Virus record (IMG/VR): IMGVR_UViG_3300027985_001099
Span: 1-57,897 of that record
Reading direction: 5' to 3' (one strand)
Origin: a virus
Lineage: Duplodnaviria; Caudoviricetes
DNA: 57,897 nucleotides
Part shown: in pieces, positions 1 to 57,897 of the stretch
How positions within the stretch are numbered: position 1 is the stretch's first letter
Layout of the letters: the number at the start of each line of letters is the position of its first letter
Translations under genes and position numbers: made by a program
Notes under the pieces: generated by a model
What the model was told of the DNA's origin: nothing
Seen by the model: only the letters and a program-made list of their open reading frames with translations
Databases searched by the model: none

Positions 1-144
1 CGCAATTCTAACGCTCTAGCAATGGCGTTCTGAAAAAAACCCATTAGTCACCTCAGATTTACCCTTGGGAGAACGACGTTATTCCCCACATCTCGACTGT
101 TTCCCACAGGTTGAATCCGGCTACGTCCGTAACCAGGTCTTGGC
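1..144. repeat. Terminal direct repeat, left copy (assembly overlap of a circular or circularly permuted genome)
   Basis: 1-144 is identical to 57754-57897; tail genes continue across the junction. Confidence 0.95.
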
Positions 145-1900
145 CTTTTGTGCCCGTGAAAAACAGACTGCAGATATTACGGTACCCGGGAACATTATAC
201 CCATCAGACCCGGCGGATAGCTTTGATGCGATCCCTGCGGGTAGAACCTGGTACGACCCGCCAAATAATGGGAATATCAGTCCGGCAACCCCGCCCTCTT
301 TTTTTGGGCCCCCAAATAGCTTTGGCATGTTTACCGCAAACAGGGTGCCCGCGTTAACGTAGATACCGAGATTGCCATTCGTTTCTGCCAATGCGCTGCC
401 AGATATTCCGAGCTGCATGGACCCGTCGCGGGTTATATGCGTAGTGCGTAGGTCTGCGCCATTTGTCGCGGTAACCGCCCAGGTGCGCCCGAAGTCCTTC
501 GACACACAGATGTACCCAGTTCCCGAGCTGCTAGCCAACAGCACCGAGCCGTCGGCCGAACAGGATAAGTTTGACAGCCCGTACCACCATCCCGGGGCGT
601 TGCCCGCCACGGGCTCTGGCATAACCATGCCCACCGGCTGCTCGGACCCCTGAGCCGCCCATAGGACTAGCTCCCCGTGCTTGTCCAGAGGCCACCAGGA
701 TTTTCCCCAAGTGTCACCCCCGTCCGAGCTGAAGCCGACACCGCCCATGTTCGGCCACTCATTATACCATTCGGTGTACAGCGCATCCGGATTAACGCAG
801 ATGTCCATTCCGTCGTCGGACATGGCTACAGACTGCAAGCCCCACATCAGCCCCTTGGTGAACGGGTACCGTTCCGTGCCATCCTTATCAAAGAATACCG
901 AATAGTCCCACTGGGTTATCCAGTCGACGTTGTGCCAAAGCTCTGACGCTATGGTGCCACCCAGGTAGAGCGGGTAAGACAGGTCTTGCCAGGTCTCGCC
1001 GCGGTCAGTTGACCTGAGGATTATCGGGGCCCCGTCCCACCAACCGATAGCGTTGTCACCCATGTTGATATACCCGACAAGCACTATGCGGTTTCCGTCC
1101 GCGGATATTGCGGAGCTGCGGATATTGATATTTAGCCTGTGGATCTCATGACCGATAACACTGTGCATCTGCGGAGTGTCGTATGGTGTTGGTTTGAACG
1201 CACTCCACGTCTCCCCCTGGTCAACAGACACCGCAATGCGCCCACCGTAGCCGGCGGCGACAGCTAGGCTCTTATCCGCGCTAATGCATACCGTCGAAAT
1301 GTGCGGCACCTCAGGGATCCAGTAACCGTAGGACCCCAGGTGCTCGTCGACAAGGGCTTGCGGTTCTGCCGACTTGAATGGGTTTGTTACCGCCAGGCTC
1401 CACGAGTACCCGCCGTCGGCTGAGTACGCGATCTCGGCCCGCCCCTGGCCCGCATCGCCCCCGGCCCCAACGACGATGATGTTTTCCCCGTCCTGCGACA
1501 CCACCCCGTCTAAAAGTACGCTCGAGGTACCGCCGGCTAAAGATATTGGGTTACCGATGTACTCCCATGAGGTGCCTTTGTTGTCCCGGGAGACCTGCAG
1601 GCCACCGTCGCCCTCGCTGACAAATGCAGCTGCTGCAATGCAAAGCGAGCCGTCCCGGTTCGAATTTACAAAGGTTGGTTCCACCTCAATGAACGTGTGG
1701 CCATTAGCCGGCGCCGGGTACGGTGATGCCATCGGGTATGGGCCTGCCCACAGGGATACTAATTTAAGCTTCTTCTCACCGACATAGATTGCCGGGATCC
1801 CGTCGGCTGGCCCGTGGCATACGCCAACATGATCGGATAAATAGAAATCCGTCACCTTCATTTTCGGCGTATCGCCGCCGCCTTTGCCCCCGCCGCCCAT
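59..1900 (-). CDS. Tail tip/central tail protein, N-terminal half, with inserted Asp-box (BNR) beta-propeller
   Basis: MGGGGKG...VCHGPADGI and NMPKLFGGPKKEGGVAG...PGYRN motifs typical of Chi-like tail tip proteins flank about 470 aa with repeated S-x-D-x-G-x-(T/S)-W boxes. Confidence 0.8.
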   Translation of the reverse strand: MGGGGKGGGDTPKMKVTDFYLSDHVGVCHGPADGIPAIYVGEKKLKLVSLWAGPYPMASPYPAPANGHTFIEVEPTFVNSNRDGSLCIAAAAFVSEGDGGLQVSRDNKGTSWEYIGNPISLAGGTSSVLLDGVVSQDGENIIVVGAGGDAGQGRAEIAYSADGGYSWSLAVTNPFKSAEPQALVDEHLGSYGYWIPEVPHISTVCISADKSLAVAAGYGGRIAVSVDQGETWSAFKPTPYDTPQMHSVIGHEIHRLNINIRSSAISADGNRIVLVGYINMGDNAIGWWDGAPIILRSTDRGETWQDLSYPLYLGGTIASELWHNVDWITQWDYSVFFDKDGTERYPFTKGLMWGLQSVAMSDDGMDICVNPDALYTEWYNEWPNMGGVGFSSDGGDTWGKSWWPLDKHGELVLWAAQGSEQPVGMVMPEPVAGNAPGWWYGLSNLSCSADGSVLLASSSGTGYICVSKDFGRTWAVTATNGADLRTTHITRDGSMQLGISGSALAETNGNLGIYVNAGTLFAVNMPKLFGGPKKEGGVAGLIFPLFGGSYQVLPAGIASKLSAGSDGYNVPGYRNICSLFFTGTKGQDLVTDVAGFNLWETVEMWGITSFSQG

Positions 1901-1902
1901 GG

Positions 1903-2112
1903 CTACCCACCCCGCTTAATCTGCAATAGCTTTACGACCAGCGGGTCGCTGGAAACCTGGTCGAAATCGCGTATATGCGTTCCTGACCGCACCAGCTCCC
2001 GAAAGTCCCACCCCATGGATTCATACCATCTTCTGACCCCGGACCGACAATACCCAGCTTTGGCCATGTCCCTAAGCGTCACGTACTCGGGGTCGTCTTG
2101 ATTACGTCGCAT
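1903..2112 (-). CDS. Small tail assembly protein
   Basis: GYCRSGVRRWY motif; syntenic with small tail genes upstream of the Chi-like tail tip gene. Confidence 0.65.
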   Translation of the reverse strand: MRRNQDDPEYVTLRDMAKAGYCRSGVRRWYESMGWDFRELVRSGTHIRDFDQVSSDPLVVKLLQIKRGG

Positions 2113-2341
2113 CGATCTCGTACTCCACTGAATACTTGTCCCCGTACCACAGGAAATTAACGCCTTTCACCGTGACGGTGCCGAACACTACCGGGACGGG
2201 CCTCCCCGCGTCGGCGGTGGGGGCCTCCATGTCCTTAATCTGCGAGTCGATCGTCGGCGGTTTTGGCTTGGGGATGAAAATGTAGGATATGACCGAGGCG
2301 GCTACCGCCATAGCAAATGCCCATAACGCAGCTTCCAACAT
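2102..2341 (-). CDS. Small tail assembly protein
   Basis: Hydrophobic N-terminus, PTADAGRPVPVVFGT...NFLWYGD motif, tail-module position. Confidence 0.7.
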   Translation of the reverse strand: MLEAALWAFAMAVAASVISYIFIPKPKPPTIDSQIKDMEAPTADAGRPVPVVFGTVTVKGVNFLWYGDKYSVEYEIDAT

Positions 2342-2364
2342 GATCGTACCTCCTTGGTCTGCGG

Positions 2365-3363
2365 TTAGTAGGGGTTATGGATGCCCAATGGGGTCTTGAG
2401 TGGTATCCAGGGCATCCCACCGTAATTCAATATGTTGGCGAACACATAGAAGCACACGTCCAGGGTGTGGGGGCAGCCGCGGACCAGCTGTACGACGTCG
2501 CCGACTTGTAGACCCGGCACAACGCCGCTACAAGTCACTAGCGCCAAGCTGTCGGACACCCTATCAAAGTCCTCTACGGTGCGTACCCACCTAAATCCAT
2601 CCGGGGCCGTCCAGTCCACCTGGCCGGAGACAAAAGTTTTCAAGTCCCCCATGGCCGCAGCCGGCAGGCTTACCGCCACTTGGGTTGCTGCAAGGAACAG
2701 CGCCGTAATTAGCGCCCCGGAGAAGAACCCACCACCACGGAAAACCATATCCACTTCAGCAACGACCGTTTCAACGACCTCTTGGATCGCGGCGGCGGAC
2801 TGCTCCGGAGGGGGTACCACCCCGAGTACGCGACCCGTGATGCTAACCACGGTGCATTCAAAGGTGTGTAGGGATTTAACCGCTCGGCACCGGTCACCGT
2901 ACAGGGCGTGAGGGCAGGACTTTTGGTACATTCGCCTGAGGCCGATACGCCGCATTGATGCAGTCAAAGGCTCACAGGTCAGGACTGCAACTTTCGCGTC
3001 ATCGCTCCACTCGCACGACAGGACGCGACCGTCCCAGATTTGCACAAACTCGGCGTCCGGGTCATCAAAGTGGCCGGAGCGGATCACCAGGTCTATGCCA
3101 AACGTCGGCGGGTTAACAGCAAACAATATGGCCACAGGATGATTACCCGCGACGGTAACATCGAGTTTCGATTTGTCCAGGTTCCCGGACGAGGATATCT
3201 CCCCTCGGTCGATGGGGCCGATTAGGTAGGTCCCCTCAGGACGGACTACCGGTATCTCGCTATCGGTGTAAAGCCATTCGTGGGCCCCGCCAGCGTTGCT
3301 GAAGCGGTACAGCTCCACCTCAAGCCCTTGGTCCGTGCTTTCTTCGTAGACTTGGAAGCTCAT
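2365..3363 (-). CDS. Tail hub protein, DUF2163/BR0599 family
   Basis: C-x3-LY-x3-C and GC-x5-C...NYGGMPWIP cysteine motifs. Confidence 0.8.
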   Translation of the reverse strand: MSFQVYEESTDQGLEVELYRFSNAGGAHEWLYTDSEIPVVRPEGTYLIGPIDRGEISSSGNLDKSKLDVTVAGNHPVAILFAVNPPTFGIDLVIRSGHFDDPDAEFVQIWDGRVLSCEWSDDAKVAVLTCEPLTASMRRIGLRRMYQKSCPHALYGDRCRAVKSLHTFECTVVSITGRVLGVVPPPEQSAAAIQEVVETVVAEVDMVFRGGGFFSGALITALFLAATQVAVSLPAAAMGDLKTFVSGQVDWTAPDGFRWVRTVEDFDRVSDSLALVTCSGVVPGLQVGDVVQLVRGCPHTLDVCFYVFANILNYGGMPWIPLKTPLGIHNPY

Positions 3364-3386
3364 CCTTGGTCCCCAAATCGTGTAAG

Positions 3387-4559
3387 CTACCCAACCGGTA
3401 GCGTGCGGGTAATTAGGTCTAGGTACCCAACCTGGTCAGTCACCCAAGATACCGTGACCATGTCAGTCTCAAACCGGGATAGCGGCATCCAGCACACCAT
3501 TTTAACCTCGGTTGCCTGGACCACGGCTGGCCACGGGTCCCTAACGGTAATTACTACATCATCCGCAACGGGGGCCATGGAGACGATCTGATTAGGCCAG
3601 ACGGACCCGTCACGCATCCTGAGTGCTAGCGTCCCGAAAACCGGATTCCCCTCGGCGAGCGTGATGTTGTCGTTCGCAACCGTTAGCGTACTGCTGGTCA
3701 TGCCCCGAAACAACAAGTCATTCGTCATGGACGGGCGGTAAAAGGCCCGCAACCGCCCCCGCGCCCGGCAGAAGAACTCAATGCACGAGAGGATATCCGG
3801 CTTACGCCCGAGGACCTTCCACGTGGTTACCTGCCGACTGAAATCCGCCAGGTATGCCCGGCTGACCGCGCCGCGGCCAAAGTCAACGACCCGGTCATCG
3901 TACTCGCTATTACGGGCTAACTGCTCGCCCCAGTTGTGCGTTGCTAGCCATATCTCGCGGCCATCGAACGTCTGGCCAGCGACCCCTAACGGCGGAAGGC
4001 GTGATTCCGGGAGCAGGTCAAGCCGTATCGTGGGCTCCTGCACAATATCGGTATGCACAACGTGCGCCGTAGACGCCCCCAGGTGACCGATAGACCCGCG
4101 GTACGCCCGGAACCCTGCGGCAACAGATACCCCTAGCGGCGACACTACTTGGACCGTATTCATGCCCGGGTCGAGGGCTAACACCTGGGCGGATACCAAA
4201 CCCTGAGTGGTCCTGACCACTACATAGTCTCCGGGGGCCAGACCTCTTGGTAACTCATCAAGGGTTAGTACATCGTCCAACGGGCCTACGGGGGCGGTTA
4301 AATGCGTGGCATAAGGCCATTCGGGCACCACCCAGGGGAACGGGTGCCGGGATCCGTCTAGCGCGCTCCACTGGCGCATGGCGGACCCATGGCACAGGGC
4401 CAGATACTCAAACGTTCTCCGGGGTACCACGCGCACTCCGCGGCGTTGTTCCCGTCCGTCCGAAGTGGTGAAGACGTCCGTCCGGTACTCTAAAGTCTCG
4501 ACTACGTATTTAGCCCAGTTCGGCGCGAGTGGTAATACGGTTGGGTCTTGTATGGACAT
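3387..4559 (-). CDS. Distal tail-like virion protein
   Basis: PNW...LEYRTDV...GREQRR motif immediately after the tape measure gene. Confidence 0.7.
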   Translation of the reverse strand: MSIQDPTVLPLAPNWAKYVVETLEYRTDVFTTSDGREQRRGVRVVPRRTFEYLALCHGSAMRQWSALDGSRHPFPWVVPEWPYATHLTAPVGPLDDVLTLDELPRGLAPGDYVVVRTTQGLVSAQVLALDPGMNTVQVVSPLGVSVAAGFRAYRGSIGHLGASTAHVVHTDIVQEPTIRLDLLPESRLPPLGVAGQTFDGREIWLATHNWGEQLARNSEYDDRVVDFGRGAVSRAYLADFSRQVTTWKVLGRKPDILSCIEFFCRARGRLRAFYRPSMTNDLLFRGMTSSTLTVANDNITLAEGNPVFGTLALRMRDGSVWPNQIVSMAPVADDVVITVRDPWPAVVQATEVKMVCWMPLSRFETDMVTVSWVTDQVGYLDLITRTLPVG

Positions 4560-4561
4560 GG

Positions 4562-7500
4562 CTATTTGCGCCCTAACATGCTGTTTATCGTCGACCGTCG
4601 GGACCGGAAAAAGTTCAGGAAGGCTTGCTCGCCGATCACCGTGCTAAGCCCTTGGCTGATAAACTCTCCGCTGTCGATGGTGTTGACAATCTTCAGGCTG
4701 ACCTGCGGCGGCTGGGATTCGCCGCCTAGGCCTCCGTTTTGTCTATGCCTCGGGTCATCCTTGGTCAGTACTTCCTCCCCGCGTTGCAGCACCGCCGGGA
4801 CCTCATTCGGCTTGAGTCCCACCACGCCGCCGGTGTGGTACCGGAGGGCGTTGGCGTATAGTGCCGAGGGCATGGCCCGCTTCGGGCCGCTCTCGACCAT
4901 ACCGCCGGAGTGTTTTACCGCCGCATTGAACAGGCCACCAAATGCGTTACTGGACTGTAGGGACTTGAGGACAATCGCCTGCAGGATCATCATGGCAATC
5001 TGACGGAGGAAATCCGCGGCGAACTGTGCGAACGCCTGCATGGCGCCTTTGAAACCCTCTGACAGGGACTTGGCCCCGACCAGCACCTGGCCGAGTTGGT
5101 CCGCCATATCCACTAAGGCGTTAGCCGCTCCGCTAGCAAACGCCTCTGCGGCTTCTGCCGCCATACGCATTGCCGGCGTGATCTCATGCAGGTTGGCCAA
5201 CATCAGGTTATATTCGGCTACGGCCTCCTTGTTGCCCAGAGACTCGGCCAACGTGCGGGCGCTAATGATCGTGGGTTGTAGCTGATCGTCCAGCTCCTTG
5301 ATCTGCTTCTTCAGGTTCTCGACGCCAACAAGGCCGGTAGCCCCGATAGCATCAGATGACTGTTCGTATTGCAGCTGCTGCTTCAGGTTATTCCGCAGCG
5401 ACATCTGCCGATCGATATCCTTTCGGGCCGCTTCCAGCCGGGCTCTGTTCTCGGCGTTCGGGAGATCAGTTTGCGCAGCCCGCATATCATTAGCGAGCTT
5501 TAAATTTCCGGTCTTCTCGGCCAGCAGGATCGCCTGCTCGATGGCATACCTGAGCTGGTCATTCACTTCAGCCAAACGGTCCCGTAAGTCCGCAGCGTTA
5601 GCCTCGGCTTCAGGCCCTGTCTGTTTCTCCGCGATCAAGAGGGCGTCTATCAGGTCCTTTCGAGTCGCGAAAAGGTCGTTTACCGCTTTTTCGGCTTTTG
5701 CCGCGGCCTTAGCCTTCACTTCGGCTTTTGTGGCCGAAGTCTCAATCTTGATTAGCTCCTGGACCAAAGCCACGTCTGCAGTGCGCCCGGCCTTGGTCAA
5801 GTCGCGGATCAGCTTCTCATACTTCGCGGCAACCTGGCCCTCGACCGCGTCGAGCTGTGCGTCAACCGACTGAACAATGTCGGTGATGGCCTGGGCGTTC
5901 AGCTCATCTATCTTGGCCTTGACCTTAGACATCTCATCGTCGAGTCGAGCGGCTATGGCTGCGGCTCTATCCTTGCCGGAGGTACCCGTCATGGACCCAT
6001 TCGCCGCCTCGAGCATGGCCTTCTCATACTCTTTGCGCAGCCGGTCCATCTCGATCTGCTCTGGGCTACGGTTATCCACCGTTCCACCCTGCTTACGCTG
6101 GTCTAGCAGCCGCTGCAGTGCCTCTATACGCTTTAGGGTGCGCTCAAGCCCGGCCCTCTCGGCTTCCGCGTCAATCAGCTGGTCGTTGATGGCGTCCTTA
6201 TCGCCGTATTGTCCCTTAGCGGACACCTTTCGCACCCCGCCGGGGGCGCTGAAGTCTGGAACGTTAAACACCTGGTCTTCATTAACCAGGGCCTGCCGGC
6301 GTCGCAGCTCGCGGATCTCCTTGTCTTTGTCAGAGAGTTGTTTTTCGTAGTCAACCGTCGCTTTAGCGGAATCCCGGGAAGCCTTGGCAATTTCTGCGGC
6401 GCTGAGATCATTTATGCGTTCCGTCAGGTCGCTGATCTTGCCGGCGAACTCCGCCGCCTGGACCCCAGCGCTATTAAAGTAAGCCTTGATGCCGATCAAC
6501 GCCGCCGTCAGCAGCGTTAGCCCGGTCAGCGTCAGGCCAATCGGGCCGCCGAGTAGCGCCATACCCCGGCCGAAGGCGCCAACGCCGGATATTGCGGCTT
6601 TCCAGGCGTCGCCGAACTGGCGAACCTTGGCTATCAGGGTAAACAAGTCCCTGACCAGGCCGATTACGTACCGCGAAAACCCGAACCAAAAAACGGTCTT
6701 AGCGACAGCGCCAACCAGTTGGATATGCCGCACGAGCCACATAGCCCCCTGGATCAGACTAGCGACCAGCTCGCTGAGGTGTCGCATACCGTTTTGGATT
6801 GCCGGGTCCTGCATGGCTTGTTCGAGGTCGCGAAAGGCTGATTTCAGGGCCTCGCTAGGCCCGCCCTCCATGAACTCCCTACGCATTTGATCAAGAACGT
6901 TTTTTGCGCGGCTAGCCCATGAGTCTAGGGCATCAGCAGACTTTATGGCCGCATCGTGCGTTTCATTGCCTAAGTCCATCAAAAACGGTATTAATGCTTT
7001 TGTGCTGATGCCAACGTTCTGCATGAAATCCGGCAGATCTTCTATGGCTTTTATCAGACCTTTATCTTTTAGCGCCTTCGCGAGACGTGCCGTAGCTGCA
7101 GGAAATCGTTCCGCTAGCTGTTCGCGAAAATCCTCGGCAGTTATCTTACCCTTTGAAATCATTTGGGAAATTGCTCTGAGCGACCCCTTGATCGACTCTG
7201 AGTCCAATTTCATCGCCTTCGCGCCAAGTGAGAAATTCAGGAACATCCCACGGGCTGGGTCACCTTCGAGAGCACTACCCTTGGCGTTACCCAAAAATGT
7301 TGCATATGAATCAGCTAAGTTCTCGAAATCAAAGCCTAAAGCCTTAGCGGTTACCCGCAAAAGCTCCATATCCCGTTTAGATTGAACCAAGTCCCCATTA
7401 TTTACAAACTCTACCCGGTTCTGAACTGACTGGAGTTTTACCGTAGACGCATAGGCTTTTTTGAACTGCTCCACAGCGCCATACAGCCCGATATACGCGG

Positions 7501-9517
7501 CGCCGATAGATAGGATCTGGCCGCGTAAGCGCTGGAAGGTGGACATCGATTTGCGAGAGTTGTCCGCAACTAGGTTCAAGGCTTCGGCGAGTTTACGTGA
7601 CCGTTCCGCCGCTTGGCCTGTTGGGGTATTCAGCTCGGCGGTTTTTCGCGCCAGGCGGTCTATGGCCGAAGCTTCGGCGCGATAGGTGGACGTTAGCTGT
7701 CGGCCCTGGCTATTCAGGAAGCTCGCCCGTAAGGACAGCAGGTTTTGCGCTGCCACCAGGTCCTTTGTGTCTACGCCGGCGGCATTGAGCGCGGCTTCCA
7801 ACTGCTTGAGCGCAGTGCGCTCCTGCTCAAGGTTCCGGCGGGACAAAACCGCAGCGCCTACGAGTCGCTCGTGGTTCGCCACAGCCTCTGCGGCAGGGGC
7901 GTTTGTAGCCTTCAGCGCTTCGCTGGATTCCTTTAGCGCCGTTCGGTAGGCCGCCATTTCGGCGCGGGCTTTAGCCACGGATTCCTGCTGCTGCCGGAAC
8001 GAATTGATCGCCGCGCTGGCCGACCGTATCCCGGAGAGCTCCGTCTTAACCGCCGCTATCGCGCCTGACAGCTGGCGCAAGTGCTGCTCGTTTACCTCTG
8101 CGCTTGCGCCCAAGGCGTTAAGGTCCTGAAGGGCCTTGTTGACGTTGGCCTCATCGACTACGGGGAGGGTGAACGCGGCGGTACTGCCGGTGTCCTTGGC
8201 CTTCGATAGCTGGTTTAGTACCTTCTGCCGGGCGGTAAGCTTGGCGATACTTGCGGCGGTCTGGTCCAACTCGGACTTCAGCTTGGCCTCGGCCACCGCC
8301 AGGTCCTGGGTGTCCACCCCGGCCTGCTTCAGCTCGGTGGCCATCGTGGCTAAGGCCTGGCGCTGGCGTTCCGCCGCAGCTATGGCTTTAGCCCCATCCT
8401 TCTCAGCCTGTACTTCGCTTTTCCGGGCCTCTTTCACCAGCTGTAGCTGAGCGGCTTGGGCGGCTTGCTGTTTTTTAAGCTCGGCGAGTTGCGCCGCTTG
8501 GACCTGCTTTAACGACTCCATCGTCGCTTGCGCGATCTTCGCTTCGTCACTGACTTTGGCAAGGGCACTGGCGTTCTGAGAAGCAGCCGCTGTTGCTTCC
8601 TTGTGCGCCTTTTGGGCCAGCTCCAGTTTTTGCGTTAGCTTGGCAACCTCGTTTTGTGCCTTGGTTACCTGCTGTGCCACTGCGGGGCTTGCCGCCGGGT
8701 TTGCCATGGCTACTTGAGCGTTTTGCAGCCGCTCCTGTGCGGTGGCCAGCTCCTTCTGTGTTTTAGCTACGGCAGTACCTGCCCGGTCCAATTCCTGAGC
8801 CATTGATGCTGTTGGCTTGGCTACGCCAGCCATAGCGGTCTTCGCCCGCTCAAGCCGGGTTTCGGACTCCGCCAGTTGCGTGGTTAGCTTGCTGACGGCA
8901 CTCTCTGCCCAGCCGAGTTCCTGGGCCATCGCCTTAGTCGGCGCTGCGGTACCGCTAAGCCCGGACTTCACAGCTTCAAGGGTTTTCTGCGCCTCATCAA
9001 GCCGAGCAGACCATTTCTCGATCCGGGTCTGCGCAGACGCGATGGCCGTCTCGTGGGCCTGCCCATCCTGCTTGGTCTTATTCAAGGCGGTGTTCAGCCC
9101 AGAAACGACCTTGGCTTGTTCGTTAACTGCGGCATTCGAGGCGGCGGCTGACTCGGCGGCTCTTTTGGTGGCCTGGGCCAGCGCATCCTGCTGAGCAACC
9201 AGAGCGGCGGTCTTTGTTTGGTAATCCGCCAGGGAGGTGCCGGCTGCGGATACCTCAGCCTCTAGTCGGGAGAGCTCGTCCCGTGCCGCCTTGACGGTCG
9301 CGGCGGCCTTAGTGGTGCTGCCCAGGCCCTTCAATGCGTCCTTGAGATCGGACATCTGACGTCCGATCTGCGACATTGCCGACCCGGTTTGCTGCGACTT
9401 ATCGATGACTTTACCCTGGGCATCAACAAAATACCCAAGGGCGTCGGATACCGCCTTTATGGAGCTGCTCGCCTTATCCTTGGCAGACAGCACCATTTCC
9501 ACATTCGACTTAGCCAC
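4562..9517 (-). CDS. Tape measure protein
   Basis: 1651 aa, Ala-rich coiled coil, QMISKGKITAEDFREQLAER tape-measure motif, C-terminal HSGG/YHTGG-EVPAVLQRGEEVL. Confidence 0.95.
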   Translation of the reverse strand: MAKSNVEMVLSAKDKASSSIKAVSDALGYFVDAQGKVIDKSQQTGSAMSQIGRQMSDLKDALKGLGSTTKAAATVKAARDELSRLEAEVSAAGTSLADYQTKTAALVAQQDALAQATKRAAESAAASNAAVNEQAKVVSGLNTALNKTKQDGQAHETAIASAQTRIEKWSARLDEAQKTLEAVKSGLSGTAAPTKAMAQELGWAESAVSKLTTQLAESETRLERAKTAMAGVAKPTASMAQELDRAGTAVAKTQKELATAQERLQNAQVAMANPAASPAVAQQVTKAQNEVAKLTQKLELAQKAHKEATAAASQNASALAKVSDEAKIAQATMESLKQVQAAQLAELKKQQAAQAAQLQLVKEARKSEVQAEKDGAKAIAAAERQRQALATMATELKQAGVDTQDLAVAEAKLKSELDQTAASIAKLTARQKVLNQLSKAKDTGSTAAFTLPVVDEANVNKALQDLNALGASAEVNEQHLRQLSGAIAAVKTELSGIRSASAAINSFRQQQESVAKARAEMAAYRTALKESSEALKATNAPAAEAVANHERLVGAAVLSRRNLEQERTALKQLEAALNAAGVDTKDLVAAQNLLSLRASFLNSQGRQLTSTYRAEASAIDRLARKTAELNTPTGQAAERSRKLAEALNLVADNSRKSMSTFQRLRGQILSIGAAYIGLYGAVEQFKKAYASTVKLQSVQNRVEFVNNGDLVQSKRDMELLRVTAKALGFDFENLADSYATFLGNAKGSALEGDPARGMFLNFSLGAKAMKLDSESIKGSLRAISQMISKGKITAEDFREQLAERFPAATARLAKALKDKGLIKAIEDLPDFMQNVGISTKALIPFLMDLGNETHDAAIKSADALDSWASRAKNVLDQMRREFMEGGPSEALKSAFRDLEQAMQDPAIQNGMRHLSELVASLIQGAMWLVRHIQLVGAVAKTVFWFGFSRYVIGLVRDLFTLIAKVRQFGDAWKAAISGVGAFGRGMALLGGPIGLTLTGLTLLTAALIGIKAYFNSAGVQAAEFAGKISDLTERINDLSAAEIAKASRDSAKATVDYEKQLSDKDKEIRELRRRQALVNEDQVFNVPDFSAPGGVRKVSAKGQYGDKDAINDQLIDAEAERAGLERTLKRIEALQRLLDQRKQGGTVDNRSPEQIEMDRLRKEYEKAMLEAANGSMTGTSGKDRAAAIAARLDDEMSKVKAKIDELNAQAITDIVQSVDAQLDAVEGQVAAKYEKLIRDLTKAGRTADVALVQELIKIETSATKAEVKAKAAAKAEKAVNDLFATRKDLIDALLIAEKQTGPEAEANAADLRDRLAEVNDQLRYAIEQAILLAEKTGNLKLANDMRAAQTDLPNAENRARLEAARKDIDRQMSLRNNLKQQLQYEQSSDAIGATGLVGVENLKKQIKELDDQLQPTIISARTLAESLGNKEAVAEYNLMLANLHEITPAMRMAAEAAEAFASGAANALVDMADQLGQVLVGAKSLSEGFKGAMQAFAQFAADFLRQIAMMILQAIVLKSLQSSNAFGGLFNAAVKHSGGMVESGPKRAMPSALYANALRYHTGGVVGLKPNEVPAVLQRGEEVLTKDDPRHRQNGGLGGESQPPQVSLKIVNTIDSGEFISQGLSTVIGEQAFLNFFRSRRSTINSMLGRK

Positions 9518-9830
9518 GGCTTCCCCCCAGTGACTCTACTAGCTCGGTAAACGCTTTAAACCCTTCCTTACTTATCAGGGATGATGCCGCGGCCTGGAAT
9601 AGAATCGCCCCGGTAACCGCTTCCGCGTGCTTGCGGGCGACCACCAGGGCGGATTCCCTGTGTAGCATATTGAGCGGGTACCGTCTTGCGTCAGAATGCC
9701 CCTCGCTCAGCAGGAGACTAACGCTGGTCCGGATACCGTTCAGCCACGCGGCGAACGTCAGCCTTGCATCGACACCAGCCCGGTCGTTACCGCCCGGGTT
9801 ATGTTTGGCATCATCCCTGCCAGTTTTCCC
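9510..9830 (-). CDS. Tail assembly chaperone GT extension (-1 frameshift frame)
   Basis: Slippery G GGA AAA at 9830-9824 in the G frame; the -1 frame stays open (…LTFAAWLNGIRTSVSLLLSEGHSDARRYPL…) to TAA at 9510. Confidence 0.8.
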   Translation of the reverse strand, partial: GKTGRDDAKHNPGGNDRAGVDARLTFAAWLNGIRTSVSLLLSEGHSDARRYPLNMLHRESALVVARKHAEAVTGAILFQAAASSLISKEGFKAFTELVESLGGSRG

Positions 9831-10195
9831 GCAGTTTCTAGGTCCTTAAAGGTCAGTTCCGCGATCGCTATCAGCGCTTCAGCCTGGGTGTGGATTGGCA
9901 GTCTCGCTACGGTTTGCCAAGCGTCCGGCTCGTCTGCGGCGAGGGCGATCGCTTTCACCGCAGCCAGAAACGCCTGTTTAAGCATGGCCGTAGCCACCTG
10001 TTCGTTGCCGACCATCAGGTCGGCGTGTTCCTCGTTGTCCACGGCTGCGCCGAAAGCGTCAAAGGCGGCTTCCAACTCTCCGAAGTGCTCTTGCACGAGT
10101 ACGTCGATGTCCGCCAAGGACAAGCCCCGCACCTGAAACTCTCCGCCTTCGGTCTGGATACGCTTCGTCGGGATCACAATGTCTTTGAGTGCCAT
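9758..10195 (-). CDS. Tail assembly chaperone G
   Basis: Between tail tube and TMP genes; VRGLSLADI motif; contains slippery site. Confidence 0.85.
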   Translation of the reverse strand: MALKDIVIPTKRIQTEGGEFQVRGLSLADIDVLVQEHFGELEAAFDAFGAAVDNEEHADLMVGNEQVATAMLKQAFLAAVKAIALAADEPDAWQTVARLPIHTQAEALIAIAELTFKDLETAGKLAGMMPNITRAVTTGLVSMQG

Positions 10196-10240
10196 GTTAT
10201 CTCCTATGGGGGCGCCATTAGACGCCCATCATAGTCTGGG

Positions 10241-11014
10241 TTAGGCCGGTCGGCCGTCGATGTACACCGCCTCGGTGGCATCGTTCAGTTTCAACACCTC
10301 GAGCTTGAAGCTGATCTTGGTCCAGTCGTCACCTTTGAGCGCATACTCGCCGTTCGGGGTCAGCAACACATACGGCAGGTAAAAATCCTGCTGCAGGCCT
10401 TTGGCGTTCTTGGAGACAAAACGCGCAGCACCGGCGATCTGGTTGTTGGACGAAATGACCCGGGTCCGCGAATTCGCTGCGGGGGTGTAATCGGCCAGCA
10501 GAACGGTATCGTCGGCGATACCACCACCTGGGACGATGTAGATGGTGCCCAGGGCGGCATCGAGGACGTAGTCAACGTCGACGGTGTACGTGGTCGGAAC
10601 CGCATCTTTGATGGCGACGGCGGACACGCCACGGACCCCGGGCGGGTTCGCCGCAGTGGCGCCCAGCTGATAGTACAGGCCCTGCTTAACCCCGATACCG
10701 CCATTCAGAGACTCCCCGACAACAGGCGTCGCCGTCTGGGTCACCGTTGACGTCTCGCCCAGGAAAAACAGGGCCAGGTTTTCGAAATCGATGTTGTCCG
10801 AGGTGACCGTACCTGAGCGGTTTACCGCCAGTTGCACGGTATCGTCTTTCTGTTTCAGACCATTATCTGTATCATAATGGTCCAGCGTTTCTGACTCAGA
10901 CCCGATATTTACTTCGATGGTGTTTCCCAGGTACCGTTCGCCGGTTTTGTTGGTCGTGCCGGTGACGAATTTGTCAAAGCGGAACTTTCCGCTACCCAAT
11001 ACGTAGTTTGCCAT
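10241..11014 (-). CDS. Major tail tube protein
   Basis: NYVLGSGK...ERYLGN...LTPNGEYALKGDDW motifs of Chi-like tail tube proteins; position. Confidence 0.85.
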   Translation of the reverse strand: MANYVLGSGKFRFDKFVTGTTNKTGERYLGNTIEVNIGSESETLDHYDTDNGLKQKDDTVQLAVNRSGTVTSDNIDFENLALFFLGETSTVTQTATPVVGESLNGGIGVKQGLYYQLGATAANPPGVRGVSAVAIKDAVPTTYTVDVDYVLDAALGTIYIVPGGGIADDTVLLADYTPAANSRTRVISSNNQIAGAARFVSKNAKGLQQDFYLPYVLLTPNGEYALKGDDWTKISFKLEVLKLNDATEAVYIDGRPA

Positions 11015-11047
11015 GTCAACATTCCTTGTCGAGTAGGTTTAATTCGC

Positions 11048-11539
11048 TCAAGCGGCGAATGGGTCACTCATATTTTCCACCAGTGTCAGGCGGATGTTAA
11101 GCCAAAAGTACGCAGAGCCTGAAATTTCATCAGCTGGGCGAACAACTCCCGGGCCAATAGATATACCGTTTATGTCATTTTTCAGCATGTACCATTGGTT
11201 ATACTCGTCGTGCGCCTTTGCCAGGGCGCGCTTCACTTCGGCCATAAGCACATGCGCCGGGTCGGTAGGGTTATCCCGATCGTCACGCACGAACCCCTGT
11301 ATAAACAAATCCCAAGGCCCAAGATAGTGGGCCGAATCTCCGGGGGGAGTAGCCCCTACGTCTTGCTTCGGAGCCTCAAGAATAGACACCATCGGGCATG
11401 GATCGTCGTCGACAAAGCGGTCGCGGCCGCGGAATACGGCATCCGTCAGGTCGTTGACGCAACCTTTTTGGGTCGATACCTCAGTGGCTATCAGCTCGCA
11501 TAGCGTCTTCAGGATCCGTAACCTAATTGGGTCAGACAT
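11048..11539 (-). CDS. Tail terminator-like protein
   Basis: VFRGR...PMVSILE...NPTDPAH motif; directly upstream of tail tube gene. Confidence 0.7.
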   Translation of the reverse strand: MSDPIRLRILKTLCELIATEVSTQKGCVNDLTDAVFRGRDRFVDDDPCPMVSILEAPKQDVGATPPGDSAHYLGPWDLFIQGFVRDDRDNPTDPAHVLMAEVKRALAKAHDEYNQWYMLKNDINGISIGPGVVRPADEISGSAYFWLNIRLTLVENMSDPFAA

Positions 11540-12176
11540 TCTTCAGCTCCACCAAACGGATAAACTCTCGCACCAGGAACTCAGATACCCTAGGGCGTAT
11601 TTTTTCGGATACGTCAGTAAACACCTGGTCTACTGACGGGCCATACAAGAGGACAATATCCTTAAACTTCGAGTTTCTTTTAGACATTTGCACCTGCTTG
11701 TATTTGTTCTTAACGGTCTCACCCGGGCGTAGGCGCATCGCGAGACCAATGTTGAATCCGCCCTCTTGGTCCTCCCCACGGTTTAGCTTTATCAACCAGG
11801 AATGGGGAATGTTTGTTGTCCTTCCCGGCTTTACTCGTAGGACTACCCCGGCTTTGCTCCGTTTGGCTAGGCCTATTTCCCGGTCAGGGGAAAATCGGGC
11901 TAGCGATGTCGCCCGGGCTCTCCCGGTTACCGCAGACTCTAAACTATCCGCCGTGGCGAACTTCGACACATAAAGCCGGGATTCCTGGCCTTCAAGATAC
12001 GCTTTGGGGAAAGCAACATCTTTTAGCATTTCCTCTTTAGCCCAGGCTCGGGCTTTTTTTGCCGCCGCATTCAGGGCCATCGCAGCTTTACGCTGGTGAT
12101 CGACATTCGTCGGGTCAAATAACGCCAGCGACCCGAGGTCGTCAATATCAACGGTGAATGTGTCTAAAATACCCAT
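11532..12176 (-). CDS. Neck/tail completion protein (lambda Z-like)
   Basis: Basic protein with RATSLARF and LLYGPSVDQVF motifs; position. Confidence 0.65.
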   Translation of the reverse strand: MGILDTFTVDIDDLGSLALFDPTNVDHQRKAAMALNAAAKKARAWAKEEMLKDVAFPKAYLEGQESRLYVSKFATADSLESAVTGRARATSLARFSPDREIGLAKRSKAGVVLRVKPGRTTNIPHSWLIKLNRGEDQEGGFNIGLAMRLRPGETVKNKYKQVQMSKRNSKFKDIVLLYGPSVDQVFTDVSEKIRPRVSEFLVREFIRLVELKNV

Positions 12177-12571
12177 TACAGCGGCACCGGTTCGGCCATG
12201 CCGCCGTACGCGATGTCCGGGTCTAACCCGTCCGCCAGCATGTCGGAGGCACTCATGCGAATTACCTCTGCGGGCTGGGTTTCGCTGTCGTACGGTAGGA
12301 CGTTTTCTATCCGGTACGCAGCATCCGCCACGACCAATATGTCGTTTCGCTTGGGGACACAGCTCCCCCGCCAGAAAACGGCTTTAGGTGTTTGCTCGTA
12401 CCTCTGGGCGTACCCAAGGTCGTCTGGGTCACCCGCAGTAACTATTTTGCGGTTATGCACACGTACCCAAACGGCAACCGCTTGGCCGTCCCTGTCGAGC
12501 AGCCAAGCCGGTACCCGGAACGTGGCGTGGACGACTGCCCGGGCCGCCGTACGAACGTCGCGCCAAAACAT
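12176..12571 (-). CDS. Head-tail joining protein (FII-like)
   Basis: Position after capsid genes; ARAVVHATFRVPA motif. Confidence 0.6.
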   Translation of the reverse strand: MFWRDVRTAARAVVHATFRVPAWLLDRDGQAVAVWVRVHNRKIVTAGDPDDLGYAQRYEQTPKAVFWRGSCVPKRNDILVVADAAYRIENVLPYDSETQPAEVIRMSASDMLADGLDPDIAYGGMAEPVPL

Positions 12572-12574
12572 GAC

Positions 12575-12883
12575 TTAGCCTTGGGCCGGGCTTTTGCGAG
12601 GCCGGCCAGCGCGCTTTTTAGCGGGCTCGGGCTCCGGCTCGGGCTCCGGCTCGGGCTCTGGCTCTGGCTCCGGCTCTGGCTCGGGCTCCGGCTCTGGCTC
12701 GGGCTCCGGCTCCAGCCCCAGCAAATCAAACATTCCGGGAGTTACCTCCACGGTTTCACTGAGCTTGGCGGCGCCAACTTTCAATAACCAATGGGCCTCG
12801 TCAAGGTCCTCGAGGTTGAATTCAGACCCGGAGGTGTGGGTCACTTTGCCGATTACGATGGTGTGAATAGCTACAAGGTTCAT
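12575..12883 (-). CDS. Small head-associated protein with poly-(Glu-Pro) linker and basic tail
   Basis: Follows the capsid gene; GGAGG RBS; LLKVGAA domain, then about 15 EP repeats, then KKRAGRPRK. Confidence 0.7.
   Translation of the reverse strand: MNLVAIHTIVIGKVTHTSGSEFNLEDLDEAHWLLKVGAAKLSETVEVTPGMFDLLGLEPEPEPEPEPEPEPEPEPEPEPEPEPEPEPAKKRAGRPRKSPAQG
12624..12712. repeat. Hexanucleotide tandem repeat (ggctcc/ggctcg/ggctct) encoding (EP)n
   Basis: About 15 degenerate 6-bp units seen directly. Confidence 0.9.
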
Positions 12884-12901
12884 ATGTCCTCCCGCAGGCG
12901 G

Positions 12902-12922
12902 AAAAGCGGCCCGAAGGCCGCT
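12902..12922 (-). terminator. Intrinsic terminator after major capsid gene
   Basis: Minus strand AGCGGCC-TTCG-GGCCGCT followed by T tract. Confidence 0.75.
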
Positions 12923-12934
12923 CCTTATTCACGG

Positions 12935-13972
12935 TCAGGCGATGACCGTAGCGTACAGGCTGGCATTTACCCGACCCGGGATCATCAGGGGGGCGCTCTG
13001 GTTCATGATGAACACGCCTGACGGGTCCTGTTCGCTCCACATTTTCGGGAAAATCGGGGTCGCCTGGTAGCTAGCTTCATGGTCCAGGATGGCCCCGAAA
13101 GCCCGAGTGCCCTCGTACCGGGAGCTGGTCAGCACCACCGCTTTGGGGTCCATGAACGGGGTCACGTTCCCAGCGGCATCGTGATAATAATCACTGTACA
13201 CGTATACGGGCAGATTGGGTGCGACGTGGCCAACGAACTGAGATACCTCGCCGGTACGTGGGCCCAAGTCCAGGTTGGCCACCGTGCCGCGGGTTTGCAT
13301 GTTCAGCAGGGCCAGTACCTCGGGGTCTTTTCGCATTACATCCCACGCGTCTACCCCGATCGTTATCCGGTTGCACGGACCGCCAAATGGCGCCCGCAGC
13401 ATCAGAGTCTGCCATGCGGTAAGGTAATCGACGATCGAGATACCGGTATCGCCCCAACGGGCACCCACACCCAAGGTGATGGTGTGGCCGGCGGCACGAC
13501 TGAAATCGACCGTAACCTCCGGATAATCGTCACCAGACACGACGACTTTACCGGTCATCGCCACCTGGGCCGCCATCCACTCCCAACGGCGCTCGATGGA
13601 GTCGCGGTGGGTTTGCATGGTGTCGGCGATGATGGCCTGGATCCGGGATTCCGGGCTGGCTGACCCTCCGTAGGCTTCCCCAGCGCGGCGCTTGAGCGCA
13701 CGGGACGGGTTGACCGGGTCTTTCGGCTTTACGTACGCCGGCTTAAACCGGGTTACAGAAAAGCCGTCGGACATCACCGGTCGGCCTTTAACATTCGGGG
13801 CGACGAATGGAGCCAGCCGGCGCCCGGCGGCGTCGATCTTTTCGAAATCGATGTATTCGGTGTCGAACGTTTGGACATACGGAAACAGCAGGTCCAGCCA
13901 GTAGCTGGACGGGGATTCCAGTTCTCGCATCACCCCCATGAGGGTGTGGGTGTTGTAGATCTCGATGGCCAT
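12935..13972 (-). CDS. Major capsid protein (lambda E family)
   Basis: RRLAPFVAP, FKPAYVKPK, ERRWEWMAAQ and QSAPLMIP motifs. Confidence 0.95.
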   Translation of the reverse strand: MAIEIYNTHTLMGVMRELESPSSYWLDLLFPYVQTFDTEYIDFEKIDAAGRRLAPFVAPNVKGRPVMSDGFSVTRFKPAYVKPKDPVNPSRALKRRAGEAYGGSASPESRIQAIIADTMQTHRDSIERRWEWMAAQVAMTGKVVVSGDDYPEVTVDFSRAAGHTITLGVGARWGDTGISIVDYLTAWQTLMLRAPFGGPCNRITIGVDAWDVMRKDPEVLALLNMQTRGTVANLDLGPRTGEVSQFVGHVAPNLPVYVYSDYYHDAAGNVTPFMDPKAVVLTSSRYEGTRAFGAILDHEASYQATPIFPKMWSEQDPSGVFIMNQSAPLMIPGRVNASLYATVIA

Positions 13973-14031
13973 TTGGCGCTCTCCTTAGCTATATTGGCGG
14001 GCCGCCATTCCGTGGCGGCCACTGCCTAGAC

Positions 14032-14433
14032 TTAGAACCCTACTGCTTTCAGGAACAGGGAAGGCGCGCCAGCGATCAGGGCCGCTTCCTTCTTCAAATC
14101 AGTGTCGAATGAAGCATCCCACACTACCATGGCCGGGTTGAATTGGCCGGTGCGGTACACGTTACAGGGCTTGTCCGCCAGGGAGGCGTTTACCGCGTAA
14201 ACCGCAAAACCAAACACGTTTTGCGAACCGTCTACCGCGCTCTGTACACACGGGACCAGCTTGCCGGAGGCAGTTACCCGCCCCAGCGCCTGATATGCCA
14301 CTACCGTTTCCCCAGACAGCAGCGTGCTCTGGATGGTGGTGACAGGAAAATCCCCGGTGCGCCAGTTTTGCACGGTGACGCTTTCGCCGGAGTTACTTGC
14401 GATATGCAAGCTGCTGTAATCAATTTCGGCCAT
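14032..14433 (-). CDS. Head decoration protein (lambda D-like)
   Basis: ASGKLVP...DGSQ...YRTGQFN motif, between protease and capsid genes. Confidence 0.85.
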   Translation of the reverse strand: MAEIDYSSLHIASNSGESVTVQNWRTGDFPVTTIQSTLLSGETVVAYQALGRVTASGKLVPCVQSAVDGSQNVFGFAVYAVNASLADKPCNVYRTGQFNPAMVVWDASFDTDLKKEAALIAGAPSLFLKAVGF

Positions 14434-14436
14434 TTT

Positions 14437-15681
14437 TTATCGCTCCTTGCTGGCTTTCGGCTTGGCGCCGGTTACTTGGCGGTAGGACGCCATGATTTGC
14501 TTAACCGGGTCCGCCGCAGCGTCCGTGTCGGTGGATTCGGATTGCAGATTCGGGTTACCGGTTTCGACCATCGCCTGGTCAAAGGACGTACCCGCGGGAG
14601 GCGTGGCGGCCGGGGCAGCCGGTTCAACCGGCGCTGCCGCGAGTATGCCGCGGGCCTGCTCAGCGGTCAGGTCGGTTTCCATAGCCAGGTGGTTGGCCAG
14701 TTTTCCTCGGCCATTAGCCTCTTGGCAGGACAGAATGGCCTGCAGACGCTGGCGTTCGGCTTTGGCGCCGGTGGCGCGCTCGGCGGCCGGATCGGCTACG
14801 GCCTGGGTGTTGTCAGTTTCCGTTGACATATACAATGCTCCTTTGACCACTCGGGCCTCAAAATCCTGCAGCGCCGCCGCTGCCGGTTGAACAACGTCCG
14901 CCAGACCGGCTTCCAATGCCGCTTCTGGCCCGTACACTCCAGCTTGCGTTTCTCGTACCACCGACTCATCAATGCCGCGATTTCTGGCGACGGTACCCAC
15001 AAAGATATTGTACAGAGAATCGACTCTCGATTGAATCCGGGCTTTGGCCTCGTCGGTCAGATCATGGTACGGATTGCCGTCGACTTTATGGGCTCCCGCG
15101 TAGATCAAGGTCACCTTGACCCCGGCGTTGGCCAAGGCTGTTTCACGTGAAACATGCGTGGTGACGACACCGATCGACCCGACAAGGCCTGTGCGAGGCA
15201 TACTGATCTTGCTGGCGGCAGAAGCCAGACTGTAACCGGCGCTCAAAGCGTGATCGTTGACAAACGCCTCAATGGTCTTTTTCTCTCTGGCGGCATAGAG
15301 GAAATCCGCAAGGTCAAAATTGCCGGAAGCGTCGCCCCCGGGGGTGTTGTACACCATAGCGATTCCGCGGACATTGGGGTCCGTAATTCCCCTGCCTACG
15401 GCTTCCTGGATGTACCGGTAACCCGTGAACCATCCGGACATAGTCCCGCTTATCCCATTCATCAAAATACCGCTAACCGGTACCTGGAGAACGCCATTCT
15501 GAACGTTATACGGTCGATACCAGGCGAAGTCCGGGTGCCAAAAATCCGCAGCAGCCATCTGCTCTGTCGGGATCTCGGTGTCCGTGGCTAGTAGCGCATT
15601 CAGCAACTGGACCTTATCCGCATTCAGCAGCAACTCGGCATCCGCCAGAGCAACGGCAAACATCTCACTGATTTTGGCCAT
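14437..15681 (-). CDS. S49 prohead protease/scaffold (lambda C/Nu3-like)
   Basis: NTPGG, ALSAGYSLAS, VGSIGV and HKVDGNPY motifs; C-terminal AERQRLQAIL scaffold; ATG 15681 chosen over upstream 15729. Confidence 0.9.
   Translation of the reverse strand: MAKISEMFAVALADAELLLNADKVQLLNALLATDTEIPTEQMAAADFWHPDFAWYRPYNVQNGVLQVPVSGILMNGISGTMSGWFTGYRYIQEAVGRGITDPNVRGIAMVYNTPGGDASGNFDLADFLYAAREKKTIEAFVNDHALSAGYSLASAASKISMPRTGLVGSIGVVTTHVSRETALANAGVKVTLIYAGAHKVDGNPYHDLTDEAKARIQSRVDSLYNIFVGTVARNRGIDESVVRETQAGVYGPEAALEAGLADVVQPAAAALQDFEARVVKGALYMSTETDNTQAVADPAAERATGAKAERQRLQAILSCQEANGRGKLANHLAMETDLTAEQARGILAAAPVEPAAPAATPPAGTSFDQAMVETGNPNLQSESTDTDAAADPVKQIMASYRQVTGAKPKASKER
15139..15154. promoter_or_regulatory. 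parS: parS site 1 (perfect TGTTTCACGTGAAACA), inside the protease gene
   Basis: Exact match to the bacterial chromosomal parS consensus palindrome; encodes (H)VSRET. Confidence 0.85.
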
Positions 15682-17287
15682 CGGTGGCGTCTCCTTCATC
15701 CTCGTCGCGATCGGTTGGGCTCTGGCCATCTTGTTCCTGGTTTCCGGAAACCGTTACTTGCTCCGTAACTAGCCCTAGCTTCTCCATCATCACCCTCTCG
15801 CGCTTGCGCTGCCTAGCTACTTGGCGCCAGTCCTTACCCAGGCGCGCAAGCTCATCTTCGTATGTGGATAGCCCCTTTTCGATCCGCATAACTGCGGCCT
15901 GTGTTTCCTTCAATTCGTCAATCTGGCCGCGACTGGCGCCGACCCATTCGCACGCAGAATATGCTTCCGCGTTCAGCCCCTCGTACCAGCTCGGCGCATT
16001 TGGCGGCAGCTTGATCAGCCCCTTGTTTAGGGCTTCTTCCAGCCACAGGCGGTACACCTGGCTAGCGAAGGCATCTGCGACCATGTGCTTGCGTGACTGC
16101 ATATACTTCCAGGTCTCGGCCATCGCGGCTCGAGCACTGGAGTAGTTTGTCTGGGTGTAGTCGCGGCTCAACTGCTCGTAGCTGACCCCCAAGGCCGCGG
16201 ATATGTGCCGTAGCAATGACTGCTCAAAGCTGGTACCTACCCCACCGGGGGAATTTGCGTTTTGCAGATGGAGCTTAGTTCCGGGGTACAGGTGGGGCAC
16301 CTTAACCCCATCTATGGCTATGTTGTTTGACCCGCCAACGTACTGAGCTATGGCCTCAAGGTAATCTGTAGCCCATGCGCTAGACCCGCCGGTACCGAGC
16401 TGGGCGTACGCAACTTCTGGGGGAAGCTCGGATTCGATTGTGGCGGCGTACGTTGCGTTCAGCACCGCATTCTGAAGCACAACATCCCGATACCGGGAGG
16501 TCATCTTCATCTCTTTCAATACCGATACCATCTCGGCCACGCCGCGGGTCTGGCCTGGGCGCATCTGGTCAGGAACGATGTGGATAATTTGCGGCCGGCC
16601 CCACGGCTTCGCTGCGGGTACCCGCGTCCATTTGAAGGCGCGCAGGTCGGTGGCATAGTCCCCGGGATGTGCGTTGCGAATGTAATAGGCTATGGGCGCT
16701 CCGTAAAAATCGAGCTCGATCCCCCGGCGCAAAAACCGGCTATCGTTGACTCCGTCTGGGTTGCTGAGCCGGTCGGGGTCTATCATCTGAATTGCGGTGG
16801 AAAAAGGGCGATCGCTGCGCCGGATCCATTCCACTGATGCCAGGGTTTCTCCAGACAGTACTGATATCCCGACAGCCAGTCGAACTAGCGCCGTGAAGGT
16901 ATTGCTGCGACTCGCATCCACGTGCTTGCGCGGAGACTCGGCCCACAAAGTGAATAGCCCTTCGACCTGCTCTTGGAACTGCTCAGCCCATTCCTCGGTA
17001 AGTCCCAGCAGTTGCCAATTTGGCTTCGCGCTTAAACAGAATTGCGCCCCAACGATGTTGTCTCGATGGATGGCGACGCCGCCGCGGATATAACCGTCGT
17101 TACGCGCCATGTCCCGAACTCGAGCGTCGAGAGTCTGCTTCTCCGGGAGCATTTCCCGGTCCGCAGACTGGACAGGCGGTGACCACAAAGCCAGCTCGCG
17201 AGACAGCCGACTAGAGCCCTCGTAGGCCCCTCCGATGAGCTTGACCCCTGGCGGGTCCTCCTGCAAAAACTCGTCGATGGCAGACAT
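15665..17287 (-). CDS. Portal protein, lambda family
   Basis: RPGQTRGV, SRDYTQTNYSSARA and GQIDELKE motifs. Confidence 0.95.
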   Translation of the reverse strand: MSAIDEFLQEDPPGVKLIGGAYEGSSRLSRELALWSPPVQSADREMLPEKQTLDARVRDMARNDGYIRGGVAIHRDNIVGAQFCLSAKPNWQLLGLTEEWAEQFQEQVEGLFTLWAESPRKHVDASRSNTFTALVRLAVGISVLSGETLASVEWIRRSDRPFSTAIQMIDPDRLSNPDGVNDSRFLRRGIELDFYGAPIAYYIRNAHPGDYATDLRAFKWTRVPAAKPWGRPQIIHIVPDQMRPGQTRGVAEMVSVLKEMKMTSRYRDVVLQNAVLNATYAATIESELPPEVAYAQLGTGGSSAWATDYLEAIAQYVGGSNNIAIDGVKVPHLYPGTKLHLQNANSPGGVGTSFEQSLLRHISAALGVSYEQLSRDYTQTNYSSARAAMAETWKYMQSRKHMVADAFASQVYRLWLEEALNKGLIKLPPNAPSWYEGLNAEAYSACEWVGASRGQIDELKETQAAVMRIEKGLSTYEDELARLGKDWRQVARQRKRERVMMEKLGLVTEQVTVSGNQEQDGQSPTDRDEDEGDATDGQNQ

Positions 17288-17499
17288 CAGAAATACACCT
17301 TGGCCGGACCGGATACCTGGCTAGAACTTCCGGTAATCTGGATCTGCAGGTCAGCAATATACTGGGCAAGGCGAGAGGCATTAGCAGGCGTGAACTCAAC
17401 ACGTTCACCATTTTGGTCGACTACGACGCGGGGAGACGTCCCCGTCATCAGGCTATGATAGGCCATTATCGCGGCATCCAGCCGCTCCTGCAGGGTCAT
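17287..17499 (-). CDS. Head-tail joining protein gpW
   Basis: AYHSLMTG...VVDQNGERVEFT...LAQYIADL. Confidence 0.85.
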   Translation of the reverse strand: MTLQERLDAAIMAYHSLMTGTSPRVVVDQNGERVEFTPANASRLAQYIADLQIQITGSSSQVSGPAKVYF

Positions 17500-17628
17500 A
17501 TCCGTGACTCCAGCTAGACTATTCTGGGCATTATATCAGGGTGAGCTCGAAAAACGCGCAAAAAATTGGCCCGTATTCAGGCCAGAGACTATATCGATGA
17601 TGCCAGATACACCAGTCGGCTACGAGGT

Positions 17629-17644
17629 CGTTTCACGTGAAACA
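17629..17644. promoter_or_regulatory. parS: parS site 2 (CGTTTCACGTGAAACA), intergenic between terL and gpW
   Basis: 15/16 match to parS consensus. Confidence 0.85.
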
Positions 17645-17783
17645 TCAGGGGGGCCTAGCCGCTCCGAGCTAAATTAAGCGAGTCCGTTCGCGCCACCCTT
17701 CGCCCGCATACCACATCCGTGTGGCCTGTTGGGTTCCGTCCCGATGCCAGACGAGACCAGATTACTCCTGGCGCAAATTTGCA

Positions 17784-19853
17784 TCAAGCGAGTTGTGACG
17801 CGATTTTCGCCAAACGTGACGAGTTCCGATTTTCCACCCGTGGTTTGCCCACTTGCCGCACCATGGAATTGTCGTCCCACTCGGCGGCCCAGGAGGGCGG
17901 GGCGTCCCAGTCGATGTGCTCGAGGGCTATCCATCGGGTTAAGCACAATGCGGCGTCATAAACCAGGTGATCCCACGCTTCGTTGCGCTGCCGGCGTGTG
18001 TTTTCCCATTTCCCTTTCGCATTCTTGGTCTCCACGGTTAACTCACTGTATACCGAATCCGGGAGCCACATGGGGAAGTGGATCATCCCCCCGCCCGGGG
18101 TCACCCGGTCTAATTGTTTATCAATCCCATCCTTGACTAAATCGGTGTTGATCCGCAAAACAGGGACATCCCCACGGGCGCCGGCGTGCCTGTCTTTGCG
18201 TTCCGAGTCCGGGTAGGTTAGCTGGATACGCGGCGACGCGGCGGTACCATCGCCCTTTACTAGCAAAAATCTACTCTGCAGCTGGCCGTCCACCCCCCGG
18301 AGTTTTCGCCAGAAATCGTAGGCCTTTGCGGTTACCCCTTCGCGGCCGCCAGAATCACAGGCCGTCATTTTTATGGCCATGGTTCGACCAGAGCCGTCAC
18401 TCAACGGGTACTCCTTGCGGATCACCTGGTCTATCAGTAGGTCCCAGTCCTCTAGGTACGCCCCAGGGCTAATCCACTCGCGATCGCCGTCGGCATCCGT
18501 GCGGTTGGACTTGCGGATCTCGAAACTGTCGATTATCCACTTATCCCCGGCCACGCCAGTCCCCTGTACTTGAACCCGGAAGCTGTGCTTTTGCACGTCA
18601 ACGCACGCTGTCAAAAACCGCGTTTCACGTGGAACAACGCGCTCCCCCAGGTCCTCGGCGCGGGCCTTTAGGTTCTCGGGAAGCCTCTGAACGGCCAACT
18701 GTTTAGGCACATACGGCAGGCCCTGATCGGTATTGACTGTAGTCTTGAGCGCAATTTCAGACCCGGTGCTCTCGTACTCAGCCACGGCCTGCAGGTACTT
18801 TAACATCAGGTCTGACCAGCTGGCGAAAGCCGCGCACACCCCTTTCAGCCAAAAACTGGCGATATTGCTGTATGCTGGTGTCCCGCCCCGGTTACCATCC
18901 TTGTCGATAGTCTCGCCATCGCGTAGCCAGACCCCACCGAGATTTAGCTCTCGTTTGTCCGCGTGGGTGTGTACCCCGCCGCAAAACGGGCAGACCATGA
19001 CCGTGCTTTTTGCGGCTTCGCTGGGATCCGGGTCGGTTCCCGGTACCAGCAAATGGAAATCCGGCTCAAACCATTCCTGGCAATGCTGGCACTGCCAATA
19101 GTACCGGCGCCGGTCACCGCGGTTGTACAGCGCTAGGATCCCCTGCACGGGTGGGGCCTCGTGACGGGACCGCGGCATCCAGTCGCGTTGCTCGATATTG
19201 TACCCGGGGCTGGACTCAGCTACCGTCATCGCGTAGCGCCGGAATGTCGTGGTGCGCTTTCTGGCTAGGTCGAATACTGCGCCCTCGCCGTCAACGTCTA
19301 GCGGCATTCGGTCGATGTCCGTGATCCAGACGTAGCGAAAGGCCCGGCTCGATAGCTGGTTAACAGTTGGCCAAGCCATGCTCAAATACATTCCGGACCG
19401 ATACAACTTGGTGTATATGCTGTCTGCTTCTTTACGAGGCACCAATTTGGCCCCAACGGCTCGAGTCCATCGGTGAAAACGGTTGATGCGGATCTTGGAA
19501 AACTCTCGGGCGTTCTTTTCGTCCATGTGGACTATGAGCATGTCTGACGGGTCGGTATCGACGGTGTGCCCTATCCAGTTGAAGACGCAGTCTGTCTTCG
19601 CTGACTGCGCCGGGCCGACAAATATCGCGGCCTGAAACTTGATCGATGTCAATGTTTGCATGAACTCGACCATGTATGGGACCACGTCATTGTCCCAAGG
19701 GCCGACAAACGCCCCGGGTGTATTCAGATACCGGTTTTTTTCGGCCCACTCGTCGACGGTAAAGTCCTCCGGGGGACGCAGACCCTCGGCGCAATCCGCG
19801 ACGATCTCCCCGAGGAAGCCGTACCTAGTCGGTTGAGCCCTCTTGTTCGCCAT
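17784..19853 (-). CDS. terL: Terminase large subunit (lambda gpA family)
   Basis: Deviant Walker A GPAQSAKT, ESSP, CQHC/CPFC zinc site, VDVQ, DSGG and RNEAWD nuclease motifs. Confidence 0.95.
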   Translation of the reverse strand: MANKRAQPTRYGFLGEIVADCAEGLRPPEDFTVDEWAEKNRYLNTPGAFVGPWDNDVVPYMVEFMQTLTSIKFQAAIFVGPAQSAKTDCVFNWIGHTVDTDPSDMLIVHMDEKNAREFSKIRINRFHRWTRAVGAKLVPRKEADSIYTKLYRSGMYLSMAWPTVNQLSSRAFRYVWITDIDRMPLDVDGEGAVFDLARKRTTTFRRYAMTVAESSPGYNIEQRDWMPRSRHEAPPVQGILALYNRGDRRRYYWQCQHCQEWFEPDFHLLVPGTDPDPSEAAKSTVMVCPFCGGVHTHADKRELNLGGVWLRDGETIDKDGNRGGTPAYSNIASFWLKGVCAAFASWSDLMLKYLQAVAEYESTGSEIALKTTVNTDQGLPYVPKQLAVQRLPENLKARAEDLGERVVPRETRFLTACVDVQKHSFRVQVQGTGVAGDKWIIDSFEIRKSNRTDADGDREWISPGAYLEDWDLLIDQVIRKEYPLSDGSGRTMAIKMTACDSGGREGVTAKAYDFWRKLRGVDGQLQSRFLLVKGDGTAASPRIQLTYPDSERKDRHAGARGDVPVLRINTDLVKDGIDKQLDRVTPGGGMIHFPMWLPDSVYSELTVETKNAKGKWENTRRQRNEAWDHLVYDAALCLTRWIALEHIDWDAPPSWAAEWDDNSMVRQVGKPRVENRNSSRLAKIASQLA
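18621..18636. promoter_or_regulatory. parS: parS site 3 (CGTTTCACGTGGAACA), inside terL
   Basis: Matches the GTT(T/C)CACGTG(A/G)AAC parS core; encodes VPRET. Confidence 0.8.
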
Positions 19854-20547
19854 CCGTGGCCACCATGTCGTCTAGGGTCACATCCAGACCCAATTCCCGA
19901 ATCTCGCTCAGGGTATTCTCCCCGTCCTTAGTGTCTCGCTGCTCTACCATCCGCATATGCAGCTCATCCAGCAGGGACCGCACCGCCCGGTCGAGGTATA
20001 TCCGCTGGTCATCGTCCAGGGGCGACACCCGATCTACGTCTTCTACCCAAAGCCGAGTGACGTTTTTTATCAGTTTGAAACACTCGCCGAATTTAACCGC
20101 CACGTCCTCGGCACGGAATAGAAACCCTGCGGTTTCCTCCCATTTCTGGCGTTTCAGCATAGCGTCCCAGTAGTCCTTTTGAATGGCTACCGGGAGGTCC
20201 TTAGGCTTGATGCTTTGCAGGTATTCGTCCATGTCGACAACCGGATTGCACAAGTACGGCGCAGCATCGGCGATAGCCCATACCGGGCTACCGTTGACCA
20301 ACGCGACGGGCTTCAACACTCCGATCTTTCTGGAAACCGTCTTTTTGTCTAAATGGAATATGCTGGCCAGGGCCGTAAGGCTAACCCCCCCGATCAAATC
20401 GCTTATGCCTAGCTGCGACGGCTTGGCCGTGACCTGCGGCGTGCCCGCGTACAGCTCCTGCATCTGCTCACGATTTTCAGCTCGGGTGACCGCGGCCTTT
20501 TGCCCAGCCTCGCTCGCGCCTACCGTTGACCTAGGTTTCCTTGCCAT
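19825..20547 (-). CDS. terS: Terminase small subunit
   Basis: HTH-like N-terminal region, LPVAIQKDYWDA motif, overlaps terL start. Confidence 0.85.
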   Translation of the reverse strand: MARKPRSTVGASEAGQKAAVTRAENREQMQELYAGTPQVTAKPSQLGISDLIGGVSLTALASIFHLDKKTVSRKIGVLKPVALVNGSPVWAIADAAPYLCNPVVDMDEYLQSIKPKDLPVAIQKDYWDAMLKRQKWEETAGFLFRAEDVAVKFGECFKLIKNVTRLWVEDVDRVSPLDDDQRIYLDRAVRSLLDELHMRMVEQRDTKDGENTLSEIRELGLDVTLDDMVATDGEQEGSTD

Positions 20548-20609
20548 CCTTGGCTACTCAGCTAGTCCTCGTACCCAATAGACTAACACGAATTCCACGG
20601 GGCATGGAA

Positions 20610-20888
20610 TCAGGCGGGGCGTTCCGCCACCACCTTAACCTCAATGGTCCGCACTGCGGTGCGGCCTGCCGCCGTGCTGATCGTGTTCGTGACTGTGTAG
20701 CTAACCCCCTCGGTACCGCCGGACAGCCAAACCTTGGCATCCGTGCTGGTGTGCTCGGACCCGGCGATAGTGATCCCATCATCCGCTCGCCAGGTTGATG
20801 TGTTGATCGTGTCGGTACCGAGCCATCTGGCCCAGCGGATATCGTAGTCTAGCAGTTCCTCGGAATCCTTTATGAACAGCATAGTCAC
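20610..20888 (-). CDS. Putative fibre adaptor protein
   Basis: KDSEELLDYDIRW..WL...VWLSGGT.G..Y.VTN.I.T..GRT resembles phage fibre-adaptor families (recalled, not searched). Confidence 0.55.
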   Translation of the reverse strand: MTMLFIKDSEELLDYDIRWARWLGTDTINTSTWRADDGITIAGSEHTSTDAKVWLSGGTEGVSYTVTNTISTAAGRTAVRTIEVKVVAERPA

Positions 20889-21847
20889 CCTCCTGGGATC
20901 GTATCGTTGGTCCGGGTCTCGTGAGCAACCAAGGCCCGTACCTCGGGCTGCACCTCGGCGCCCCTTGTCTCACGACAAATCGAGGCCTCCCGGGTACCCG
21001 GTGTCGGGTCAACCCGCCTGGCGTCCGGTTCGACCAGTCGAGTGCGCAGCTTCGGCGCGTCCAGGAACGTCACCTGCACATACGCCATAATCGCTCTAGT
21101 GCTCTGCCCGATTACTGCAACACCCTCTAGCGGACGAAATGACTGCAGCTTGGCGGACACGATAGCGGGGCAGGCCGCAGCGTTTGCCTCCATGGCGACC
21201 GTTGCCACCAAGTCGGCATAGGCCATCACTACCGAGGCCGCAGTACCTTCCAGGGGTTTTTGAACCTCAAGGGATCCAATAGCCCCTGGAGCCGCCAAGG
21301 TGTCGGCGGCTAGGATTACTGTGGTTTCAAGACTCGCGGACCCTAGGGCGACAACGGCAGCTTCCCCGGAAATGGCTACGTAGACCTCGAGGTTACCGAG
21401 GGCAACCGCCTCGGCCGAAACCTCCGCGGCTAGCCGGGTCTCGGTGGTAAGTTCCGCCGCAGCTTCTGCCGACAGCGCGCAAGACCCAGACAGTAGCACT
21501 TGGGTTATTACGCTAGCCGACGTACCAACTGACGAACTCACCTCGGCCGATAGCGATACTTGCGTTTCGAGGGACGCATTGACCGCGGGCGACGATACGG
21601 CCGTGCCGGCAAGATTGTGCGCAGTTCCCCCGGCGAACGTTGCCTCCGCCGACGACACCACCGCCGCCGACCCCGATATGGGGTTTACGTTCTCAACCAG
21701 CCACTCCACGGCTATTTGAGTGACCCGGGCGTGTACCTGTGGGTCACTCACCAACAGCTCCACGGCTATTTGAGTGACCCTAGCGTCTACTGCATCAACC
21801 GAAACGAGCCATTCTTCCGCGATCTGCGTTATACGGGCATCGGTCAT
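20885..21847 (-). CDS. Ala/Val/Ser-rich repeat protein, putative fibre scaffold
   Basis: Three ARVTQIAVE-like repeats followed by about nine 20-aa repeats; coupled start/stop overlaps with neighbours. Confidence 0.55.
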   Translation of the reverse strand: MTDARITQIAEEWLVSVDAVDARVTQIAVELLVSDPQVHARVTQIAVEWLVENVNPISGSAAVVSSAEATFAGGTAHNLAGTAVSSPAVNASLETQVSLSAEVSSSVGTSASVITQVLLSGSCALSAEAAAELTTETRLAAEVSAEAVALGNLEVYVAISGEAAVVALGSASLETTVILAADTLAAPGAIGSLEVQKPLEGTAASVVMAYADLVATVAMEANAAACPAIVSAKLQSFRPLEGVAVIGQSTRAIMAYVQVTFLDAPKLRTRLVEPDARRVDPTPGTREASICRETRGAEVQPEVRALVAHETRTNDTIPGG

Positions 21848-22893
21848 GTCACAATCTCAACCCCGATGTTAGCCGAGTTCGCTCCGGCGGCAGTCCAGGC
21901 CACGCCGGTGTTGGGGTCGGTTTGGAAATGGTCTATCTGCTGGCTATACGCGTCCGTGGACGGTGACCACGATAGGCCGTTTCCCGTAACCGCGCCGGAT
22001 TTCACAATGGCCCGAATCGTCCGGCTGCCAGCATCGGTTTTTTTGCCTCGGTGCTTAACCGCCATGTTGTATATCGTCGGGCTACCTGAGAGCGCCGGGA
22101 ATGTGAACGTTGACTTGTGTCCTGCTGTATTTCCGTACAGGTACCCAGCGTCACCGTCACCGCCCCCCGTATCATTGACCAGAGTGTTGCCGACAGACCC
22201 TGAGGATTTCAGCAAATCTGCTTGTGCCGTGTCCCCGTTAGGCAGGTTCGTGATAAAGCGCTTATCGCTGATCGGGACCGTGAACGCGCTGGCGTCTTGC
22301 ACGATGTACCAATCATCAACGTATTTTGCTGGGGTGCCCGAGGCTGCCGTCCCCTGGCCGGATAAACACATGTATATAACATTATTGACGGTTTTCAGGT
22401 CACTGGCGGACACGCTAACCGCCGGGTCCGGGTTACCGTTTAAGTGGATCGCCAGAGTGCCCGCGGTGCCGTGCCAGTACAGCCGAACTTCAACGAATTT
22501 CCACAGGCCCGGGGGGACGACATTGTCCGCCGACGAACCTAACACTGTCAGGGCGTCACCGTAAACGGTGAGTCCGTTGTTGGCGTTGACGTACACCCCC
22601 GCATGTGTGGTCGGGCCATTTTGGTATGTCTTGGAGTCAGAAAACTGCAACAGACATGAGTTCTGCGCCCCGTTATCAAACTTGTGCGCAAAGCCGGCCT
22701 GCACGTACGGCAGGGCGGGGTCTAACAGCCGGGATAGGTTATTAAGCGTGTACTGGTACTGGAGACACCCGCCACCGAAACGCCCCCCGGATGGGAGGAA
22801 TGTGGTGTTGGACTCGGTTGCGGAATAGTTGTTTGCTGGCTCTGTGGTGTCGCCGTATAGGTCGAAGCCATCCTGCCACGTTAAAGTCGTCAT
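21844..22893 (-). CDS. Putative virion fibre/receptor-binding protein (lectin-like beta-sandwich)
   Basis: DGFD N-terminus, WKFVEVRL...GTLAIHLNG and YVDDWYI LamG-like motifs, DPNTGVAWT C-terminus. Confidence 0.55.
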   Translation of the reverse strand: MTTLTWQDGFDLYGDTTEPANNYSATESNTTFLPSGGRFGGGCLQYQYTLNNLSRLLDPALPYVQAGFAHKFDNGAQNSCLLQFSDSKTYQNGPTTHAGVYVNANNGLTVYGDALTVLGSSADNVVPPGLWKFVEVRLYWHGTAGTLAIHLNGNPDPAVSVSASDLKTVNNVIYMCLSGQGTAASGTPAKYVDDWYIVQDASAFTVPISDKRFITNLPNGDTAQADLLKSSGSVGNTLVNDTGGGDGDAGYLYGNTAGHKSTFTFPALSGSPTIYNMAVKHRGKKTDAGSRTIRAIVKSGAVTGNGLSWSPSTDAYSQQIDHFQTDPNTGVAWTAAGANSANIGVEIVT

Positions 22894-22943
22894 GATGGCT
22901 CCCCTTTGTGTCGTCAGGACGGGCGGCTGAAAGCCGCCTCGAA

Positions 22944-23384
22944 TTAGTTATCGAACTGCACTGACAGGTTCGCCGCCTGGAATACCGGTGCCGAGTCACC
23001 ATTGTTGATGGTTTTTGGCACCGTCAGGGCCCCGTAGATGAGCTCGTTACCGCCACTGGAGGCGTCCATTATGGCAAAGTGGGTGACCAGGCCCCAGTCG
23101 GCGGTCGGGGCCGGAAACGTAATGGGGTTGTTGTTCGATGTGGTGCCGCTGGTACCGGTCGACGCTGTGGTGGACCCTGCCGCCTGGGTACCTGCCCAGT
23201 TTGCCAGGGAGCAGGTAATCGCAACTCGGGCGTAGGACCCACCGGAAACCTCAGTACCACCGCCCGCGTCGGCCGGCGCCGAGGTAAACAGGGCGACATA
23301 CACGGTAGCCGGCGGAGTAAACGCCTGGCCACGGAGCATCCAGTCGATCAGTTTGTTTTCTACGTAGTCTGAAAAAGCGGACAT
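22944..23384 (-). CDS. Putative fibre subunit
   Basis: MSAFSDYVENK...VYVALFT...EVSGGSYARV...ITFP.PTADWG..THFAI.DA.SGGN, a widespread phage fibre-like family. Confidence 0.65.
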   Translation of the reverse strand: MSAFSDYVENKLIDWMLRGQAFTPPATVYVALFTSAPADAGGGTEVSGGSYARVAITCSLANWAGTQAAGSTTASTGTSGTTSNNNPITFPAPTADWGLVTHFAIMDASSGGNELIYGALTVPKTINNGDSAPVFQAANLSVQFDN

Positions 23385-23456
23385 GTTGTGTTCCCTCACG
23401 TTTCAGGCCCATCCTGGGCCATTAGGTGCCATTTTACGCCAGCATACCGGCGTTGG

Positions 23457-24824
23457 CTATTTCAGCAACAATCTCCGGGCTTGAACCAGAGCGTGCTGTA
23501 GTGTGCTCCGTCCGGCCAATACTTCGAGAACCCGGTAGTCCAGAGTCCCTTTAGCCAGCAGGTGATGGATGAAGCTGGGGCGGGTTTGCCCCGGGCGATG
23601 AAGCCGTTTGTTGAGCTGCTGGTATTGCTCTAGCGACCAGGTCAACCCGAACCACACGATGATCGACCCGCCAAATTGCAAGTTCAGGCCATGGCCTCCG
23701 CTCTGAGGGTGGACCAGCAAAATGTCGATCTTTCCGGCGTTCCAGTCGCGGACTGCGTTATCCTCCTGGTTTAGAACTACGGCCTGGGGGTACCGCTGCT
23801 TGATGCGTTGCATGTCCGTTTTGTAGCTGTATGCGACTAATACCGGATGCCCCGCAGCGGATTCGATCAGGTCATCTAGCGCCTCCAATTTGGCTGAGTG
23901 TACCTCGTGCGGCTGCCGCTCACCATCGTACACGCACCCGTTCGCAAATTGGAGCAGCTTGTTAGTTAGGATCGCCGCCGTCTTAGCCTCGATCAGGCTC
24001 TCATCCTCGGGGAGATCCAGCAGGTACTCCTTCGCAAAGTCACGGTACTGACGGGCTACGGTATCTGGAAGGCTAACGGGAATGTTGTTGTAGGTTACCG
24101 GCGGCAACTTGGGGTAATACTCCGCCGGCAGGCTATAGCATAACCCATCTAGTGCCGTCTCGATCTCCTGGGCGGCTCCCTTTCGGAGGGTGTACGTCCA
24201 TCCGGTATAATCCTCGTCAAACCACCGGCGCCTAAAACTGGTAACCGTTCGGCCAAGGGCCACGCCGGCGTCTAGCAAGAACACCTGAGCCCACAGGTCA
24301 ATATACCCCTTTGGCGCCGGCGTGCCGGTTAGCTCCACAAAGCGGTCCATGTGCTTACGGACAGAACAGACGGCCCCAAACCGGCTGAGCCGGCCAGTAC
24401 CGGTTCTGCGCTTGTGGTTTTTAAGCCCTGAGCTCTCGTCCCATATGACCATGTCGTACGGCCACTTTCGCCCATGTAGCTGTACCAGCCAGGGAATGTT
24501 CTCCCGGTTGATTATGTGGACCGGGGCCGGGTCAAACGCGGCTTTTTCCCGCTTAGCCACTGGTCCTACCAGTACGGAATAGGGCATCCACTTGGTGTGC
24601 TGCCAGCTGCCAATCTCATCGGGCCAAACGTCAGTGGCCACGCGTTTAGGCGCCACAACCAGGACCTTCCCGACCTCAAAGCTCATCAGCAGGTCTGCCA
24701 CCGCGGTCAGCGTGATCACGGTCTTCCCGGCGCCCATGTCCAACCAAAGCGCAATAACCGCCTGCTGTACCACCAGGTTCGAGAAATACGGCTGGTAGGG
24801 CCTAAGCTGAGATCGCGTCAACAA
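23457..24824 (-). CDS. SNF2-like superfamily 2 helicase
   Basis: DMGAGKT, DESS, LTGTP, GHGLNLQ and RLHRPGQ motifs. Confidence 0.95.
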   Translation of the reverse strand: MLTRSQLRPYQPYFSNLVVQQAVIALWLDMGAGKTVITLTAVADLLMSFEVGKVLVVAPKRVATDVWPDEIGSWQHTKWMPYSVLVGPVAKREKAAFDPAPVHIINRENIPWLVQLHGRKWPYDMVIWDESSGLKNHKRRTGTGRLSRFGAVCSVRKHMDRFVELTGTPAPKGYIDLWAQVFLLDAGVALGRTVTSFRRRWFDEDYTGWTYTLRKGAAQEIETALDGLCYSLPAEYYPKLPPVTYNNIPVSLPDTVARQYRDFAKEYLLDLPEDESLIEAKTAAILTNKLLQFANGCVYDGERQPHEVHSAKLEALDDLIESAAGHPVLVAYSYKTDMQRIKQRYPQAVVLNQEDNAVRDWNAGKIDILLVHPQSGGHGLNLQFGGSIIVWFGLTWSLEQYQQLNKRLHRPGQTRPSFIHHLLAKGTLDYRVLEVLAGRSTLQHALVQARRLLLK

Positions 24825-25089
24825 GGCGAAATCCCTTCGCTAGGTCATCAATAACGTACACCTCAAACCCTCGGTCCCGCAGCTCCTTATGCCGCAATAG
24901 CTGCTGTGAGGTCGGGTCTTCTCCCGGGGCTTTAAACTCTATGAACACGGCCTTACCGCGGCGCATTAACATCCGGTCAGGTCGGCCCCGCGGGACACCC
25001 CCTGACAACTTGTACACAAGCCAGCCAAAGCCGGCCGCATAGTCACACACTGACCTCTCTATGTGCGATTCCCGATACGTCTCGCCCAT
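24802..25089 (-). CDS. VRR-NUC nuclease
   Basis: ES.IE...GRPDR...FIEFKAPG...Q. Confidence 0.9.
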   Translation of the reverse strand: MGETYRESHIERSVCDYAAGFGWLVYKLSGGVPRGRPDRMLMRRGKAVFIEFKAPGEDPTSQQLLRHKELRDRGFEVYVIDDLAKGFRLVDAISA

Positions 25090-25099
25090 CCTGAGCCTC

Positions 25100-27163
25100 C
25101 TAGTCCTTGCGATAGCACCAACTGACGTAACCTGCAGCTTTCAACGGTAGCCCCGGCGCCCAGCTTGGTACCTGCTCCATGCACTCTATAAGCTCGTGCA
25201 GCCCTTGGTCGGGGGCGCTGCCGTCTGTGACCGATACGATCTCATCATGTACGTGCAACACAACCTCAATTCCTCGCCGGTCGGCTTGTACCAGCCCGTG
25301 GGCCAAAATATCCCGGGACACCGCCTGGTCGATATTCTCCGCCAGCTTGCCTGGGTGTGTGTTGAGCCGCACCCACTGTTTGCGCTCGTTTAGTCCCTCG
25401 TAGGTAATGCCGAGATGGTAGTCACCCCAAGGCATCCGGCACATTTCCAGAGCCGGCCTGCAGTAGTGCAGGCGGCGACCTGACGGCAGCAGGATCCGCA
25501 TAAACGGCCCATCGATATCGAATATCACCCGTCTAGCCCCCTCGCCAACTGCCTGTGGCTCGTGACTGGCAATGCAAAGTCTAGCCGCCTTGTCCAGGGC
25601 CCACCACCAATCGACGACCTTCGTATACGTGGCCCGGAAAACCTTAACCGATAGCTCCGCTTGTTCCGGTGTGAGGCGTACCCCCATATCCCAGGCGTAC
25701 CCAAGCAGCCCCGTTGCCGAGACCTCGCCAGTCTTTGGGTCCTCGATAACCTGCCCCTTGCTGAGCATGTACCCGCAGCCGAGAACCCCGGGCTTGGCCA
25801 CCGTGCGCTTAGTCTTATCCCCAGCTTTGTACTCCGCTTCGAGCACGGAATACGGCTTGTCGTAGATGTAGGTGGCAAAGTCTAGGTACGGACACCGGCC
25901 GGCTGCGAATACCTGAAGAATCTTTGGCTCGTCGGCCAGCCAGCCAAGTACCCGGTTTTCTATGGCGTTAAGGTCCGCTACCGCCAGGGCCTGCCCCTCG
26001 GGTGCCTGGATAGACCCGCGTACGCAAGATGACAACGTATCCATGACCGGTGCCGGGGATACCACCGATAATACCGCTGCAGATAGGTCCCCAACATCGC
26101 GCACTGCTTGCGAGTACTCTGGGTCCTTCTCAAGGGCTTTAACCGGTCGCGCCAGATTCTGCCCCTGTAGGATCCGGCCGGCAAACCTTCCAGTACGGAG
26201 AGCCCCTAAAAACTGAATCGTATTGCGTAGCCTACCGTCGGCGTCCACCGCCCGTTGAATGGCGTGGTATTTTTTCACGCTCGTCTTGGCAGACTGTTTA
26301 CGGAGCTCAAGTACCCTCCGCAGCTGACCGGACAAGGCCTCATCTTCGAGGGCCTTGCGGATGTGCCCCTTTTGCAAATCGTTGAATGGGTACCCGCGGG
26401 ACTGCGCCCAGGGGAGCAGCTGAGTGGCCGAATTGGAGTTAGCTAGCCTAGTTATCCGGTTTTGTTCTCCCAGCAGGTGCTGCAGCTCATCGCGGATTAC
26501 TGTGCAGGCGTTGTCGACCATGCGGAGGTTGATGGGTAGCCCGGCTTCGTTGATCCTGCGGTCAAGTCGCCACAGTTCAATCTCGCTATCCAAGGGCGGC
26601 CAGCGGCGAATGCGTCGGAATATGGCGCGCTCCGCGGCCACGTCGCGCCGGTTATAAAGCTTGAACGTCTCCCAAGCCTCCGGGTCTGTTGTCCGGTCCC
26701 GAAATCCGCCAGCAAAGGTTTTGGTTTTCGCATTGGGCGTACAAAAGCGCCGTATCAACGCCCTACCCTCCGCCATCTTCAGGTATTCTTCCGGCAATTT
26801 GATAACCTGGCCTGCCTTTTCCAGCTTGCCCGGTATCCCGAGGGACATGGCCCAGGCCATGGTGCAAAACCACTGGTGCAGGTCCATCGGGATCTGCAGG
26901 ACGTGCTCGAAAATGGTGAGCTCAAACGCCGCATTCCAAGCCTGCTTGCGTACCGATGGATCGCGAAGGAGACCTAGTAAGTCTTTGCCCAGGGTCTGTC
27001 CCTCGGCAAACACCACCTGCTCAATTGGGTCATCATTGACTGCCCACGACAGCATCAACGCCTCGGTGGAACGGTCCCGGGCATAACGGCTGACTCCGTC
27101 TTCTATGTTCCGCTTAGACCGGGTTTCGAAGTCCAAAAACAAGTAATCCATGGTGTTCCTCAC
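25100..27163 (-). CDS. pol: DNA polymerase, family A, with 3'-5' exonuclease
   Basis: LDFETRS, WNAAFE and YNRRD exonuclease motifs; TGRFA, ADLNAIE, R..AK...LG.GY and HVHDE polymerase motifs. Confidence 0.95.
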   Translation of the reverse strand: MRNTMDYLFLDFETRSKRNIEDGVSRYARDRSTEALMLSWAVNDDPIEQVVFAEGQTLGKDLLGLLRDPSVRKQAWNAAFELTIFEHVLQIPMDLHQWFCTMAWAMSLGIPGKLEKAGQVIKLPEEYLKMAEGRALIRRFCTPNAKTKTFAGGFRDRTTDPEAWETFKLYNRRDVAAERAIFRRIRRWPPLDSEIELWRLDRRINEAGLPINLRMVDNACTVIRDELQHLLGEQNRITRLANSNSATQLLPWAQSRGYPFNDLQKGHIRKALEDEALSGQLRRVLELRKQSAKTSVKKYHAIQRAVDADGRLRNTIQFLGALRTGRFAGRILQGQNLARPVKALEKDPEYSQAVRDVGDLSAAVLSVVSPAPVMDTLSSCVRGSIQAPEGQALAVADLNAIENRVLGWLADEPKILQVFAAGRCPYLDFATYIYDKPYSVLEAEYKAGDKTKRTVAKPGVLGCGYMLSKGQVIEDPKTGEVSATGLLGYAWDMGVRLTPEQAELSVKVFRATYTKVVDWWWALDKAARLCIASHEPQAVGEGARRVIFDIDGPFMRILLPSGRRLHYCRPALEMCRMPWGDYHLGITYEGLNERKQWVRLNTHPGKLAENIDQAVSRDILAHGLVQADRRGIEVVLHVHDEIVSVTDGSAPDQGLHELIECMEQVPSWAPGLPLKAAGYVSWCYRKD
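26629..26686 (-). repeat. 58-bp exact repeat, copy A (in pol)
   Basis: Reverse complement is identical to 44135-44192. Confidence 0.95.
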
Positions 27164-27165
27164 GA

Positions 27166-27181
27166 CGTTTCACGTGGAACA
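27166..27181. promoter_or_regulatory. parS: parS site 4 (CGTTTCACGTGGAACA), immediately upstream of pol
   Basis: Identical to site 3; lies between a hairpin and the pol start. Confidence 0.8.
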
Positions 27182-27203
27182 AAGCCCCGCCTAGGCGGGG
27201 CCT
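27181..27203 (-). terminator. Hairpin/weak terminator between ssDNA-binding gene and pol
   Basis: GCCCCGCC-TA-GGCGGGGC followed by TTTGTT on the minus strand. Confidence 0.55.
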
Positions 27204-27208
27204 GCGAG

Positions 27209-27802
27209 TCACTCCCACTGGTCGGGTGCGCCCTCGCCATCGTCCTCGTCCTCGTCGAAATCCTCGAAGTCCTTGGCGGTGGCCGAAGCGGCGCCGATCT
27301 TCTCCCCATGAGCGGCAAACTTGATGCCTTCCAGGGAACAGTTCACCTGCCGGCCTGCGGCGGCTTCCATGGCGTAGAATCGGATCATGGCGTGAACGTA
27401 ACACCCGCCATAAATTGTGCCGTCGTCCGTCAGCAATTGCTGCTGGCCGCGGAATACCGGAACCGGGCCCTGGGATTCGGCGCGGTTGGCCGACAGGTAA
27501 AAATGCCCTTTATACAGGTCCCCGGTGCGCCCGCAATTGTCTGAGTCACCGTCCCGAAGGGCGCAGTTGTCAAACTTGAGCTTGACCGCTTCCCCAGGCC
27601 ATTTTGCCTCGAATGCCGCCTTAATCGCCTTTTTGATCTGGGCTATGGCCTCTTTGTCGGCTTCTTTGTCAAAGTAGAACTCCGCGCCATAGCGGGGCTT
27701 GCCGTCACCACCGTCATTTTTCACGGTTTCGGCTTTGTAGCATTTCGGATACAGCATCCGCACCCGGCGCAGTTTCACCTCGGTATTCGGTTTCTCAGCC
27801 AT
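27209..27802 (-). CDS. ssDNA-binding protein (DUF2815/gp2.5-like)
   Basis: LRDGD, IYGGCYV and LEGIKF...GEKIG motifs; acidic C-terminus. Confidence 0.9.
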   Translation of the reverse strand: MAEKPNTEVKLRRVRMLYPKCYKAETVKNDGGDGKPRYGAEFYFDKEADKEAIAQIKKAIKAAFEAKWPGEAVKLKFDNCALRDGDSDNCGRTGDLYKGHFYLSANRAESQGPVPVFRGQQQLLTDDGTIYGGCYVHAMIRFYAMEAAAGRQVNCSLEGIKFAAHGEKIGAASATAKDFEDFDEDEDDGEGAPDQWE

Positions 27803-27828
27803 GACGTTTCCCTTTTGTGTGTCGTGGG

Positions 27829-28986
27829 CTAATCCTCGCCCAGGTCTGCCAATGCCGCGCCCGGATCGGTTACCGGGGGGCGTCTATCACTCGCGGGTGC
27901 CAGCACTACCTCGCCTTGCGCTCGCGATACTAACGACGAGACCTGCGTGCGTAGCGCCTTGGGTAACCGCTTCTCTATAGCGGAAGGGCTCAGCATTTTA
28001 GTCTCGTAAATTTGATCTGGGTCAATTAACCATTGCAGAATGAAAGCCGCGGCCTGGTCATCGCGCCACTGCCGCTTGGTTCTGGACGCCACAAGTTTGA
28101 AGCCCGGGAAAGCTTCACCGGCCTTCATCCGGGCGGTTGCGTGCGCCTCAAGGTTGTTGAGCCAATGTCGGACGGAATCCGCAGCCTCAAGCAACTCGAC
28201 GACCTGGTCCGTGCCCAAGTGGTCGACTGGCCGAAGCGTCGTATCCGTCCCGACGAGACCGGTCATGTGCTGCGCCAACTGGGGGCAGCGGGGCGCGAAC
28301 CGGCAGTACCTGCACTGGACCTCACCGGGTACCCGCGGGGCATCCGGCTGGAGCGCCAAAGTGGCCACTTTCTTCACACGCTTCCCAAACTGCAATACCT
28401 CGGCTGTGGGAAGCTCCCACTCGACCAGCTTGTCGCCGTAAAAAATCCTGGGCTGATATATCCGAAACCGGAAACGCTTTATGCGCTCGGGTAGTCCGAA
28501 GGCGTTGAAGACCCCAAGGCCGTAGATCTGCAGCTGTTCTCGGGCATGGGCTACGCCTAGACCCCACTTCAGGTCCTCAACAAAGATGGTGTCATCCTTC
28601 GACCCGCCTATGTCCAGGGTTCCAAATCCGTTGGGTATCCATCTGGAAAGGTCTACCCGCCACTCGGAGCAAATGTCGTCGTGTTCGTCACGGATCGAGT
28701 TCACGACCCAATCCAGATGATCGATCACCTCGTCGTCCACCAGGAAATCACACGGAGCTGAGTCGTCACGACGGATCTTGATGACGTCCCCGAGGTAATC
28801 CGATGGCTGGGTACCGTTTTTCAGACAGCGCTCTAGCAGCATATGTGCTGCGGTACCCTCGGACGCTTCAACCCCGGATATATGGGGCCCGTATAGGGCT
28901 GCCATGTGCTGCTCTGCCTTGATGGCCCCCGGGCAGCGCATCCACTTTGGGGCCGCAGAGGGCCCCAGCAGGTGATGTGCCGACAT
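27829..28986 (-). CDS. DUF2800 Cas4-like PD-(D/E)XK exonuclease
   Basis: H.LLGPS.A.KW..CPG, EGTAAH, FGTLD, DLKWG, QLQIY and C..C....C motifs. Confidence 0.9.
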   Translation of the reverse strand: MSAHHLLGPSAAPKWMRCPGAIKAEQHMAALYGPHISGVEASEGTAAHMLLERCLKNGTQPSDYLGDVIKIRRDDSAPCDFLVDDEVIDHLDWVVNSIRDEHDDICSEWRVDLSRWIPNGFGTLDIGGSKDDTIFVEDLKWGLGVAHAREQLQIYGLGVFNAFGLPERIKRFRFRIYQPRIFYGDKLVEWELPTAEVLQFGKRVKKVATLALQPDAPRVPGEVQCRYCRFAPRCPQLAQHMTGLVGTDTTLRPVDHLGTDQVVELLEAADSVRHWLNNLEAHATARMKAGEAFPGFKLVASRTKRQWRDDQAAAFILQWLIDPDQIYETKMLSPSAIEKRLPKALRTQVSSLVSRAQGEVVLAPASDRRPPVTDPGAALADLGED

Positions 28987-28988
28987 AA

Positions 28989-29666
28989 TCAGGCCTTGAT
29001 AGCGTCGAGGTCTTTGATCAGCGGTGCGTAGTCCGATTCCTTCAGCTCGGGTATCCGGCAGGCATTGCGGGCCTGGAACAGCTTATAAACAGCATCGCGA
29101 ATATCTTTTTCGCCCCAACCGGCCTTGACCAGACGGGCGTTAGTACGTCCAAGGGCGGCGCGAACATCGTCGACTGTAGCCACAGCTTCCTCCGGCTCCG
29201 GCTCCGGCTCGAAATCAAACATGGCGTCGGTATCGAAATCCGGGTCATCTTCGGGCTCATCCACCGTGGGCTGGGCGCACGTGGGGGATGACAACTCTGC
29301 CTCTACCTCGGAAACCAGCGCTTTGTCGACGTTCTTTCGGGCGCGCCACGTGCCGTCAGCGTTCTTGGCCTTGGTGCTGGCGTGGATACGCTCATCCCAG
29401 GGGAACCCGCGTTTATCCAGCTCGATGTCCGGAGAGCAGTCCGGTTCATCCAGTTCGACGGGCGAATCGGCAATGTCGGGGGTGGGGTCTTCATGGATGG
29501 GATCTTCCTGGATGGGATCTTCCTGGATGGGGTCATTCGCGGCGGGGGTGTTGGGTACTTCGTGCAGCTGGAAGGCCAAGTTTTGAATGGCCAGGTCCAG
29601 GGTGCGTACGGTTTCATTGAGCGTGACGACGGACTGCGTCAGCTCCGCAATTTTTGCTTCCAGCAT
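28989..29666 (-). CDS. Acidic replication-region protein
   Basis: GGAGG RBS before ATG 29666; LDKRGFPWDERIHASTK..NADGTWR motif; DPIQE repeats. Confidence 0.75.
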   Translation of the reverse strand: MLEAKIAELTQSVVTLNETVRTLDLAIQNLAFQLHEVPNTPAANDPIQEDPIQEDPIHEDPTPDIADSPVELDEPDCSPDIELDKRGFPWDERIHASTKAKNADGTWRARKNVDKALVSEVEAELSSPTCAQPTVDEPEDDPDFDTDAMFDFEPEPEPEEAVATVDDVRAALGRTNARLVKAGWGEKDIRDAVYKLFQARNACRIPELKESDYAPLIKDLDAIKA

Positions 29667-29864
29667 GTCGGTGCCTCCATGGCGTTTGCGCGGGCATTGC
29701 GTTTGCGTTTGGCGCTTAGTGATTACACCACTAGCACATAAAACCGTCAACTGGGTGGAACGGAAATTATACGGTATGTGTAATCTGCTCGTTATGGTGC
29801 TTGATGTGGCATTACCCATACAGCATAATCGGCATTATATGTTCGTGTATTGGATCCGGGGATC

Positions 29865-30113
29865 ATGGCCAGAGGTAGAACCATAAAAACAAAGGAGCTG
29901 GGAGATCTGCAGGATCTTTTTCTGAAGCACTGCCCGCCCAACGAATATGGCGAGCGGTCAATCCCGCTTTTCGCCGCGTTCATCGGCGCGTCCGTTAGCG
30001 TGGTGTACAAGTGGATAGCGAAAAAGTCGGTTAGCCCGGCGTGGGCTAAAACCATCGAGAAAAAAACCAACGGTAAAATCAAGCGATCCCAGCTGAATGA
30101 CCTGTTTAAGTAG
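29865..30113 (+). CDS. Cro-like helix-turn-helix protein
   Basis: FAAFIGASVSVVYKWI...WAKTIEKKT; first gene of divergent unit. Confidence 0.7.
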   Translation: MARGRTIKTKELGDLQDLFLKHCPPNEYGERSIPLFAAFIGASVSVVYKWIAKKSVSPAWAKTIEKKTNGKIKRSQLNDLFK

Positions 30114-30192
30114 TATGTATGCAGTGCTTCTTGCGCTTTTGTAGTAACCGTCGTAGTATTATTACTATGATCGCCCATAGCGAAACCGAAAA

Positions 30193-30510
30193 ATGACTAT
30201 CGAACGCGACACTAGAACCACAACTTTGGAAGTGCGAACGTTCCTGAAATCGTTCGCCAAAGGGCGTGCCTTACTGGATGAAGAAGGCTCGCTAGACCCG
30301 GTAACCCGGCGGGAAAATTTCATCGCCCTATGTACTCGTTGGGGTCTGAATGGCAGCTTCCTGGCGTGCGCGCTGAACCGTAACCTATCCACGATCCGGG
30401 ACTATCGGAGCGGGTGGAAAGAGATCCCGCCGGAGATTTCCGCCGTGTTGAGGTATAAAATGGATGCCCTCACCGAAGATGGCTTGTCACGGCCGAATCG
30501 GCACAAATGA
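30193..30510 (+). CDS. Putative HTH DNA-binding protein
   Basis: LACALNRNLSTIRDYRSG..EIP. Confidence 0.55.
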   Translation: MTIERDTRTTTLEVRTFLKSFAKGRALLDEEGSLDPVTRRENFIALCTRWGLNGSFLACALNRNLSTIRDYRSGWKEIPPEISAVLRYKMDALTEDGLSRPNRHK

Positions 30511-30525
30511 GCTTGGGGGGTACAC

Positions 30526-33099
30526 ATGGATGTGTTACGCGCCGCACTGGAGTACGCGGGGGCTGGGATCGCGGCCCATTGGCTTCAGCCGAAATCAAAA
30601 CTACCTATCGGACAGGGCTGGTCCACGCGACCAACCGCCAGCCTTCAGGAACTGCAAGACACATACCGAAAGGGTAATAACCTGGGGGTCCGCCCCGGCA
30701 AGTTCAGCAAGGTCGGTGACCGATATCTAGTGGTAATCGACCTTGATATTCGTATCGATAGCCACCGGGATATTGCCCTGGCCAAGCTTTCCGAGCTGTT
30801 CCCGTTTCACTCCGACTTACCGACTATTCAATCCGGTTCAGGAGGCCACAGCCGACACTTCTGGATCCTGCTTCCGGTACCGGTTAACTCGCAGATGCTG
30901 GCCCACTCTGACGTCGAGTACACCGGGGACGACGGGCACGTTCACTTTGCCTGGGAGATAGAGGCCTACGGGACAGGTAAGCAAACTGCGGTACCCCCGT
31001 CCATCCACCCCGCGTCCGGAAAAGAGTACATCTGGCTGGCAAACCGGCCCGAGTTTGACTTGGGGATCTGGCCTGAGGCCTGTCTAGTTGACACGCTGCC
31101 CTGTCTTGCCGTTGACGGCTGGGACGACATGTTCGAAGACTCTGGCAACGACTTCGACTTTGTCTATCACTTGAAGCAGCCGTTACCGATCAGCGACGAA
31201 CAAGTCGCCCAGTGCCTTGACACATACCGGGCGGATGGTCTGCACTACAACGACTGGCTTCGGGTCGGCCAGGCTTTGCACCATCAGTACCGCGGAGACG
31301 ACACCGGATTTCAGCTCTGGCTGAACTGGTCCGAACAGTCATCAAAACACGACGACTCACAAATGGCTTACCGCTGGGACAGTTTCGGGCGGTACCAAGG
31401 CGGCCACGGCCCCGTGACCATGTACTCGATCCTGAAGCTGGCCGGCATGGACCCAAAGGCCATACAACGGATCGAGTTGCTGCACAGGTTCATGGTCAAG
31501 ATAAATGAAGTCTCTGATATGGGCGCTATGACCTCACTCCAAGGCGAAATCAGCAAGATACCATTTACCGAGCTCAACGAGGGGGAGCGATCCATTTTGG
31601 CTGGCGTGATGCGTACTCAGATGGCCGCGGTGTTGGGAAAGGGCGTCCAACCCCCAACCCGGGCCGAGATTAAAAAGCAGATCATGCCGACTAAAGCCGG
31701 CCTGGCCGACCAGGCGGCCGACATGGAGGTCCCCGGCTGGATGAAACCTTGGGTCTACGTGACCGCCGATGAGGTATTCTTCCATCGGGGCACCGGTGAA
31801 CGGATCAGCGAACGGGCGTTTAACGCCCTGTACGACGCCGAAGCCGGAAAGTTATTTTCCTACAATGACACCGGCCTCCTGACTGCGGTACACGCCGCAG
31901 AAGCCGCGCTAAACATATTCCAGATCAAAAAGCCGTATCAGACCATGTACTGGCCGGGGCGGAAATCCGTGTTTACCGACGACGGCAAGCTCTACGCAAA
32001 CAGTTACCGCGACACCGGCCCCAAGGCGGACCAGGACACCGGCAGCCGGCGCGGTGTTGAGCTAATGATGATCCACCTGCGAAACCTGTTCCCGAGCCAG
32101 AAGCACCGGGAGCTGGTGCTCGATTTCCTGGCGCACATCGTACAGCACCCCGGAAAGAAACTGCTTTACGCGATACTCATTAAGGGCGTCCAGGGGGACG
32201 GAAAAACCTGGATGCTGGAAATGCTTCAGTCCGTGCTCGGCCGGACGAACACCACTTTGATAAAAAGCGCCCATCTCCGCAAGGAGTTCAACGGCTACTG
32301 CGAGCATTCGATCCTGTGCGGGATCGAGGAAATAAAACAACACAACGCAGATGCCCTGGATGTCCTAAACAACATGAAGGACATGATCACAAACCGGACA
32401 CTACCGGTAGAGCGTAAAGGCGTCGACATCAGCAAGATCAGAAATTTCGCGAACTTCTTCCTGACCACGAATTACTCCGACGCCCTGCCCATAACTAATG
32501 ACGATAACCGATACGCAGTACTGTTCACCCGGTTCGCCACGTCGGATGATGTCGACGACTGGGCCTCCGACTGGGCTAAGAGCTCCGGGTACGAATTCTT
32601 TCCGGCGCTATATGACGAGGTTCAGAGTAACCCCTATCAGTTCCGAGAGTTCTTCGAACAGTACAAATTCAGTGACCAGTACGCCCCGAATCGTCGGGCG
32701 CCACATACCGGGTTCGCTCGGATCATGGAGGTGGCCTCGCGCTCCGAGGCCGAGATGTTGTTGCTGGATATCGTCGATAAAGGCCAAAACCCGGCGCTAT
32801 CGCGAAAGTGTTTTGACTGGGGTAGGTTCAAAACCAAGCTTGACGCCCTAGACCCGGAAAACCGTATCCACGGGCGCTCAGTGTCAACCCTAATGGGTAA
32901 GCTCGGATTCTTCGTTGCGGACCCTGACCGGGTTTGCCACAACGGCGGCAAGTACCGGATATGGACATCTGACCGGTCGTTATTCGATGACCAAATGGCG
33001 CTAACTGCCGCGGGCCTGCAGACAATCAAAACCCTGCTAAGCCAGCAGGAGGCCCAGGATCGCGGCGGGTTTGAGGATAACGTTGAGTCCCTGAGATAG
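30526..33099 (+). CDS. Primase-helicase (Prim-Pol + PriCT-2 + SF3-like ATPase)
   Basis: NLGVR...VIDLD, SGSGG..H, PPSIHP, YNDWLRVGQALH, GVQGDGKT and LTTN motifs. Confidence 0.92.
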   Translation: MDVLRAALEYAGAGIAAHWLQPKSKLPIGQGWSTRPTASLQELQDTYRKGNNLGVRPGKFSKVGDRYLVVIDLDIRIDSHRDIALAKLSELFPFHSDLPTIQSGSGGHSRHFWILLPVPVNSQMLAHSDVEYTGDDGHVHFAWEIEAYGTGKQTAVPPSIHPASGKEYIWLANRPEFDLGIWPEACLVDTLPCLAVDGWDDMFEDSGNDFDFVYHLKQPLPISDEQVAQCLDTYRADGLHYNDWLRVGQALHHQYRGDDTGFQLWLNWSEQSSKHDDSQMAYRWDSFGRYQGGHGPVTMYSILKLAGMDPKAIQRIELLHRFMVKINEVSDMGAMTSLQGEISKIPFTELNEGERSILAGVMRTQMAAVLGKGVQPPTRAEIKKQIMPTKAGLADQAADMEVPGWMKPWVYVTADEVFFHRGTGERISERAFNALYDAEAGKLFSYNDTGLLTAVHAAEAALNIFQIKKPYQTMYWPGRKSVFTDDGKLYANSYRDTGPKADQDTGSRRGVELMMIHLRNLFPSQKHRELVLDFLAHIVQHPGKKLLYAILIKGVQGDGKTWMLEMLQSVLGRTNTTLIKSAHLRKEFNGYCEHSILCGIEEIKQHNADALDVLNNMKDMITNRTLPVERKGVDISKIRNFANFFLTTNYSDALPITNDDNRYAVLFTRFATSDDVDDWASDWAKSSGYEFFPALYDEVQSNPYQFREFFEQYKFSDQYAPNRRAPHTGFARIMEVASRSEAEMLLLDIVDKGQNPALSRKCFDWGRFKTKLDALDPENRIHGRSVSTLMGKLGFFVADPDRVCHNGGKYRIWTSDRSLFDDQMALTAAGLQTIKTLLSQQEAQDRGGFEDNVESLR

Positions 33100-33128
33100 C
33101 CGAATGGGGGCACAAAACACCACATGGA

Positions 33129-33148
33129 GGGGCCTCGGGCCCCTTTTT
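33129..33148 (+). terminator. Intrinsic terminator after primase
   Basis: GGGGCC-TCG-GGCCCC-TTTTT. Confidence 0.8.
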
Positions 33149-33352
33149 GCTGCCCAGTTGAAATTTCACAGCGTGACGAATGTCACACCCGAAATTTCCG
33201 GATGTGGGGCCTAAAAATTCTGAAATTTCCGGGCAGTATGTTTTAGGGGTTTTCAAAATTTCAGAATTTTTGCGAAAAATCCGCCAGGCGGGCCAAAAAT
33301 TCTGAAATCTCTTTACCGGGGGCGTAAACGTCGATTTTTGGGGGCTTGGCTC

Positions 33353-33703
33353 GCCTAGTTTACACCAGACGCCTAGTTTACACGCCTAGTTTAAAACAAA
33401 GTGGCCGTGCGTAACCCGATGTATCCAATACGCTTTTACCAACGCGCCTACTTTAGCCTAGTTTATCCAAGTCGCTACAGGAAAGGGTGAAAAAAAACCA
33501 CACCCTGGTGATGATCGGGCTCACGTGAATTCATCACGCGTATAGGTAGGAACCCAGATAAAGTGGGAAGTAGGCGTGTTTTGCGGATAACGCGTGGGAA
33601 ATCAGGACGTTACGCACGCCTAGTTTATGAATAACTAGGCGCGCATAAGTGGGCGTGTCGGAATAGACTAGACAACTCAACGACTTGCGTCGCGCCTAGT
33701 TTA
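33353..33703. repeat. GCCTAGTTTA iteron-like repeats (candidate lytic origin)
   Basis: Copies at 33353, 33371, 33384, 33456, 33618 and 33694, variant at 33446, inverted partial at 33632. Confidence 0.75.
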
Positions 33704-33706
33704 TTT

Positions 33707-33979
33707 TCACTCTTTCGGGGCGCAGTAGGCCACCACCTGGGTGATCGCCACCTGGCAGCTGTCTATCGTCGCCTCGTGGCTCGCAACCGTATTCAGCAAC
33801 GCTCTGTAGGTTCCGCCACCCCACGGCTGGTACTCACACTCCTGAACCATGGCCTTGGGTACCCGGCACCCCATTTCCTGTCGAACCGGCTGCGGCACCG
33901 TTGGCATCGTGCAGGCTGACGTCAGGCACAAGCAGATCAAGACACTCCAAGCTTTTACGTTCGTTGTCATCACGGGCAT
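33707..33979 (-). CDS. o-spanin (Rz1-like lipoprotein)
   Basis: Lipobox LTSA-C, Pro-rich region then Cys/helical segment; overlaps the i-spanin 3' end. Confidence 0.75.
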   Translation of the reverse strand: MPVMTTNVKAWSVLICLCLTSACTMPTVPQPVRQEMGCRVPKAMVQECEYQPWGGGTYRALLNTVASHEATIDSCQVAITQVVAYCAPKE

Positions 33980-34298
33980 TCTCCGTTTTCAGGTTACTAA
34001 TGCGCTGCTGAGCTCTAGCGAGCTCACCTTCCCGGGCGGCCTTCGCCTGAGCCAGGTTTTGCAGCCGCAGGTCCATTTCGATCAATTTGGCTTCCGCAGC
34101 CACTTTGGCCGCAGCCACGGCGCGAAGCTGGTCAGACAAGATCCGGTTTTCCTTGACCGACGCCCTCAGGTCCCCTTGGGCACGGTCTAGCTTGGATTGC
34201 ACTCGGTCGCCGCTAAACCACGCCAAGGTACCCAAAGCCATCACCACCAGGACAATGACGAGCTTCAGAACAGATATGAATTTATCTAAGGTATTCAT
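33834..34298 (-). CDS. i-spanin (Rz-like)
   Basis: GGAGG RBS, single N-terminal TM segment, long coiled coil, CLDLLVPD end. Confidence 0.75.
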   Translation of the reverse strand: MNTLDKFISVLKLVIVLVVMALGTLAWFSGDRVQSKLDRAQGDLRASVKENRILSDQLRAVAAAKVAAEAKLIEMDLRLQNLAQAKAAREGELARAQQRISNLKTENARDDNERKSLECLDLLVPDVSLHDANGAAAGSTGNGVPGTQGHGSGV

Positions 34299-34526
34299 CA
34301 AAAGGTCCTCCATGACCTGTGGGTGGCCCCACACGGACATTGTACTCTCGGCCCCGTCAAGGCACCATTCCCCGCTTGGAGAATGCCGTTTTGGCGTGAT
34401 AGAATCGTTTTTGGCTGGGTACCCTTGGGTGACGTACTGACCGGGGCATTCCAGGGGCGCTGCGGGTCGGTATTACTGGCCAGAATCCAGCAATAATTTT
34501 TGCCTGTAGGGCCGCACGAGGTGAGC

Positions 34527-34799
34527 ATGGACACGCCGAAGGTAAAACCCGAGACCAACCCGATCGCCAGATATTGGGCGAAGCCGTCAAGGCCGAATGC
34601 CGTCAAGGCGAAATGCTCGGAATGCATGGGGTGTACCCGGCAGGAAATAGTTCCGGGATTCCGCTCCATGATACGCGACTGCGCCAGCAAAAATTGCCCG
34701 CTGCACCCCTGGCGACCGTACCAGCAAAAAACCAGCAGACCGGCCACCCAAGACGGGGGCGAGCAGGAAATTAGCGACTTCACCTCGGAATTTGAGTGA
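34527..34799 (+). CDS. Small Cys4 zinc-binding protein
   Basis: AVKAKCSECMG...IRDC...NCPLHPWRP; GAGG RBS. Confidence 0.7.
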   Translation: MDTPKVKPETNPIARYWAKPSRPNAVKAKCSECMGCTRQEIVPGFRSMIRDCASKNCPLHPWRPYQQKTSRPATQDGGEQEISDFTSEFE

Positions 34800-35333
34800 G
34801 GGGGTACCCATGCCTGACATATGGGGTGTTTGGACTCTTTTTTGGGACGCGCCAGTTTTTGTGACGAAACACTACTGGTGGAACATGAGCTGGGGCCGCC
34901 GGCACCGGCTACAAAAAAAAATTAGCCACTCCGAAAACCGGGTTTATGAAAATTCCCAAATGGGGCCGGTACTTACCCAGAAAATACCCGGGTAGGCGGA
35001 TATGGCGCACGCACACACCGCATATCTTGATCTAAATCAAGATTTAGAGGTTGTGCATGTAAATTTCAGAATGTTTGCCTCACCGCGGCTCTGCGCCCCC
35101 GCGGGTGGCCCGACCAGCTGGAAGGACCCGTGCTACGGGCGTGCTACATAGCCAAAATTTTGGCGTGAACCCGGCGCCCCCGCTGCAGCCAGCCAGCGAC
35201 ACCACAAAGCACAGCACAAGCGCATGGCATGGCAACCCATGGCCTAGCAGTGCAGAGCTCAGGCGGCCAGTATACGGGCCCAGGCACTGGCCAGAATATC
35301 GCCCGCAATAACACGGCCGCCAGGCATAGCACG

Positions 35334-35446
35334 CCCCCAGAATTTCAGAATTCCGGCCCCCAGAATTTCAGAATTCCGGCCCCCAGAATTCCGGCCCCCG
35401 GCCCCCGGGCGCAACACGCCCCCCAGAATTCCGGCCCCAGAATTCC
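35334..35446. repeat. CCCCCAGAATT(TCAGAATT)CCGG repeat cluster
   Basis: Five imperfect copies in a non-coding stretch. Confidence 0.8.
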
Positions 35447-35450
35447 AGGC

Positions 35451-35478
35451 AAAAGAAAACCGGCCCCAGGGGGCCGGC
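35451..35478 (-). terminator. Terminator ending the leftward accessory arm
   Basis: CCGGCCCC hairpin followed by TTTTCTTTT on the minus strand. Confidence 0.7.
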
Positions 35479-35500
35479 CTTGTTGTTTATTGAGTGATTG

Positions 35501-35698
35501 CTACGCGGCTAAGTGCGCCCCGAGCAGTTCCGCGATCTGTCTAACGCGGTCATCGACGACGATCAGGCCGGCATACTCTCGGGACTGTTCCTCGAGCAAC
35601 CAGCGCTCGCCGGAGAGATCCCATTCGCGGCCGTTGTCGTCTACGTGACATGTATAGTCACGACGGGCAAGCAGGGCCCTAGTTCTGACGGTGACCAT
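35501..35698 (-). CDS. Hypothetical protein
   Basis: GGAGG RBS before ATG 35698; bracketed by terminators. Confidence 0.55.
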   Translation of the reverse strand: MVTVRTRALLARRDYTCHVDDNGREWDLSGERWLLEEQSREYAGLIVVDDRVRQIAELLGAHLAA

Positions 35699-35899
35699 GA
35701 TACACCTCCCATCACACCGAGAGCAGGAGCAGCAAGGCGGCAAAAGCGGCTATCGCGTTGCCAGTGGCTAGCCAATGGCCGATCTTGTCGTAGTCCCTCA
35801 TCATGCACCCCACTCAATCCAGCTAAACCCTCACTATAAATATAGTGGGTATTTGGGAAAATACACAAGAAATTAACTGCTTTTGCCCAGCAAGGTGCG

Positions 35900-35926
35900 A
35901 AAAAAAACCGGCCCACAGGGGGCCGG
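35900..35926 (-). terminator. Intrinsic terminator
   Basis: CCGGCCC hairpin followed by T8 on the minus strand. Confidence 0.8.
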
Positions 35927-35946
35927 CTTGTGTGAGTACGGGGCCG

Positions 35947-36162
35947 CTATAGTAAGCGCGCCTTTTCCAGTTGTGCCAGCACGATCCCGATCACCCATTT
36001 CCTCGTTGCGTTGCCCGCGATCCCGATATGATGGCGACAGCCAGAGACAGTGACCACAAAGCGCCGCTTTTCATCCTTTAAAACCTGATTTTCTGCACGC
36101 AACCGGGCGATCAAGGATTTTGCCCTTTCAAGGTCGGAAAGGGCCCTTTCTAGGTCGGTCAT
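35947..36162 (-). CDS. Hypothetical coiled-coil protein
   Basis: G-rich RBS; ATGA overlap with upstream gene. Confidence 0.6.
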   Translation of the reverse strand: MTDLERALSDLERAKSLIARLRAENQVLKDEKRRFVVTVSGCRHHIGIAGNATRKWVIGIVLAQLEKARLL

Positions 36163-36422
36163 AATGCGCCCCCCGTTTCCTGGTTCCATTCCGGCTGGCT
36201 TTTCCATACGCCCCCCGGCCCCCGGTAGTCCGCGCAGATGAAGCGGGCGCCCGTCCATTGCTGGCCATGACGCGTTGCCCGCATAGCCAGCCAAAAATCG
36301 ATCTCCGCTTGCGCTTGGCTGGCTAGCGGCTGATCACGGCGCACTGTCACCGGATATGTGATTTCCATCCGCTGGCCGTCGTGGTCGGCCGTGAAATTCA
36401 AAATTACTTCGATCCAATTCAT
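36159..36422 (-). CDS. Hypothetical protein
   Basis: Tightly packed in the leftward operon; G-rich RBS. Confidence 0.6.
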   Translation of the reverse strand: MNWIEVILNFTADHDGQRMEITYPVTVRRDQPLASQAQAEIDFWLAMRATRHGQQWTGARFICADYRGPGGVWKSQPEWNQETGGAL

Positions 36423-36431
36423 GACGCCCCC

Positions 36432-36881
36432 TTATTTCGCATAACGCTTGCCGGCCATGAAATCCGCAAGCCGAACGGCTTGCGCCCGTGTTTTGCACCG
36501 TGCCCACAGCTCGCCATCATGCGACACGGCCGCGGCATACTCGCCAGCAGGTTGATCGGTTATCGTCCACAAACCGGCATTAAAGCGATCGTGCTGGTAT
36601 AGCGTGCGGCCGTCCGTGGCATCAATACGCACTATGCAAGCCGTGAGCAGGCCGGGCCCCCCTGTGGATCGGTTGCTATGGACTAACAGGGCGATCGGTT
36701 TTATACCCGTCGAGCGGCCGATGTATCCGGTAACGTCGAATTCCTCCGGCCATGCCTTGCCTGTTTCCTGCTCGCCATACCATACCCGCACGCGGGTTTT
36801 ATCGGCATATGCGCGGATCAGGGCGCTTTTAACTGGCTCGCTGGTTCCAGCATCAAAAAAGAAAACATTATCCATGATCAC
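36432..36881 (-). CDS. Conserved phage hypothetical protein
   Basis: RVRVWYG..ETG..W.EE.DV.GYIGRSTG...GG motif recalled from diverse phages. Confidence 0.7.
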   Translation of the reverse strand: MIMDNVFFFDAGTSEPVKSALIRAYADKTRVRVWYGEQETGKAWPEEFDVTGYIGRSTGIKPIALLVHSNRSTGGPGLLTACIVRIDATDGRTLYQHDRFNAGLWTITDQPAGEYAAAVSHDGELWARCKTRAQAVRLADFMAGKRYAK

Positions 36882-37267
36882 GCCCCCGGGAATGCGCGGT
36901 TATGCTCGACAATATCGCCGATGGACGACAGCCGAACGGCTTTTGTATCGTAGGAATAAAAAAGACTCGCTGCGTATGTGTCGCCCGCGTTTAGATACAT
37001 GAAACGAGTGCGGCCTTTTTTATCCTTTAGATATTCGATGCCATGAAATTCTAGTTGCCAGTTAAGTGTATTAAAGATCACCCACGGCAGATCACGCGGC
37101 AATCGCGGCTTATGGTACAAAGTCGAGCAAAGGCGATCATACTCGGCCGTTGCCTCGACATTGATCCGGCCGTCGAGCAATCGCCGCGCCATGCGCAATT
37201 GATGCTCGCTATTCTTGCGCAGCTCTCGCAAGGTTTTAAGCGATGGAACCCGGGAAAATGCTTTCAT
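36878..37267 (-). CDS. Hypothetical protein
   Basis: HGIEY...YLNAGDTY motif; operon packing. Confidence 0.65.
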   Translation of the reverse strand: MKAFSRVPSLKTLRELRKNSEHQLRMARRLLDGRINVEATAEYDRLCSTLYHKPRLPRDLPWVIFNTLNWQLEFHGIEYLKDKKGRTRFMYLNAGDTYAASLFYSYDTKAVRLSSIGDIVEHNRAFPGA

Positions 37268-37279
37268 TATTGCGCCCCC

Positions 37280-37582
37280 CTAACAAAAATAAGTGCCGAC
37301 GATCACCGATTCGCCATCGCTCGACAGTTTAATGACCACTCCAGAAAACGCAGTGTCGTGCGCATAGCCGTGCCATCCGGCCTCGAATAATTCGCCCCCT
37401 TTCTCCAGCACAAGGAATTGATCGGTATCGTATAGCCGGCCCTTATACCTGAAAAAACCAGCATTAAAAGATCCGTCGTCAACTTGATCCCAAGGGATAT
37501 AATCGAATTCCTTGCGCTCGCTGTCTGACAGTTCAAAAGCATCAAATAACGGCCGTGAGTGATTATTTGTTTTGATTTCCAT
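37280..37582 (-). CDS. Hypothetical protein
   Basis: IKTNN..R...FFRYKG...WHGY..DT.FSGVVI; GGAGG RBS. Confidence 0.65.
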   Translation of the reverse strand: MEIKTNNHSRPLFDAFELSDSERKEFDYIPWDQVDDGSFNAGFFRYKGRLYDTDQFLVLEKGGELFEAGWHGYAHDTAFSGVVIKLSSDGESVIVGTYFC

Positions 37583-38079
37583 TATTGGGCCCTCCAATCG
37601 GCCGGGATATCGTAGCAATGTTCGACGCCCTGATCGTTTTCATCGCCGGGTTCGTCGTCCAGATTGCCGGCGCCCGGAATGCAAGGTGAACAGGCCGGAT
37701 AATATCCGATCACGGGCGATTCCACGACGAACACAATAGTTGCGCCCCCCAGTGACGATACCCGCACGGTAACGCCCATATAAACGAATTCGCCCTCCGG
37801 TTCGTCCACGATGAAATCCGGCAAATCATCCTGCCAGCCAGAACGGCCATGCTCCGCCAGCCATTCATCCCTCAATTCGGGATCTATATCGTCGGGATTA
37901 CCGTCCAGCCGGCGGATCTCCGCGTTTTGATGCTCAGAAAAAAAACGATCATATTCTGCGGCATATGCCAAATCCCACAAATCCGCGGCGATATCGCCAT
38001 CAATAGACGATATGGCAATCACACCGAAGGATATACCGGTTTCGGGATTGTAGTTAACACGCTTAGTTTGCCAGAACAT
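37582..38079 (-). CDS. Hypothetical acidic protein
   Basis: NPETGISFG...CSPCIPGAGNLD; operon packing. Confidence 0.65.
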   Translation of the reverse strand: MFWQTKRVNYNPETGISFGVIAISSIDGDIAADLWDLAYAAEYDRFFSEHQNAEIRRLDGNPDDIDPELRDEWLAEHGRSGWQDDLPDFIVDEPEGEFVYMGVTVRVSSLGGATIVFVVESPVIGYYPACSPCIPGAGNLDDEPGDENDQGVEHCYDIPADWRAQ

Positions 38080-38080
38080 A

Positions 38081-38455
38081 CTATTTGCCCCCTTTCATCA
38101 GCGGGTAAAAAGCTTCGCCTTGATAGTCATAAGATCGGATTTTGCTTTCATCGATCTTATATCCCAGTTTTTCGAGCGCATAAATTGCGGCCTCATGGGC
38201 GCCGGAATAGCCAACCTGCTCCCGACGGGATCCTGATTCTACTATCTTAGCCAGCCTGTCGTGCCGGCCGCCTTGCCCTATGTACAGCTCCGCGATATAA
38301 TGCGCCGTGCCGTTGCCGTACATATCGCGGCCATGATCGTAGCAGTCAACCCGGATAAGCATTTCATCGCCGGCCGCCTTTTCACGCTCGAATATTTCCA
38401 GCGCCTCATAATACGGCAAGCCAGCCTTAATATTTTTTGGGATATAATTAGACAC
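38081..38455 (-). CDS. Hypothetical protein
   Basis: Operon packing. Confidence 0.55.
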   Translation of the reverse strand: MSNYIPKNIKAGLPYYEALEIFEREKAAGDEMLIRVDCYDHGRDMYGNGTAHYIAELYIGQGGRHDRLAKIVESGSRREQVGYSGAHEAAIYALEKLGYKIDESKIRSYDYQGEAFYPLMKGGK

Positions 38456-38663
38456 GGTATTTAGCCCTCAGATTGTTTTTAATGCGCCCGATCGCCCAAT
38501 AAACGCCCGCGAAATCCGCCAGGGCAACGGCCCCCAGAGCAACGGCCCATGGCGTATCGCCGGCGAATGTCAACCATATAGCATAACAGCCGGCGGCCAT
38601 TCCGGCGGCCGTGGTGGCCATCATTAAAGCCTTGTGTAAGGCAATATCGGTGTGATCCATCAT
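38448..38663 (-). CDS. Small two-TM membrane protein
   Basis: Two hydrophobic segments and a basic C-terminus. Confidence 0.6.
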   Translation of the reverse strand: MMDHTDIALHKALMMATTAAGMAAGCYAIWLTFAGDTPWAVALGAVALADFAGVYWAIGRIKNNLRAKYRV

Positions 38664-39532
38664 TCGCCCCCTTTATACTCAATCATCAAGTAATCCGGAA
38701 TTTCGGCGGACACAAAGCACGGCCGGCCATAGAATGACTGTTTCCGGATTTTCCATCCGTCTGAATGACGGCCCCCATCTTTCAAGTAATACCCGCCTCC
38801 CATTGACCATTTTTCCCGGTGTTCGTCCATGGCCGCGACTAAGGGCCCGATCTCCGGATGGCGCGTGGCCGCCTTGCGCATTTCTGGAAACAGATCCCTA
38901 GTGTGCCGGGAAAATCCCAGTAGCACAGTCCGGCTTGTTACGTGTCCATAGTAGTCTGACTGTGAGTCTGATCTATCATGCTCGAAATCCGCCACTATGG
39001 CCGCCTTTGCCCATGGGGGCGCAATCGCTGCCACGGCCGTTTGCTGGCTGATCTCGAGCGCCCGCTTTGCCTGTCTATCGGCCTTTGCCTTTTCCTGCTC
39101 TGCCAGTCGGTATGATGCCTCTTTTGCCTCTTTTGCCGCCACGAATTCAGCCGCGGCCTGTTCCATGGCTGCTAGGCCATCGGTGCCGAAATCAATGGAT
39201 TTGGCATAGTCCGCGATCTCCGGTTTCAGGTAGCGGCCCCCCGTGGCGATCAAGGCCTTGATATGATGCGCAAAGCCTATGCACTGATCCGGAGCTAAAT
39301 CCAGGCGGCATCGATACATGTTCCCATCGGACATCCTGACGGAAACCTCTGTTTTTGCGCAGCCGCGGCTTTGCGCCATGGCCACGTCAAAGGTTCGCCG
39401 CTCGAATTCCTCAAAGTCAAAAACTGATCGCCCCCCGTCGAACAGATCCGGCGATTCGCTGAAATGCACGACGACGGAAACCGGCCGCGGCCGTGGCGGC
39501 TCCGGCCGCCGAAATTGCAATACTGTACCCAT
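38660..39532 (-). CDS. Polyvalent-protein-like two-domain protein (LPD25-like N-terminus)
   Basis: V.VHFSES...KT.V......Y..RLDL N-domain; SDSQSDYY...LGFSRHTRDLFPEMRKAA...EHREKWSMG.GYYL C-domain. Confidence 0.6.
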   Translation of the reverse strand: MGTVLQFRRPEPPRPRPVSVVVHFSESPDLFDGGRSVFDFEEFERRTFDVAMAQSRGCAKTEVSVRMSDGNMYRCRLDLAPDQCIGFAHHIKALIATGGRYLKPEIADYAKSIDFGTDGLAAMEQAAAEFVAAKEAKEASYRLAEQEKAKADRQAKRALEISQQTAVAAIAPPWAKAAIVADFEHDRSDSQSDYYGHVTSRTVLLGFSRHTRDLFPEMRKAATRHPEIGPLVAAMDEHREKWSMGGGYYLKDGGRHSDGWKIRKQSFYGRPCFVSAEIPDYLMIEYKGGE

Positions 39533-39534
39533 GG

Positions 39535-39708
39535 TTAACGCCCCCCTTGGTTGCTGGCGGCATAGTTCGCCGCGTTAAAAAAACGCTCAATGTAATCCGC
39601 TGGCAATTTAGCGCCGGCTGCGGTAACGGCCGCCAGCCAGCCAGCCACACAACGGCGCCCGGCTGCGTCGAGGCGGCCGGATTTCAGAAAAGACAGTTTT
39701 TTAGCCAT
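39535..39708 (-). CDS. Hypothetical protein
   Basis: G-rich RBS, operon packing. Confidence 0.5.
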   Translation of the reverse strand: MAKKLSFLKSGRLDAAGRRCVAGWLAAVTAAGAKLPADYIERFFNAANYAASNQGGR

Positions 39709-39880
39709 GGAAACGGCCCCCTTTCGCCAGATGCGCGGCCCTTTCCGCAGACGCCAGCCGGCGGATCCCTTTCTGTGAGCCACGGCGAGCCGGATGTTGC
39801 CCCGCTGTGCTTGTAACGGCGGCCAGCAGGATCAGCAGCACAAGGGCCGCCAGGGCAAAGATCAGCATTACGCTAGACAT
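39701..39880 (-). CDS. Small single-TM protein
   Basis: MSSVMLIFALAALVLLILLAAV followed by basic tail. Confidence 0.5.
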   Translation of the reverse strand: MSSVMLIFALAALVLLILLAAVTSTAGQHPARRGSQKGIRRLASAERAAHLAKGGRFHG

Positions 39881-40316
39881 GCCGGCGCCCCCCGGATACC
39901 GGATAGACAGTGGCCAGCCGCTGGCCTCCGGCGATCGCGTCTTCAATGCCGGCGATCGCGTCTTCTACAAGGGTTTCCTCCGTCCATGATCTGGATTGAA
40001 CCAGCAGCGCCCGCATATCAGACAGCACAACGGCCGCCGGCCGCTGGCTATGCAAGGCGCGATCGATGCATTCCCCAGTAGCGATTGCCGCCTTTGCGTC
40101 ATGACACAAAGCGCCCTCCGGCCCCGTCCAGCCACGAACCGAATCAGCCGCAAAATTCCGCCACTGGCAACGGCTAACCGGATGCGGCCGATCGTCCATT
40201 GTGCTAGCTAAGAAAGCCGCCAGCATTCCGCAAAACATCAAGCCACCGATCAACGCCAGCGGCCATATATCCATCAGGTGAACCTTAGCCATGCAAACGC
40301 CAGTGACCATATCCAT
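39873..40316 (-). CDS. Membrane-anchored hypothetical protein, first gene of leftward arm
   Basis: TM segment; GAGGGGGG RBS; downstream of predicted promoter. Confidence 0.55.
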   Translation of the reverse strand: MDMVTGVCMAKVHLMDIWPLALIGGLMFCGMLAAFLASTMDDRPHPVSRCQWRNFAADSVRGWTGPEGALCHDAKAAIATGECIDRALHSQRPAAVVLSDMRALLVQSRSWTEETLVEDAIAGIEDAIAGGQRLATVYPVSGGRRHV

Positions 40317-40356
40317 AACGCCCCCTCGATAACCACTAAAAAAAGCCTACATGTAA

Positions 40357-40384
40357 AGCGTAGCCAAGGGCCCCACTATATCAA
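40357..40384 (-). promoter_or_regulatory. Sigma70-like promoter for leftward arm
   Basis: TTGATA-N16-TACGCT on the minus strand with an upstream T-rich tract. Confidence 0.5.
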
Positions 40385-40475
40385 GCAAAACGTCGAAAAA
40401 ACACTAAAAACACGCCCCTTTTTTCACACTTCTATATAGGCGCCTCGAGCTGCAGCCAGGGCAACGGCCAAAAAT

Positions 40476-40522
40476 CAGAAAACATTCCCAGAAAACATTC
40501 TCAGAAAACATTCCCAGAAAAC
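40476..40522. repeat. 13-bp tandem repeat CAGAAAACATTC(C/T)
   Basis: About 3.6 copies in the divergent intergenic region. Confidence 0.85.
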
Positions 40523-40784
40523 GTTTTCTGAAAACGGCGCACGCTTGATGGGCGCACGATTTTCATAACCTGGCCCCCTACCCCCTGGCTTCGGCTCCTG
40601 GCTTCGGCTCCTGGCCACCAGGGCTGGCGCACGCCCGGCTATTTACCTGGGGGCGGCTTGCTTACCTCGCTACTTCGATAGGTTTTCGTAGCGGGAAATC
40701 CAACGGCCGCCGGCAGGCACCGACCCTAGGGCCGCTTACCTCGGAACCCTGCCAGGTTCAAAATTTTTCCGACCAGACTCGGAA

Positions 40785-40798
40785 TTGACCTAGGTCAA
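40785..40798. promoter_or_regulatory. Perfect palindrome TTGACCTAGGTCAA, candidate operator
   Basis: 14-bp palindrome upstream of the rightward arm. Confidence 0.4.
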
Positions 40799-40918
40799 AT
40801 ACTCAATCGTTACATCGTCAACCCGTCAGATTTCACACTTACAATTGGGCAAAAAATGTTGCATGATTCTACGCAACGTGTAATCTCGAATCGTCAACAC
40901 AGGGAATGGTAGGACATT

Positions 40919-41263
40919 ATGGCTATCCTCGTTACCTCGCAGACCCACCAGGTTTCAGATACAGCAGCCCTCCGGCATCCGGTACCCGAGGCCACAACCG
41001 CAGTCGCCGAACACCCTTCGTACCTGATGGCCAGTCCCGCACTTGGGAGCTTTGTACTCGCCGGCGCGGGCTTCCTACAGTTCGCCGTGGCCTTCGCCTT
41101 GGTGGGCATCACCTTACGCTCCTGGCACCAGCTGGACGGGTCCCGCCAATCGTGGCTACCCCACAACCGTCTTGTGACGACGATTCTGTTAGCGGGTATT
41201 GGTACCCTGCTGCAGGTAGCCGGGCTTCTGGTGTTGGTGTTATCGTCAAAAGGGCTTGGGTAA
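40919..41263 (+). CDS. Two-TM membrane protein
   Basis: AGGA RBS; two long hydrophobic segments. Confidence 0.55.
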   Translation: MAILVTSQTHQVSDTAALRHPVPEATTAVAEHPSYLMASPALGSFVLAGAGFLQFAVAFALVGITLRSWHQLDGSRQSWLPHNRLVTTILLAGIGTLLQVAGLLVLVLSSKGLG

Positions 41264-41290
41264 ACATGAACGCGAGACACGGAGGTCGAC

Positions 41291-41734
41291 TTGACATACA
41301 AACCGGACTACTTCGCCAGGGCCCCGAAGTGGGCAACGCTGGCACTAGCCCCCAAGGCGAACGGGGATCGGACTGGAACAGAGCCTATCGTGTACGCCAT
41401 GTGTACTCGGGCCGGCGCCTGGGTCAGCCCAGAAGGCCCGGCGTACAACCCTGCGGATTGGGTGGTGGTGGCTTTTCGGCTCCCATCGATTTTTTCAACG
41501 GATCATGGTCCGAAAAACACCCCGGAGGTTCCTGGCGAATTTCAGGACGAATCGGTCAACGACATCTGGTGCCCGTTGTTGTGGGCCTGCCTGCTGTACT
41601 CGAATATCTGGTTGATTGCGTACGGAGCCCTGACCGGAGAAAAGTTGTTTTACTGGTTAGGCGTGCCACTAGCCGCGGTGTCCGCCTCTGGGTTGGTCAA
41701 ATACTTGATTAGCGTTATCCGCGGCGAGAGATAG
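41291..41734 (+). CDS. Hypothetical protein with C-terminal TM segments
   Basis: GGAGG RBS before TTG; APKWAT motif; two TM segments. Confidence 0.6.
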   Translation: MTYKPDYFARAPKWATLALAPKANGDRTGTEPIVYAMCTRAGAWVSPEGPAYNPADWVVVAFRLPSIFSTDHGPKNTPEVPGEFQDESVNDIWCPLLWACLLYSNIWLIAYGALTGEKLFYWLGVPLAAVSASGLVKYLISVIRGER

Positions 41735-41745
41735 CCAAGCGCAGC

Positions 41746-41790
41746 GATTTTCCCAACGGATTGCCCCTGCGAAAAGGGGCCGGAGGTTCC
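41746..41790 (+). repeat. 45-bp hairpin repeat, copy 1
   Basis: 42/45 identical to 42207-42251. Confidence 0.9.
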
Positions 41791-41803
41791 ACGACACGGA
41801 ACA

Positions 41804-41934
41804 CACAACTGGGATGGCACTCCGCCACACGGCAGCTGAAACCCAAGGGACGACGCCAGCAGGCCACTGGCTAAATGGATTCCCCGAAAAGCTGCAGACG
41901 GGGCGTTGGTTTAAGGAGTGCCATCCCAGTTGTG
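41804..41934. ncRNA. Candidate structured RNA closed by a 20-bp perfect stem
   Basis: CACAACTGGGATGGCACTCC (41804-41823) pairs with 41915-41934; nested GCAGCT/AGCTGC, CCC/GGG and GCCAG/CTGGC stems. Confidence 0.45.
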
Positions 41935-42043
41935 GTAATCGGAAAGCGGCTTGCATCCGCGGTCTTGCCCTCGGGGGTTCCGTCAGACCCTAGCGTGCTA
42001 GGTAACGACCGAAGGCACCACAACACCGACCACAGGAGGGAGC

Positions 42044-42181
42044 ATGGCTTTATTTCTTGTGGTGATCGCATGGCTCACAGGGCTGGGAGCCGTGATTGAC
42101 GACACCGGGGCCGGCACGATAGCCGGTCAGCCGACAAAGGGTGCGGGCGCACTCAAGCCGGCGCACGATTCCAGGTCGTGA
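42044..42181 (+). CDS. 45-aa peptide with hydrophobic N-terminus
   Basis: AGGAGG RBS; MALFLVVIAWLTGLGAV…; below ORF-track cutoff. Confidence 0.45.
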   Translation: MALFLVVIAWLTGLGAVIDDTGAGTIAGQPTKGAGALKPAHDSRS

Positions 42182-42206
42182 AGTTCCAGCCCTCAGTAAT
42201 CCGAGT

Positions 42207-42251
42207 GATTTTCCCAACGGTTTGCCCCTTCGTAAAGGGGCCGGAGGTTCC
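42207..42251 (+). repeat. 45-bp hairpin repeat, copy 2, containing the GGAGG RBS of the next gene
   Basis: Immediately followed by in-frame GTG at 42252. Confidence 0.9.
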
Positions 42252-42560
42252 GTGATCCACATTATTCTACGATTGCCTGACGGCTGTTTGCCGATAACCA
42301 AGCTGGCGATGAACTATTACCGGATAAACGTCGCAGAGGACATAGCCGACGAATTCCGGGGTTACGCAAAGGAAATATTTGGTAAAGACCTCGTTGTTGA
42401 AGCCTCTGACAAATCCGATGGGCCAGACCACCTGTTATCGTTACTTGTGGGTGGTGGGAAGGAATTGCTTGAACGTAAAGATGAGTACTCCGCTTTCGCC
42501 GAGTCGATAAGGCTGTATCTGGAAACGGCTATGAACAAATTAAGGGGGTCCGTACATTGA
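42252..42560 (+). CDS. Hypothetical protein
   Basis: GGAGG-N4-GTG start (alternative ATG 42309). Confidence 0.55.
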   Translation: MIHIILRLPDGCLPITKLAMNYYRINVAEDIADEFRGYAKEIFGKDLVVEASDKSDGPDHLLSLLVGGGKELLERKDEYSAFAESIRLYLETAMNKLRGSVH

Positions 42561-42808
42561 GCAAAGTGTTTGGCATATTTGAACCACTCGGCATAGATGG
42601 CCGCCCAAATGGTACTGCCATCGTAAGCCGGGATTACACCACTGTTCCGCGTATATGGGCAAACGGCCTAAAGGACGTACCCGAGGGCGTTTACCTAGCC
42701 CGGGTATGCCAGCGTAAGCCGGCGCCTTTACTGAAAAGCGTTATGTCGATATATCGGGTCGTGGTGTGGGATGGCGCTAAGCCAGTAATTACTCGTATGG
42801 ATAATTGA
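42557..42808 (+). CDS. Hypothetical protein
   Basis: Overlapping start/stop packing. Confidence 0.5.
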   Translation: MSKVFGIFEPLGIDGRPNGTAIVSRDYTTVPRIWANGLKDVPEGVYLARVCQRKPAPLLKSVMSIYRVVVWDGAKPVITRMDN

Positions 42809-43041
42809 CCACACCTAAGGGGGGTAAGTCCATGGACCCGACATTCACTGTTTGTCACCACATCAAGCGCTGCATTTCCGCCGAGTGGAATTGGCCTGAG
42901 GCTGGATTGCTGGGCCCATTCACCACAACTGCAACATACCGGTGCCTGTCATGCGGGAAACTAATGGTGGAAAACCATTCGGGTTGGTGGACCAAGGAAT
43001 CCTTAACCCACCTAGAAGTAGCGAAACTGGACCCACAGTGA
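42805..43041 (+). CDS. Small Cys/His protein
   Basis: CHH...CLSCG; operon packing. Confidence 0.5.
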   Translation: MTTPKGGKSMDPTFTVCHHIKRCISAEWNWPEAGLLGPFTTTATYRCLSCGKLMVENHSGWWTKESLTHLEVAKLDPQ

Positions 43042-43050
43042 GGCCGCGAA

Positions 43051-43230
43051 ATGGACGTAAAGCACGCCCGCGGTGAGTACCGCATTCTCAGCGCATCTCA
43101 TGATGCCGTGCAAAAAACGCTGAACCAGTGGCAGCACATGTACGATCTGTCGGTACTAAGCTGCTGCCACAATGGCGGAATAACCACAATGACTGTTTAC
43201 CGGAAGCCAATAGGTAAGGACACAGCATGA
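43051..43230 (+). CDS. Hypothetical 59-aa protein
   Basis: GAGG RBS; fills gap with ATGA overlap to next gene. Confidence 0.45.
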   Translation: MDVKHARGEYRILSASHDAVQKTLNQWQHMYDLSVLSCCHNGGITTMTVYRKPIGKDTA

Positions 43231-43451
43231 CCTCCGAACAAAAATACCCAAATATCGATCGGGAATTCGAACACCACGAATTTAAAGACCTGGTAGCCGA
43301 GTTGACCGAGGCACGCAAGGATGTCGCCCGAATTGACTATCTCGAGCGGCAGTTCCAGGTGAATCGTGACTTTTTCGAGGGCGAGGCCCCTGCTACGGTA
43401 CGTGAGGCCTTCGACATTGAAATGGCTAAAGAGGCTTCCGAAAATGGCTGA
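43227..43451 (+). CDS. Hypothetical protein
   Basis: AAGGA RBS; D.ARIDYLE...TVREAFD motif. Confidence 0.55.
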   Translation: MTSEQKYPNIDREFEHHEFKDLVAELTEARKDVARIDYLERQFQVNRDFFEGEAPATVREAFDIEMAKEASENG

Positions 43452-43659
43452 CACCACCACGATAATTCCGGAGCGCTGGACCAGCCGGAAGTTTGTTGCC
43501 GCTATGGGGTGGGAGGCGGTTTTTGTCGCCCTACTATGGGTGGGCAAACTACCGGTCGAAGCGTTCATCACCCTAACGTTTCTAGCCCTTGGCGGGTACT
43601 TTATGGGCAACCTGGCGCAGAGCTACATCGCCAATATGACCGGAGGGCAACCCAAGTGA
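43444..43659 (+). CDS. Two-TM holin-like membrane protein
   Basis: WTSRKF followed by two TM helices and YFMGN. Confidence 0.55.
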   Translation: MADTTTIIPERWTSRKFVAAMGWEAVFVALLWVGKLPVEAFITLTFLALGGYFMGNLAQSYIANMTGGQPK

Positions 43660-43694
43660 ACCCTGGGCGAAATTAGCATACCCCCGGAGCCAGC

Positions 43695-43892
43695 ATGTCC
43701 TACCCAGCCAGTCAAAAAGCCCTAGTGCGTGAGGTCCAGGCGTATCCCAAAGGCCCCGGAAGTGAAGCCGGGGCTATCGCTTGGCTGGACAAGCACACCC
43801 CACTATGGCGTACCGGGCCGGCACCCGGCACCCGTGACGCCGGAGAAGTTTTTGATGACGAGCAGCTATCCAACTTATCGGAGTTCTTATGA
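43695..43892 (+). CDS. Hypothetical protein
   Basis: GGAG RBS; ATGA overlap. Confidence 0.5.
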   Translation: MSYPASQKALVREVQAYPKGPGSEAGAIAWLDKHTPLWRTGPAPGTRDAGEVFDDEQLSNLSEFL

Positions 43893-44347
43893 ATAAAGTA
43901 ACCCACATGCTGAAGATCCTCCCGAGGTACTTTGAAGCGGTACTGTCCGGGGATAAAACCTTTGAGATCCGAGACAACTCGGACCGAGAATTCCAGACGG
44001 GGGACTTGGTAGTCCTGCGCGAAATGGACATCACAAAAAGCGTATTCCAGTTCACGGGGCGCTCCGTAGAGAAACAGATCACGTACGTCACCAATTTTGC
44101 CCAGAAAGAGAACTACGTGGTGTTCGGCATGGCGGACCCGGAGGCTTGGGAGACGTTCAAGCTTTATAACCGGCGCGACGTGGCCGCGGAGCCCCAAGAA
44201 GACAAGCTGGCTATGGCCCAGGCGCTACGACGAGCTATTGACGAACTGAAAGCCAGCCGGGGCCTGTACACCGGTACCGAGGGTGATCCGGATCGGTTGG
44301 CCCAGATAGACGCAGACATTGAAGTACTCGCTAAATTGCTCGATTAG
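43889..44347 (+). CDS. ASCH/DUF3850-domain protein with pol-derived insert
   Basis: H.LKILP.YF.AV.SGDKTFEIR.N.DR.FQ.GD...L.E...FTGR...ITYV motif, followed by DPEAWETFKLYNRRDVAAE. Confidence 0.8.
   Translation: MNKVTHMLKILPRYFEAVLSGDKTFEIRDNSDREFQTGDLVVLREMDITKSVFQFTGRSVEKQITYVTNFAQKENYVVFGMADPEAWETFKLYNRRDVAAEPQEDKLAMAQALRRAIDELKASRGLYTGTEGDPDRLAQIDADIEVLAKLLD
44135..44192 (+). repeat. 58-bp exact repeat, copy B
   Basis: Identical to reverse complement of 26629-26686. Confidence 0.95.
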
Positions 44348-44355
44348 CCTGAGGT

Positions 44356-44577
44356 GTGGCCATGACATCAAAATTGATCGGGATCAATATTGCGTACGTC
44401 CTGTTCATGACCGTAGCCGCATTTGTGGCCCTGCTTGCCGCGCTGGCGTTCGGGGTCCTGTGGAAAGCCGACGGGGTACGTCACAGCTTCTCCTTGTTCG
44501 GCAAGTACGCCAGGGTCATGACGCTGTACCGTAATTTCTTGTGCGAAAAAACCCGCAGCGAAATAGTGAAATTTTAG
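44356..44577 (+). CDS. Single-TM membrane protein
   Basis: GAGG RBS; hydrophobic N-terminal half. Confidence 0.5.
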   Translation: MAMTSKLIGINIAYVLFMTVAAFVALLAALAFGVLWKADGVRHSFSLFGKYARVMTLYRNFLCEKTRSEIVKF

Positions 44578-44652
44578 TGTTTTAACGCCAATATGCCTTG
44601 CAATCCTCCTGCTATCTACTAGGCTTAGGTTGTACGACAGGGGAGTTACGTC

Positions 44653-44928
44653 ATGGGCATGTTGGGCAACTCGGATTTTTGGTCATACTCTCGGCGCCAC
44701 GGGTTCTGCACCGGGCCAGAGACCATCGCTGATACCCGCCCTAACGCCACTGTATCCGGGCACTGGATCCCAGAGCTGGCGAAACACTCCGCATTTGTAC
44801 ACCGATTCCCCGACCAGCTCGCCAAGCTGAACCGTTACTGGCTGGCGTTTCAGGCCGGGGTTCCCCCAGAAAGCCGAGCTGCTCATAATTTAATCGACAC
44901 GCCGGCCCACCTGGTAGAGTTTTTGTGA
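44653..44928 (+). CDS. Hypothetical protein
   Basis: GGGAG RBS downstream of a TTGCAA-N16-TAGGCT promoter-like element. Confidence 0.45.
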   Translation: MGMLGNSDFWSYSRRHGFCTGPETIADTRPNATVSGHWIPELAKHSAFVHRFPDQLAKLNRYWLAFQAGVPPESRAAHNLIDTPAHLVEFL

Positions 44929-45029
44929 CCGGGATCACGCATTTGGGCCCCGCCGACCGGTACCTTAGGTCAGGCCCAAGTGACAACGCATGGATTGCGG
45001 GGGTCCCTCACGGATATGGGGATAGGCAC

Positions 45030-45278
45030 ATGGAGCACACAGCGGATGACCTTGACCGCGCCGCCAATCTTTCGGCTGAGCGCATCGCTATAGAAATTTT
45101 CCACATCAGACAACGGGCTAACGAGGCAGAGGCAGAGCAAACTGGCCGCTGTCTCTATTGCGGGGCCCCCCTGCTCGGGCGCCGCTGGTGTGACGCCGGT
45201 TGTCGGGACTACTGGCAAGCTGAGAAGGACATGGCTAAGCGCCAAGGTCACCCGGACCGGGAGGACTACGACTCATGA
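45030..45278 (+). CDS. TraR/DksA-like C4 zinc-finger protein
   Basis: ADDLDRA N-helix (D-x-x-D-x-A) and CLYC...WCDAGC. Confidence 0.65.
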   Translation: MEHTADDLDRAANLSAERIAIEIFHIRQRANEAEAEQTGRCLYCGAPLLGRRWCDAGCRDYWQAEKDMAKRQGHPDREDYDS

Positions 45279-45595
45279 CCGAGTACCAAGTCCACGGTGA
45301 CGGGTCCTTGGTAGCCCGGGACCACCATCATCAGAGCCTCACGATCTGTCCACATGCGATAGAGCGCTGGAAAGCCCGATTCAACAGTGATCTTGCCGCC
45401 CTGGCGTACCGGGCCCTTACTGCCGGACGGCTCCGGCAGCGTGAGGCGAAACGTGACCCGTGGGTTAGCGGCCAGGTGGAAAAAGCAGGTCGGACGCGGC
45501 ACTTACGCAAGCACGGCAGCGCCCTGTTCGTCCTGGAAGGCGACATCGTGGTTACTGTCCTCAACGCCCAGCATCGGGAGCGGCAACGTAAATGA
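45275..45595 (+). CDS. Hypothetical protein (HA.ER...VVTV, RelE/DUF4258-like fold possible)
   Basis: PHAIERWKAR...FVLEGDIVVTVL; GGAGG RBS. Confidence 0.55.
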   Translation: MTEYQVHGDGSLVARDHHHQSLTICPHAIERWKARFNSDLAALAYRALTAGRLRQREAKRDPWVSGQVEKAGRTRHLRKHGSALFVLEGDIVVTVLNAQHRERQRK

Positions 45596-45954
45596 CCGAC
45601 GTCATGGACGACGACGACGAATTTCCGGAATACGACCAGGAAACATTAGACGCAGTCTTCGACGTGATGATGACGGCAGAATCGATGGGCCCGGATCAGG
45701 CCATGTCATTTTTGCAGTGCCTTCTCACGTCAGCAGCGGCTACGCTGGCCTGCGCCTGTGCGTATGACCCAGATACGCTAGATGACATCGCTGACGCGGT
45801 AATCGAGTGCCTGTCCGAACCGGGTAGCGAGTCTGAAACCGAGACCATAGAGCCGCAGTACCTTGCCGAGGATGAGCCGAAATTCAGCCCCGAGGTGGTG
45901 GCGGGCATCGACAACGCAGACTTTTTTATCGAGGGCAACGACACATGTCACTGA
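45592..45954 (+). CDS. Highly acidic hypothetical protein
   Basis: D/E-rich throughout; operon packing. Confidence 0.55.
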   Translation: MTDVMDDDDEFPEYDQETLDAVFDVMMTAESMGPDQAMSFLQCLLTSAAATLACACAYDPDTLDDIADAVIECLSEPGSESETETIEPQYLAEDEPKFSPEVVAGIDNADFFIEGNDTCH

Positions 45955-46307
45955 GAGACGCCCTTGCTAACCCGGGCTTTTGCGAATGGGCGCGCCGTCA
46001 AGTCCACGGGGTGTCCATCTTCAAAGGTCCTGACGGAGTGCTATCCGACCCATACCAATTGGTTGACCGGATGACGTTACCGGATGCTGAGTACCTGGCC
46101 AGGTTTTGCCGGCGTAGCTACGCAACCGACCAGGGTCTGATACCGAACGCCAACGCCGCATTAGCGGCACGGGCGGAAATGGCCGCCAGGCTTACTCGAA
46201 TGTGGGCCGCATATCAAGCCGGCACATATGGGCGATTGGAGTACCTAACCGAGGTAATCCACGAGCTCGAAGTGGAACTAACAAATCCTTTATCAGAATT
46301 TATCTGA
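45945..46307 (+). CDS. Hypothetical protein
   Basis: GAGG RBS; operon packing. Confidence 0.5.
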   Translation: MSLRDALANPGFCEWARRQVHGVSIFKGPDGVLSDPYQLVDRMTLPDAEYLARFCRRSYATDQGLIPNANAALAARAEMAARLTRMWAAYQAGTYGRLEYLTEVIHELEVELTNPLSEFI

Positions 46308-46318
46308 GGGCAATACCT

Positions 46319-46525
46319 ATGGATCGATACCTATCAGTCCCGGAAGACCTTGTTTACACACTGCGGGGAACGGTACAAGAGCGCCTGGACCAGATCCAGC
46401 ACACCCGCCGCGTCGAGGGTTCGCACCACGACCATCACGAGGAACGGACCCTTCAGGGCATCGTGATCGTGCTGAACAATATTATGGCCACCCGGCCGAT
46501 GACAAAGGACCAAGGACCAAAGTAA
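46319..46525 (+). CDS. Hypothetical protein
   Basis: GAGG RBS before ATG 46319. Confidence 0.45.
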   Translation: MDRYLSVPEDLVYTLRGTVQERLDQIQHTRRVEGSHHDHHEERTLQGIVIVLNNIMATRPMTKDQGPK

Positions 46526-46582
46526 CCCGCCCCGGAGGCTATGGGGCCCATACGACTTTTACCTGACGCCAAGGAGGCACGC

Positions 46583-46774
46583 ATGAAACGACCATACCAG
46601 GGGGTATCAACGGAAGATATCCAAAAGCGTATCGAGAGCGTCCGCAAGAGCCTCCCGTATGCCGAGGGCCAAGACTACTACACCGAGAAACAGGACTTGT
46701 GCGACATGGAGGTCGAGTTAGTCGTACGACAGGCAGTACCTCTAGAATCACTAACCCGGGGGCCCCATGTCTGA
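46583..46774 (+). CDS. Hypothetical protein
   Basis: AAGGAGG RBS before ATG 46583. Confidence 0.55.
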   Translation: MKRPYQGVSTEDIQKRIESVRKSLPYAEGQDYYTEKQDLCDMEVELVVRQAVPLESLTRGPHV

Positions 46775-46955
46775 TACTCGCATATCCTGGCACACATACC
46801 AACGGTACCATGGCTGCAAGAGCCTGGACGAGATAGTTAAGCTCTCCTATCACTCCCGCCGCCGCTGGAGCCTACGAGGACACCGGCAGCCCATCCAAGC
46901 ACCTAGTTCACTAGCCGAGCTCGCGATTTGGCGGGCTCCATACTGAGGTACGCAT

Positions 46956-47678
46956 ATGGACATGCAAAAACTGTACAACCTCGCCCTGTACGACCACGAT
47001 CGGAACCCTGTGATCGCGTATGGTGCGCCCGGATCGGGTAAAACGAAACTGGCCATGGAAGCTGGCCTCAAATGGATTTTGCACGACAAGCGAAAAAAGC
47101 TGGTCTTATGTAACCCGGCAAAACCGTACGGGGATGAGGAAATAGGGGCGCTGCCCGGGGACCTGAACTCGAAAATGGCCCCCTGGATGGAGCCATTCTA
47201 TCAGTACCTGGAGGAAGAACTTGGGCGGTCCAGGCTGCAGGAATACCTCGATACCGGCCGGATCGTGGTTCAGCCGCTGTGCATGGTCCAGGGGCGAAAC
47301 CATGACAACTCATTTCTCGTGCTGGATGAGGCGCAAAATGCCTGCTTCATGCAGCTGGTTATGTTCCTGACCAGAGCCACGGATGCGTCCAAAGTAGTGA
47401 TCTGCGGGGACGTCAACCAAGTGGCCCCCGGATTCCTCCACTCCGGGCTGAATGAACTGATCCTGTTTGCCGCGCATACCGAGTTTTTCGTCCACACGAT
47501 CAAGTTCACGTCAGACCACGTGAAGCGCGGCAAACGCTGCCAGAAGCTGGTGCAGGCTCTCGAGGAATGGCAGGCGCTGGGCGGCCTGGATGGGTACCTA
47601 AGGCTGAAGGCCGAAAAGAACGGGTGCGCCCAGGACGGTCCCGAGTGGGCGTCAAACCCGGACACAGACTGGGATTGA
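46956..47678 (+). CDS. phoH: PhoH family ATPase
   Basis: GAPGSGKT, IGALPGDL..KMAPW, GR, LDEAQN, FLTR and CGD..Q motifs. Confidence 0.93.
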   Translation: MDMQKLYNLALYDHDRNPVIAYGAPGSGKTKLAMEAGLKWILHDKRKKLVLCNPAKPYGDEEIGALPGDLNSKMAPWMEPFYQYLEEELGRSRLQEYLDTGRIVVQPLCMVQGRNHDNSFLVLDEAQNACFMQLVMFLTRATDASKVVICGDVNQVAPGFLHSGLNELILFAAHTEFFVHTIKFTSDHVKRGKRCQKLVQALEEWQALGGLDGYLRLKAEKNGCAQDGPEWASNPDTDWD

Positions 47679-47702
47679 GTCCCGCCCGAGGGGGAACAGG
47701 CC

Positions 47703-47975
47703 ATGTTGATGTACAAATACCGCATCCGAGCCAGTATGCAGATCTACGGTCACGACGACACCCTGGCGGGAATTGTCCACAGCAGGTACCCACTTACCGA
47801 GCGGGACCTGCGGGACCACGCCATCCGGGAAGCTCCGCCAGGCTACGTGGCCTTCGGGACCCTAGACTGGACCGGCCCAATGAATGAAGAAGAACCGCAC
47901 AACGAGGACGACGAAAAATGGATAACCACCGTGGCGAGCTGGACCTCGTCGAAACTATTGTATCCGACACACTGA
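47703..47975 (+). CDS. Hypothetical protein
   Basis: ORF after phoH. Confidence 0.4.
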   Translation: MLMYKYRIRASMQIYGHDDTLAGIVHSRYPLTERDLRDHAIREAPPGYVAFGTLDWTGPMNEEEPHNEDDEKWITTVASWTSSKLLYPTH

Positions 47976-48136
47976 CCGAAGAAGGGCTGGCCAGCTATCA
48001 GCACTACTTGAAAACCCTGCGGGAGTTCCACGGGATCGCAACCCGCGAAGGTAAGCAACAGCAAGCGGGGTTTTTACTGGCGATTGCCCGATTTGGGATT
48101 GACGTGCAGTTTGGCGTCGTCCCGGAGGCCAAGTGA
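47918..48136 (+). CDS. Hypothetical protein
   Basis: GAGGA RBS. Confidence 0.4.
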   Translation: MDNHRGELDLVETIVSDTLTEEGLASYQHYLKTLREFHGIATREGKQQQAGFLLAIARFGIDVQFGVVPEAK

Positions 48137-48185
48137 CCTGGATCAACATAGAGCCACTTGGCTCATAGTTGGGGTTGCGCGCCTC

Positions 48186-48215
48186 TTGACCATAGTCAGA
48201 TGGGCAGCGTAATCT
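48186..48215 (+). promoter_or_regulatory. Candidate rep promoter
   Basis: TTGACC-N18-TAATCT about 240 nt upstream of rep, giving a long leader. Confidence 0.5.
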
Positions 48216-48228
48216 GGATTGAAGAAAT

Positions 48229-48258
48229 GAAAAAGGCCCCCCAATTGGGAGGCCTTTC
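48229..48258 (-). terminator. Terminator of the antisense RNA
   Basis: Minus strand GGCCUCCC-AAUU-GGGGGGCC-UUUUU (pairs fully, with one G-U, only on this strand). Confidence 0.7.
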
Positions 48259-48327
48259 TAGGCCAAGGTGGATTGCCGTCCCTCTTGGCCAGGTAGCGGA
48301 ACCGTGCGGGGAACAGCTACAAAGTCC
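48229..48327 (-). ncRNA. Candidate antisense copy-number control RNA (ColE2 RNAI-like, about 100 nt)
   Basis: Bounded by a minus-strand promoter and minus-strand terminator, fully complementary to the rep leader. Confidence 0.6.
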
Positions 48328-48333
48328 AGTTTC

Positions 48334-48362
48334 AGTCTATATAAGCACCGCGTAGGCTGCAA
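48334..48362 (-). promoter_or_regulatory. Antisense RNA promoter
   Basis: TTGCAG-N17-TAGACT on the minus strand. Confidence 0.6.
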
Positions 48363-48457
48363 CAAAATTCCATCCCTCGCTCAGTTTCGGCACATACCGA
48401 GGCTAAACCCGGCATCGTCGGGCCGCATAGCCTCGTACCCGAGCGAGGAACCGGGAC

Positions 48458-49441
48458 ATGGAATGCCGCTGTGCGCCGCATGGGCGCGATCAATTTATTG
48501 ACCGGTTACCCCGCCGGCCGTACTGCACCGATGACCCCGCTAGCGGGTTGGACATTCGGCCAAAACACACGGCGCTACGGTACCGGCACATCCAGCCAAA
48601 CCCACCCGCCCATGTGTCCTGCCTGGTTTTCGATATCGATCGGGATAACGGGTATTACGCCTGGAAAGATACCGGGCTACCCGAGCCGCATTGGGCGTCT
48701 GTCAATCGCAAAAATGGCCATGCGCACATCGGGTACCTGCTCGCCACGCCGGTTGTCCGCACCAATGCCGCCCGGCTGGCGCCGCTACGGTACCTAGCGG
48801 CCATTGAGTGGGTCTTGAAGCGTAGGCTTGGCGCAGACATGGGGTACGTTGGCCTCATATCAAAGAATCCCGTCCACGACGATTGGCTAACCGTATGGGC
48901 CCCCCTAGACCCGTACACTCTGGATTACCTGGCCGAGTTCTGTCCGGACTGCGAGCTGGCCGAATATGCGCAAAGGCCGAAACGCGAACACGCCGGGCTC
49001 GGGCGAAACGTTGAGCTGTTCGACAGCGTCCGGGGATGGGCATATACCGCCGTCAGAGCGTACTGGAGACCAGACGGGTATGGAGCTTGGGCAGACGCTG
49101 TGCTTGATGCCTGCCGACAGGCTAACGCCTATGGCGCCGACGTAGGGGGGCCGTTACCCGTTAACGAGGTGCGGGCCACGGCCAAGAGCATTGCGAAATG
49201 GGTCTGGCACAGGTTCACGCCGGCCGGGTTTAGCGAGGTACAAGCTAAGCGGGGGGCTAAGGGCGGTAGGGTGTCGAAACGGCCAACCCGCAGCGGAAAG
49301 ACTATGGGCGAGCTGCTGCCTGAGGTCCACCGGCTCAAGGCTTCCGGCAGCAGCACCCAGGACATAGCCGATCAGCTCAACATCAGCACCGGATCCGTCA
49401 AGCGGTACCTGCGGCAGCCTAGCGATCAAGTGGATCAATAA
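48458..49441 (+). CDS. rep: ColE2-type plasmid replication initiator (Replicase + PriCT-1 + C-terminal HTH)
   Basis: LPRRPYCTDD, HIQPN, FDIDR, N..NGHAH, D.GY.GLISKNP, GLGRN.ELFD, AKSIAKW, FSEVQAKRGAKGG and terminal HTH. Confidence 0.93.
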   Translation: MECRCAPHGRDQFIDRLPRRPYCTDDPASGLDIRPKHTALRYRHIQPNPPAHVSCLVFDIDRDNGYYAWKDTGLPEPHWASVNRKNGHAHIGYLLATPVVRTNAARLAPLRYLAAIEWVLKRRLGADMGYVGLISKNPVHDDWLTVWAPLDPYTLDYLAEFCPDCELAEYAQRPKREHAGLGRNVELFDSVRGWAYTAVRAYWRPDGYGAWADAVLDACRQANAYGADVGGPLPVNEVRATAKSIAKWVWHRFTPAGFSEVQAKRGAKGGRVSKRPTRSGKTMGELLPEVHRLKASGSSTQDIADQLNISTGSVKRYLRQPSDQVDQ

Positions 49442-49463
49442 GCCATATCAGATAACAGCGCCC
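49438..49463 (+). other. ori: ColE2-type replication origin
   Basis: ATAAGCCATATCAGATAACAGCGCCC overlapping the rep stop codon; matches the recalled ColE2-family origin core (TATCAGATAACAGCGCCC, containing the AGA primer site). Confidence 0.85.
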
Positions 49464-49593
49464 GAAGGGCGTGGCTTTTTATTTTAGGCCTTGTCTTAGA
49501 GAGGGGATCTGGCGAGGTGGGGAACTCCCGAACCCGGAGGGCTGTCCATCAGGCCCCGGCCTGTGGGCAGGGGAGTTGTCCACGGAGCGGGCT

Positions 49594-49980
49594 CTAGCTT
49601 TTGAGGTTTGCTATTCGCAGCTGGGCTTGCTTGATCTCGAACATTGTGTACCGATGGGTCCGCAGTGCAAACATACGCCGGGGCGGTTTTACCTCACGCC
49701 CCCGCAGTATCCCGGTTTCGCACCAGTACACCAGCTCCGATTCCCTTATCCCGATAACCGAGGCCGTATCCCTGGCGCTAAACTGCATCCGCACGTCCAG
49801 CATCAGCGTTTCCGCATCGAAGGTTCCGGCGGTCAGCTGCCCTAAAGCGTACGCCGCCAGGTCCTCTGCGGACTCCCCGTAGGTTGCCACTGAGAACTTA
49901 GTCACTTGCTTCCCGTCGAAAACGACGGCCCACTGGTTGACCGAGTTCAGGTAGATGTGGTTACACGCCTCTTTAGACAT
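49594..49980 (-). CDS. Putative DNA-binding protein (AP2-like N-part, winged HTH C-part)
   Basis: W...KFSVATYGE.A..LA, then FSARDTASVIGIRESELVYW. Confidence 0.5.
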   Translation of the reverse strand: MSKEACNHIYLNSVNQWAVVFDGKQVTKFSVATYGESAEDLAAYALGQLTAGTFDAETLMLDVRMQFSARDTASVIGIRESELVYWCETGILRGREVKPPRRMFALRTHRYTMFEIKQAQLRIANLKS

Positions 49981-50034
49981 AGAAAAAAAACCCCTTATAT
50001 ATACGTCTTACCGCCGAAAACCGCGCATTATTCC

Positions 50035-50062
50035 TTGCCAGGATGCCTCAATTGGCTATACT
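50035..50062 (+). promoter_or_regulatory. Sigma70-like promoter
   Basis: TTGCCA-N16-TATACT upstream of 50098. Confidence 0.55.
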
Positions 50063-50097
50063 GATACACAGGAACCACATAACACCGGAAGGCGACC

Positions 50098-50484
50098 ATG
50101 ATTGCAAGTCTTACCGAGGCCCAATTGCTTAGCTTACCCTGGGAAGTTACGGAAGTTTCCGCCACGGGGATTCGAAATCCGCACTACTGGTACAACTTCG
50201 GGGCTACCGGAAAATTCCATCTTGTGGCGAATTGCTACGGTATCCCCCTGCTGATAGTTGTCCATTGGGGGGCTAAGTCAAACCTGGTAACGCGAGACCC
50301 AATGGACAACTATCGGCTAATCGTCGATTGGTTTTGGGTAAAGGTATCGGGGTTTCAGATCGTATCCCATACGGGTACGCCGGAAGCGCTGTCCTGCGTT
50401 CCGGTTGTTATCGACAGGATATTGACGGAAAAAGTCGATTGGGAGCCTCGGGTACGGGAGTTCATAGCGTCACGTAAAGCGTAG
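50098..50484 (+). CDS. Hypothetical protein
   Basis: GAAGG RBS downstream of promoter. Confidence 0.55.
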   Translation: MIASLTEAQLLSLPWEVTEVSATGIRNPHYWYNFGATGKFHLVANCYGIPLLIVVHWGAKSNLVTRDPMDNYRLIVDWFWVKVSGFQIVSHTGTPEALSCVPVVIDRILTEKVDWEPRVREFIASRKA

Positions 50485-50556
50485 CGGTGGGCCCGCGGCT
50501 GGGCCGGTAGAGCATCAGAGGGTTATTCACGGAGCACTTACTAGAGGGGGCGGCTA

Positions 50557-50763
50557 GTGGGTACGCAAATTGATATCTCGAAGATACCTAACGGATGGAC
50601 ACTTTTTCACCTGGGTAGCCAGGTTGATCCAGGACCAGTAAGCGGCCGCAGTTGGCTAGTTGAGCTGCGAAAAAAAGACAGCAACGCCTTTGTGCAGGCA
50701 ACGTCAGAGAACCCGTCAGCCGCTCTTGATATGTGCCTAGCTCAGATCGAGCTCGCCCAGTGA
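50557..50763 (+). CDS. Hypothetical protein
   Basis: GAGGGGG RBS. Confidence 0.5.
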   Translation: MGTQIDISKIPNGWTLFHLGSQVDPGPVSGRSWLVELRKKDSNAFVQATSENPSAALDMCLAQIELAQ

Positions 50764-50788
50764 CGTAGGCGGCCCGTGGATAACACAG

Positions 50789-51076
50789 ATGATTGTTAGG
50801 TGGAAAAACGAGATGGCAATTGATGGAAGTTTTATGAAATTTATAGAGCGTCGAAAAACGACGGCATCATATAAGTTCGAAGAACTTTCGCTCTCTTGCG
50901 AAATCCACAAGCAGGAGATCGCTGAGCTCAAATCCATCATTGCCGAGTGCCGCCCCGAGGTGCTGTCCGCGCAGTTTCGGGCACAGGATGAGGCTGAGCG
51001 AACTGGAGAGGATCAGGACTACGTCGTCATCCTGCAGCAGCTGCTGGAACGCATCGACGCAGCACTGGCCAATTGA
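50789..51076 (+). CDS. Hypothetical coiled-coil protein
   Basis: LLERIDAALA C-terminus; start uncertain. Confidence 0.5.
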   Translation: MIVRWKNEMAIDGSFMKFIERRKTTASYKFEELSLSCEIHKQEIAELKSIIAECRPEVLSAQFRAQDEAERTGEDQDYVVILQQLLERIDAALAN

Positions 51077-51296
51077 TAGGGGAAAAAAGACGATGGGTTA
51101 TACATTCAAAATTGGCAATGCCGTCCCTGAGTTCAGCAAGGGGAATGGCGGTCAAGTTGAAACGCAAAGGAGTGGATGAGCGCCACATAGGCGAGATCCT
51201 GGGGATGACCAGTCTCAAAGCCATCAAGGTGTTGTATTAGGCTGATCCGGTGAGAATCAGCGACCTGATAAAACAGGCGCTTTGAGAGGAAAGGCT

Positions 51297-51506
51297 ATGC
51301 GCGACTTGGTTGATAACTGCCCTGAGGCCGATTTTGATTGCGGAGAGGGCAAGCCAAAGGCGGAAGCTCGTGGCGGTGATGTGTACGTTGGTAACAACAT
51401 GGTCATGAGATTCGATGTCATGTCGGATGACTACGCATTCACGCACGCCAGAGAATACGCGGATCGTTGGAATCAGAACGCAGCCAATCAGGCTGTTACC
51501 GAGTGA
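51297..51506 (+). CDS. Hypothetical protein
   Basis: GAGGA RBS. Confidence 0.5.
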   Translation: MRDLVDNCPEADFDCGEGKPKAEARGGDVYVGNNMVMRFDVMSDDYAFTHAREYADRWNQNAANQAVTE

Positions 51507-51518
51507 GAGGGAAAACCG

Positions 51519-52151
51519 ATGATCGTGACGATAGTTTGTAACTCCGATGTGGACGCCACGGAGCCAGAACAGCACCTATTAGGCTTTGACATCGCATCCG
51601 GTGTCCCGAAGTTCGGTGACGACGGTTACTACGCCATGTCCTTCTGTGACCGGCGTGAGCGGGCAGACTTGGAGGCGGCGCTGAGGAATCTTAGCCGGCA
51701 GGGTTACCCGGTGCGGCTACGCACCCTGGATGGCCGGGTAGGGACCCCGTCTGAGTTTGGAATCCTCTCGGAAGATACCGGCCATTCGGTAGTGGCGACG
51801 AATGAGGTGCCAGCAGATTCGCTAGTAAGCGCAATCGAGTCGCCAAAGGGTTCCGAGGTTGTCCAAAGCCTACTGCAGCCTAGAGTTGACCGATTCGAGA
51901 AGGCCATTCTGGTGCGCGGGGATGTATACTCCGAATTCGAGTTCATGGCGGAACTGCACAACACATACGGTGCTGCGAACTCCCCCGGAAGCGCCGAGGA
52001 TATTATCCGGCACGTATTATCCGCCGTGGCCGACGGCAGCCGCAGACCGGGGTCTTGGGAGCGGGAGATCCTGAGGATGCTTGGCCTCGTCGCGGATTGC
52101 GATGAGCATCAGACGTACCGGTCAAAATACGGTAAGCCCGACAGCAACTGA
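51519..52151 (+). CDS. Hypothetical protein
   Basis: GAGGG RBS; AVADGSRRPGSWERE motif. Confidence 0.6.
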   Translation: MIVTIVCNSDVDATEPEQHLLGFDIASGVPKFGDDGYYAMSFCDRRERADLEAALRNLSRQGYPVRLRTLDGRVGTPSEFGILSEDTGHSVVATNEVPADSLVSAIESPKGSEVVQSLLQPRVDRFEKAILVRGDVYSEFEFMAELHNTYGAANSPGSAEDIIRHVLSAVADGSRRPGSWEREILRMLGLVADCDEHQTYRSKYGKPDSN

Positions 52152-52165
52152 ACAGAGGTGGGTAT

Positions 52166-52492
52166 ATGTTTGGCAATTTCGAAATCGAAACCGAAGCGGA
52201 CTCCGCAGAAAACCGCGCACGCCGCGCCCAGCAGGACGAGGCAAAAAGGCAGTTCCTCATTGGCCTAGAGCAGCTAACCCGGCGGACAGGCATTGTGATC
52301 GGAGGCTGCGGGTGCTGCGGAAGCCCGTACCTGAGGCCCCTTGAGGACGAGGAACGCGGAGACGAGGCCGGGTACACCATGCCAGGTAACTATGCCTTAG
52401 AAGACCTCGAGGTAATGTGGGTTAGCCAGGCGGACACGCGTGAGTGGGATAGACATAAATCCAAAATAGTTAAGCCGGTGAGCCCAAGTTAA
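52166..52492 (+). CDS. Hypothetical protein with GGCGCCGSP motif
   Basis: GAGGT RBS; L..LTRRTGIVIGGCGCCGSPYL. Confidence 0.6.
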   Translation: MFGNFEIETEADSAENRARRAQQDEAKRQFLIGLEQLTRRTGIVIGGCGCCGSPYLRPLEDEERGDEAGYTMPGNYALEDLEVMWVSQADTREWDRHKSKIVKPVSPS

Positions 52493-52502
52493 GGGGAAAA
52501 TC

Positions 52503-52679
52503 ATGCCGAATACAGAGCAAAAATCCATGCCAGATGAGCACGTAGAAGAACACCGCTGTGTTTTGTGCGGCGGGCCAAACGACATGGGCGAGTTATGCGC
52601 AACATGCGCAGAGGGCAATGACCCATTCGGTACTGACCTGGAAGCGGCTGGCGGCTGGATGGTTCAAGACGGAAGGTAA
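52503..52679 (+). CDS. Small C4 zinc-finger protein (58 aa)
   Basis: AAGGGG RBS; CVLCG...LCATC; below ORF-track cutoff. Confidence 0.45.
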   Translation: MPNTEQKSMPDEHVEEHRCVLCGGPNDMGELCATCAEGNDPFGTDLEAAGGWMVQDGR

Positions 52680-52766
52680 AGTTAAGACGGCGCATCGTCG
52701 GGAATTGGCTGATTTGTCAACCGGCCATCGTCGTGGATCTGTGATTTTGTCAACTGGAGGTGAACC

Positions 52767-52979
52767 ATGCTTGAAAAATTGTATAGCAAGCTGACCAAGT
52801 CCGAATCGTTGGACTGGCTCAAACGCAACGATCCAGAGTACGACTGGGAGAGCCAAGGGTGTTCTGCATCAGAGTTGCGTGAAGTCATTGGCGACAACCT
52901 GCAGTCATTCGGAGTAGAGGCACAGTCACCAGGCCTGCGGGTACGATTTCCACGCCGCGGCTGCTATCAGAACTGTTAA
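52767..52979 (+). CDS. Hypothetical protein
   Basis: GGAGGT RBS. Confidence 0.5.
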   Translation: MLEKLYSKLTKSESLDWLKRNDPEYDWESQGCSASELREVIGDNLQSFGVEAQSPGLRVRFPRRGCYQNC

Positions 52980-52997
52980 GGGGAAAAGGAGAGGATC

Positions 52998-53210
52998 ATG
53001 GGTGTTGTTGCCAATATCAAGCACGACAGCTTCCCGAAACAGGGAAGCCGTTTGGGGAAACGGGTTAATGTGGTGTTCCACTATGACACCGATCATGTCG
53101 TTCAGGGGGAGTGTGTGAGGGACGACGCTGACGAACCAGGGGAGACGATTTTCCGCCTGGACGATGGCCGCTATGTGCGGGCCACTGAGTGCCAGTACAC
53201 CTTGGCCTAA
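52998..53210 (+). CDS. Conserved phage hypothetical protein
   Basis: MG...NI..D.FPKQG..LG.RV.V.FHYD...VRDD..EP..TI.RLDDGRYV.ATECQY. Confidence 0.7.
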   Translation: MGVVANIKHDSFPKQGSRLGKRVNVVFHYDTDHVVQGECVRDDADEPGETIFRLDDGRYVRATECQYTLA

Positions 53211-53303
53211 CTGTTAAAGGGAAAATTATGCAACTGACAGCAGAGGGCCAGGTTGCTGTGGTGACCTAGAGAAAATCCAGGAATGCCTGTACCAGTGCCG
53301 CCG

Positions 53304-53795
53304 CTAGTACGTCTCGCACACGAACCGCTCTGTACTGCGTCGGTCTACTAGGCCTATGCAGTTATTGAGCCGGATACGACAGTCGCGGCCTCCAGCGTAC
53401 ATCCACCGGTCAAACTCGGCGCACGACCCCGACCGGTCGTATGCGTTGGCCTTGCGGAGCATCGTAGACGTTCGGAACTTCCGGGCTCCGATGTTGAACA
53501 CAAAGCTGGCGTACGCGGCCCGCTGCCCATCAGTCATCGGCGCAGTTACCAGGGAGTCTACTGCACGTAGCGCTATGCCAAGGTCTTGGCTAAGCAATAA
53601 GGCGCATTCAGCGTCTGATAGTCGCATACCAAGCTTAACCCCGCCTGTATGGCCCGTGCAGATTGTTGGTATCCCTATAGGGTCTAGATACGCCTCGTTG
53701 ACAGTGCCCTCGTACGCCGGCACAAACACCAACAGCATGGATAGGGCCCCGCCGGCGGCGACTGCGGCAATGGACCGTTTTAACGCGGCGCTCAT
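53304..53795 (-). CDS. SAR endolysin, GH24 lysozyme
   Basis: Ala/Gly-rich N-terminal SAR segment; E-x8-D-x5-T triad (EGTVNEAYLDPIGIPT); SFVFNIG; GLVDRR. Confidence 0.92.
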   Translation of the reverse strand: MSAALKRSIAAVAAGGALSMLLVFVPAYEGTVNEAYLDPIGIPTICTGHTGGVKLGMRLSDAECALLLSQDLGIALRAVDSLVTAPMTDGQRAAYASFVFNIGARKFRTSTMLRKANAYDRSGSCAEFDRWMYAGGRDCRIRLNNCIGLVDRRSTERFVCETY

Positions 53796-54025
53796 GGCTC
53801 ATCGTCGGGCTGCACCGACCCACTCTGCACCGACCCACTCCGCCACATGCGCCAGTACTTGAATAGCAGGTACCCAATCTGCAGGCAAATGTACACCAGG
53901 GTTGCGATCTTGATTAGATCGTCAAGCGGCATACCAGCCCACATTGCGCCGGATACTACCACTGGCGGCGTCGCCTTTCCGGCCTCGGCAAAAAGCTCAG
54001 TTCTCATATGCAATTCCTTTTGCAT
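53792..54025 (-). CDS. Holin (T7-like family)
   Basis: KATPPVVVSGA...ATLVYICLQIGYLLFKYWR; directly upstream of endolysin; possible second start at Met7. Confidence 0.8.
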   Translation of the reverse strand: MQKELHMRTELFAEAGKATPPVVVSGAMWAGMPLDDLIKIATLVYICLQIGYLLFKYWRMWRSGSVQSGSVQPDDEP

Positions 54026-54110
54026 AGGTGTTCCGTCCCTTCAGTGGGCCATCGGCCTATTGGTTACTCCAAGTAAACCGGGGACACCCGGCCATTGTAT
54101 ACCAATATCG

Positions 54111-57100
54111 TCATATGGACCCGGTAGCTGATGAAATTATGACCAAGTCGCCGGCCAGGTCCTGGGCTGTTGCCGTTACCGAAGCCGCGATAGTGGCCGA
54201 GCCGGCGAGTTCGCGGTCCATGGTTACGTTGGCTGTTGCCGTTACCGAAGCCGTGACGGACGCTTGGGCTAGGATACCCGTGCTAAGCGTCCCCACGCTG
54301 TTGGCCTCCACGCTCGCGGAGGCCGGGGTCTCGTCGACAAGATACAGCGTGGCGGATGCGCTAGCTGTTGATCGCATCGGGTCAGCGGCGAGTTCATCCT
54401 CGAACAGCATAAACCCGCTGCTGGAGCCCGTAACGTACGCGGTACCGGCCAGTGAAATTTCGGTACGCAAACTGGCCTTGAGCACCTTGGCCGTAACGGT
54501 CCGGCTAGCCTTGAGGCTGATCGTAGTGGATAGCGTTCCGGCAGCAGAAGCTGAAGCCCGGAGGTCAACCAGGTTTTCATCGGTCCCGTATACCGTACCG
54601 AATACGGCGGGGGTGACGTGAACGGAAGCCATAAGGGCCGAGGTTTCCACGTACGCCTGGGCGATCTGGTAACTCTCGAGCAGGTCACGCTCCGCGGTGA
54701 TCTTGATGTTGAGCGCCACGGCTCGGTTCATCACGTTATCTGGTATCGTGACACTTGAGCCGGCAATATCTGTCGCGATGTAGGCGTCACGAACCCACCC
54801 ACTTGGGTACAGCACGTCTACCCGGCAGGTTGTCGTAACGCCCAGCTCAGATGCCGTCCCGGCGTCCTCCCACGACATCGCCTGGTTAATCTCGGTAAGC
54901 CGATTACGCGTGGCCCAGGAAATCTCGACGATCGGACTAACGCTCCCCTGAGGCCATAGGACCCCGTTAACCCGCAGCCCAGCCGGCCGATACGGCAGCG
55001 CTTGCCGGGCGTCGACGTCGTAGGATAGTACCGGGGCGTCGTCGAAGGGCAATTGCCCTAATGCGGTATTGGTGAGCATTTTGTATTTGGCGGTTTCTCC
55101 GGCGACACGTGCCGTCTGGTCGCGGGCGGGCTGGTTTGCCGTGCCGAATATCCATATCGGCGTTCCTGCTGGCCAAGACTGCGGGACGGTATCAAACAGC
55201 CCTCGCAGTATGGTATGCCCGCCGGAATCGTACTGCAGAACCTGGCATAACTCAGCTGGCGGCTGGCAGGCGGTACAGGTCAAACGGTCCAACGGCAAAG
55301 CCCAGGCGGGCAGGCCGGACGCGGCTAGGCTTTCGGCCGCCTGTTCAGGCCGTATCTTGGCGCCGCCCTGTAAGTACTCCCCGTCGACCAACTCTATGGA
55401 CAACACGGGGTCCCGGGTTAGCGCTACCGCATAGATGGTGACCGATGAAAATCCGGTATTGAGCGTCTCCCAGGATAGACCGAAATCGGATGTGAGCACG
55501 ACCGCGCCGGCACCTGATGAAACCAGTACATGGTCCCCACTGCGGCATATGGCGGCGCCATACACACTGTTGACTCCGGGTATGGTGGCGGACACCGTCC
55601 AGGTGGCGCCAAAATCCGTTGACCGGCTACAGCTTGAGCCGGATAGCGCTAAGGCAAAACTTCCATCACTAGATATCAGGGTCTTGCTAATGCTGCTGGT
55701 GCCGAAAGGCGTGTCCGCGGATAGTTGCCAAGTACTCCCCCCGTTGCTTGACGTGTAGATCTTGCCATTACCGCGCCCCATTAGCAGGTACTGGCCGTCA
55801 CCGCTAGCCGAAAGGGACTTGACCGGAGAGGTGTCTCCGATCTGAACAGCGCTGCCCCATGTTGCGCCACCATCGGTTGAGATGGCCACCCGGCCATCGT
55901 TAGACCCCAGCACCGCAATGGCGCCGTCGTCAGATATGGCAACTGAGGTTATGTTTACGCCCCCGAATGGGTTAGACACCAATGACCCCCAGGTGCTGCC
56001 TTGGTCCGTCGACCGGGCTAGCTTCGTCGACCCAGCGGCTATCGCGAACGCGCCGCCCGAGTCCATGGCCACCAACTGTACCGCTGTGGTGCCGAATGGC
56101 GTAGTGGGCAGAGTCCAGTCCACTCCGCCGTTGCTGGACACGCCTATTTTGCCGTTGTACGCCACCGCGATTATTAGCGACCCGTCAAGGGTCACTGTTG
56201 CGGCGTACACTGCGGTTGTTAGGCCCGTAGTTTTCTGGGGGCCCCACGTAGCCCCTAGGTCGTCAGACCTGATGGCTTTGCCCCCGCCGCTGATCACTAT
56301 CAGGCTGGCGTTTATCGCGGATAGCGCCGCGTCGAGACGGGGTGCGGAACCGGCGTATTCGCTTAGGTACGGGGCAAGGCAGTGCATCGGCCAGGTTGCG
56401 TCTGCAGCCAAGTAGTGCCCGTAGATGTCAATGGCTGACACAGGTACCGTGAACCCGCCGGGATCCTGGGCAACCGGACCGGTAGCCTCGAGTACCTCAG
56501 CCAGGTACCGCCCGTCGGTAAGCGTTGTTCCCCCACCGATAACAAGCAGGTCTCCCGCCAGGACGGTGCGTACGCCAACGACAGCGCCTACGGTAAGCGT
56601 GCTGGCTGACTCTACGGATAAACCGGCCCCAAGCAGGGCGTATAGGCTGGGCGAGAAGTTTCCCAGGGAAAAGTACCCCGGGGTGCCAAACTCGTCCGCC
56701 CCCTCTACGGCGAGCTCGTACCCAGAGCAACTAGCCTGGTCGGTCGCGCCGGCGAGTATCACATACTCGTTTTCTGGGGCCAAGGCGGCGGCAACGTCCT
56801 CACCCTTCCATGCGGCAAGCAAGACGAACGGGGCGCTGAGCACCAAGGTGTACCCCATCGGTAAGGGGGCCTCATCACCGCTGCGCCACAGGCTCTGCTG
56901 GGGTATGAAATAGCTACCCATGCAGGATGAGTAAACGTCCTCAAGCAAAGTTAGCTGCACCGGCATGGCCGACGGCTTTCCGTAGGATACTTCGCCGACA
57001 CGCATGACCACGTCGGTGAAGCCCAGGTCAGGGCGGGAAAATTTGACTACGTCACCCGGCATAAGGTACGCAAACTGGCGTTTTGCCTTAACGTTCGCGC

Positions 57101-57797
57101 CAAGTAGTGGTGTGACTGAGGTTTTCAGCTCACGCATGGCAACTCGGGCGGCTAGCGCCGGATTCCGGATCCCGGGGAACTCTTTAGGGCTGCTCACGAT
57201 GGCACCCTGGGCAGATATGTTGGCGTTATCGTGGACCGATATGGTCTCGGTTTCTTCGTTGTCCGGATTTGTCCAGGATAATACAATCTCGTTCACGACC
57301 TCCGCCGTGCTCCGCCGTTGGATATTGTCCACAGAGCAATTGGATAAATTCAGCTCGGGTAAGTTATCGATGTCATAGTCGTTGCGCAGTAGTTTTAGTC
57401 GCAACTTTCCTGTCAACGGGTTTGGGCTAAGGGTTGCCGCGATATGATTGAGCACCCCGTTGATGAAATCCTCAATAGTCGCCTGCTGCACCCACATTAT
57501 GGACATGCCGAAGGACTCGGAAAAAAGCGTATCCGCAGCCGCCTTAAACGAGTCGAGGTCCAGCTTGGCTGCCGGCAGTTGCATCCCCCAATCGGTATGC
57601 GTCAGGCATTCATGAATTATGTGCGCCGGGTTGGCGTCGAGGCCCCCTATTTGGGATTTTGACCGGTACCACTGGCGGGGTATGCGCCTCACAGTAACCC
57701 AGATGTCTTTTAGATACGGGCTATTTGTGGACCAGTAAAAACCGCGCTCATCACGCAATTCTAACGCTCTAGCAATGGCGTTCTGAAAAAAACCCAT
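54111..57797 (-). CDS. Tail tip protein, C-terminal half, with inserted Asp-box propeller and Ala/Ser/Thr-rich repeat tail
   Basis: NSPYLK, DANPAHII.ECLT..DWG, LKLLRNDY, RGLFDTVP and RQALPYRPA motifs; multiple S.D.G.TW boxes; own GAGGTG RBS. Confidence 0.85.
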   Translation of the reverse strand: MGFFQNAIARALELRDERGFYWSTNSPYLKDIWVTVRRIPRQWYRSKSQIGGLDANPAHIIHECLTHTDWGMQLPAAKLDLDSFKAAADTLFSESFGMSIMWVQQATIEDFINGVLNHIAATLSPNPLTGKLRLKLLRNDYDIDNLPELNLSNCSVDNIQRRSTAEVVNEIVLSWTNPDNEETETISVHDNANISAQGAIVSSPKEFPGIRNPALAARVAMRELKTSVTPLLGANVKAKRQFAYLMPGDVVKFSRPDLGFTDVVMRVGEVSYGKPSAMPVQLTLLEDVYSSCMGSYFIPQQSLWRSGDEAPLPMGYTLVLSAPFVLLAAWKGEDVAAALAPENEYVILAGATDQASCSGYELAVEGADEFGTPGYFSLGNFSPSLYALLGAGLSVESASTLTVGAVVGVRTVLAGDLLVIGGGTTLTDGRYLAEVLEATGPVAQDPGGFTVPVSAIDIYGHYLAADATWPMHCLAPYLSEYAGSAPRLDAALSAINASLIVISGGGKAIRSDDLGATWGPQKTTGLTTAVYAATVTLDGSLIIAVAYNGKIGVSSNGGVDWTLPTTPFGTTAVQLVAMDSGGAFAIAAGSTKLARSTDQGSTWGSLVSNPFGGVNITSVAISDDGAIAVLGSNDGRVAISTDGGATWGSAVQIGDTSPVKSLSASGDGQYLLMGRGNGKIYTSSNGGSTWQLSADTPFGTSSISKTLISSDGSFALALSGSSCSRSTDFGATWTVSATIPGVNSVYGAAICRSGDHVLVSSGAGAVVLTSDFGLSWETLNTGFSSVTIYAVALTRDPVLSIELVDGEYLQGGAKIRPEQAAESLAASGLPAWALPLDRLTCTACQPPAELCQVLQYDSGGHTILRGLFDTVPQSWPAGTPIWIFGTANQPARDQTARVAGETAKYKMLTNTALGQLPFDDAPVLSYDVDARQALPYRPAGLRVNGVLWPQGSVSPIVEISWATRNRLTEINQAMSWEDAGTASELGVTTTCRVDVLYPSGWVRDAYIATDIAGSSVTIPDNVMNRAVALNIKITAERDLLESYQIAQAYVETSALMASVHVTPAVFGTVYGTDENLVDLRASASAAGTLSTTISLKASRTVTAKVLKASLRTEISLAGTAYVTGSSSGFMLFEDELAADPMRSTASASATLYLVDETPASASVEANSVGTLSTGILAQASVTASVTATANVTMDRELAGSATIAASVTATAQDLAGDLVIISSATGSI

Positions 57798-57897
57798 TAG
57801 TCACCTCAGATTTACCCTTGGGAGAACGACGTTATTCCCCACATCTCGACTGTTTCCCACAGGTTGAATCCGGCTACGTCCGTAACCAGGTCTTGGC
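57754..57897. repeat. Terminal direct repeat, right copy
   Basis: Identical to 1-144. Confidence 0.95.

What the first reader, a model, noticed from the sequence alone, without database searches (positions are those of the whole stretch)
15139..49463. Candidate new system: a Chi-like phage-plasmid with a ColE2 replicon that borrows the host chromosomal ParABS
Seen: a full virion/lysis gene set, its own lytic replisome (primase-helicase, PolA, helicase), a ColE2-type rep-ori-antisense cassette, and four chromosomal-type parS sites, but no recognisable parA, parB, integrase, protelomerase or CI repressor. Established: Chi-like phages are generally described as lytic; classic phage-plasmids (P1, N15) encode their own partition proteins; ColE2 replicons need only Rep plus host Pol I. 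Inference: the genome can persist as a circular episome, copied by ColE2 Rep and segregated in cis by host ParB/ParA/SMC, a minimal parasitic partition strategy. It also implies a host with chromosomal parABS, so not E. coli or Salmonella. I do not recall this combination being described, but could not search.
Basis: partly seen in the sequence, partly recalled or inferred. Interest (0 to 1): 0.92.

Follow-up and report, generated by a model that had tools for sequence, protein, structure and literature searches.

The report
Chi-like phage with plasmid replicon, host centromeres
A complete, uncultured tailed phage genome from a vent metagenome carries a whole small-plasmid replication cassette and four copies of the bacterial chromosome's centromere sequence but no partition genes of its own, which suggests it can be inherited like a plasmid using host machinery.

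Summary
The window is one complete, circularly assembled 57.7-kb Casjensviridae-type phage genome. It holds an intact ColE2-type rep gene with its origin directly behind the stop codon. It also holds four chromosomal-type parS sites, against 0.02 expected by chance. Six-frame searches found no ParA, ParB, integrase, resolvase, telomere resolvase or common repressor domain.

New here: the two coding parS sites both read V-[S/P]-R-E-T and replace conserved residues. One replaces a Gly present in 116 of 120 TerL homologues. So the DNA motif itself is under selection. Unitigs place rep on the same piece as tail genes at even depth, so it is not a chimeric join. None of 13 relatives has rep or parS.

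The episomal, host-ParB-partitioned lifestyle remains an inference. No close relative, isolate carrier or repressor was found. The host-centromere idea is not new: phi29 carries five parS sites used by host Spo0J, and SGI1 mimics IncC parS. Verdict: a new variant of known kinds. Interest 0.7.

The parts
15139..15154 (.). parS-1, a perfect 16-bp palindrome inside the S49 prohead protease gene, read as V-S-R-E-T (aa 193-197)
   Evidence: Of 150 homologues, R195 occurs in 4, E196 in 18, T197 in 0, and none has RET.
17629..17644 (.). parS-2, one outer-base mismatch, in the 284-bp non-coding gap between the TerL stop and the gpW-like gene start
18621..18636 (.). parS-3, one outer-base mismatch, inside TerL, read as V-P-R-E-T (aa 407-411)
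   Evidence: Of 120 homologues, R409 occurs in 3, E410 in 0 (Gly in 116), T411 in 8, and none has RET.
27166..27181 (.). parS-4, one outer-base mismatch, in the roughly 45-bp gap between a hairpin after the SSB gene and the PolA ribosome-binding site
48137..48457 (+). rep leader region. It contains a minus-strand intrinsic terminator (48259-48230) that could end a ColE2-RNAI-like antisense RNA.
   Evidence: Terminator scan, 13-pair stem. The minus-strand RNA folds with z -3.48. Aeromonas plasmids have an analogous hairpin, but the sequence is not conserved. No Rfam family matched.
48458..49441 (+). rep, a ColE2-type plasmid-specific primase/initiator (327 aa)
   Evidence: PF03090 at E 1.5e-35. 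65-70% identity to Aeromonas plasmid Rep. 3vw4 Rep DNA-binding domain at E 2.6e-18.
49439..49588 (+). ColE2-type origin. The conserved 25-nt block overlaps the rep stop codon (49439-49463), followed by a hairpin and a conserved downstream block.
   Evidence: Alignment with pAsa3 and an A. veronii plasmid. blastn similarity with plasmids ends at about 49588.
49594..49980 (-). 128-aa putative DNA-binding protein (MerR/HTH_17-like C-terminal half) of a kind found on large plasmids. It is a candidate regulator next to the origin.
   Evidence: Atlas structure and feature hits, leads only. tblastn gives 83 PLSDB records at about 33% identity, 71 of them conjugative. No Pfam, PHROG or PADLOC hit.
30526..33099 (+). 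Phage primase-helicase (Prim-Pol, PriCT_2, DUF5906)
25100..27163 (-). Family-A DNA polymerase, a weak Pfam match. The likely true start is the ATG near 27151.
   Evidence: E 3e-5, below the cut-off. Start codon read from the sequence. Syntenic with a gene of the same size in phiTHAF39.
23457..24824 (-). SNF2/DEAD-type helicase
27209..28986 (-). Enc34-type ssDNA-binding protein (27209-27802) and DUF2800/PD-(D/E)XK nuclease (27829-28986)
12935..20547 (-). Head and packaging module: major head protein, decoration protein, S49 protease, lambda-type portal, gpW-like protein, TerL (gpA type), TerS (DUF1441)
59..11014 (-). Tail module: major tail protein, tape measure protein, tail assembly proteins, and the first part of a J-like tail protein
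54111..57797 (-). Large tail protein (phrog_1101/J-like). It continues the family match of ORF 59-1900 across the assembly junction.
33707..34340 (-). Candidate Rz/Rz1 spanin pair in an embedded arrangement
   Evidence: phrog_89 at E 1.6e-4. LysC PF23793 at E 8e-5, below the cut-off.
1..144 (.). Direct terminal repeat, identical to 57754-57897; it is the assembly overlap of a circular contig

Best explanation
This is a Casjensviridae-type (Chi-like) siphophage. It has captured a complete ColE2-type plasmid replicon: rep, the origin directly behind it, and probably an antisense copy-control leader. Separately, it has evolved four copies of the host chromosome's centromere, parS.

Most likely mechanism, with shown and inferred steps marked:
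1. After injection and cos circularisation, the genome can stay in the cell as an extrachromosomal circle. (Inferred.)
2. Rep binds the origin and makes its short primer, and host DNA polymerase I extends it. This gives theta replication that does not need the phage's own lytic replisome. (Inferred from how ColE2 replicons are known to work.)
3. Host ParB loads at the four parS sites and couples the circle to host ParA, and possibly SMC. Both daughter cells then inherit it without any phage-encoded partition protein. (Inferred.)

Shown: the parts are present, intact and linked on one molecule, and the parS motif has been selected at the DNA level.

Not shown: that the episomal state exists, that host ParB binds, and how lytic genes are held down.
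For: - Completeness and linkage. The record is a 57,897-b contig with a 144-b end overlap and 100% estimated completeness. One 26,242-b unitig at depth 61.6 runs from 44163 through rep and the tail genes and on across the junction, with no joints.
- The replicon is intact. PF03090 matches the full profile, the DNA-binding domain matches 3vw4, and the origin block behind the stop codon is conserved with ColE2-type Aeromonas plasmids. pAsa3 is called ColE2-type in the abstract of PMC4655240. The leader has a minus-strand terminator and folds well.
- parS. There are 4 sites against 0.02 expected.
- Selection on the DNA. Both coding sites use the same reading, V-[S/P]-R-E-T, at the cost of family-conserved residues. 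In TerL, E410 occurs in 0 of 120 homologues, where Gly occurs in 116. In the S49 protease, T197 occurs in 0 of 150 and R195 in 4 of 150. No homologue in either set has RET.
- Specificity. 0 of 13 relatives (12 Casjensviridae isolates plus phiTHAF39) have a parS match, and 0 of 13 have PF03090. Many of these relatives infect hosts I recall as having ParABS. Rep gives no tblastn hit in 50,697 phage records.
- No own integration, partition or telomere functions were found.
- A second plasmid-type gene, a DNA-binding protein, sits beside the origin.
- The nearest Rep relatives are Aeromonas plasmids. Aeromonas genomes have one chromosomal ParB each and 1-4 clustered parS of the same sequence type.
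- Precedents that orphan centromeres work in trans: phi29 with Spo0J and SGI1 with IncC ParB.
Against: - No repressor, antirepressor or any other lysogeny control was recognised. HTH_3 and HTH_17 gave 0 hits in six frames, and the flanking ORFs have no family.
- ColE2 replicons are multicopy (my recollection), so active partition is not obviously needed.
- The parS sites lie 22-34 kb from the origin, among head and replication genes.
- No close relative exists anywhere searched. TerL is at most 59% identical among 5.8 billion proteins, and nothing was found in IMG/VR, GTDB genomes or PLSDB. So there is no carrier isolate and no replication of the co-occurrence.
- The MCP was found only weakly (24-28% identity) in 2 of 81 Aeromonadaceae genomes.
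- The only runs that hold the sequence are the probable source sample. They are served as contigs, so neither the molecule's topology nor its depth relative to a host can be read.
- Other complete viral genomes carry orphan parS without any ColE2 Rep (0 of 17). These include phi29-like phages, which are classed as lytic. So parS does not need a plasmid replicon to be useful.
Confidence: 0.48

Rival explanations
1. The two features are unrelated. The parS sites serve a phi29-like purpose in an essentially virulent phage: host ParB holds or segregates a paused or injected genome during slow growth, a carrier state or deferred lysis. The ColE2 cassette is a recently picked-up passenger, either a small plasmid that recombined into the phage and now rides in virions, or an extra origin used during lytic growth.
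For: - phi29, classed as lytic, has five parS sites used by host Spo0J.
- Of 17 IMG/VR records with two or more perfect parS sites, 0 have ParB_N and 0 have PF03090.
- Of 6 near-complete records among these, 0 have an integrase, and 3 are phi29-like with protein-primed polymerases.
- No lysogeny regulator was found in the window.
- The family is mostly known as lytic (my recollection).
- The rep cassette is compact (about 1.5-1.9 kb), and its closest kin are all on small plasmids.
Against: - Rep is only 65-70% identical to any known plasmid Rep. Its G+C content matches the phage. It is therefore not a fresh insertion from a sampled plasmid.
- The cassette is fully intact, including the origin.
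- Both rare features occur together in the one genome and in none of 13 relatives.
- A Gram-negative type host has no spore to be trapped in.
Confidence: 0.27
2. The parS sites manipulate the host rather than move the phage. A replicating phage genome with four high-affinity sites soaks up ParB (and SMC loading), disturbing host chromosome segregation or division. Alternatively, ParB clamps spreading from the sites shield phage DNA or damp transcription of nearby head and replication genes.
For: - The phage carries as many parS sites (4) as a whole Aeromonas chromosome (1-4 at up to 1 mismatch).
- The sites sit among late and replication genes. Two lie directly beside expression signals.
- In SGI1, parS mimicry also destabilises the competitor (abstract).
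Against: - There is no direct evidence.
- As far as I recall, ParB loss is tolerated in many bacteria.
- None of the 13 relatives, which infect similar hosts, has such sites.
Confidence: 0.1
3. The palindromes are operators for an unrecognised phage-encoded DNA-binding protein and only happen to coincide with the chromosomal parS consensus.
For: - About 40 ORFs have no family.
- Two sites lie in intergenic regions next to expression signals.
Against: - All four sites have an identical 14-bp core matching the near-universal chromosomal parS.
- Two of them lie deep inside coding sequence at a cost to conserved residues.
- No ParB_N or HTH_ParB is present.
Confidence: 0.08
4. Assembly artefact: the rep cassette or the circle is a chimeric join of a plasmid and a phage from the same metagenome.
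For: - It is a metagenome-assembled singleton.
- The only holders are the probable source sample.
- A 58-bp exact inverted repeat makes the orientation of 26.7-44.1 kb an assembler's choice.
Against: - rep lies 4-8 kb inside a single 26,242-b unitig, with phage genes on both sides, at the same depth (61.6) and with no joints or loose ends at its borders.
- A second library of the same sample covers the region (X3, 25 pieces, all at least 99% alike).
- The window's orientation keeps PolA full length.
- The parS sites lie in core phage genes.
Confidence: 0.03

Closest known systems
Bacillus phage phi29 and relatives (host Spo0J/parS exploitation)
   Same: The phage genome carries several chromosomal-type parS sites and no ParB of its own. 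The host chromosome-segregation protein is reported to segregate the phage genome. phi29 has five parS sites (passages of PMC2731898; also cited in PMC9437464).
   Different: phi29 is a 19-kb protein-primed linear podophage of a spore former. Segregation there is into the prespore and is coupled to Spo0A repression, and phi29 has no plasmid replicon. The window is a 58-kb cos-type siphophage with Gram-negative-type modules plus a ColE2 replicon.
ColE2-P9 and ColE2-type small plasmids (e.g. Aeromonas pAsa1/pAsa3)
   Same: The same Rep family and domain order, the origin directly downstream of rep with a conserved core, and a leader with an antisense-type terminator.
   Different: Those are 5-15 kb multicopy plasmids. 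Here the cassette sits in a 58-kb phage. Rep is at most 70% identical, the leader sequence is not conserved, and no mobilisation genes are present.
Classic phage-plasmids (P1, N15, SSU5 groups; Pfeifer et al. 2021, PMC7969092)
   Same: A full phage gene set plus a plasmid replication function on one replicon, and no integrase.
   Different: By my recollection they encode their own ParA/ParB or other partition proteins, plus repressors. None was found here. In the search listings, the phage-plasmid papers hold 0 occurrences of 'ColE2'. The 4 papers that hold both words are AMR surveys or a plasmid review; I saw only their listings.
SGI1 parS mimicry of IncC plasmids
   Same: A mobile element without its own partition genes carries centromere copies and is stabilised by another replicon's ParAB (abstract of PMC10954446).
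   Different: The machinery hijacked there belongs to a helper plasmid, not the chromosome. SGI1 is an integrative mobilisable element, not a phage.
Marinobacter 'plasmid' phiTHAF39 (NZ_CP045368.1)
   Same: A Chi-like genome of 56.3 kb, syntenic with the window and 48% identical in TerL. It was deposited as a circular extrachromosomal replicon of a cultured isolate.
   Different: It encodes a tyrosine integrase and an HTH regulator. It has no parS match and no PF03090.

Membership tests
Casjensviridae / Chi-like siphophages | Shared core genes and order: gpA-type TerL, lambda-type portal, S49 protease, decoration and major head proteins, long tape measure protein, own PolA and primase-helicase; genome of 55-61 kb. 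| tested here: met
   Pfam and PHROG hits. All 30 listed best TerL hits are phages of 56-61 kb; the 12 I opened are all classed in Casjensviridae. Synteny with phiTHAF39.
Casjensviridae / Chi-like siphophages | Formal ICTV family or genus demarcation (proteome or nucleotide identity thresholds). | not tested
   Only TerL identity (at most 53% to isolates) and patchy 65-69% nucleotide similarity were seen. This would be at least a new genus.
ColE2-type replicon | Rep with an N-terminal primase (Replicase, PF03090) domain and a C-terminal origin-binding domain. | tested here: met
   PF03090 over positions 3-129 of 130, E 1.5e-35. Match to 3vw4_A, the ColE2 Rep DNA-binding domain, E 2.6e-18.
ColE2-type replicon | A short origin directly downstream of rep with the conserved Rep-binding and priming core. 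| tested here: met
   The 25-nt block at 49439-49463 differs at one position from two Aeromonas ColE2-type plasmids. It was not compared with ColE2-P9 DNA itself.
ColE2-type replicon | Antisense RNA (RNAI) against the rep leader as copy control. | tested here: inconclusive
   Minus-strand terminator 48259-48230. Fold z -3.48. No promoter passed the scan on that strand. No Rfam hit.
ColE2-type replicon | Replication depends on host DNA polymerase I and Rep only. | not testable with these tools
   This is a property recalled for ColE2. It needs a polA host test.
Phage-plasmid | A complete phage gene set plus a plasmid replication gene on one replicon. | tested here: met
Phage-plasmid | Maintained as an extrachromosomal replicon in growing lysogens. 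| not testable with these tools
   No isolate or relative was found. The runs are served as contigs only.
Phage-plasmid | Own partition genes and lysogeny regulator, as is usual in described groups. | tested here: not met
   0 matches for ParB_N, HTH_ParB, AAA_31, CbiA, HTH_3 and HTH_17.
Chromosomal ParABS centromere (parS) | A 16-bp palindrome of the TGTTNCACGTGNAACA type, present more often than chance. | tested here: met
   The same variants occur in Aeromonas chromosomes.
Chromosomal ParABS centromere (parS) | Bound by ParB, which then spreads and engages ParA/SMC. | not testable with these tools
   The host is unknown and no ParB is encoded in the window.
phi29-type spore entrapment | A sporulating host and Spo0A operator sites controlling the phage promoters. 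| not tested
   The modules and nearest relatives are from Gram-negative hosts. Spo0A boxes were not searched.

The most novel reading that the evidence does not exclude
Orphan host-type centromeres are a recurrent, convergently evolved way for phages to be inherited vertically without lysogeny genes, and this genome shows the minimal route from a virulent phage to a plasmid-prophage. That route is one captured 1.5-kb ColE2 cassette, which outsources replication to host Pol I, plus four parS sites made by point changes, even inside TerL and the prohead protease. The parS sites outsource segregation to host ParAB. Through ParB spreading over the head and replication genes, they may also supply a host-encoded substitute for a repressor.
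Probability: 0.28. Interest if true: 0.85.

Novelty: new variant of a known kind. Interest (0 to 1): 0.7.

Why it matters
If the reading holds, a tailed phage can become heritable as a plasmid with almost no genes of its own for that purpose. It would use a plasmid initiator that recruits host Pol I, and cis-acting copies of the host centromere. That would widen what counts as a phage-plasmid. Such elements would be missed by gene-based detectors that look for partition and repressor genes. It would also extend the phi29/Spo0J idea to Gram-negative hosts and to growing cells.

The parS sites were bought with substitutions at conserved TerL and protease positions. That is a rare, clean case of DNA-level selection overriding protein conservation in a virus.

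The side survey found 17 viral records with two or more perfect parS sites and no ParB. It suggests the strategy is broader than one phage family and can be tested at scale.

Tried and rejected
**Searches for close relatives**
- Megablast of 20 kb against phages found nothing.
- tblastn of Rep against phages found nothing.
- The search for related loci with Rep and with TerL in IMG/VR found no confirmed relative. TerL in GTDB contigs also found none.
- TerL among 5.8 billion proteins reached at most 59% identity.
- TerL in PLSDB reached at most 48%. One hit that I opened, a Vibrio campbellii 56-kb plasmid, is a P2-like myovirus and was dropped.
- So no co-occurrence test on close kin was possible.

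**Host identification**
- The runs holding the DNA are vent or unlabelled metagenomes and are probably the source sample. Shares of about 0.00 in two other runs say nothing.
- The MCP search of 81 Aeromonadaceae genomes gave only 2 weak hits.
- Aeromonas as host is therefore only a lead from Rep similarity.

**Function of flanking ORFs**
- Pfam, PHROGs and PADLOC gave nothing useful for about 40 ORFs.
- The Atlas hit of ORF 51519-52151 to a ParB C-terminal cluster (score 0.77, rank 22) is noise level and was rejected.
- ORF 49594-49980 is not homologous to the gene that follows rep in pAsa3.

**Other searches that found nothing**
- No dif/cer-like Xer site. The motif was recalled from memory and the host is unknown, so this is weak.
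- No Rfam family and no tRNA.
- The IMG/VR parS-bearing loci were checked for kinship with the window by tblastn. None is related.

- Paper supplements were not consulted. Supplementary tables of phage-plasmid surveys (e.g. PMC7969092) could list replicon types that I could not see.

Full report
**What the window is**

The 57,897-b window is an entire IMG/VR virus record with a 144-b direct terminal repeat. It is therefore a circularly closed assembly of about 57.75 kb, rated 100% complete. G+C is even, at 54-60% throughout.

Pfam and PHROGs identify a full siphophage virion module on the minus strand. It comprises DUF1441-type TerS, gpA-type TerL, a lambda-family portal, an S49 prohead protease, head decoration and major head proteins, a major tail protein, a 1,651-aa tape measure protein, tail assembly proteins and a large J-like tail protein.

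There is also a phage replication module. It comprises a Prim-Pol/PriCT_2/DUF5906 primase-helicase, an SNF2-type helicase, a family-A polymerase (weak Pfam match), an Enc34-type SSB and a DUF2800 PD-(D/E)XK nuclease.

Lysis is only partly recognisable. There is a weak embedded Rz/Rz1 pair, and no endolysin or holin was recognised.

The best TerL matches among 50,697 phage records reach 48-53% identity. The 12 I opened are all classed in Casjensviridae (AchV4, DSS3-P1, BcepNazgul, Phobos, S-ESS1 and others). Nucleotide similarity to them is patchy, at 65-69%. The genome is thus a distinct lineage of Chi-like phages.

**The ColE2 cassette**

ORF 48458-49441(+) matches the Replicase family PF03090 end to end at E 1.5e-35. 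Residues 181-277 match the solved DNA-binding domain of ColE2-P9 Rep (3vw4, E 2.6e-18).

Its nearest relatives are Rep proteins of small Aeromonas plasmids. Identity is 65-70% in PLSDB, at most 68% among 5.8 billion proteins with all holders on short contigs, and 57-69% in GTDB genomes (62-69% on the Aeromonas contigs). pAsa3, one of them, belongs to the plasmids called ColE1- and ColE2-type in the abstract of PMC4655240.

A 25-nt block overlapping the stop codon (49439-49463) differs at one position from the same place in pAsa3 and an A. veronii plasmid. About 125 further bases are also conserved. DNA similarity to plasmids ends near 49588.

Upstream, the 320-b leader is not conserved in sequence. 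It does contain a 13-pair minus-strand terminator (48259-48230), and the minus-strand RNA folds better than all 200 shuffles (z -3.48). The Aeromonas plasmids have an analogous hairpin. This fits a ColE2-style antisense control but does not prove it, and Rfam finds nothing.

Directly after the origin, on the other strand, ORF 49594-49980 encodes a 128-aa protein. Its C-terminal half resembles MerR/HTH_17 folds (Atlas, a lead only). Its homologues (about 33% identity) lie on 83 PLSDB plasmids, 71 of them conjugative. It is a second plasmid-type gene and a candidate regulator.

**Is the cassette really in the phage?**

The sequence is held by three runs from what is probably the source sample, labelled hydrothermal-vent metagenome or metagenome.

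In Logan's contigs of run X1, a single 26,242-b unitig at depth 61.6 covers 44163-57897 and continues 12.5 kb past the junction. Rep therefore lies 4-8 kb inside a piece that also holds tail genes. No joints, indels or variant letters were reported. A second library of the same sample (X3) gives 25 pieces, all at least 99% alike. A chimeric join is therefore very unlikely, although no independent sample confirms it.

The assembly graph has one node, a 58-bp exact inverted repeat at 44135-44192(+) and 26629-26686(-). The window's orientation keeps PolA full length.

**The parS sites**

GTTYCACGTGRAAC with up to 1 mismatch occurs four times, against 0.02 expected; no shuffle had more than one. 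As 16-mers, one site is perfect and three differ only at an outer base. No further site appears at up to 3 mismatches.

Two sites are intergenic:
- 17630 lies in the unusual 284-b gap between TerL and the gpW-like gene.
- 27167 lies between a hairpin after the SSB gene and the PolA ribosome-binding site.

Two sites are coding, and both are read in the same frame: V-S-R-E-T in the protease and V-P-R-E-T in TerL. I aligned each protein with its homologues.
- In 120 TerL homologues the columns read V(118) P(117) x G(116) V(100). The window's R, E and T occur in 3, 0 and 8 of 120.
- In 150 protease homologues the consensus is V-D-hydrophobic-S-K. The window's R, E and T occur in 4, 18 and 0 of 150.
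- No homologue in either set has RET.

The motif was therefore created by non-conservative changes at conserved protein positions. That is direct evidence for selection on the DNA sequence.

**Specificity**

I scanned the whole records of 12 Casjensviridae isolates plus the Chi-like Marinobacter replicon phiTHAF39. Their hosts include Achromobacter, Ruegeria, Burkholderia, Pseudomonas, Loktanella, Xylella, Stenotrophomonas and Synechococcus, with Klebsiella as one host that I recall lacks chromosomal ParABS.
- 0 of 13 have a parS match.
- 0 of 13 have PF03090.

So parS is not a family trait, and it co-occurs with rep in the single genome that has either. Because no close relative exists, this is n = 1.

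**What is absent**

Six-frame family searches of the window gave 0 matches at E<=1 for ParB_N, HTH_ParB, AAA_31, CbiA, Phage_integrase, Resolvase, ResT-TelK_cat, HTH_3 and HTH_17. The positive controls responded in each case.

No Xer/dif-like site was found with a recalled motif. Roughly 40 small ORFs match nothing. A novel repressor or centromere-binding protein therefore cannot be ruled out.

**Host**

The host is unknown. The Rep and ORF 49594 relatives point to Aeromonas-like gammaproteobacteria. Three Aeromonas genomes each have one chromosomal ParB and 1-4 clustered parS sites, including the same outer-base variants as the window. However, the window's MCP has only 2 weak hits in 81 Aeromonadaceae genomes, and the sample is a vent metagenome.

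**Comparison with what is known**

Orphan host-type parS in a phage is not new.
- phi29 contains five parS sites, and host Spo0J is reported to segregate its genome into the prespore (passages of PMC2731898; cited again in PMC9437464).
- SGI1 carries mimics of IncC parS and is stabilised by the plasmid's ParAB (abstract of PMC10954446).
- That a single chromosomal parS can stabilise a plasmid through Spo0J/Soj is my recollection of Lin and Grossman (1998). I did not see that paper here.

What I could not find in print is a ColE2-type replicon in a phage or phage-plasmid.
- In the listing, all 15 listed papers show 0 occurrences of 'ColE2'.
- The 4 papers that hold both 'ColE2' and 'phage-plasmid' are AMR surveys and a plasmid-classification review. 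I saw their listings only.
- Searches for host ParB or parS in phage genomes and for temperate or plasmid Chi-like phages gave nothing relevant.
- Supplements were closed.

**A wider pattern, seen in passing**

I took the 17 records with two or more sites.
- 0 of 17 have ParB_N and 0 of 17 have PF03090.
- I looked more closely at 6 of them: the 5 rated at least 99% complete plus G006, rated 87%. They carry 2-4 sites each, and 0 of 6 have an integrase.
- 3 of these 6 (15-18 kb, two with inverted terminal repeats) have protein-primed polymerases. The one queried, G012, is 47% identical to Clostridium phage CS229P, so these are phi29-like.
- The other three (59.7 kb at 45% G+C, 61.5 kb at 57%, 35 kb at 67%) are unrelated to the window.

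Orphan parS thus recurs in unrelated viruses. This makes host-ParB use by phages more credible in general. It also shows that parS does not require a plasmid replicon.

**Verdict**

The proposed lifestyle is the best single explanation (about 0.5) but is untested. The phage would be an episome copied through ColE2 Rep and host Pol I, and partitioned by host ParABS acting on cis sites.

The main rival (about 0.27) is that parS serves a phi29-like carrier or deferred-lysis role and rep is a passenger.

Novelty lies in the combination and the host range. This is a ColE2 replicon in a tailed phage and orphan chromosomal parS in a Gram-negative-type phage. The principle of borrowing the host centromere system is already known.

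Noticed in passing
window 44135-44192 (+) and 26629-26686 (-): There is a 58-bp exact inverted repeat. It encodes the same 19 residues in PolA (aa 160-178) and in the small DUF3850/ASCH ORF 43889-44347 (aa 83-101). It is the only repeat node in the assembly graph, so the orientation of the 26.7-44.1 kb segment is an assembler's choice. It could also allow inversion in vivo. The window's orientation keeps PolA whole.
   Followed up: partly
window 59-1900 (-) and 54111-57797 (-), across the 144-b terminal repeat: The J-like tail protein family phrog_1101 is matched by the C-terminus of ORF 59-1900 (profile positions 121-184) and then by the N-terminus of ORF 54111-57797 (profile positions 183-593). 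The two ORFs are neighbours on the circle and overlap by a few bases in different frames. This is either a split or frameshifted tail gene, or two genes derived from one.
   Followed up: no
IMG/VR records G001-G017 (loci L027, L034, L041, L042, L049, L053, L062, L067, L076, L080, L081, L085, L090, L091, L093, L095, L096): Seventeen viral records carry two or more perfect chromosomal-type parS 16-mers but no ParB_N domain (0 of 17). Five are rated at least 99% complete. Three of these (15-18 kb, protein-primed PolB, two with inverted terminal repeats) are phi29-like phages, probably of Clostridia. Three larger records (35-62 kb, 45-68% G+C; two rated complete, one 87%) have no integrase and are of unknown type.
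   Followed up: partly
L008 (NZ_CP045368.1, Marinobacter sp. THAF39 'plasmid' phiTHAF39): This is a complete Chi-like phage genome deposited as a 56.3-kb circular plasmid of a cultured isolate. It has a tyrosine integrase and an HTH regulator, so at least some members of this phage lineage look temperate or persist in cultures.
   Followed up: partly
window 17500-17783: There is an unusually long (284-b) non-coding gap inside the packaging/head operon, between TerL and the gpW-like gene. It holds parS-2 and, by eye, a TATAAT-like box about 100 b further along the minus strand. It may be an internal late promoter.
   Followed up: no
window 20610-20888 and 22944-23399 (-): Two ORFs between the terminase genes and the helicase match Pfam families named after podophage GP4 fibre and tail-adaptor proteins (Gp77 at E 1e-23, Gp80 at E 5e-50). 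These are structural-protein names inside what otherwise looks like the replication/early block.
   Followed up: no

What the first reader, a model, noticed from the sequence alone, without database searches (positions are those of the whole stretch)
15139..27181. Four chromosomal-type parS centromeres clustered in 12 kb, two hidden in essential genes
TGTTTCACGTGAAACA (15139, perfect), CGTTTCACGTGAAACA (17629) and CGTTTCACGTGGAACA (18621 and 27166). Two are encoded in-frame (protease VSRET, TerL VPRET) and two are intergenic, so protein constraint cannot explain them all. Four near-perfect 16-mers in 58 kb is far beyond chance. Phage-borne parS for host ParB is known from Bacillus phi29 (spore entrapment), but the SAR endolysin and spanins here indicate a Gram-negative host. 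Alternative roles: positioning phage DNA in the cell, loading SMC onto it, or titrating ParB to disrupt host segregation.
Basis: partly seen in the sequence, partly recalled or inferred. Interest (0 to 1): 0.85.

Follow-up and report, generated by a model that had tools for sequence, protein, structure and literature searches.

The report
Host centromere sites on a phage
A complete 58-kb tailed phage that looks lytic and has no partition genes carries four copies of the bacterial chromosome's centromere site, two of them written into essential genes at the cost of unusual amino acids, together with a captured plasmid replication module, so it probably borrows its host's DNA-segregation machinery.

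Summary
There are four parS-type 16-mers at 15139, 17629, 18621 and 27166, one perfect and three with a single mismatch at the outermost base. About 0.006 are expected by chance.

The sites are selected at the DNA level. The TerL site puts Glu where 38 of 38 nearest homologues have Gly. The protease site uses residues seen in 0 to 8 of 76 relatives. None of 17 near-complete relatives, nor 2.67 Mb of relatives' loci, has such a site. The phage has no ParB.

The exact one-mismatch variant occurs in real chromosomal centromere arrays of Achromobacter and Aeromonadaceae.

New here is a ColE2-type plasmid rep gene with its origin at 48458-49471. It is 66-70% identical to Aeromonas plasmid Reps and absent from 50,697 phage records.

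Best reading: host ParB loads on the phage DNA, probably to partition a plasmid-like carrier state. Binding, host and purpose are untested.

This scan has already noted host-type parS on other phage DNA, and phi29 is the published precedent. I class it as a new variant of a known kind.

The parts
15139..15154 (.). parS1, a perfect 16-bp palindrome inside the head maturation protease gene (residues 193-197, VSRET)
   Evidence: In 76 relatives the aligned residues are V 37, S 8, R 1, E 6 and T 0 of 76, and their DNA there differs from parS at 9-15 of 16 positions.
17629..17644 (.). parS2, one mismatch at the outermost base, intergenic
   Evidence: It lies in a 284-nt TerL-gpW spacer. The estimated spacer in 80 relatives has a median of 39 nt, and 77 of 80 are 157 nt or less. 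A terminator-like hairpin follows at 17584-17567 on the minus strand.
18621..18636 (.). parS3, one mismatch at the outermost base, inside TerL (residues 407-411, VPRET)
   Evidence: All 38 nearest homologues have Gly where the phage has Glu410, and V 30, A 7 or T 1 where it has Thr411. In 158 wider relatives Gly is in 117 and Glu in 2, and none has RET; their DNA differs from parS at 6-12 of 16 positions.
27166..27181 (.). parS4, the same 16-mer as parS3, intergenic between the SSB gene and PolA
   Evidence: On the coding (minus) strand it directly follows a GC-rich hairpin at 27184-27201 and precedes the PolA ribosome-binding site and start. The hairpin and start are my reading of the sequence.
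14437..15729 (-). Head maturation protease gene that holds parS1
   Evidence: phrog_53, E 5.8e-105.
17784..19853 (-). Terminase large subunit gene that holds parS3
   Evidence: phrog_15, E 1.3e-215. The best cultured relative is Achromobacter phage AchV4 at 52.9% identity. No homologue above 59% identity among the 120 listed best hits of 4756.
17500..17783 (-). Enlarged TerL-gpW spacer carrying parS2, a terminator-like hairpin and a TATAAT box ahead of gpW
   Evidence: The TATAAT box is my reading of the sequence.
48458..49441 (+). ColE2-type plasmid replication initiator (AEP primase 'Replicase' domain plus a C-terminal helix-turn-helix)
   Evidence: Pfam PF03090, E 1.5e-35. It is 66-70% identical over 94% of its length to replication initiation proteins of small Aeromonas plasmids, and 3061 plasmid records match. 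No match in 50,697 phage records. No match in 17 near-complete relatives. The family search finds it in the window and in a plasmid control but not in 3 relatives.
49437..49471 (+). Origin-like block overlapping and directly after the rep stop codon, with a hairpin and T-run after it
   Evidence: Nearly identical to the same position in two Aeromonas plasmids (alignment A2; sequence). In ColE2-class replicons the origin lies at or just after the 3' end of rep (PMC5304414, passages read). Plasmid DNA homology spans 48494-49593.

Best explanation
The four sites are genuine host-chromosome-type parS sites that this phage lineage acquired and keeps under selection. The phage has no ParB of its own, so after entry the host's ParB would recognise the sites and close around the DNA as CTP-bound clamps. 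The clamps would spread over roughly the 15-27 kb region that holds the replication, packaging and head genes, forming a partition complex that host ParA (and possibly SMC) can act on. The most likely use is active positioning and segregation of the phage genome while it persists in growing or starved cells as an unintegrated, plasmid-like episome. In that state it would replicate from the ColE2-type rep-origin module that the phage captured from a plasmid, while the late genes that carry the sites stay silent.

Shown here: the sites exist, are non-random, are lineage-specific and override protein conservation; the phage lacks ParB; the same 16-mers serve in real chromosomal centromere arrays; and a plasmid replicon is present.

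Inferred: ParB binding, spreading, the episomal state and its benefit.

I put about 0.8 on 'selected ParB-loading sites' and about 0.4 on the full statement including the episomal purpose.
For: Motif and chance: 4 sites observed against about 0.006 expected.

Selection at the DNA level: the TerL site replaces a Gly found in 38 of 38 nearest homologues (117 of 158 wider relatives) with Glu, and no relative has RET. The protease site uses S, R, E and T, seen in 8, 1, 6 and 0 of 76 relatives. Relatives' DNA at both spots is 6-15 mismatches away from parS.

Lineage-specific: no site at up to 2 mismatches in 1.11 Mb of 80 IMG/VR relatives' loci. No site at up to 1 mismatch in 1.56 Mb of 80 genome loci. 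None in any of 17 near-complete related records.

No partition genes in cis: ParB_N was not found in six frames at E up to 1, while the same search rang in 11 of 14 control genomes. No ParA, ParB, integrase or repressor family was hit in any ORF scan.

Natural use of the same words: an Achromobacter genome has an 8-site array upstream of gidA-gidB-parA-parB that includes the phage's one-mismatch variant. Aeromonas encheleia has 4 sites across about 10.7 kb at dnaA-gyrB, plus ParB. Oceanisphaera pacifica has exactly the phage's site-1 and site-3/4 words 2.2 kb apart. The variant occurs in 34 of 103 Aeromonadaceae genomes and 34 of 121 sampled Burkholderiales genomes.

Tolerance of the mismatch: P. 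aeruginosa parS1 and parS4 have an outermost-base mismatch, are bound almost as well as the perfect sites, and parS4 alone sufficed for segregation (PMC4368675, passages read).

Precedent: phi29 has five parS sites and uses Spo0J (PMC2731898, passages read).

Plasmid kit: rep plus an origin-like block. ColE2 Rep primes at its origin for DNA polymerase I (PMC4538821, passages read).
Against: No binding data exist and the host is unknown, so it is not shown that the host has a ParB of this specificity.

No repressor, integrase or other lysogeny gene was recognised.

The plasmid homology starts 36 nt inside rep. The ColE2 upstream antisense copy-control region (PMC5304414, passages read) is therefore not seen, and rep sits in the phage's plus-strand gene block. 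That fits a role in lytic replication as well as it fits a plasmid state.

ColE2-type plasmids are small and, as I recall, multicopy, so they need no partition.

The parS cluster is not next to the ColE2-like origin. Its centre is 28.3 kb away on a 57.75-kb circle, unlike origin-proximal chromosomal parS.

No close relative exists (TerL identity at most 59%), so conservation of the sites over time cannot be tested.

The variant survey does not pin down the host, because Aeromonadaceae and Burkholderiales score alike.
Confidence: 0.4

Rival explanations
1. Host ParB does load on the sites, but the selected benefit lies in the lytic cycle. One option is titration: replicating phage DNA offers hundreds of parS copies, drains ParB from the host origin and so disturbs host segregation or division. 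The other is organisation: ParB recruits SMC or places replicating phage DNA at a favourable spot in the cell.
For: All the evidence for selected host-type parS applies. The gene content looks lytic, with no lysogeny genes. The rep gene sits in the phage's own gene block without the plasmid's upstream control region, which would suit lytic use. The sites surround the terminase genes. In an unrelated 59.7-kb phage, three perfect parS also lie by the terS-like and TerL genes.
Against: Nothing here shows titration or SMC loading. It does not explain why a plasmid replicon, unique among the relatives examined, occurs in the same genome. None of the 17 near-complete relatives, which include phages of ParABS-bearing hosts, uses this strategy.
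Confidence: 0.35
2. The motif is the operator of some other DNA-binding protein, either a phage-encoded regulator of unknown fold or a host transcription factor, and its likeness to parS is incidental. A related option is that ParB acts there mainly as a transcriptional roadblock or silencer.
For: Sites 2 and 4 sit at operon junctions next to terminator-like hairpins and upstream of gpW and PolA. Raised ParB levels strengthen repression of promoters next to parS3 and parS4 in P. aeruginosa (PMC5521831; title and start of abstract in a search listing only). Many phage ORFs have no assigned function.
Against: All 14 specified positions match the chromosomal consensus in all four sites apart from the outermost base, and the variation (T or C at position 5, outermost base) is what natural centromere arrays show. 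Two sites are deep inside genes. No helix-turn-helix or ParB-like signal was found in the unknown ORFs.
Confidence: 0.08
3. The sites act as camouflage or counter-defence. A coat of host ParB marks the phage DNA as self-like, or shields the region around the packaging site from host nucleases or SMC-family defence systems.
For: Only indirect: the sites are selected, and they cluster within about 6.6 kb on either side of the terS start. In cultured relatives the record begins just upstream of terS, so the cohesive-end site may lie there.
Against: No defence or anti-defence gene context was found, and I saw no precedent in the literature searches. The position of the packaging site in this phage is inferred, not shown.
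Confidence: 0.07
4. The sites have no present function: chance, hitch-hiking or leftovers of recombination with host DNA.
For: There are no close relatives with which to show long-term conservation.
Against: Poisson P is about 6e-11. Two sites required several substitutions against conserved residues in essential genes. The flanks of the four sites share no homology that would suggest a copied host fragment.
Confidence: 0.03

Closest known systems
Host-type parS sites of the virulent Bacillus phages phi29 and Nf (PMC2731898, passages read)
   Same: A phage classed as lytic, with several (five) binding sites for the host's chromosomal ParB (Spo0J), uses part of the host segregation machinery to move its own genome.
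   Different: There the host is a Gram-positive spore former, the purpose is entrapment in the spore, and it works together with Spo0A boxes. Here the lysis genes point to a diderm host, two sites are written into essential genes, the phage is a 58-kb Chi-like siphovirus, and it also carries a plasmid replicon.
Chromosomal parS clusters of the ParABS system, for example P. aeruginosa parS1-4 (PMC4368675, passages read) and the Achromobacter, Aeromonas and Oceanisphaera arrays seen here
   Same: The same 16-bp words, including the outermost-base variant. Several sites spread over about 10-16 kb. A mix of perfect and one-mismatch sites. Sites commonly inside coding sequence (9 of 10 in PAO1).
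   Different: These sites are on a phage, with no parA or parB in cis, and are not next to the only recognisable origin, which is 28 kb away.
Phage-plasmids such as P1 and N15 (recalled, not checked here)
   Same: A tailed-phage genome that also holds a plasmid replicon and centromere sites.
   Different: As I recall, those encode their own ParA and ParB, with their own centromere sequence, and have lysogeny control. This phage has none of these genes recognisable and uses the host chromosome's centromere word.
ColE2-class (class C theta) plasmid replicons (PMC4538821 and PMC5304414, passages read)
   Same: A Rep with an AEP primase domain and a helix-turn-helix, and a short conserved origin-like block directly after the rep stop.
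   Different: It is embedded in a phage. The upstream control region is not conserved at DNA level. The phage brings its own PolA-family polymerase.
Orphan host-type parS sites noted earlier by this scan on other phage DNA (AI notes, unchecked)
   Same: Lytic-looking phages without partition genes keep host-type parS. One note places the sites just upstream of the packaging genes.
   Different: None of the notes retrieved mentions sites recoded into terminase or protease genes, or a ColE2-type replicon.

Membership tests
Chromosomal-type parS (ParABS centromere) | 16-bp inverted repeat matching TGTTNCACGTGNAACA with no or few mismatches | tested here: met
   Mismatches of 0, 1, 1 and 1, all at the outermost base. 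The identical words occur in centromere arrays next to parAB or dnaA in named bacteria.
Chromosomal-type parS (ParABS centromere) | Bound by a chromosomal ParB, which then loads as a CTP clamp | not testable with these tools
Published tolerance of an outermost-base mismatch comes from PMC4368675 (passages read).
Chromosomal-type parS (ParABS centromere) | Several sites clustered in a limited region | tested here: met
   Four sites in 12.0 kb of a 57.75-kb genome. For comparison, Aeromonas encheleia has 4 sites in 10.7 kb.
Chromosomal-type parS (ParABS centromere) | Cognate parA and parB on the same replicon and a location near the origin | tested here: not met
   No ParB_N in six frames. No ParA or ParB family in the ORF scans. 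The cluster centre is 28.3 kb from the ColE2-like origin. The sites are therefore 'orphan' sites.
phi29-type exploitation of host ParB | A lytic-type phage without partition genes that carries multiple host-type parS | tested here: met
   PMC2731898 (passages read).
phi29-type exploitation of host ParB | A spore-forming host and Spo0J-dependent entrapment in the spore | tested here: not met
   An endolysin with a SAR-type N-terminus, Rz/Rz1-like spanins and a holin indicate a diderm host. The cultured relatives listed mostly infect Proteobacteria.
Phage-plasmid | A plasmid-type replicon inside a complete phage genome | tested here: met
   rep plus an origin-like block. The record is complete with a 144-bp terminal repeat. 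One 26-kb contig of another assembler spans the module, though possibly from the same reads.
Phage-plasmid | Own partition genes and lysogeny control (repressor) | tested here: not met
   None recognised in any ORF scan. Unknown ORFs could still hide a repressor.
ColE2-class replicon | Rep with an AEP 'Replicase' domain plus a helix-turn-helix, and a conserved origin at or just after the rep stop | tested here: met
   PF03090, E 1.5e-35, with weak GerE and sigma-70 region 4 hits at residues 290-319. The block at 49437-49471 is conserved with two Aeromonas plasmids. The expected position comes from PMC5304414 (passages read).
ColE2-class replicon | Upstream antisense-RNA copy control, and dependence on DNA polymerase I | tested here: inconclusive
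   DNA homology to plasmids begins at 48494, inside rep, so no conserved control region was seen. Polymerase dependence cannot be tested here.
Chi-like siphoviruses (Casjensviridae; the family name is recalled) | A shared lambda-like head and packaging module and a PolA-helicase-primase replication module | tested here: met
   PHROG assignments. TerL is 47-53% identical to AchV4, DSS3-P1, BcepNazgul and Chi-type Salmonella phages. Formal taxonomic placement was not attempted.

The most novel reading that the evidence does not exclude
A lytic-looking Chi-like phage has put together a plasmid-maintenance kit with no trans-acting partition or lysogeny genes of its own. The kit is a captured ColE2-type rep-origin module for replication, plus four host-chromosome centromere sites evolved in place for partition, two of them by recoding conserved residues of terminase and prohead protease. 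The phage would then persist as an episome that the host's own ParABS segregates. That would be a new, minimal route to a phage-plasmid or carrier-state lifestyle in Gram-negative bacteria.
Probability: 0.3. Interest if true: 0.85.

Novelty: new variant of a known kind. Interest (0 to 1): 0.62.

Why it matters
If host ParB does load on this DNA, exploitation of the host centromere machinery by lytic-type phages is not a peculiarity of spore-entrapped Bacillus phages. It would extend to Gram-negative hosts.

The selection must be strong, because it forced unusual residues into terminase and prohead protease.

The pairing with a captured plasmid replicon gives a concrete, testable model for how a phage without lysogeny or partition genes could still be inherited. 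That bears on pseudolysogeny and carrier states, which are poorly understood, on predicting phage lifestyle from sequence, and on choosing strictly lytic phages for applications.

The four sites also offer a natural system for studying how ParB loading coexists with transcription and DNA packaging.

Tried and rejected
Close relatives, needed to test conservation of the sites: a single-protein TerL scan of IMG/VR found none, and the best of 4756 TerL homologues is 59% identical. A conservation or synonymous-rate test was therefore not possible.

Host inference gave nothing decisive:
- The 613-aa tail fibre has no homologue at E <= 1e-10.
- The C-terminal part of the J-like protein has 3 weak hits.
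- There are no tRNA genes.
- TerL relatives in named genomes are spread over many Proteobacteria at 54% identity or less.
- The only sequencing runs that hold the DNA may be its own source.

The survey of the phage's one-mismatch variant does not separate Aeromonadaceae (34 of 103) from Burkholderiales (34 of 121). It is rarer in the Pseudomonadales sample (4 of 121).

The order-wide tally at up to 1 mismatch (248 of 301 genomes) is uninformative as a tally, because by my estimate about one chance hit per genome is expected. Only the clustered arrays in it were used.

A phage-borne ParB or other binder: no signal in Pfam at relaxed thresholds, in the small ORFs, or in the protein atlas for two unknown proteins.

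Half-site enrichment: the heptamers GTTTCAC and GTTCCAC occur about as often as expected outside the four sites.

Rep relatives in IMG/VR: only three weak helix-turn-helix matches.

Read laying: the small run X3 leaves 4 of 30 bins uncovered and does not bridge the left edge of the rep module. X1 and X2 look like one data set filed twice and may be the source.

The ColE2 origin paper PMC1347323 is not held, so the origin label rests on position and on conservation with plasmids.

An RNA-hairpin reading of the motif was considered and set aside. In sites 3 and 4 the change at position 5 is not compensated at position 12 on the transcribed strand.

No complex prediction or structure prediction was run. 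No supplementary files were consulted.


Full report
**What the window is**

The 57,897-base window is a whole virus record with direct terminal repeats, rated 100% complete. The first and last 144 bases are identical, so the unit genome is 57,753 bp.

PHROG and Pfam scans show a siphovirus. Its lambda-like packaging and head module, all on the minus strand, comprises:
- TerS, 19825-20547
- TerL, 17784-19853
- gpW-like adaptor, 17287-17499
- portal, 15665-17287
- prohead protease, 14437-15729
- decoration protein, 14032-14433
- major capsid protein, 12935-13972

It also has a long tail module and a replication module: a gp2.5-like SSB at 27209-27802, PolA at 25100-27163, a helicase at 23457-24824, an exonuclease at 27829-28986, and a primase at 30526-33099.

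The lysis genes include an endolysin with a SAR-type N-terminus, a holin and Rz/Rz1-like spanins. The spanin hits are weak, with E-values near 1e-4.

The nearest cultured phages are Chi-like siphoviruses of Proteobacteria. The best is Achromobacter phage AchV4, with TerL 52.9% identical. No TerL above 59% identity appears among the 120 listed best hits of 4756 from about 5.8 billion proteins. The lineage therefore has no close sequenced relative.

**The observation**

On the coding (minus) strand they read TGTTTCACGTGAAACA, TGTTTCACGTGAAACG, TGTTCCACGTGAAACG and TGTTCCACGTGAAACG. That is one perfect site and three that depart from the chromosomal consensus (N at positions 5 and 12) only at the outermost base.

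Dinucleotide shuffles gave a mean of 0.17 matches even at 3 mismatches, and none of 100 reached four. Base composition predicts 0.006 sites at up to 1 mismatch, for a Poisson P of about 6e-11. In 200 mononucleotide shuffles the maximum was 1 and the mean 0.01.

Site 1 encodes VSRET in the protease and site 3 encodes VPRET in TerL. Sites 2 and 4 are intergenic.

**Are the coding sites by-products of the proteins? No.**

*TerL.* The 38 nearest homologues all read VVP-x-Gly-(Val 30, Ala 7, Thr 1)-Arg-Phe at this spot, just before the conserved DVQ motif. The phage reads VVP-Arg-Glu-Thr-Arg-Phe. Across 158 relatives' loci the Gly is kept in 117 and Glu occurs in 2. None has Arg-Glu-Thr. Their DNA at the homologous 16 positions differs from any parS form at 6-12 positions.

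*Protease.* Across 76 relatives the five aligned positions carry V 37, S 8, R 1, E 6 and T 0 of 76. The family norm is Val-Asp-x-Ser-Lys/Gly/Glu. The DNA is 9-15 mismatches from parS.

Both genes therefore pay for the motif with rare or unique residues. That is the signature of selection on the DNA word.

*Site 2.* It sits in a 284-nt TerL-gpW spacer. My rough estimate of the same spacer in 80 relatives has a median of 39 nt, and 77 of 80 are 157 nt or less. The spacer also holds a terminator-like hairpin and a TATAAT box ahead of gpW, which is my reading.

*Site 4.* It follows a GC-rich hairpin after the SSB gene and precedes the PolA start, which is my reading.

**Is the motif a family trait? 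No.**

- 80 IMG/VR loci of TerL relatives (1.11 Mb) have no site at up to 2 mismatches.
- 80 loci from named bacterial genomes (1.56 Mb) have none at up to 1 mismatch and five at 2 mismatches.
- None of 17 related virus records that are 94-100% complete has a site at up to 1 mismatch anywhere.

**Is there a phage ParB? None found.**

A six-frame search with Pfam ParB_N found nothing at E up to 1, while the same search rang in 11 of 14 control genomes. No ORF hit a ParA, ParB, integrase or repressor family in PHROGs or Pfam, even at relaxed thresholds. Two unknown proteins gave nothing in the protein atlas.

**Do bacteria use these exact words as centromeres? Yes.**

- An Achromobacter genome reached through a related phage contig has eight sites within 1.2 kb, directly upstream of gidA-gidB-parA-(acetyltransferase)-parB. 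They include the phage's one-mismatch variant.
- A genome identified from its GyrB and DnaN as Aeromonas encheleia has four sites over 10.7 kb in the dnaA-dnaN-recF-gyrB region and one ParB. Two of its four sites carry an outermost-base G.
- Oceanisphaera pacifica has the phage's site-1 word and its site-3/4 word 2.2 kb apart.
- The exact variant TGTTYCACGTGAAACG occurs in 34 of 103 Aeromonadaceae genomes, 34 of 121 sampled Burkholderiales genomes and 4 of 121 sampled Pseudomonadales genomes. The reversed-pattern control matched in at most one genome per set.
- In P. aeruginosa the two sites with an outermost-base mismatch (parS1 and parS4) are bound almost as well as the perfect ones. A strain in which parS4 was the only intact site had the wild-type phenotype. 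Nine of its ten sites lie in coding sequence (PMC4368675, passages read).

**A plasmid replicon in the same genome**

The ORF at 48458-49441 carries the Pfam 'Replicase' domain (E 1.5e-35) and a C-terminal helix-turn-helix.

- It is 66-70% identical over 94% of its length to replication initiation proteins of small Aeromonas plasmids, and 3061 plasmid records match.
- It has no match in 50,697 phage records.
- It is not found in 17 related records.
- A family search rings in the window and in a plasmid control, but in none of three relatives.

DNA-level homology to plasmids covers 48494-49593, and 138 of the 164 matching records are from Aeromonas. The 35 bases that overlap and follow the rep stop (49437-49471) are almost identical to the same position in two Aeromonas plasmids.

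That position is where ColE2-class replicons keep their origin (PMC5304414, passages read). ColE2 Rep is an origin-specific primase whose primer is extended by DNA polymerase I (PMC4538821, passages read). Calling the block a 'ColE2 origin' is partly my recollection.

One 26-kb contig from another assembler spans the module without any difference, but it may come from the same reads. The module is 61.5% G+C against 57.4% for the genome.

**How it most likely works**

*Shown:* selected, lineage-specific host-type parS words; no ParB in cis; the same words serving in real centromeres; a plasmid replicon present.

*Inferred from established ParABS biology:* host ParB nucleates at the four sites, closes as CTP clamps and spreads over the roughly 12-kb region and its flanks. 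This builds a partition complex that ParA, and possibly SMC, can act on.

*Inferred further:* I favour partition of a plasmid-like carrier state. Two lineage-specific gains, a replicon and centromere sites, together make the two cis requirements of a stably inherited plasmid. All four sites also lie in genes that would be silent in such a state.

*Against this:*
- No lysogeny control gene was recognised.
- The plasmid's upstream control region is missing.
- The rep gene could simply serve lytic replication alongside the phage's own PolA.
- The cluster lies almost opposite the origin-like block: 28.3 kb away, against a half-genome of 28.9 kb.

The main rival is that ParB loading matters in the lytic cycle, through titration of ParB, recruitment of SMC or positioning of the DNA. 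The four sites lie 1.9-6.6 kb on either side of the terS start. An unrelated 59.7-kb phage (44.7% G+C) has three perfect sites placed by its terS-like and TerL genes.

**Host**

The host is unknown. The hints are weak and conflict: the nearest cultured relative infects Achromobacter, the replicon looks like those of Aeromonas plasmids, and the parS variant is common in both groups. The only runs that hold the DNA may be its own source.

**Novelty**

Published precedent: phi29 carries five parS sites, and its relative Nf also carries parS sites; phi29 uses Spo0J for spore entrapment (PMC2731898, passages read).

Four full-text searches brought up no paper on host-type parS in a lytic-type phage of a Gram-negative host. 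I saw listings only, apart from the papers named above. Subscription journals are mostly not covered, and no supplements were read.

This scan has itself noted host-type parS on other phage DNA: a word search returned 78 findings (unchecked AI notes).

I scanned the longest ORF beside each such site, 134 ORFs from the 137 stretches, against PHROGs. Seven hit one DNA-polymerase family. Three hit TerL families and two more a family labelled 'terminase'. Six hit endolysin families. None hit a family labelled as a partition protein.

New here are the recoding of conserved residues in two essential genes and the pairing with a ColE2-type replicon.

Noticed in passing
window 48458-49593: A complete ColE2-type plasmid mini-replicon (rep plus an origin-like block) sits among the phage's plus-strand genes. 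It is closest to small Aeromonas plasmids and has no match in 50,697 phage records. It has become part of the main explanation.
   Followed up: yes
G019 (loci L306-L308; sites at 3643, 3799 and 10943 of the record): An unrelated complete 59.7-kb phage (44.7% G+C) has three perfect parS sites. Two are in an intergenic region 1.7 kb upstream of a terS-like gene, and one is 126 bp upstream of TerL. So parS lies next to the packaging genes in a second, unrelated phage.
   Followed up: partly
IMG/VR loci L005-L141 (for example L028, L068, L010/L011): Perfect parS words are common in viral contigs. Some contigs carry 5 copies within about 1.5 kb. Several 8-18 kb contigs place the sites in or next to a DNA polymerase of one PHROG family (7 of 134 neighbouring ORFs), and one places them next to an upper collar connector. 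As I recall, that is what phi29-like phages would show.
   Followed up: partly
window 15139-27181 versus 49437-49471: The centre of the parS cluster lies 28.3 kb from the origin-like block on a 57.75-kb circle, almost exactly opposite it. The four sites also lie within 1.9-6.6 kb on either side of the terS start, where the cohesive-end site is expected by analogy with relatives.
   Followed up: no
window 17500-17783: The TerL-gpW spacer is unusually long (284 nt against a median of about 39 nt in 80 relatives). It holds a terminator-like hairpin and a TATAAT box, which suggests a separate promoter for the head genes.
   Followed up: partly
L312 (Aeromonas encheleia, 3312-14024) and similar arrays listed: Aeromonas chromosomes show a conserved four-site parS array across dnaA-gyrB, made of perfect sites and sites with an outermost-base G. 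This resembles the phage's set in number, span and make-up.
   Followed up: partly
window 33707-34340 and 53304-54025: The lysis genes are split. The Rz/Rz1-like spanins lie at 33.7-34.3 kb, and the holin and SAR-type endolysin lie 19 kb away at 53.3-54.0 kb.
   Followed up: no
TerL homologues P0017, P0023, P0053, P0058, P0082 and P0096: Several TerL relatives are about 1000 aa long and carry Pfam PF14528, which as I recall is an intein or homing-endonuclease type domain. The phage's own TerL has no such insert.
   Followed up: no

Follow-up and report, generated by a model that had tools for sequence, protein, structure and literature searches.

ColE2-type (class C theta) replicons replicate autonomously and in one direction, and depend on Rep and DNA polymerase I. 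The Rep proteins of the class C theta plasmids ColE2-P9 and ColE3-CA38 are AEP primases with a PriCT-1/HTH DNA-binding part. Their minimal origin, which contains the trinucleotide AGA, lies just 3′ of rep, as outlined in PMC6856555 and PMC5304414. The origin of the family is a 32-bp site downstream of rep, control is exerted by RNAI, which is antisense to the rep 5′ untranslated region (PMC6856555), and AGA is the primer sequence (PMC5304414). The family mechanism is described as relying on the Rep primase and DNA polymerase I (PMC4538821), and the AEP motifs of ColE2 Rep-like proteins are defined as I (hhhDhD), II (sxH), and III (hD) (PMC5862659). Plasmid-type replicons also occur on phage-plasmids, such as those of the P1, N15, and SSU5 groups (Pfeifer et al. 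2021, PMC7969092).

The window analysed here, 57,897 nucleotides of an uncultured tailed phage (positions 1 to 57,897 of IMG/VR record IMGVR_UViG_3300027985_001099), likewise combines virion, packaging, and lysis genes (TerL, portal, protease, major head protein, tail proteins, and an Rz-like spanin) with a plasmid-type replicon on one DNA molecule. The record has direct terminal repeats (its IMG/VR class) and is rated 100% complete by CheckV. Judged from its sequence, an intact and discrete minimal replicon occupies 48186-49591 (Table 1). It is of the ColE2, class C theta type and belongs to the subtype found on small plasmids of Aeromonas. A ColE2-type replicon in an uncultured tailed phage that already possesses its own DNA-copying genes is a rare combination.

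Table 1. Features of the ColE2-type module and its downstream element (positions in the window)
Feature	Position	Strand	Remarks
Candidate rep promoter, TTGACC-18 nt-TAATCT	48186..48215 (TTGACC 48186-48191; TAATCT 48210-48215)	+	Read from sequence; putative and weak
Candidate antisense control RNA, about 100 nt	48228..48331	-	Three predicted stem-loops; the third is an intrinsic terminator (48259..48230) with a T run after it
Shine-Dalgarno-like GAGGAA	48445..48450	+	Read from sequence; 7-8 nt upstream of the rep ATG
rep	48458..49441	+	ColE2-family primase-initiator, 327 aa; AEP primase domain, PriCT-1-like region, C-terminal HTH
ColE2-type origin core	49438..49463	+	Overlaps the rep stop codon; AGA at 49450-49452
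Terminator-like hairpin and T run	49458..49482	+	Overlaps the right end of the origin; same hairpin position in plasmid loci
Conserved noncoding element with long hairpin (49512-49588)	49498..49591	+	Candidate lagging-strand (single-strand) initiation site

The rep frame is uninterrupted, and on sequence grounds its product is a full-length ColE2-family Rep. It matches Pfam PF03090 (Replicase) at 122.6 bits (cutoff, 26; E = 1.5e-35) over residues 33 to 160 and carries catalytic motifs I, II, and III. In an alignment of 17 Reps, F58, D59, D61, and D127 are invariant and H90 is nearly invariant, corresponding to AEP motifs I to III, and VFDIDR, GHAH, and GAD all fall in invariant or nearly invariant columns. 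The original prediction of a Rep free of frameshifts and with intact primase motifs FDIDR (residues 58-62) and GHAH (87-90) is therefore borne out. The PriCT and HTH motifs that it also named fared less evenly: the DNA-binding domain of ColE2 Rep (PDB 3VW4, a solved structure) aligns to residues 181 to 277 with an E value of 2.6e-18, so that a C-terminal PriCT-1 plus HTH origin-binding domain is predicted, but the Pfam models for PriCT_1 (17.9 bits against a cutoff of 21.1) and for HTH domains (GerE, 21.6 bits against 23.5) stay below their cutoffs. Of 101 columns with a conservation of 97% or more among 96 relatives, Rep retains 98, and the three departures are T to S, N to D, and R to K.

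The TAA stop of rep (49439-49441) lies within the origin core, and the module thus has the short origin (about 32 bp) at or just past the rep stop, with a conserved core and a predicted AGA primer site. That the core overlaps the stop codon as in ColE2-family plasmids had been proposed earlier and holds: the string then quoted is exactly 49438-49463, and the core is common to all eight ColE2-type plasmid loci examined, a Shigella colicin plasmid among them, with one variable position. Compared with four Aeromonas plasmids, it is identical save for one T-to-A change. The variable position, which we take to be a specificity determinant in ColE2 and ColE3, is A in the phage, T in six of the eight plasmid loci, and TA in two; the A variant also adjoins intact Reps in other genomes. 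The origin 23-mer occurs once in the window, against zero expected from 100 shuffles. A second origin-like site at 54735-54745 (1 mismatch in 11) does not extend to the 23-mer and was rejected as a chance match. An exact-match search of IMG/VR, from which the record of the window was possibly left out, gave no matches to the 17-mer core.

Plasmid-homologous conserved noncoding sequence runs on to about 49591, beyond 49463, where the module had been said to end; that boundary was too short, and a parts list of promoter, leader, rep, and origin had overlooked a conserved hairpin 3′ of the origin. The noncoding element is present in the window and, in 10 copies, in nine Aeromonas-type loci, whereas a motif search of the enterobacterial (E. 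coli and Shigella) loci did not find it. Its hairpin has 26 pairs, with 97.2% of cells paired, and is conserved, covarying, and strand specific: six pairs have changed on both sides, compared to 1.0 ± 0.8 in shuffles (0/500 reach six), and G-U pairs are kept at two positions (11/11 at one pair, 10/11 at the other). Compensatory double changes are present in the window's own copy, with pairing retained. We suggest that the hairpin is a candidate lagging-strand initiation site.

The original prediction of a complete ColE2-type replicon holds for rep and the origin, which stand in the family arrangement, but the promoter is weak and the leader lacks a known homologue. The putative rep promoter matches 8 of 12 consensus positions, and a sigma-70 promoter scan of both strands of 47900-49700 returned no sites. 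The leader, which had been counted among the retained cis elements, has no homologue among 72,556 plasmids, and this control region is unrelated to the leaders of Aeromonas ColE2-type plasmids. An antisense RNA directed against the rep 5′ untranslated region is expected of ColE2-type replicons (PMC6856555), and an RNA of about 100 nt is predicted from the minus strand of the phage leader. Its fold (−49.5 kcal/mol; z = −3.9) is equalled in stability by none of 200 shuffles, and its terminator is strong (a 13-pair stem followed by TTTTT), while the only promoter-like sequence, TTGTTG-16 nt-TATATA at 48365..48338, is weak and was read by eye. Rfam gave no matches at gathering thresholds in the whole window; below them, the minus strand of the leader resembled RNAI (RF00106; 35.4 bits over the full model, gathering score 47) and ctRNA_p42d (29.7 bits, gathering score 50).

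Among known plasmids, the module most resembles the ColE2-type small plasmids of Aeromonas (for example, pAsa3 [NC_004924], pAhD4-3, pWP9-W18-ESBL-04_2, and pAER-0ed9), whose Reps are 65 to 70% identical over residues 13 to 320. The two share the domain order of Rep, including an extra LuxR-type HTH tail, an origin core that overlaps or abuts the rep stop, a terminator hairpin in the right half of the origin, and the conserved hairpin 60 to 70 nt downstream. They differ in their carrier (a 57.8-kb phage genome compared to plasmids of 4 to 17 kb), leader, origin variant (A compared to T or TA), and codon usage, and the phage module lacks the mob, toxin-antitoxin, or "RepB" neighbours of the plasmids. 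Similarity to the plasmids ends within a few bases of the downstream hairpin, and the flanks of the module show no leftovers of a small plasmid, mob or other. Identity between the phage Rep and the two enterobacterial ones examined (L006 and L009) is only 42 to 45%. That such replicons normally drive small multicopy plasmids is only partly true: 1,032 of 3,061 plasmid records matching Rep were typed as conjugative, and the PFP replicons of Pseudomonas have been counted among the relatives of ColE2 (PMC5304414).

The Rep phylogeny, which had been proposed as a check on the donor, placed the phage protein with the Aeromonas plasmid Reps in a clade with 98% support, on a long branch (0.94 compared to a median of 0.067) that extends beyond the sampled diversity of those Reps; two further members of the clade, P0105 and P0111, form a similarly long branch. 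Identity to the closest relatives, the Aeromonas small-plasmid Reps, is at most 68 to 70%, and nothing closer was present among the relatives found in a collection of 5.8 billion proteins (1,984 at E ≤ 0.001) or in the 72,556 plasmids. GC and GC3 content did not separate the phage from Aeromonas plasmids. Synonymous codon choice in rep fits the phage genes, with a log-ratio of +0.045 per codon: simulated genes with phage usage scored 0.064 ± 0.019 and those with plasmid-rep usage −0.065 ± 0.020, none of 2,000 draws from the latter reaching +0.045, and six Aeromonas plasmid reps ranged from −0.006 to −0.070.

No full-length relative of Rep was found in 50,697 GenBank phage records, and the module DNA had no match in GenBank phages. 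In IMG/VR, six distant contigs (L017 to L022) encode a ColE2-family Rep (PF03090). Each also has an ori-like TATCAGAT core that coincides with the rep stop or lies no more than about 90 nt from it; in L019 this core is on the opposite strand. Their Reps are only 37 to 43% identical to the phage Rep, and they have no other gene in common with this phage. At least two also carry virion genes: L019 encodes TerL, portal, and major head proteins, and L018 encodes a tail fibre within an integrase-bearing provirus. Four of the six are short (8 to 16 kb) and are perhaps plasmids that were entered as viral records.

The carrier fits the Chi-like siphophages, siphoviruses of about 58 to 60 kb whose TerL and replication proteins are shared by phages of the Chi, Nazgul, and Enc34 types. 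Its TerL best matches those of AchV4, S-ESS1, N133, DSS3-P1, and BcepNazgul (48 to 53% identity), and its single-stranded DNA-binding protein is of the Enc34 type (PF10991; E = 7e-33). We take Casjensviridae to be the family name for Chi-like siphophages such as this one, and to our knowledge, the Chi-like backbone is known only from virulent phages. Rep, PhoH, and a 1,228-aa tail protein, each scanned singly against IMG/VR, revealed no close relatives, and a metagenome scan with PhoH gave a single match, 35% identical, with nothing else in common with the window. The original prediction rightly placed the replicon within an accessory arm, since small phage genes without family matches surround it, but had left out a complete replication set encoded by the phage itself: PolA (25100-27163), helicase, the Enc34-type single-stranded DNA-binding protein, exonuclease, and a Prim-Pol/PriCT-2/DUF5906 primase. 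It is this set, together with the Chi-like backbone and the ColE2 type of the replicon, that distinguishes the phage from known phage-plasmids, as does the content of maintenance genes. No ParB_N, AAA_31 ParA, tyrosine integrase, or resolvase was detected in six frames of the window, and no repressor family among the open reading frames scanned, many of which are small and without family assignment; the genes found thus do not include the repressor or immunity functions, and usually partition or other stability genes, by which phage-plasmids are maintained. An open reading frame at 49594-49980 on the minus strand was considered as part of the captured block and rejected: its relatives (33%) are carried by large plasmids of Aeromonas and enterobacteria, and we leave it outside the module because these relatives are not on ColE2-type plasmids.

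We propose that the Chi-like siphophage gained the module by recombination and now carries it as a resident part of its circular map, where the module would be replication competent and kept by selection as a second, plasmid-style origin, serving either as an auxiliary early theta origin or for plasmid-like persistence as an episome. We give this reading a probability of about 0.5. Once the phage DNA has circularized, Rep would bind the one origin, located at the stop codon of rep, open it, and make a very short RNA primer at AGA. A Pol I-type polymerase, either that of the host or possibly the phage PolA, would extend this primer rightwards, and the displaced plus strand would then expose the hairpin about 60 nt downstream as an entry site for lagging-strand priming. 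The antisense RNA of about 100 nt from the leader could in turn throttle the supply of Rep. The earlier argument for function over decayed capture is plausible in light of the 98 retained columns, the compensatory changes in the hairpin, and the phage-like codons, which are stronger evidence than the retention of all cis elements. The module may thus work in, or for, the phage, but a passenger from a plasmid lineage so far unsampled could be intact as well. A bolder form of the proposal, which we regard as doubtful, is that a virulent-type (Chi-like) phage has domesticated a ColE2 replicon as a working second replication system. The circularized genome would then replicate as a theta plasmid, primed by Rep and extended by Pol I or PolA, and might be passed on for generations in this form without a lysogeny or partition module.

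The most serious alternative, to which we give somewhat less credence than to a selected second origin, is that the module is a neutral or mildly costly passenger: a minimal ColE2-type replicon of the host recombined into the variable early region of the phage and is of no use to it, remaining intact because too little time has passed or because selection acted on the plasmid before capture. Because the phage has a full replication set, a second origin is not obviously needed, and the module sits where phages tolerate insertions, among small genes without family matches. The phage is also a singleton in the collections searched, which counts for a passenger over a module that persists in a phage lineage. 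Intactness and phage-like codons would also be expected had the module been captured rather recently from a plasmid of this host that has escaped sampling, and the similarly long branch of P0105 and P0111 shows that donor lineages can go unsampled. Against this, no plasmid remnants remain outside the functional parts, no Rep above 68 to 70% identity was found in the collections searched, and the codon usage of rep rejects the known Aeromonas plasmid reps. Packaging-limited tailed phages, moreover, tend to shed useless DNA, which a passenger would be.

We consider it improbable that the module is a tool of interference, by which the origin, Rep, or antisense RNA disturbs resident ColE2-type plasmids (through titration of Rep onto many phage-borne origins) or borrows their Rep to fire the phage origin. 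In ColE2 replicons, incompatibility is determined both by the control region and by the origin (PMC5304414), and the core of the phage origin is almost the same as in common Aeromonas plasmids. However, the leader and antisense region has no similarity to plasmid leaders, so cross-control by RNA is unlikely; the phage origin differs at the very position that varies among the plasmids examined; and titration would not need a full, constrained rep.

The original prediction had also called for a check of read coverage across both junctions, and assembled contigs satisfy this in part. One Logan contig of 26,242 nt covers 46500-51500, both junctions included, with no differences in runs X1 and X2, the only full-length matches; because these are probably the source data, the agreement shows only that an independent assembler reached the same result. 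A contig from X3, a separate small library of the same sample, bridges the downstream junction (49304-49927), but parts of the locus, the upstream junction among them, are without cover there. A 22-nt imperfect direct repeat at 48166/49952 (82% alike) was rejected as an insertion scar: it is present in two copies only, about chance level in 2.6 kb by a rough estimate. The replicon locus is thus not an obvious assembly chimera, and a false join of plasmid reads into the phage contig, although conceivable in any metagenome assembly, is very improbable given a second assembler's contig over both junctions, the X3 contig over one, the lack of an edge repeat able to cause such a join, and the phage-like codon usage of rep.

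Most known phage-plasmid hybrids belong to temperate lineages that have genes dedicated to maintenance, whereas here a minimal, high-copy-type replicon, apparently under constraint, resides in a virulent-looking phage equipped with a replisome of its own. If nothing more than a passenger, the module would still be a clean example of gene flow from plasmid to phage and hints at an Aeromonas-like host. If it works, even lytic-type phages can borrow plasmid origins, whether to replicate early in theta mode or to persist in plasmid-like form; the module would also provide a compact and portable Rep/ori pair whose origin variant is distinct, and the use of the three-nucleotide ColE2 primer by a phage family A polymerase would become testable. 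Should the replicon prove to be a domesticated second system, it would represent a novel way of reaching a phage-plasmid or carrier state, in which a plasmid primase-initiator feeds a phage-encoded family A polymerase.

Table. Positions and strands of features in the window
Feature	Position	Strand	Remark
Terminal repeat, 144 bp	1-144 and 57754-57897		identical copies, inside the tail module
Tail ORFs	59-1900 and 54111-57797	-	meet across the contig ends; match successive parts of PHROG 1101
151-aa protein	22944-23399	-	Pfam PF23140 ("Podophage GP4 fiber I protein gp80"), E = 5e-50
Prim-Pol/PriCT-2/DUF5906 primase	30526-33099	+	857 aa
Direct repeat, 22 nt	48166-48187 and 49952-49973		imperfect, 18 of 22 alike
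rep	48458-49441	+	open 327-aa frame; TAA at 49439-49441
Origin core	49438-49463	+	single copy in the window
Long hairpin	49512-49588	+	conserved, covarying
128-aa ORF	49594-49980	-	convergent with rep; its end lies 3 bases past the conserved hairpin
Sigma-70-like promoter	50034-50061	+	by eye; TTGCCA-16 nt-TATACT
ORF	50098-50484		downstream of the divergent intergenic region

The module is securely identified as a minimal replicon of ColE2 type, and within that type it belongs to the Aeromonas sub-type. Its Rep scored 122.6 bits (E = 1.5e-35) against Pfam PF03090, the Replicase family of ColE2 Rep, and residues 181 to 277 matched the DNA-binding domain of ColE2 Rep as solved in PDB 3VW4 (E = 2.6e-18). 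The original prediction of a rep without frameshift, with intact FDIDR and GHAH motifs, was borne out: the frame is open, and both motifs (residues 58 to 62 and 87 to 90) occupy columns that are invariant or nearly so in a 17-sequence alignment covering Aeromonas-type, enterobacterial and betaproteobacterial Reps. The PriCT and HTH motifs proposed alongside them find support in the 3VW4 match, but the PriCT_1 and HTH models scored below Pfam cutoffs. The origin overlaps the rep stop codon exactly as predicted. Its core, AAGCC-x-TATCAGATAACAGCGCC, lies directly 3' of rep in all eight ColE2-type plasmid loci fetched (six from Aeromonas, one from E. coli, and a Shigella colicin plasmid); x is T in six of these, TA in two, and A in the window. 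The exact 23-mer with the A variant recurs in seven stretches of the species-genome collection, six with a complete or partial matching Rep 43 to 68% identical to that of the window and the seventh, a 620-base contig, with only a 44-residue Rep piece. The A-variant origin is not a private defect.

The replicon had been proposed to end with the origin; rep and origin stand as claimed, but that 3' end is too early, as conservation with Aeromonas-type plasmids continues to ~49591. The window has a long hairpin in this interval, and 9 Aeromonas-type loci supply 10 further copies; a search by motif detected none in the loci from E. coli and Shigella. In the 11-sequence hairpin alignment, pairing cells reach 97.2%, and both-side changes occur at 6 of 26 pairs, compared to 1.0 ± 0.8 in 500 shuffles (none of which reached 6) and 0 to 3 pairs in slid controls; the window's own copy has compensatory changes. 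G-U is conserved at two pairs (in all 11 sequences at one pair, in 10 of the 11 at the second), and the structure is therefore that of the + strand. A primer of AGA in the + strand sense would lead to rightward synthesis, which should displace the + strand; for this reason we consider the hairpin a candidate single-strand initiation site in lagging-strand synthesis. Nomura et al. (1991) reportedly describe single-strand initiation sites in ColE2.

Upstream of rep, the 270-nt leader gave no alignment with plasmid leaders and no blastn match among 72,556 plasmids. Its minus strand has a three-hairpin fold (z = -3.9), the last hairpin being a 13-pair intrinsic terminator, and sub-threshold Rfam matches to RNAI (35.4 bits compared to 47) and ctRNA_p42d (29.7 bits compared to 50). 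Two papers on the ColE2 family describe rep as under antisense control (PMC6856555, PMC5304414); the minus-strand features fit such control and do not prove it. The promoter claimed for rep is weak, as is the one proposed for the candidate antisense RNA.

A 26,242-nt Logan contig from sequencing runs X1 and X2 spans 46500-51500 with zero differences. Since the two runs, nearly equal in size, may represent a single data set from which the record itself derives, this contig shows only the agreement of a second assembler. From X3, a separate small library made from one of these samples, a contig covering 49304-49927 passes from rep through origin and hairpin into the neighboring phage ORF. Read coverage had originally been named as a check on both junctions; at the level of contigs, the downstream junction is spanned in X3 and both junctions in X1/X2, and X3 has no cover at the upstream junction.

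Rep matched 3061 PLSDB records, the best 30 of which are all Aeromonas plasmids (4.6 to 17 kb; 65 to 70% identity). A 5.8-billion-protein collection held 1984 relatives at E ≤ 0.001, the best 68% identical, and the named proteins among the best 120 are nearly all from Aeromonas. A quick maximum-likelihood tree was built from 60 rows, namely the window, the 8 plasmid loci, 3 A-variant-origin loci and 48 of the 120 listed proteins, leaving out 24 proteins outside 300 to 345 aa and then every second of the remaining 96. Rep phylogeny, from which a donor was to be deduced, places the window Rep in a 98%-supported clade with Aeromonas-type Reps; its branch (0.94 compared to a median of 0.067) sits at the unresolved clade base, and the placement of long rows in the tree is unsure. 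Of the 101 columns conserved at 97% or more across 96 relatives, the window Rep retains 98, compared to only 28 to 68% of the more variable column classes, a pattern indicative of purifying selection. Synonymous codon choice in rep agrees with that of the phage genes, and the usage seen in six Aeromonas plasmid reps is rejected. Rep may long have resided in the phage or in a host whose codon usage is like that of the phage; alternatively, the donor lineage may be unsampled.

Neither Pfam nor PHROG gave a match for the 128-aa ORF beyond the hairpin. Its relatives, at 33% identity, are genes on large conjugative plasmids annotated as hypothetical, "AP2 domain" or "TrfB-related DNA-binding", with Aeromonas contributing 36 of the 83 matching records. 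The ORF may encode a regulator and gives a second hint that the host is Aeromonas-like. The 22-nt repeat flanking the replicon and this ORF has two copies in the window, about what chance gives, and is therefore not counted as an insertion scar. The good promoter ahead of the next ORF suggests that a separate transcription unit begins right after the replicon block.

The window (57,897 bases) is one entire IMG/VR virus record, classed as having direct terminal repeats with a CheckV completeness of 100%. The identical 144-base ends and the tail ORFs adjoining across them imply a circular map of ~57,753 unique bases, and the "direct terminal repeat" looks like a circular-assembly overlap rather than physical genome ends. 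The phage encodes a lambda-type large terminase (TerL), portal, protease, major head protein, tail proteins and an Rz-like spanin. Among 50,697 GenBank phages, TerL best matched those of Achromobacter phage AchV4, Synechococcus phage S-ESS1, Klebsiella phage N133, Ruegeria phage DSS3-P1 and Burkholderia phage BcepNazgul (48 to 53% identity), and we therefore assign the phage to the Chi-like siphophages, whose family we take to be Casjensviridae. Six-frame searches of the window detected neither a tyrosine integrase nor a resolvase, ParB or AAA_31-type ParA, and none of the ORFs examined matched a repressor family in Pfam and PHROG scans. The PF23140 gene is flanked on one side by the helicase gene and on the other by two unassigned ORFs adjoining the packaging genes, an odd site for a fiber protein.

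No full-length Rep relative was found by tblastn in the GenBank phage records using three ColE2-family Reps (from the window, the IMG/VR contig L019 and the Shigella plasmid); only four records gave matches, all partial (coverage ≤35%). The primase domain matched no PHROG family, and among the papers listed by literature searches, no title or abstract beginning tied a ColE2-type replicon to a phage. A profile-based IMG/VR scan, restricted to two peptide patterns and thus not exhaustive, returned six contigs with Reps 37 to 43% identical to that of the window. All six have an ori-like TATCAGAT core at the rep stop or within ~90 nt (in L019 on the opposite strand, ~80 nt after rep); apart from Rep, none of the six has a gene in common with this phage. 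L019 (33 kb) also carries TerL, portal and major head protein; L018 has a tail fiber and is part of a 49.9-kb provirus with an integrase. In L019 (8033-8809 and 9923-10879), rep is immediately preceded by a gene for a lambda O-like initiator, so that this phage too combines two kinds of initiator. Aeromonas-type ColE2 Rep, ori and hairpin also occur in three contigs from genome records: L010 (7121 bp, a Candidatus Moraniibacteriota MAG), where rep is present two or three times as inverted copies, and L015 and L016 (a Desulfobulbus assembly), whose names imply coverage near 1. All three resemble contigs of small plasmids that were mis-binned, or carried over, into genome records to which they do not belong.

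Because rep, origin and hairpin all appear constrained, the module is likely replication-competent. The best-supported working model is that of the ColE2 family, in which Rep primes at the origin and a Pol I-type polymerase extends (PMC4538821): Rep would bind and open the origin and lay a short primer for such a polymerase. The phage encodes a family A DNA polymerase (PolA), a helicase, an exonuclease and an Enc34-type ssDNA-binding protein, and its own PolA could extend the Rep primer. With the Prim-Pol protein and Rep, the genome has two archaeo-eukaryotic-type primases of different families. The main rival explanation is that the module is an intact passenger that does nothing for the phage. 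We put the probability that it is functional for the phage at about 0.5, in which case it could act as an auxiliary theta origin or provide plasmid-like persistence.
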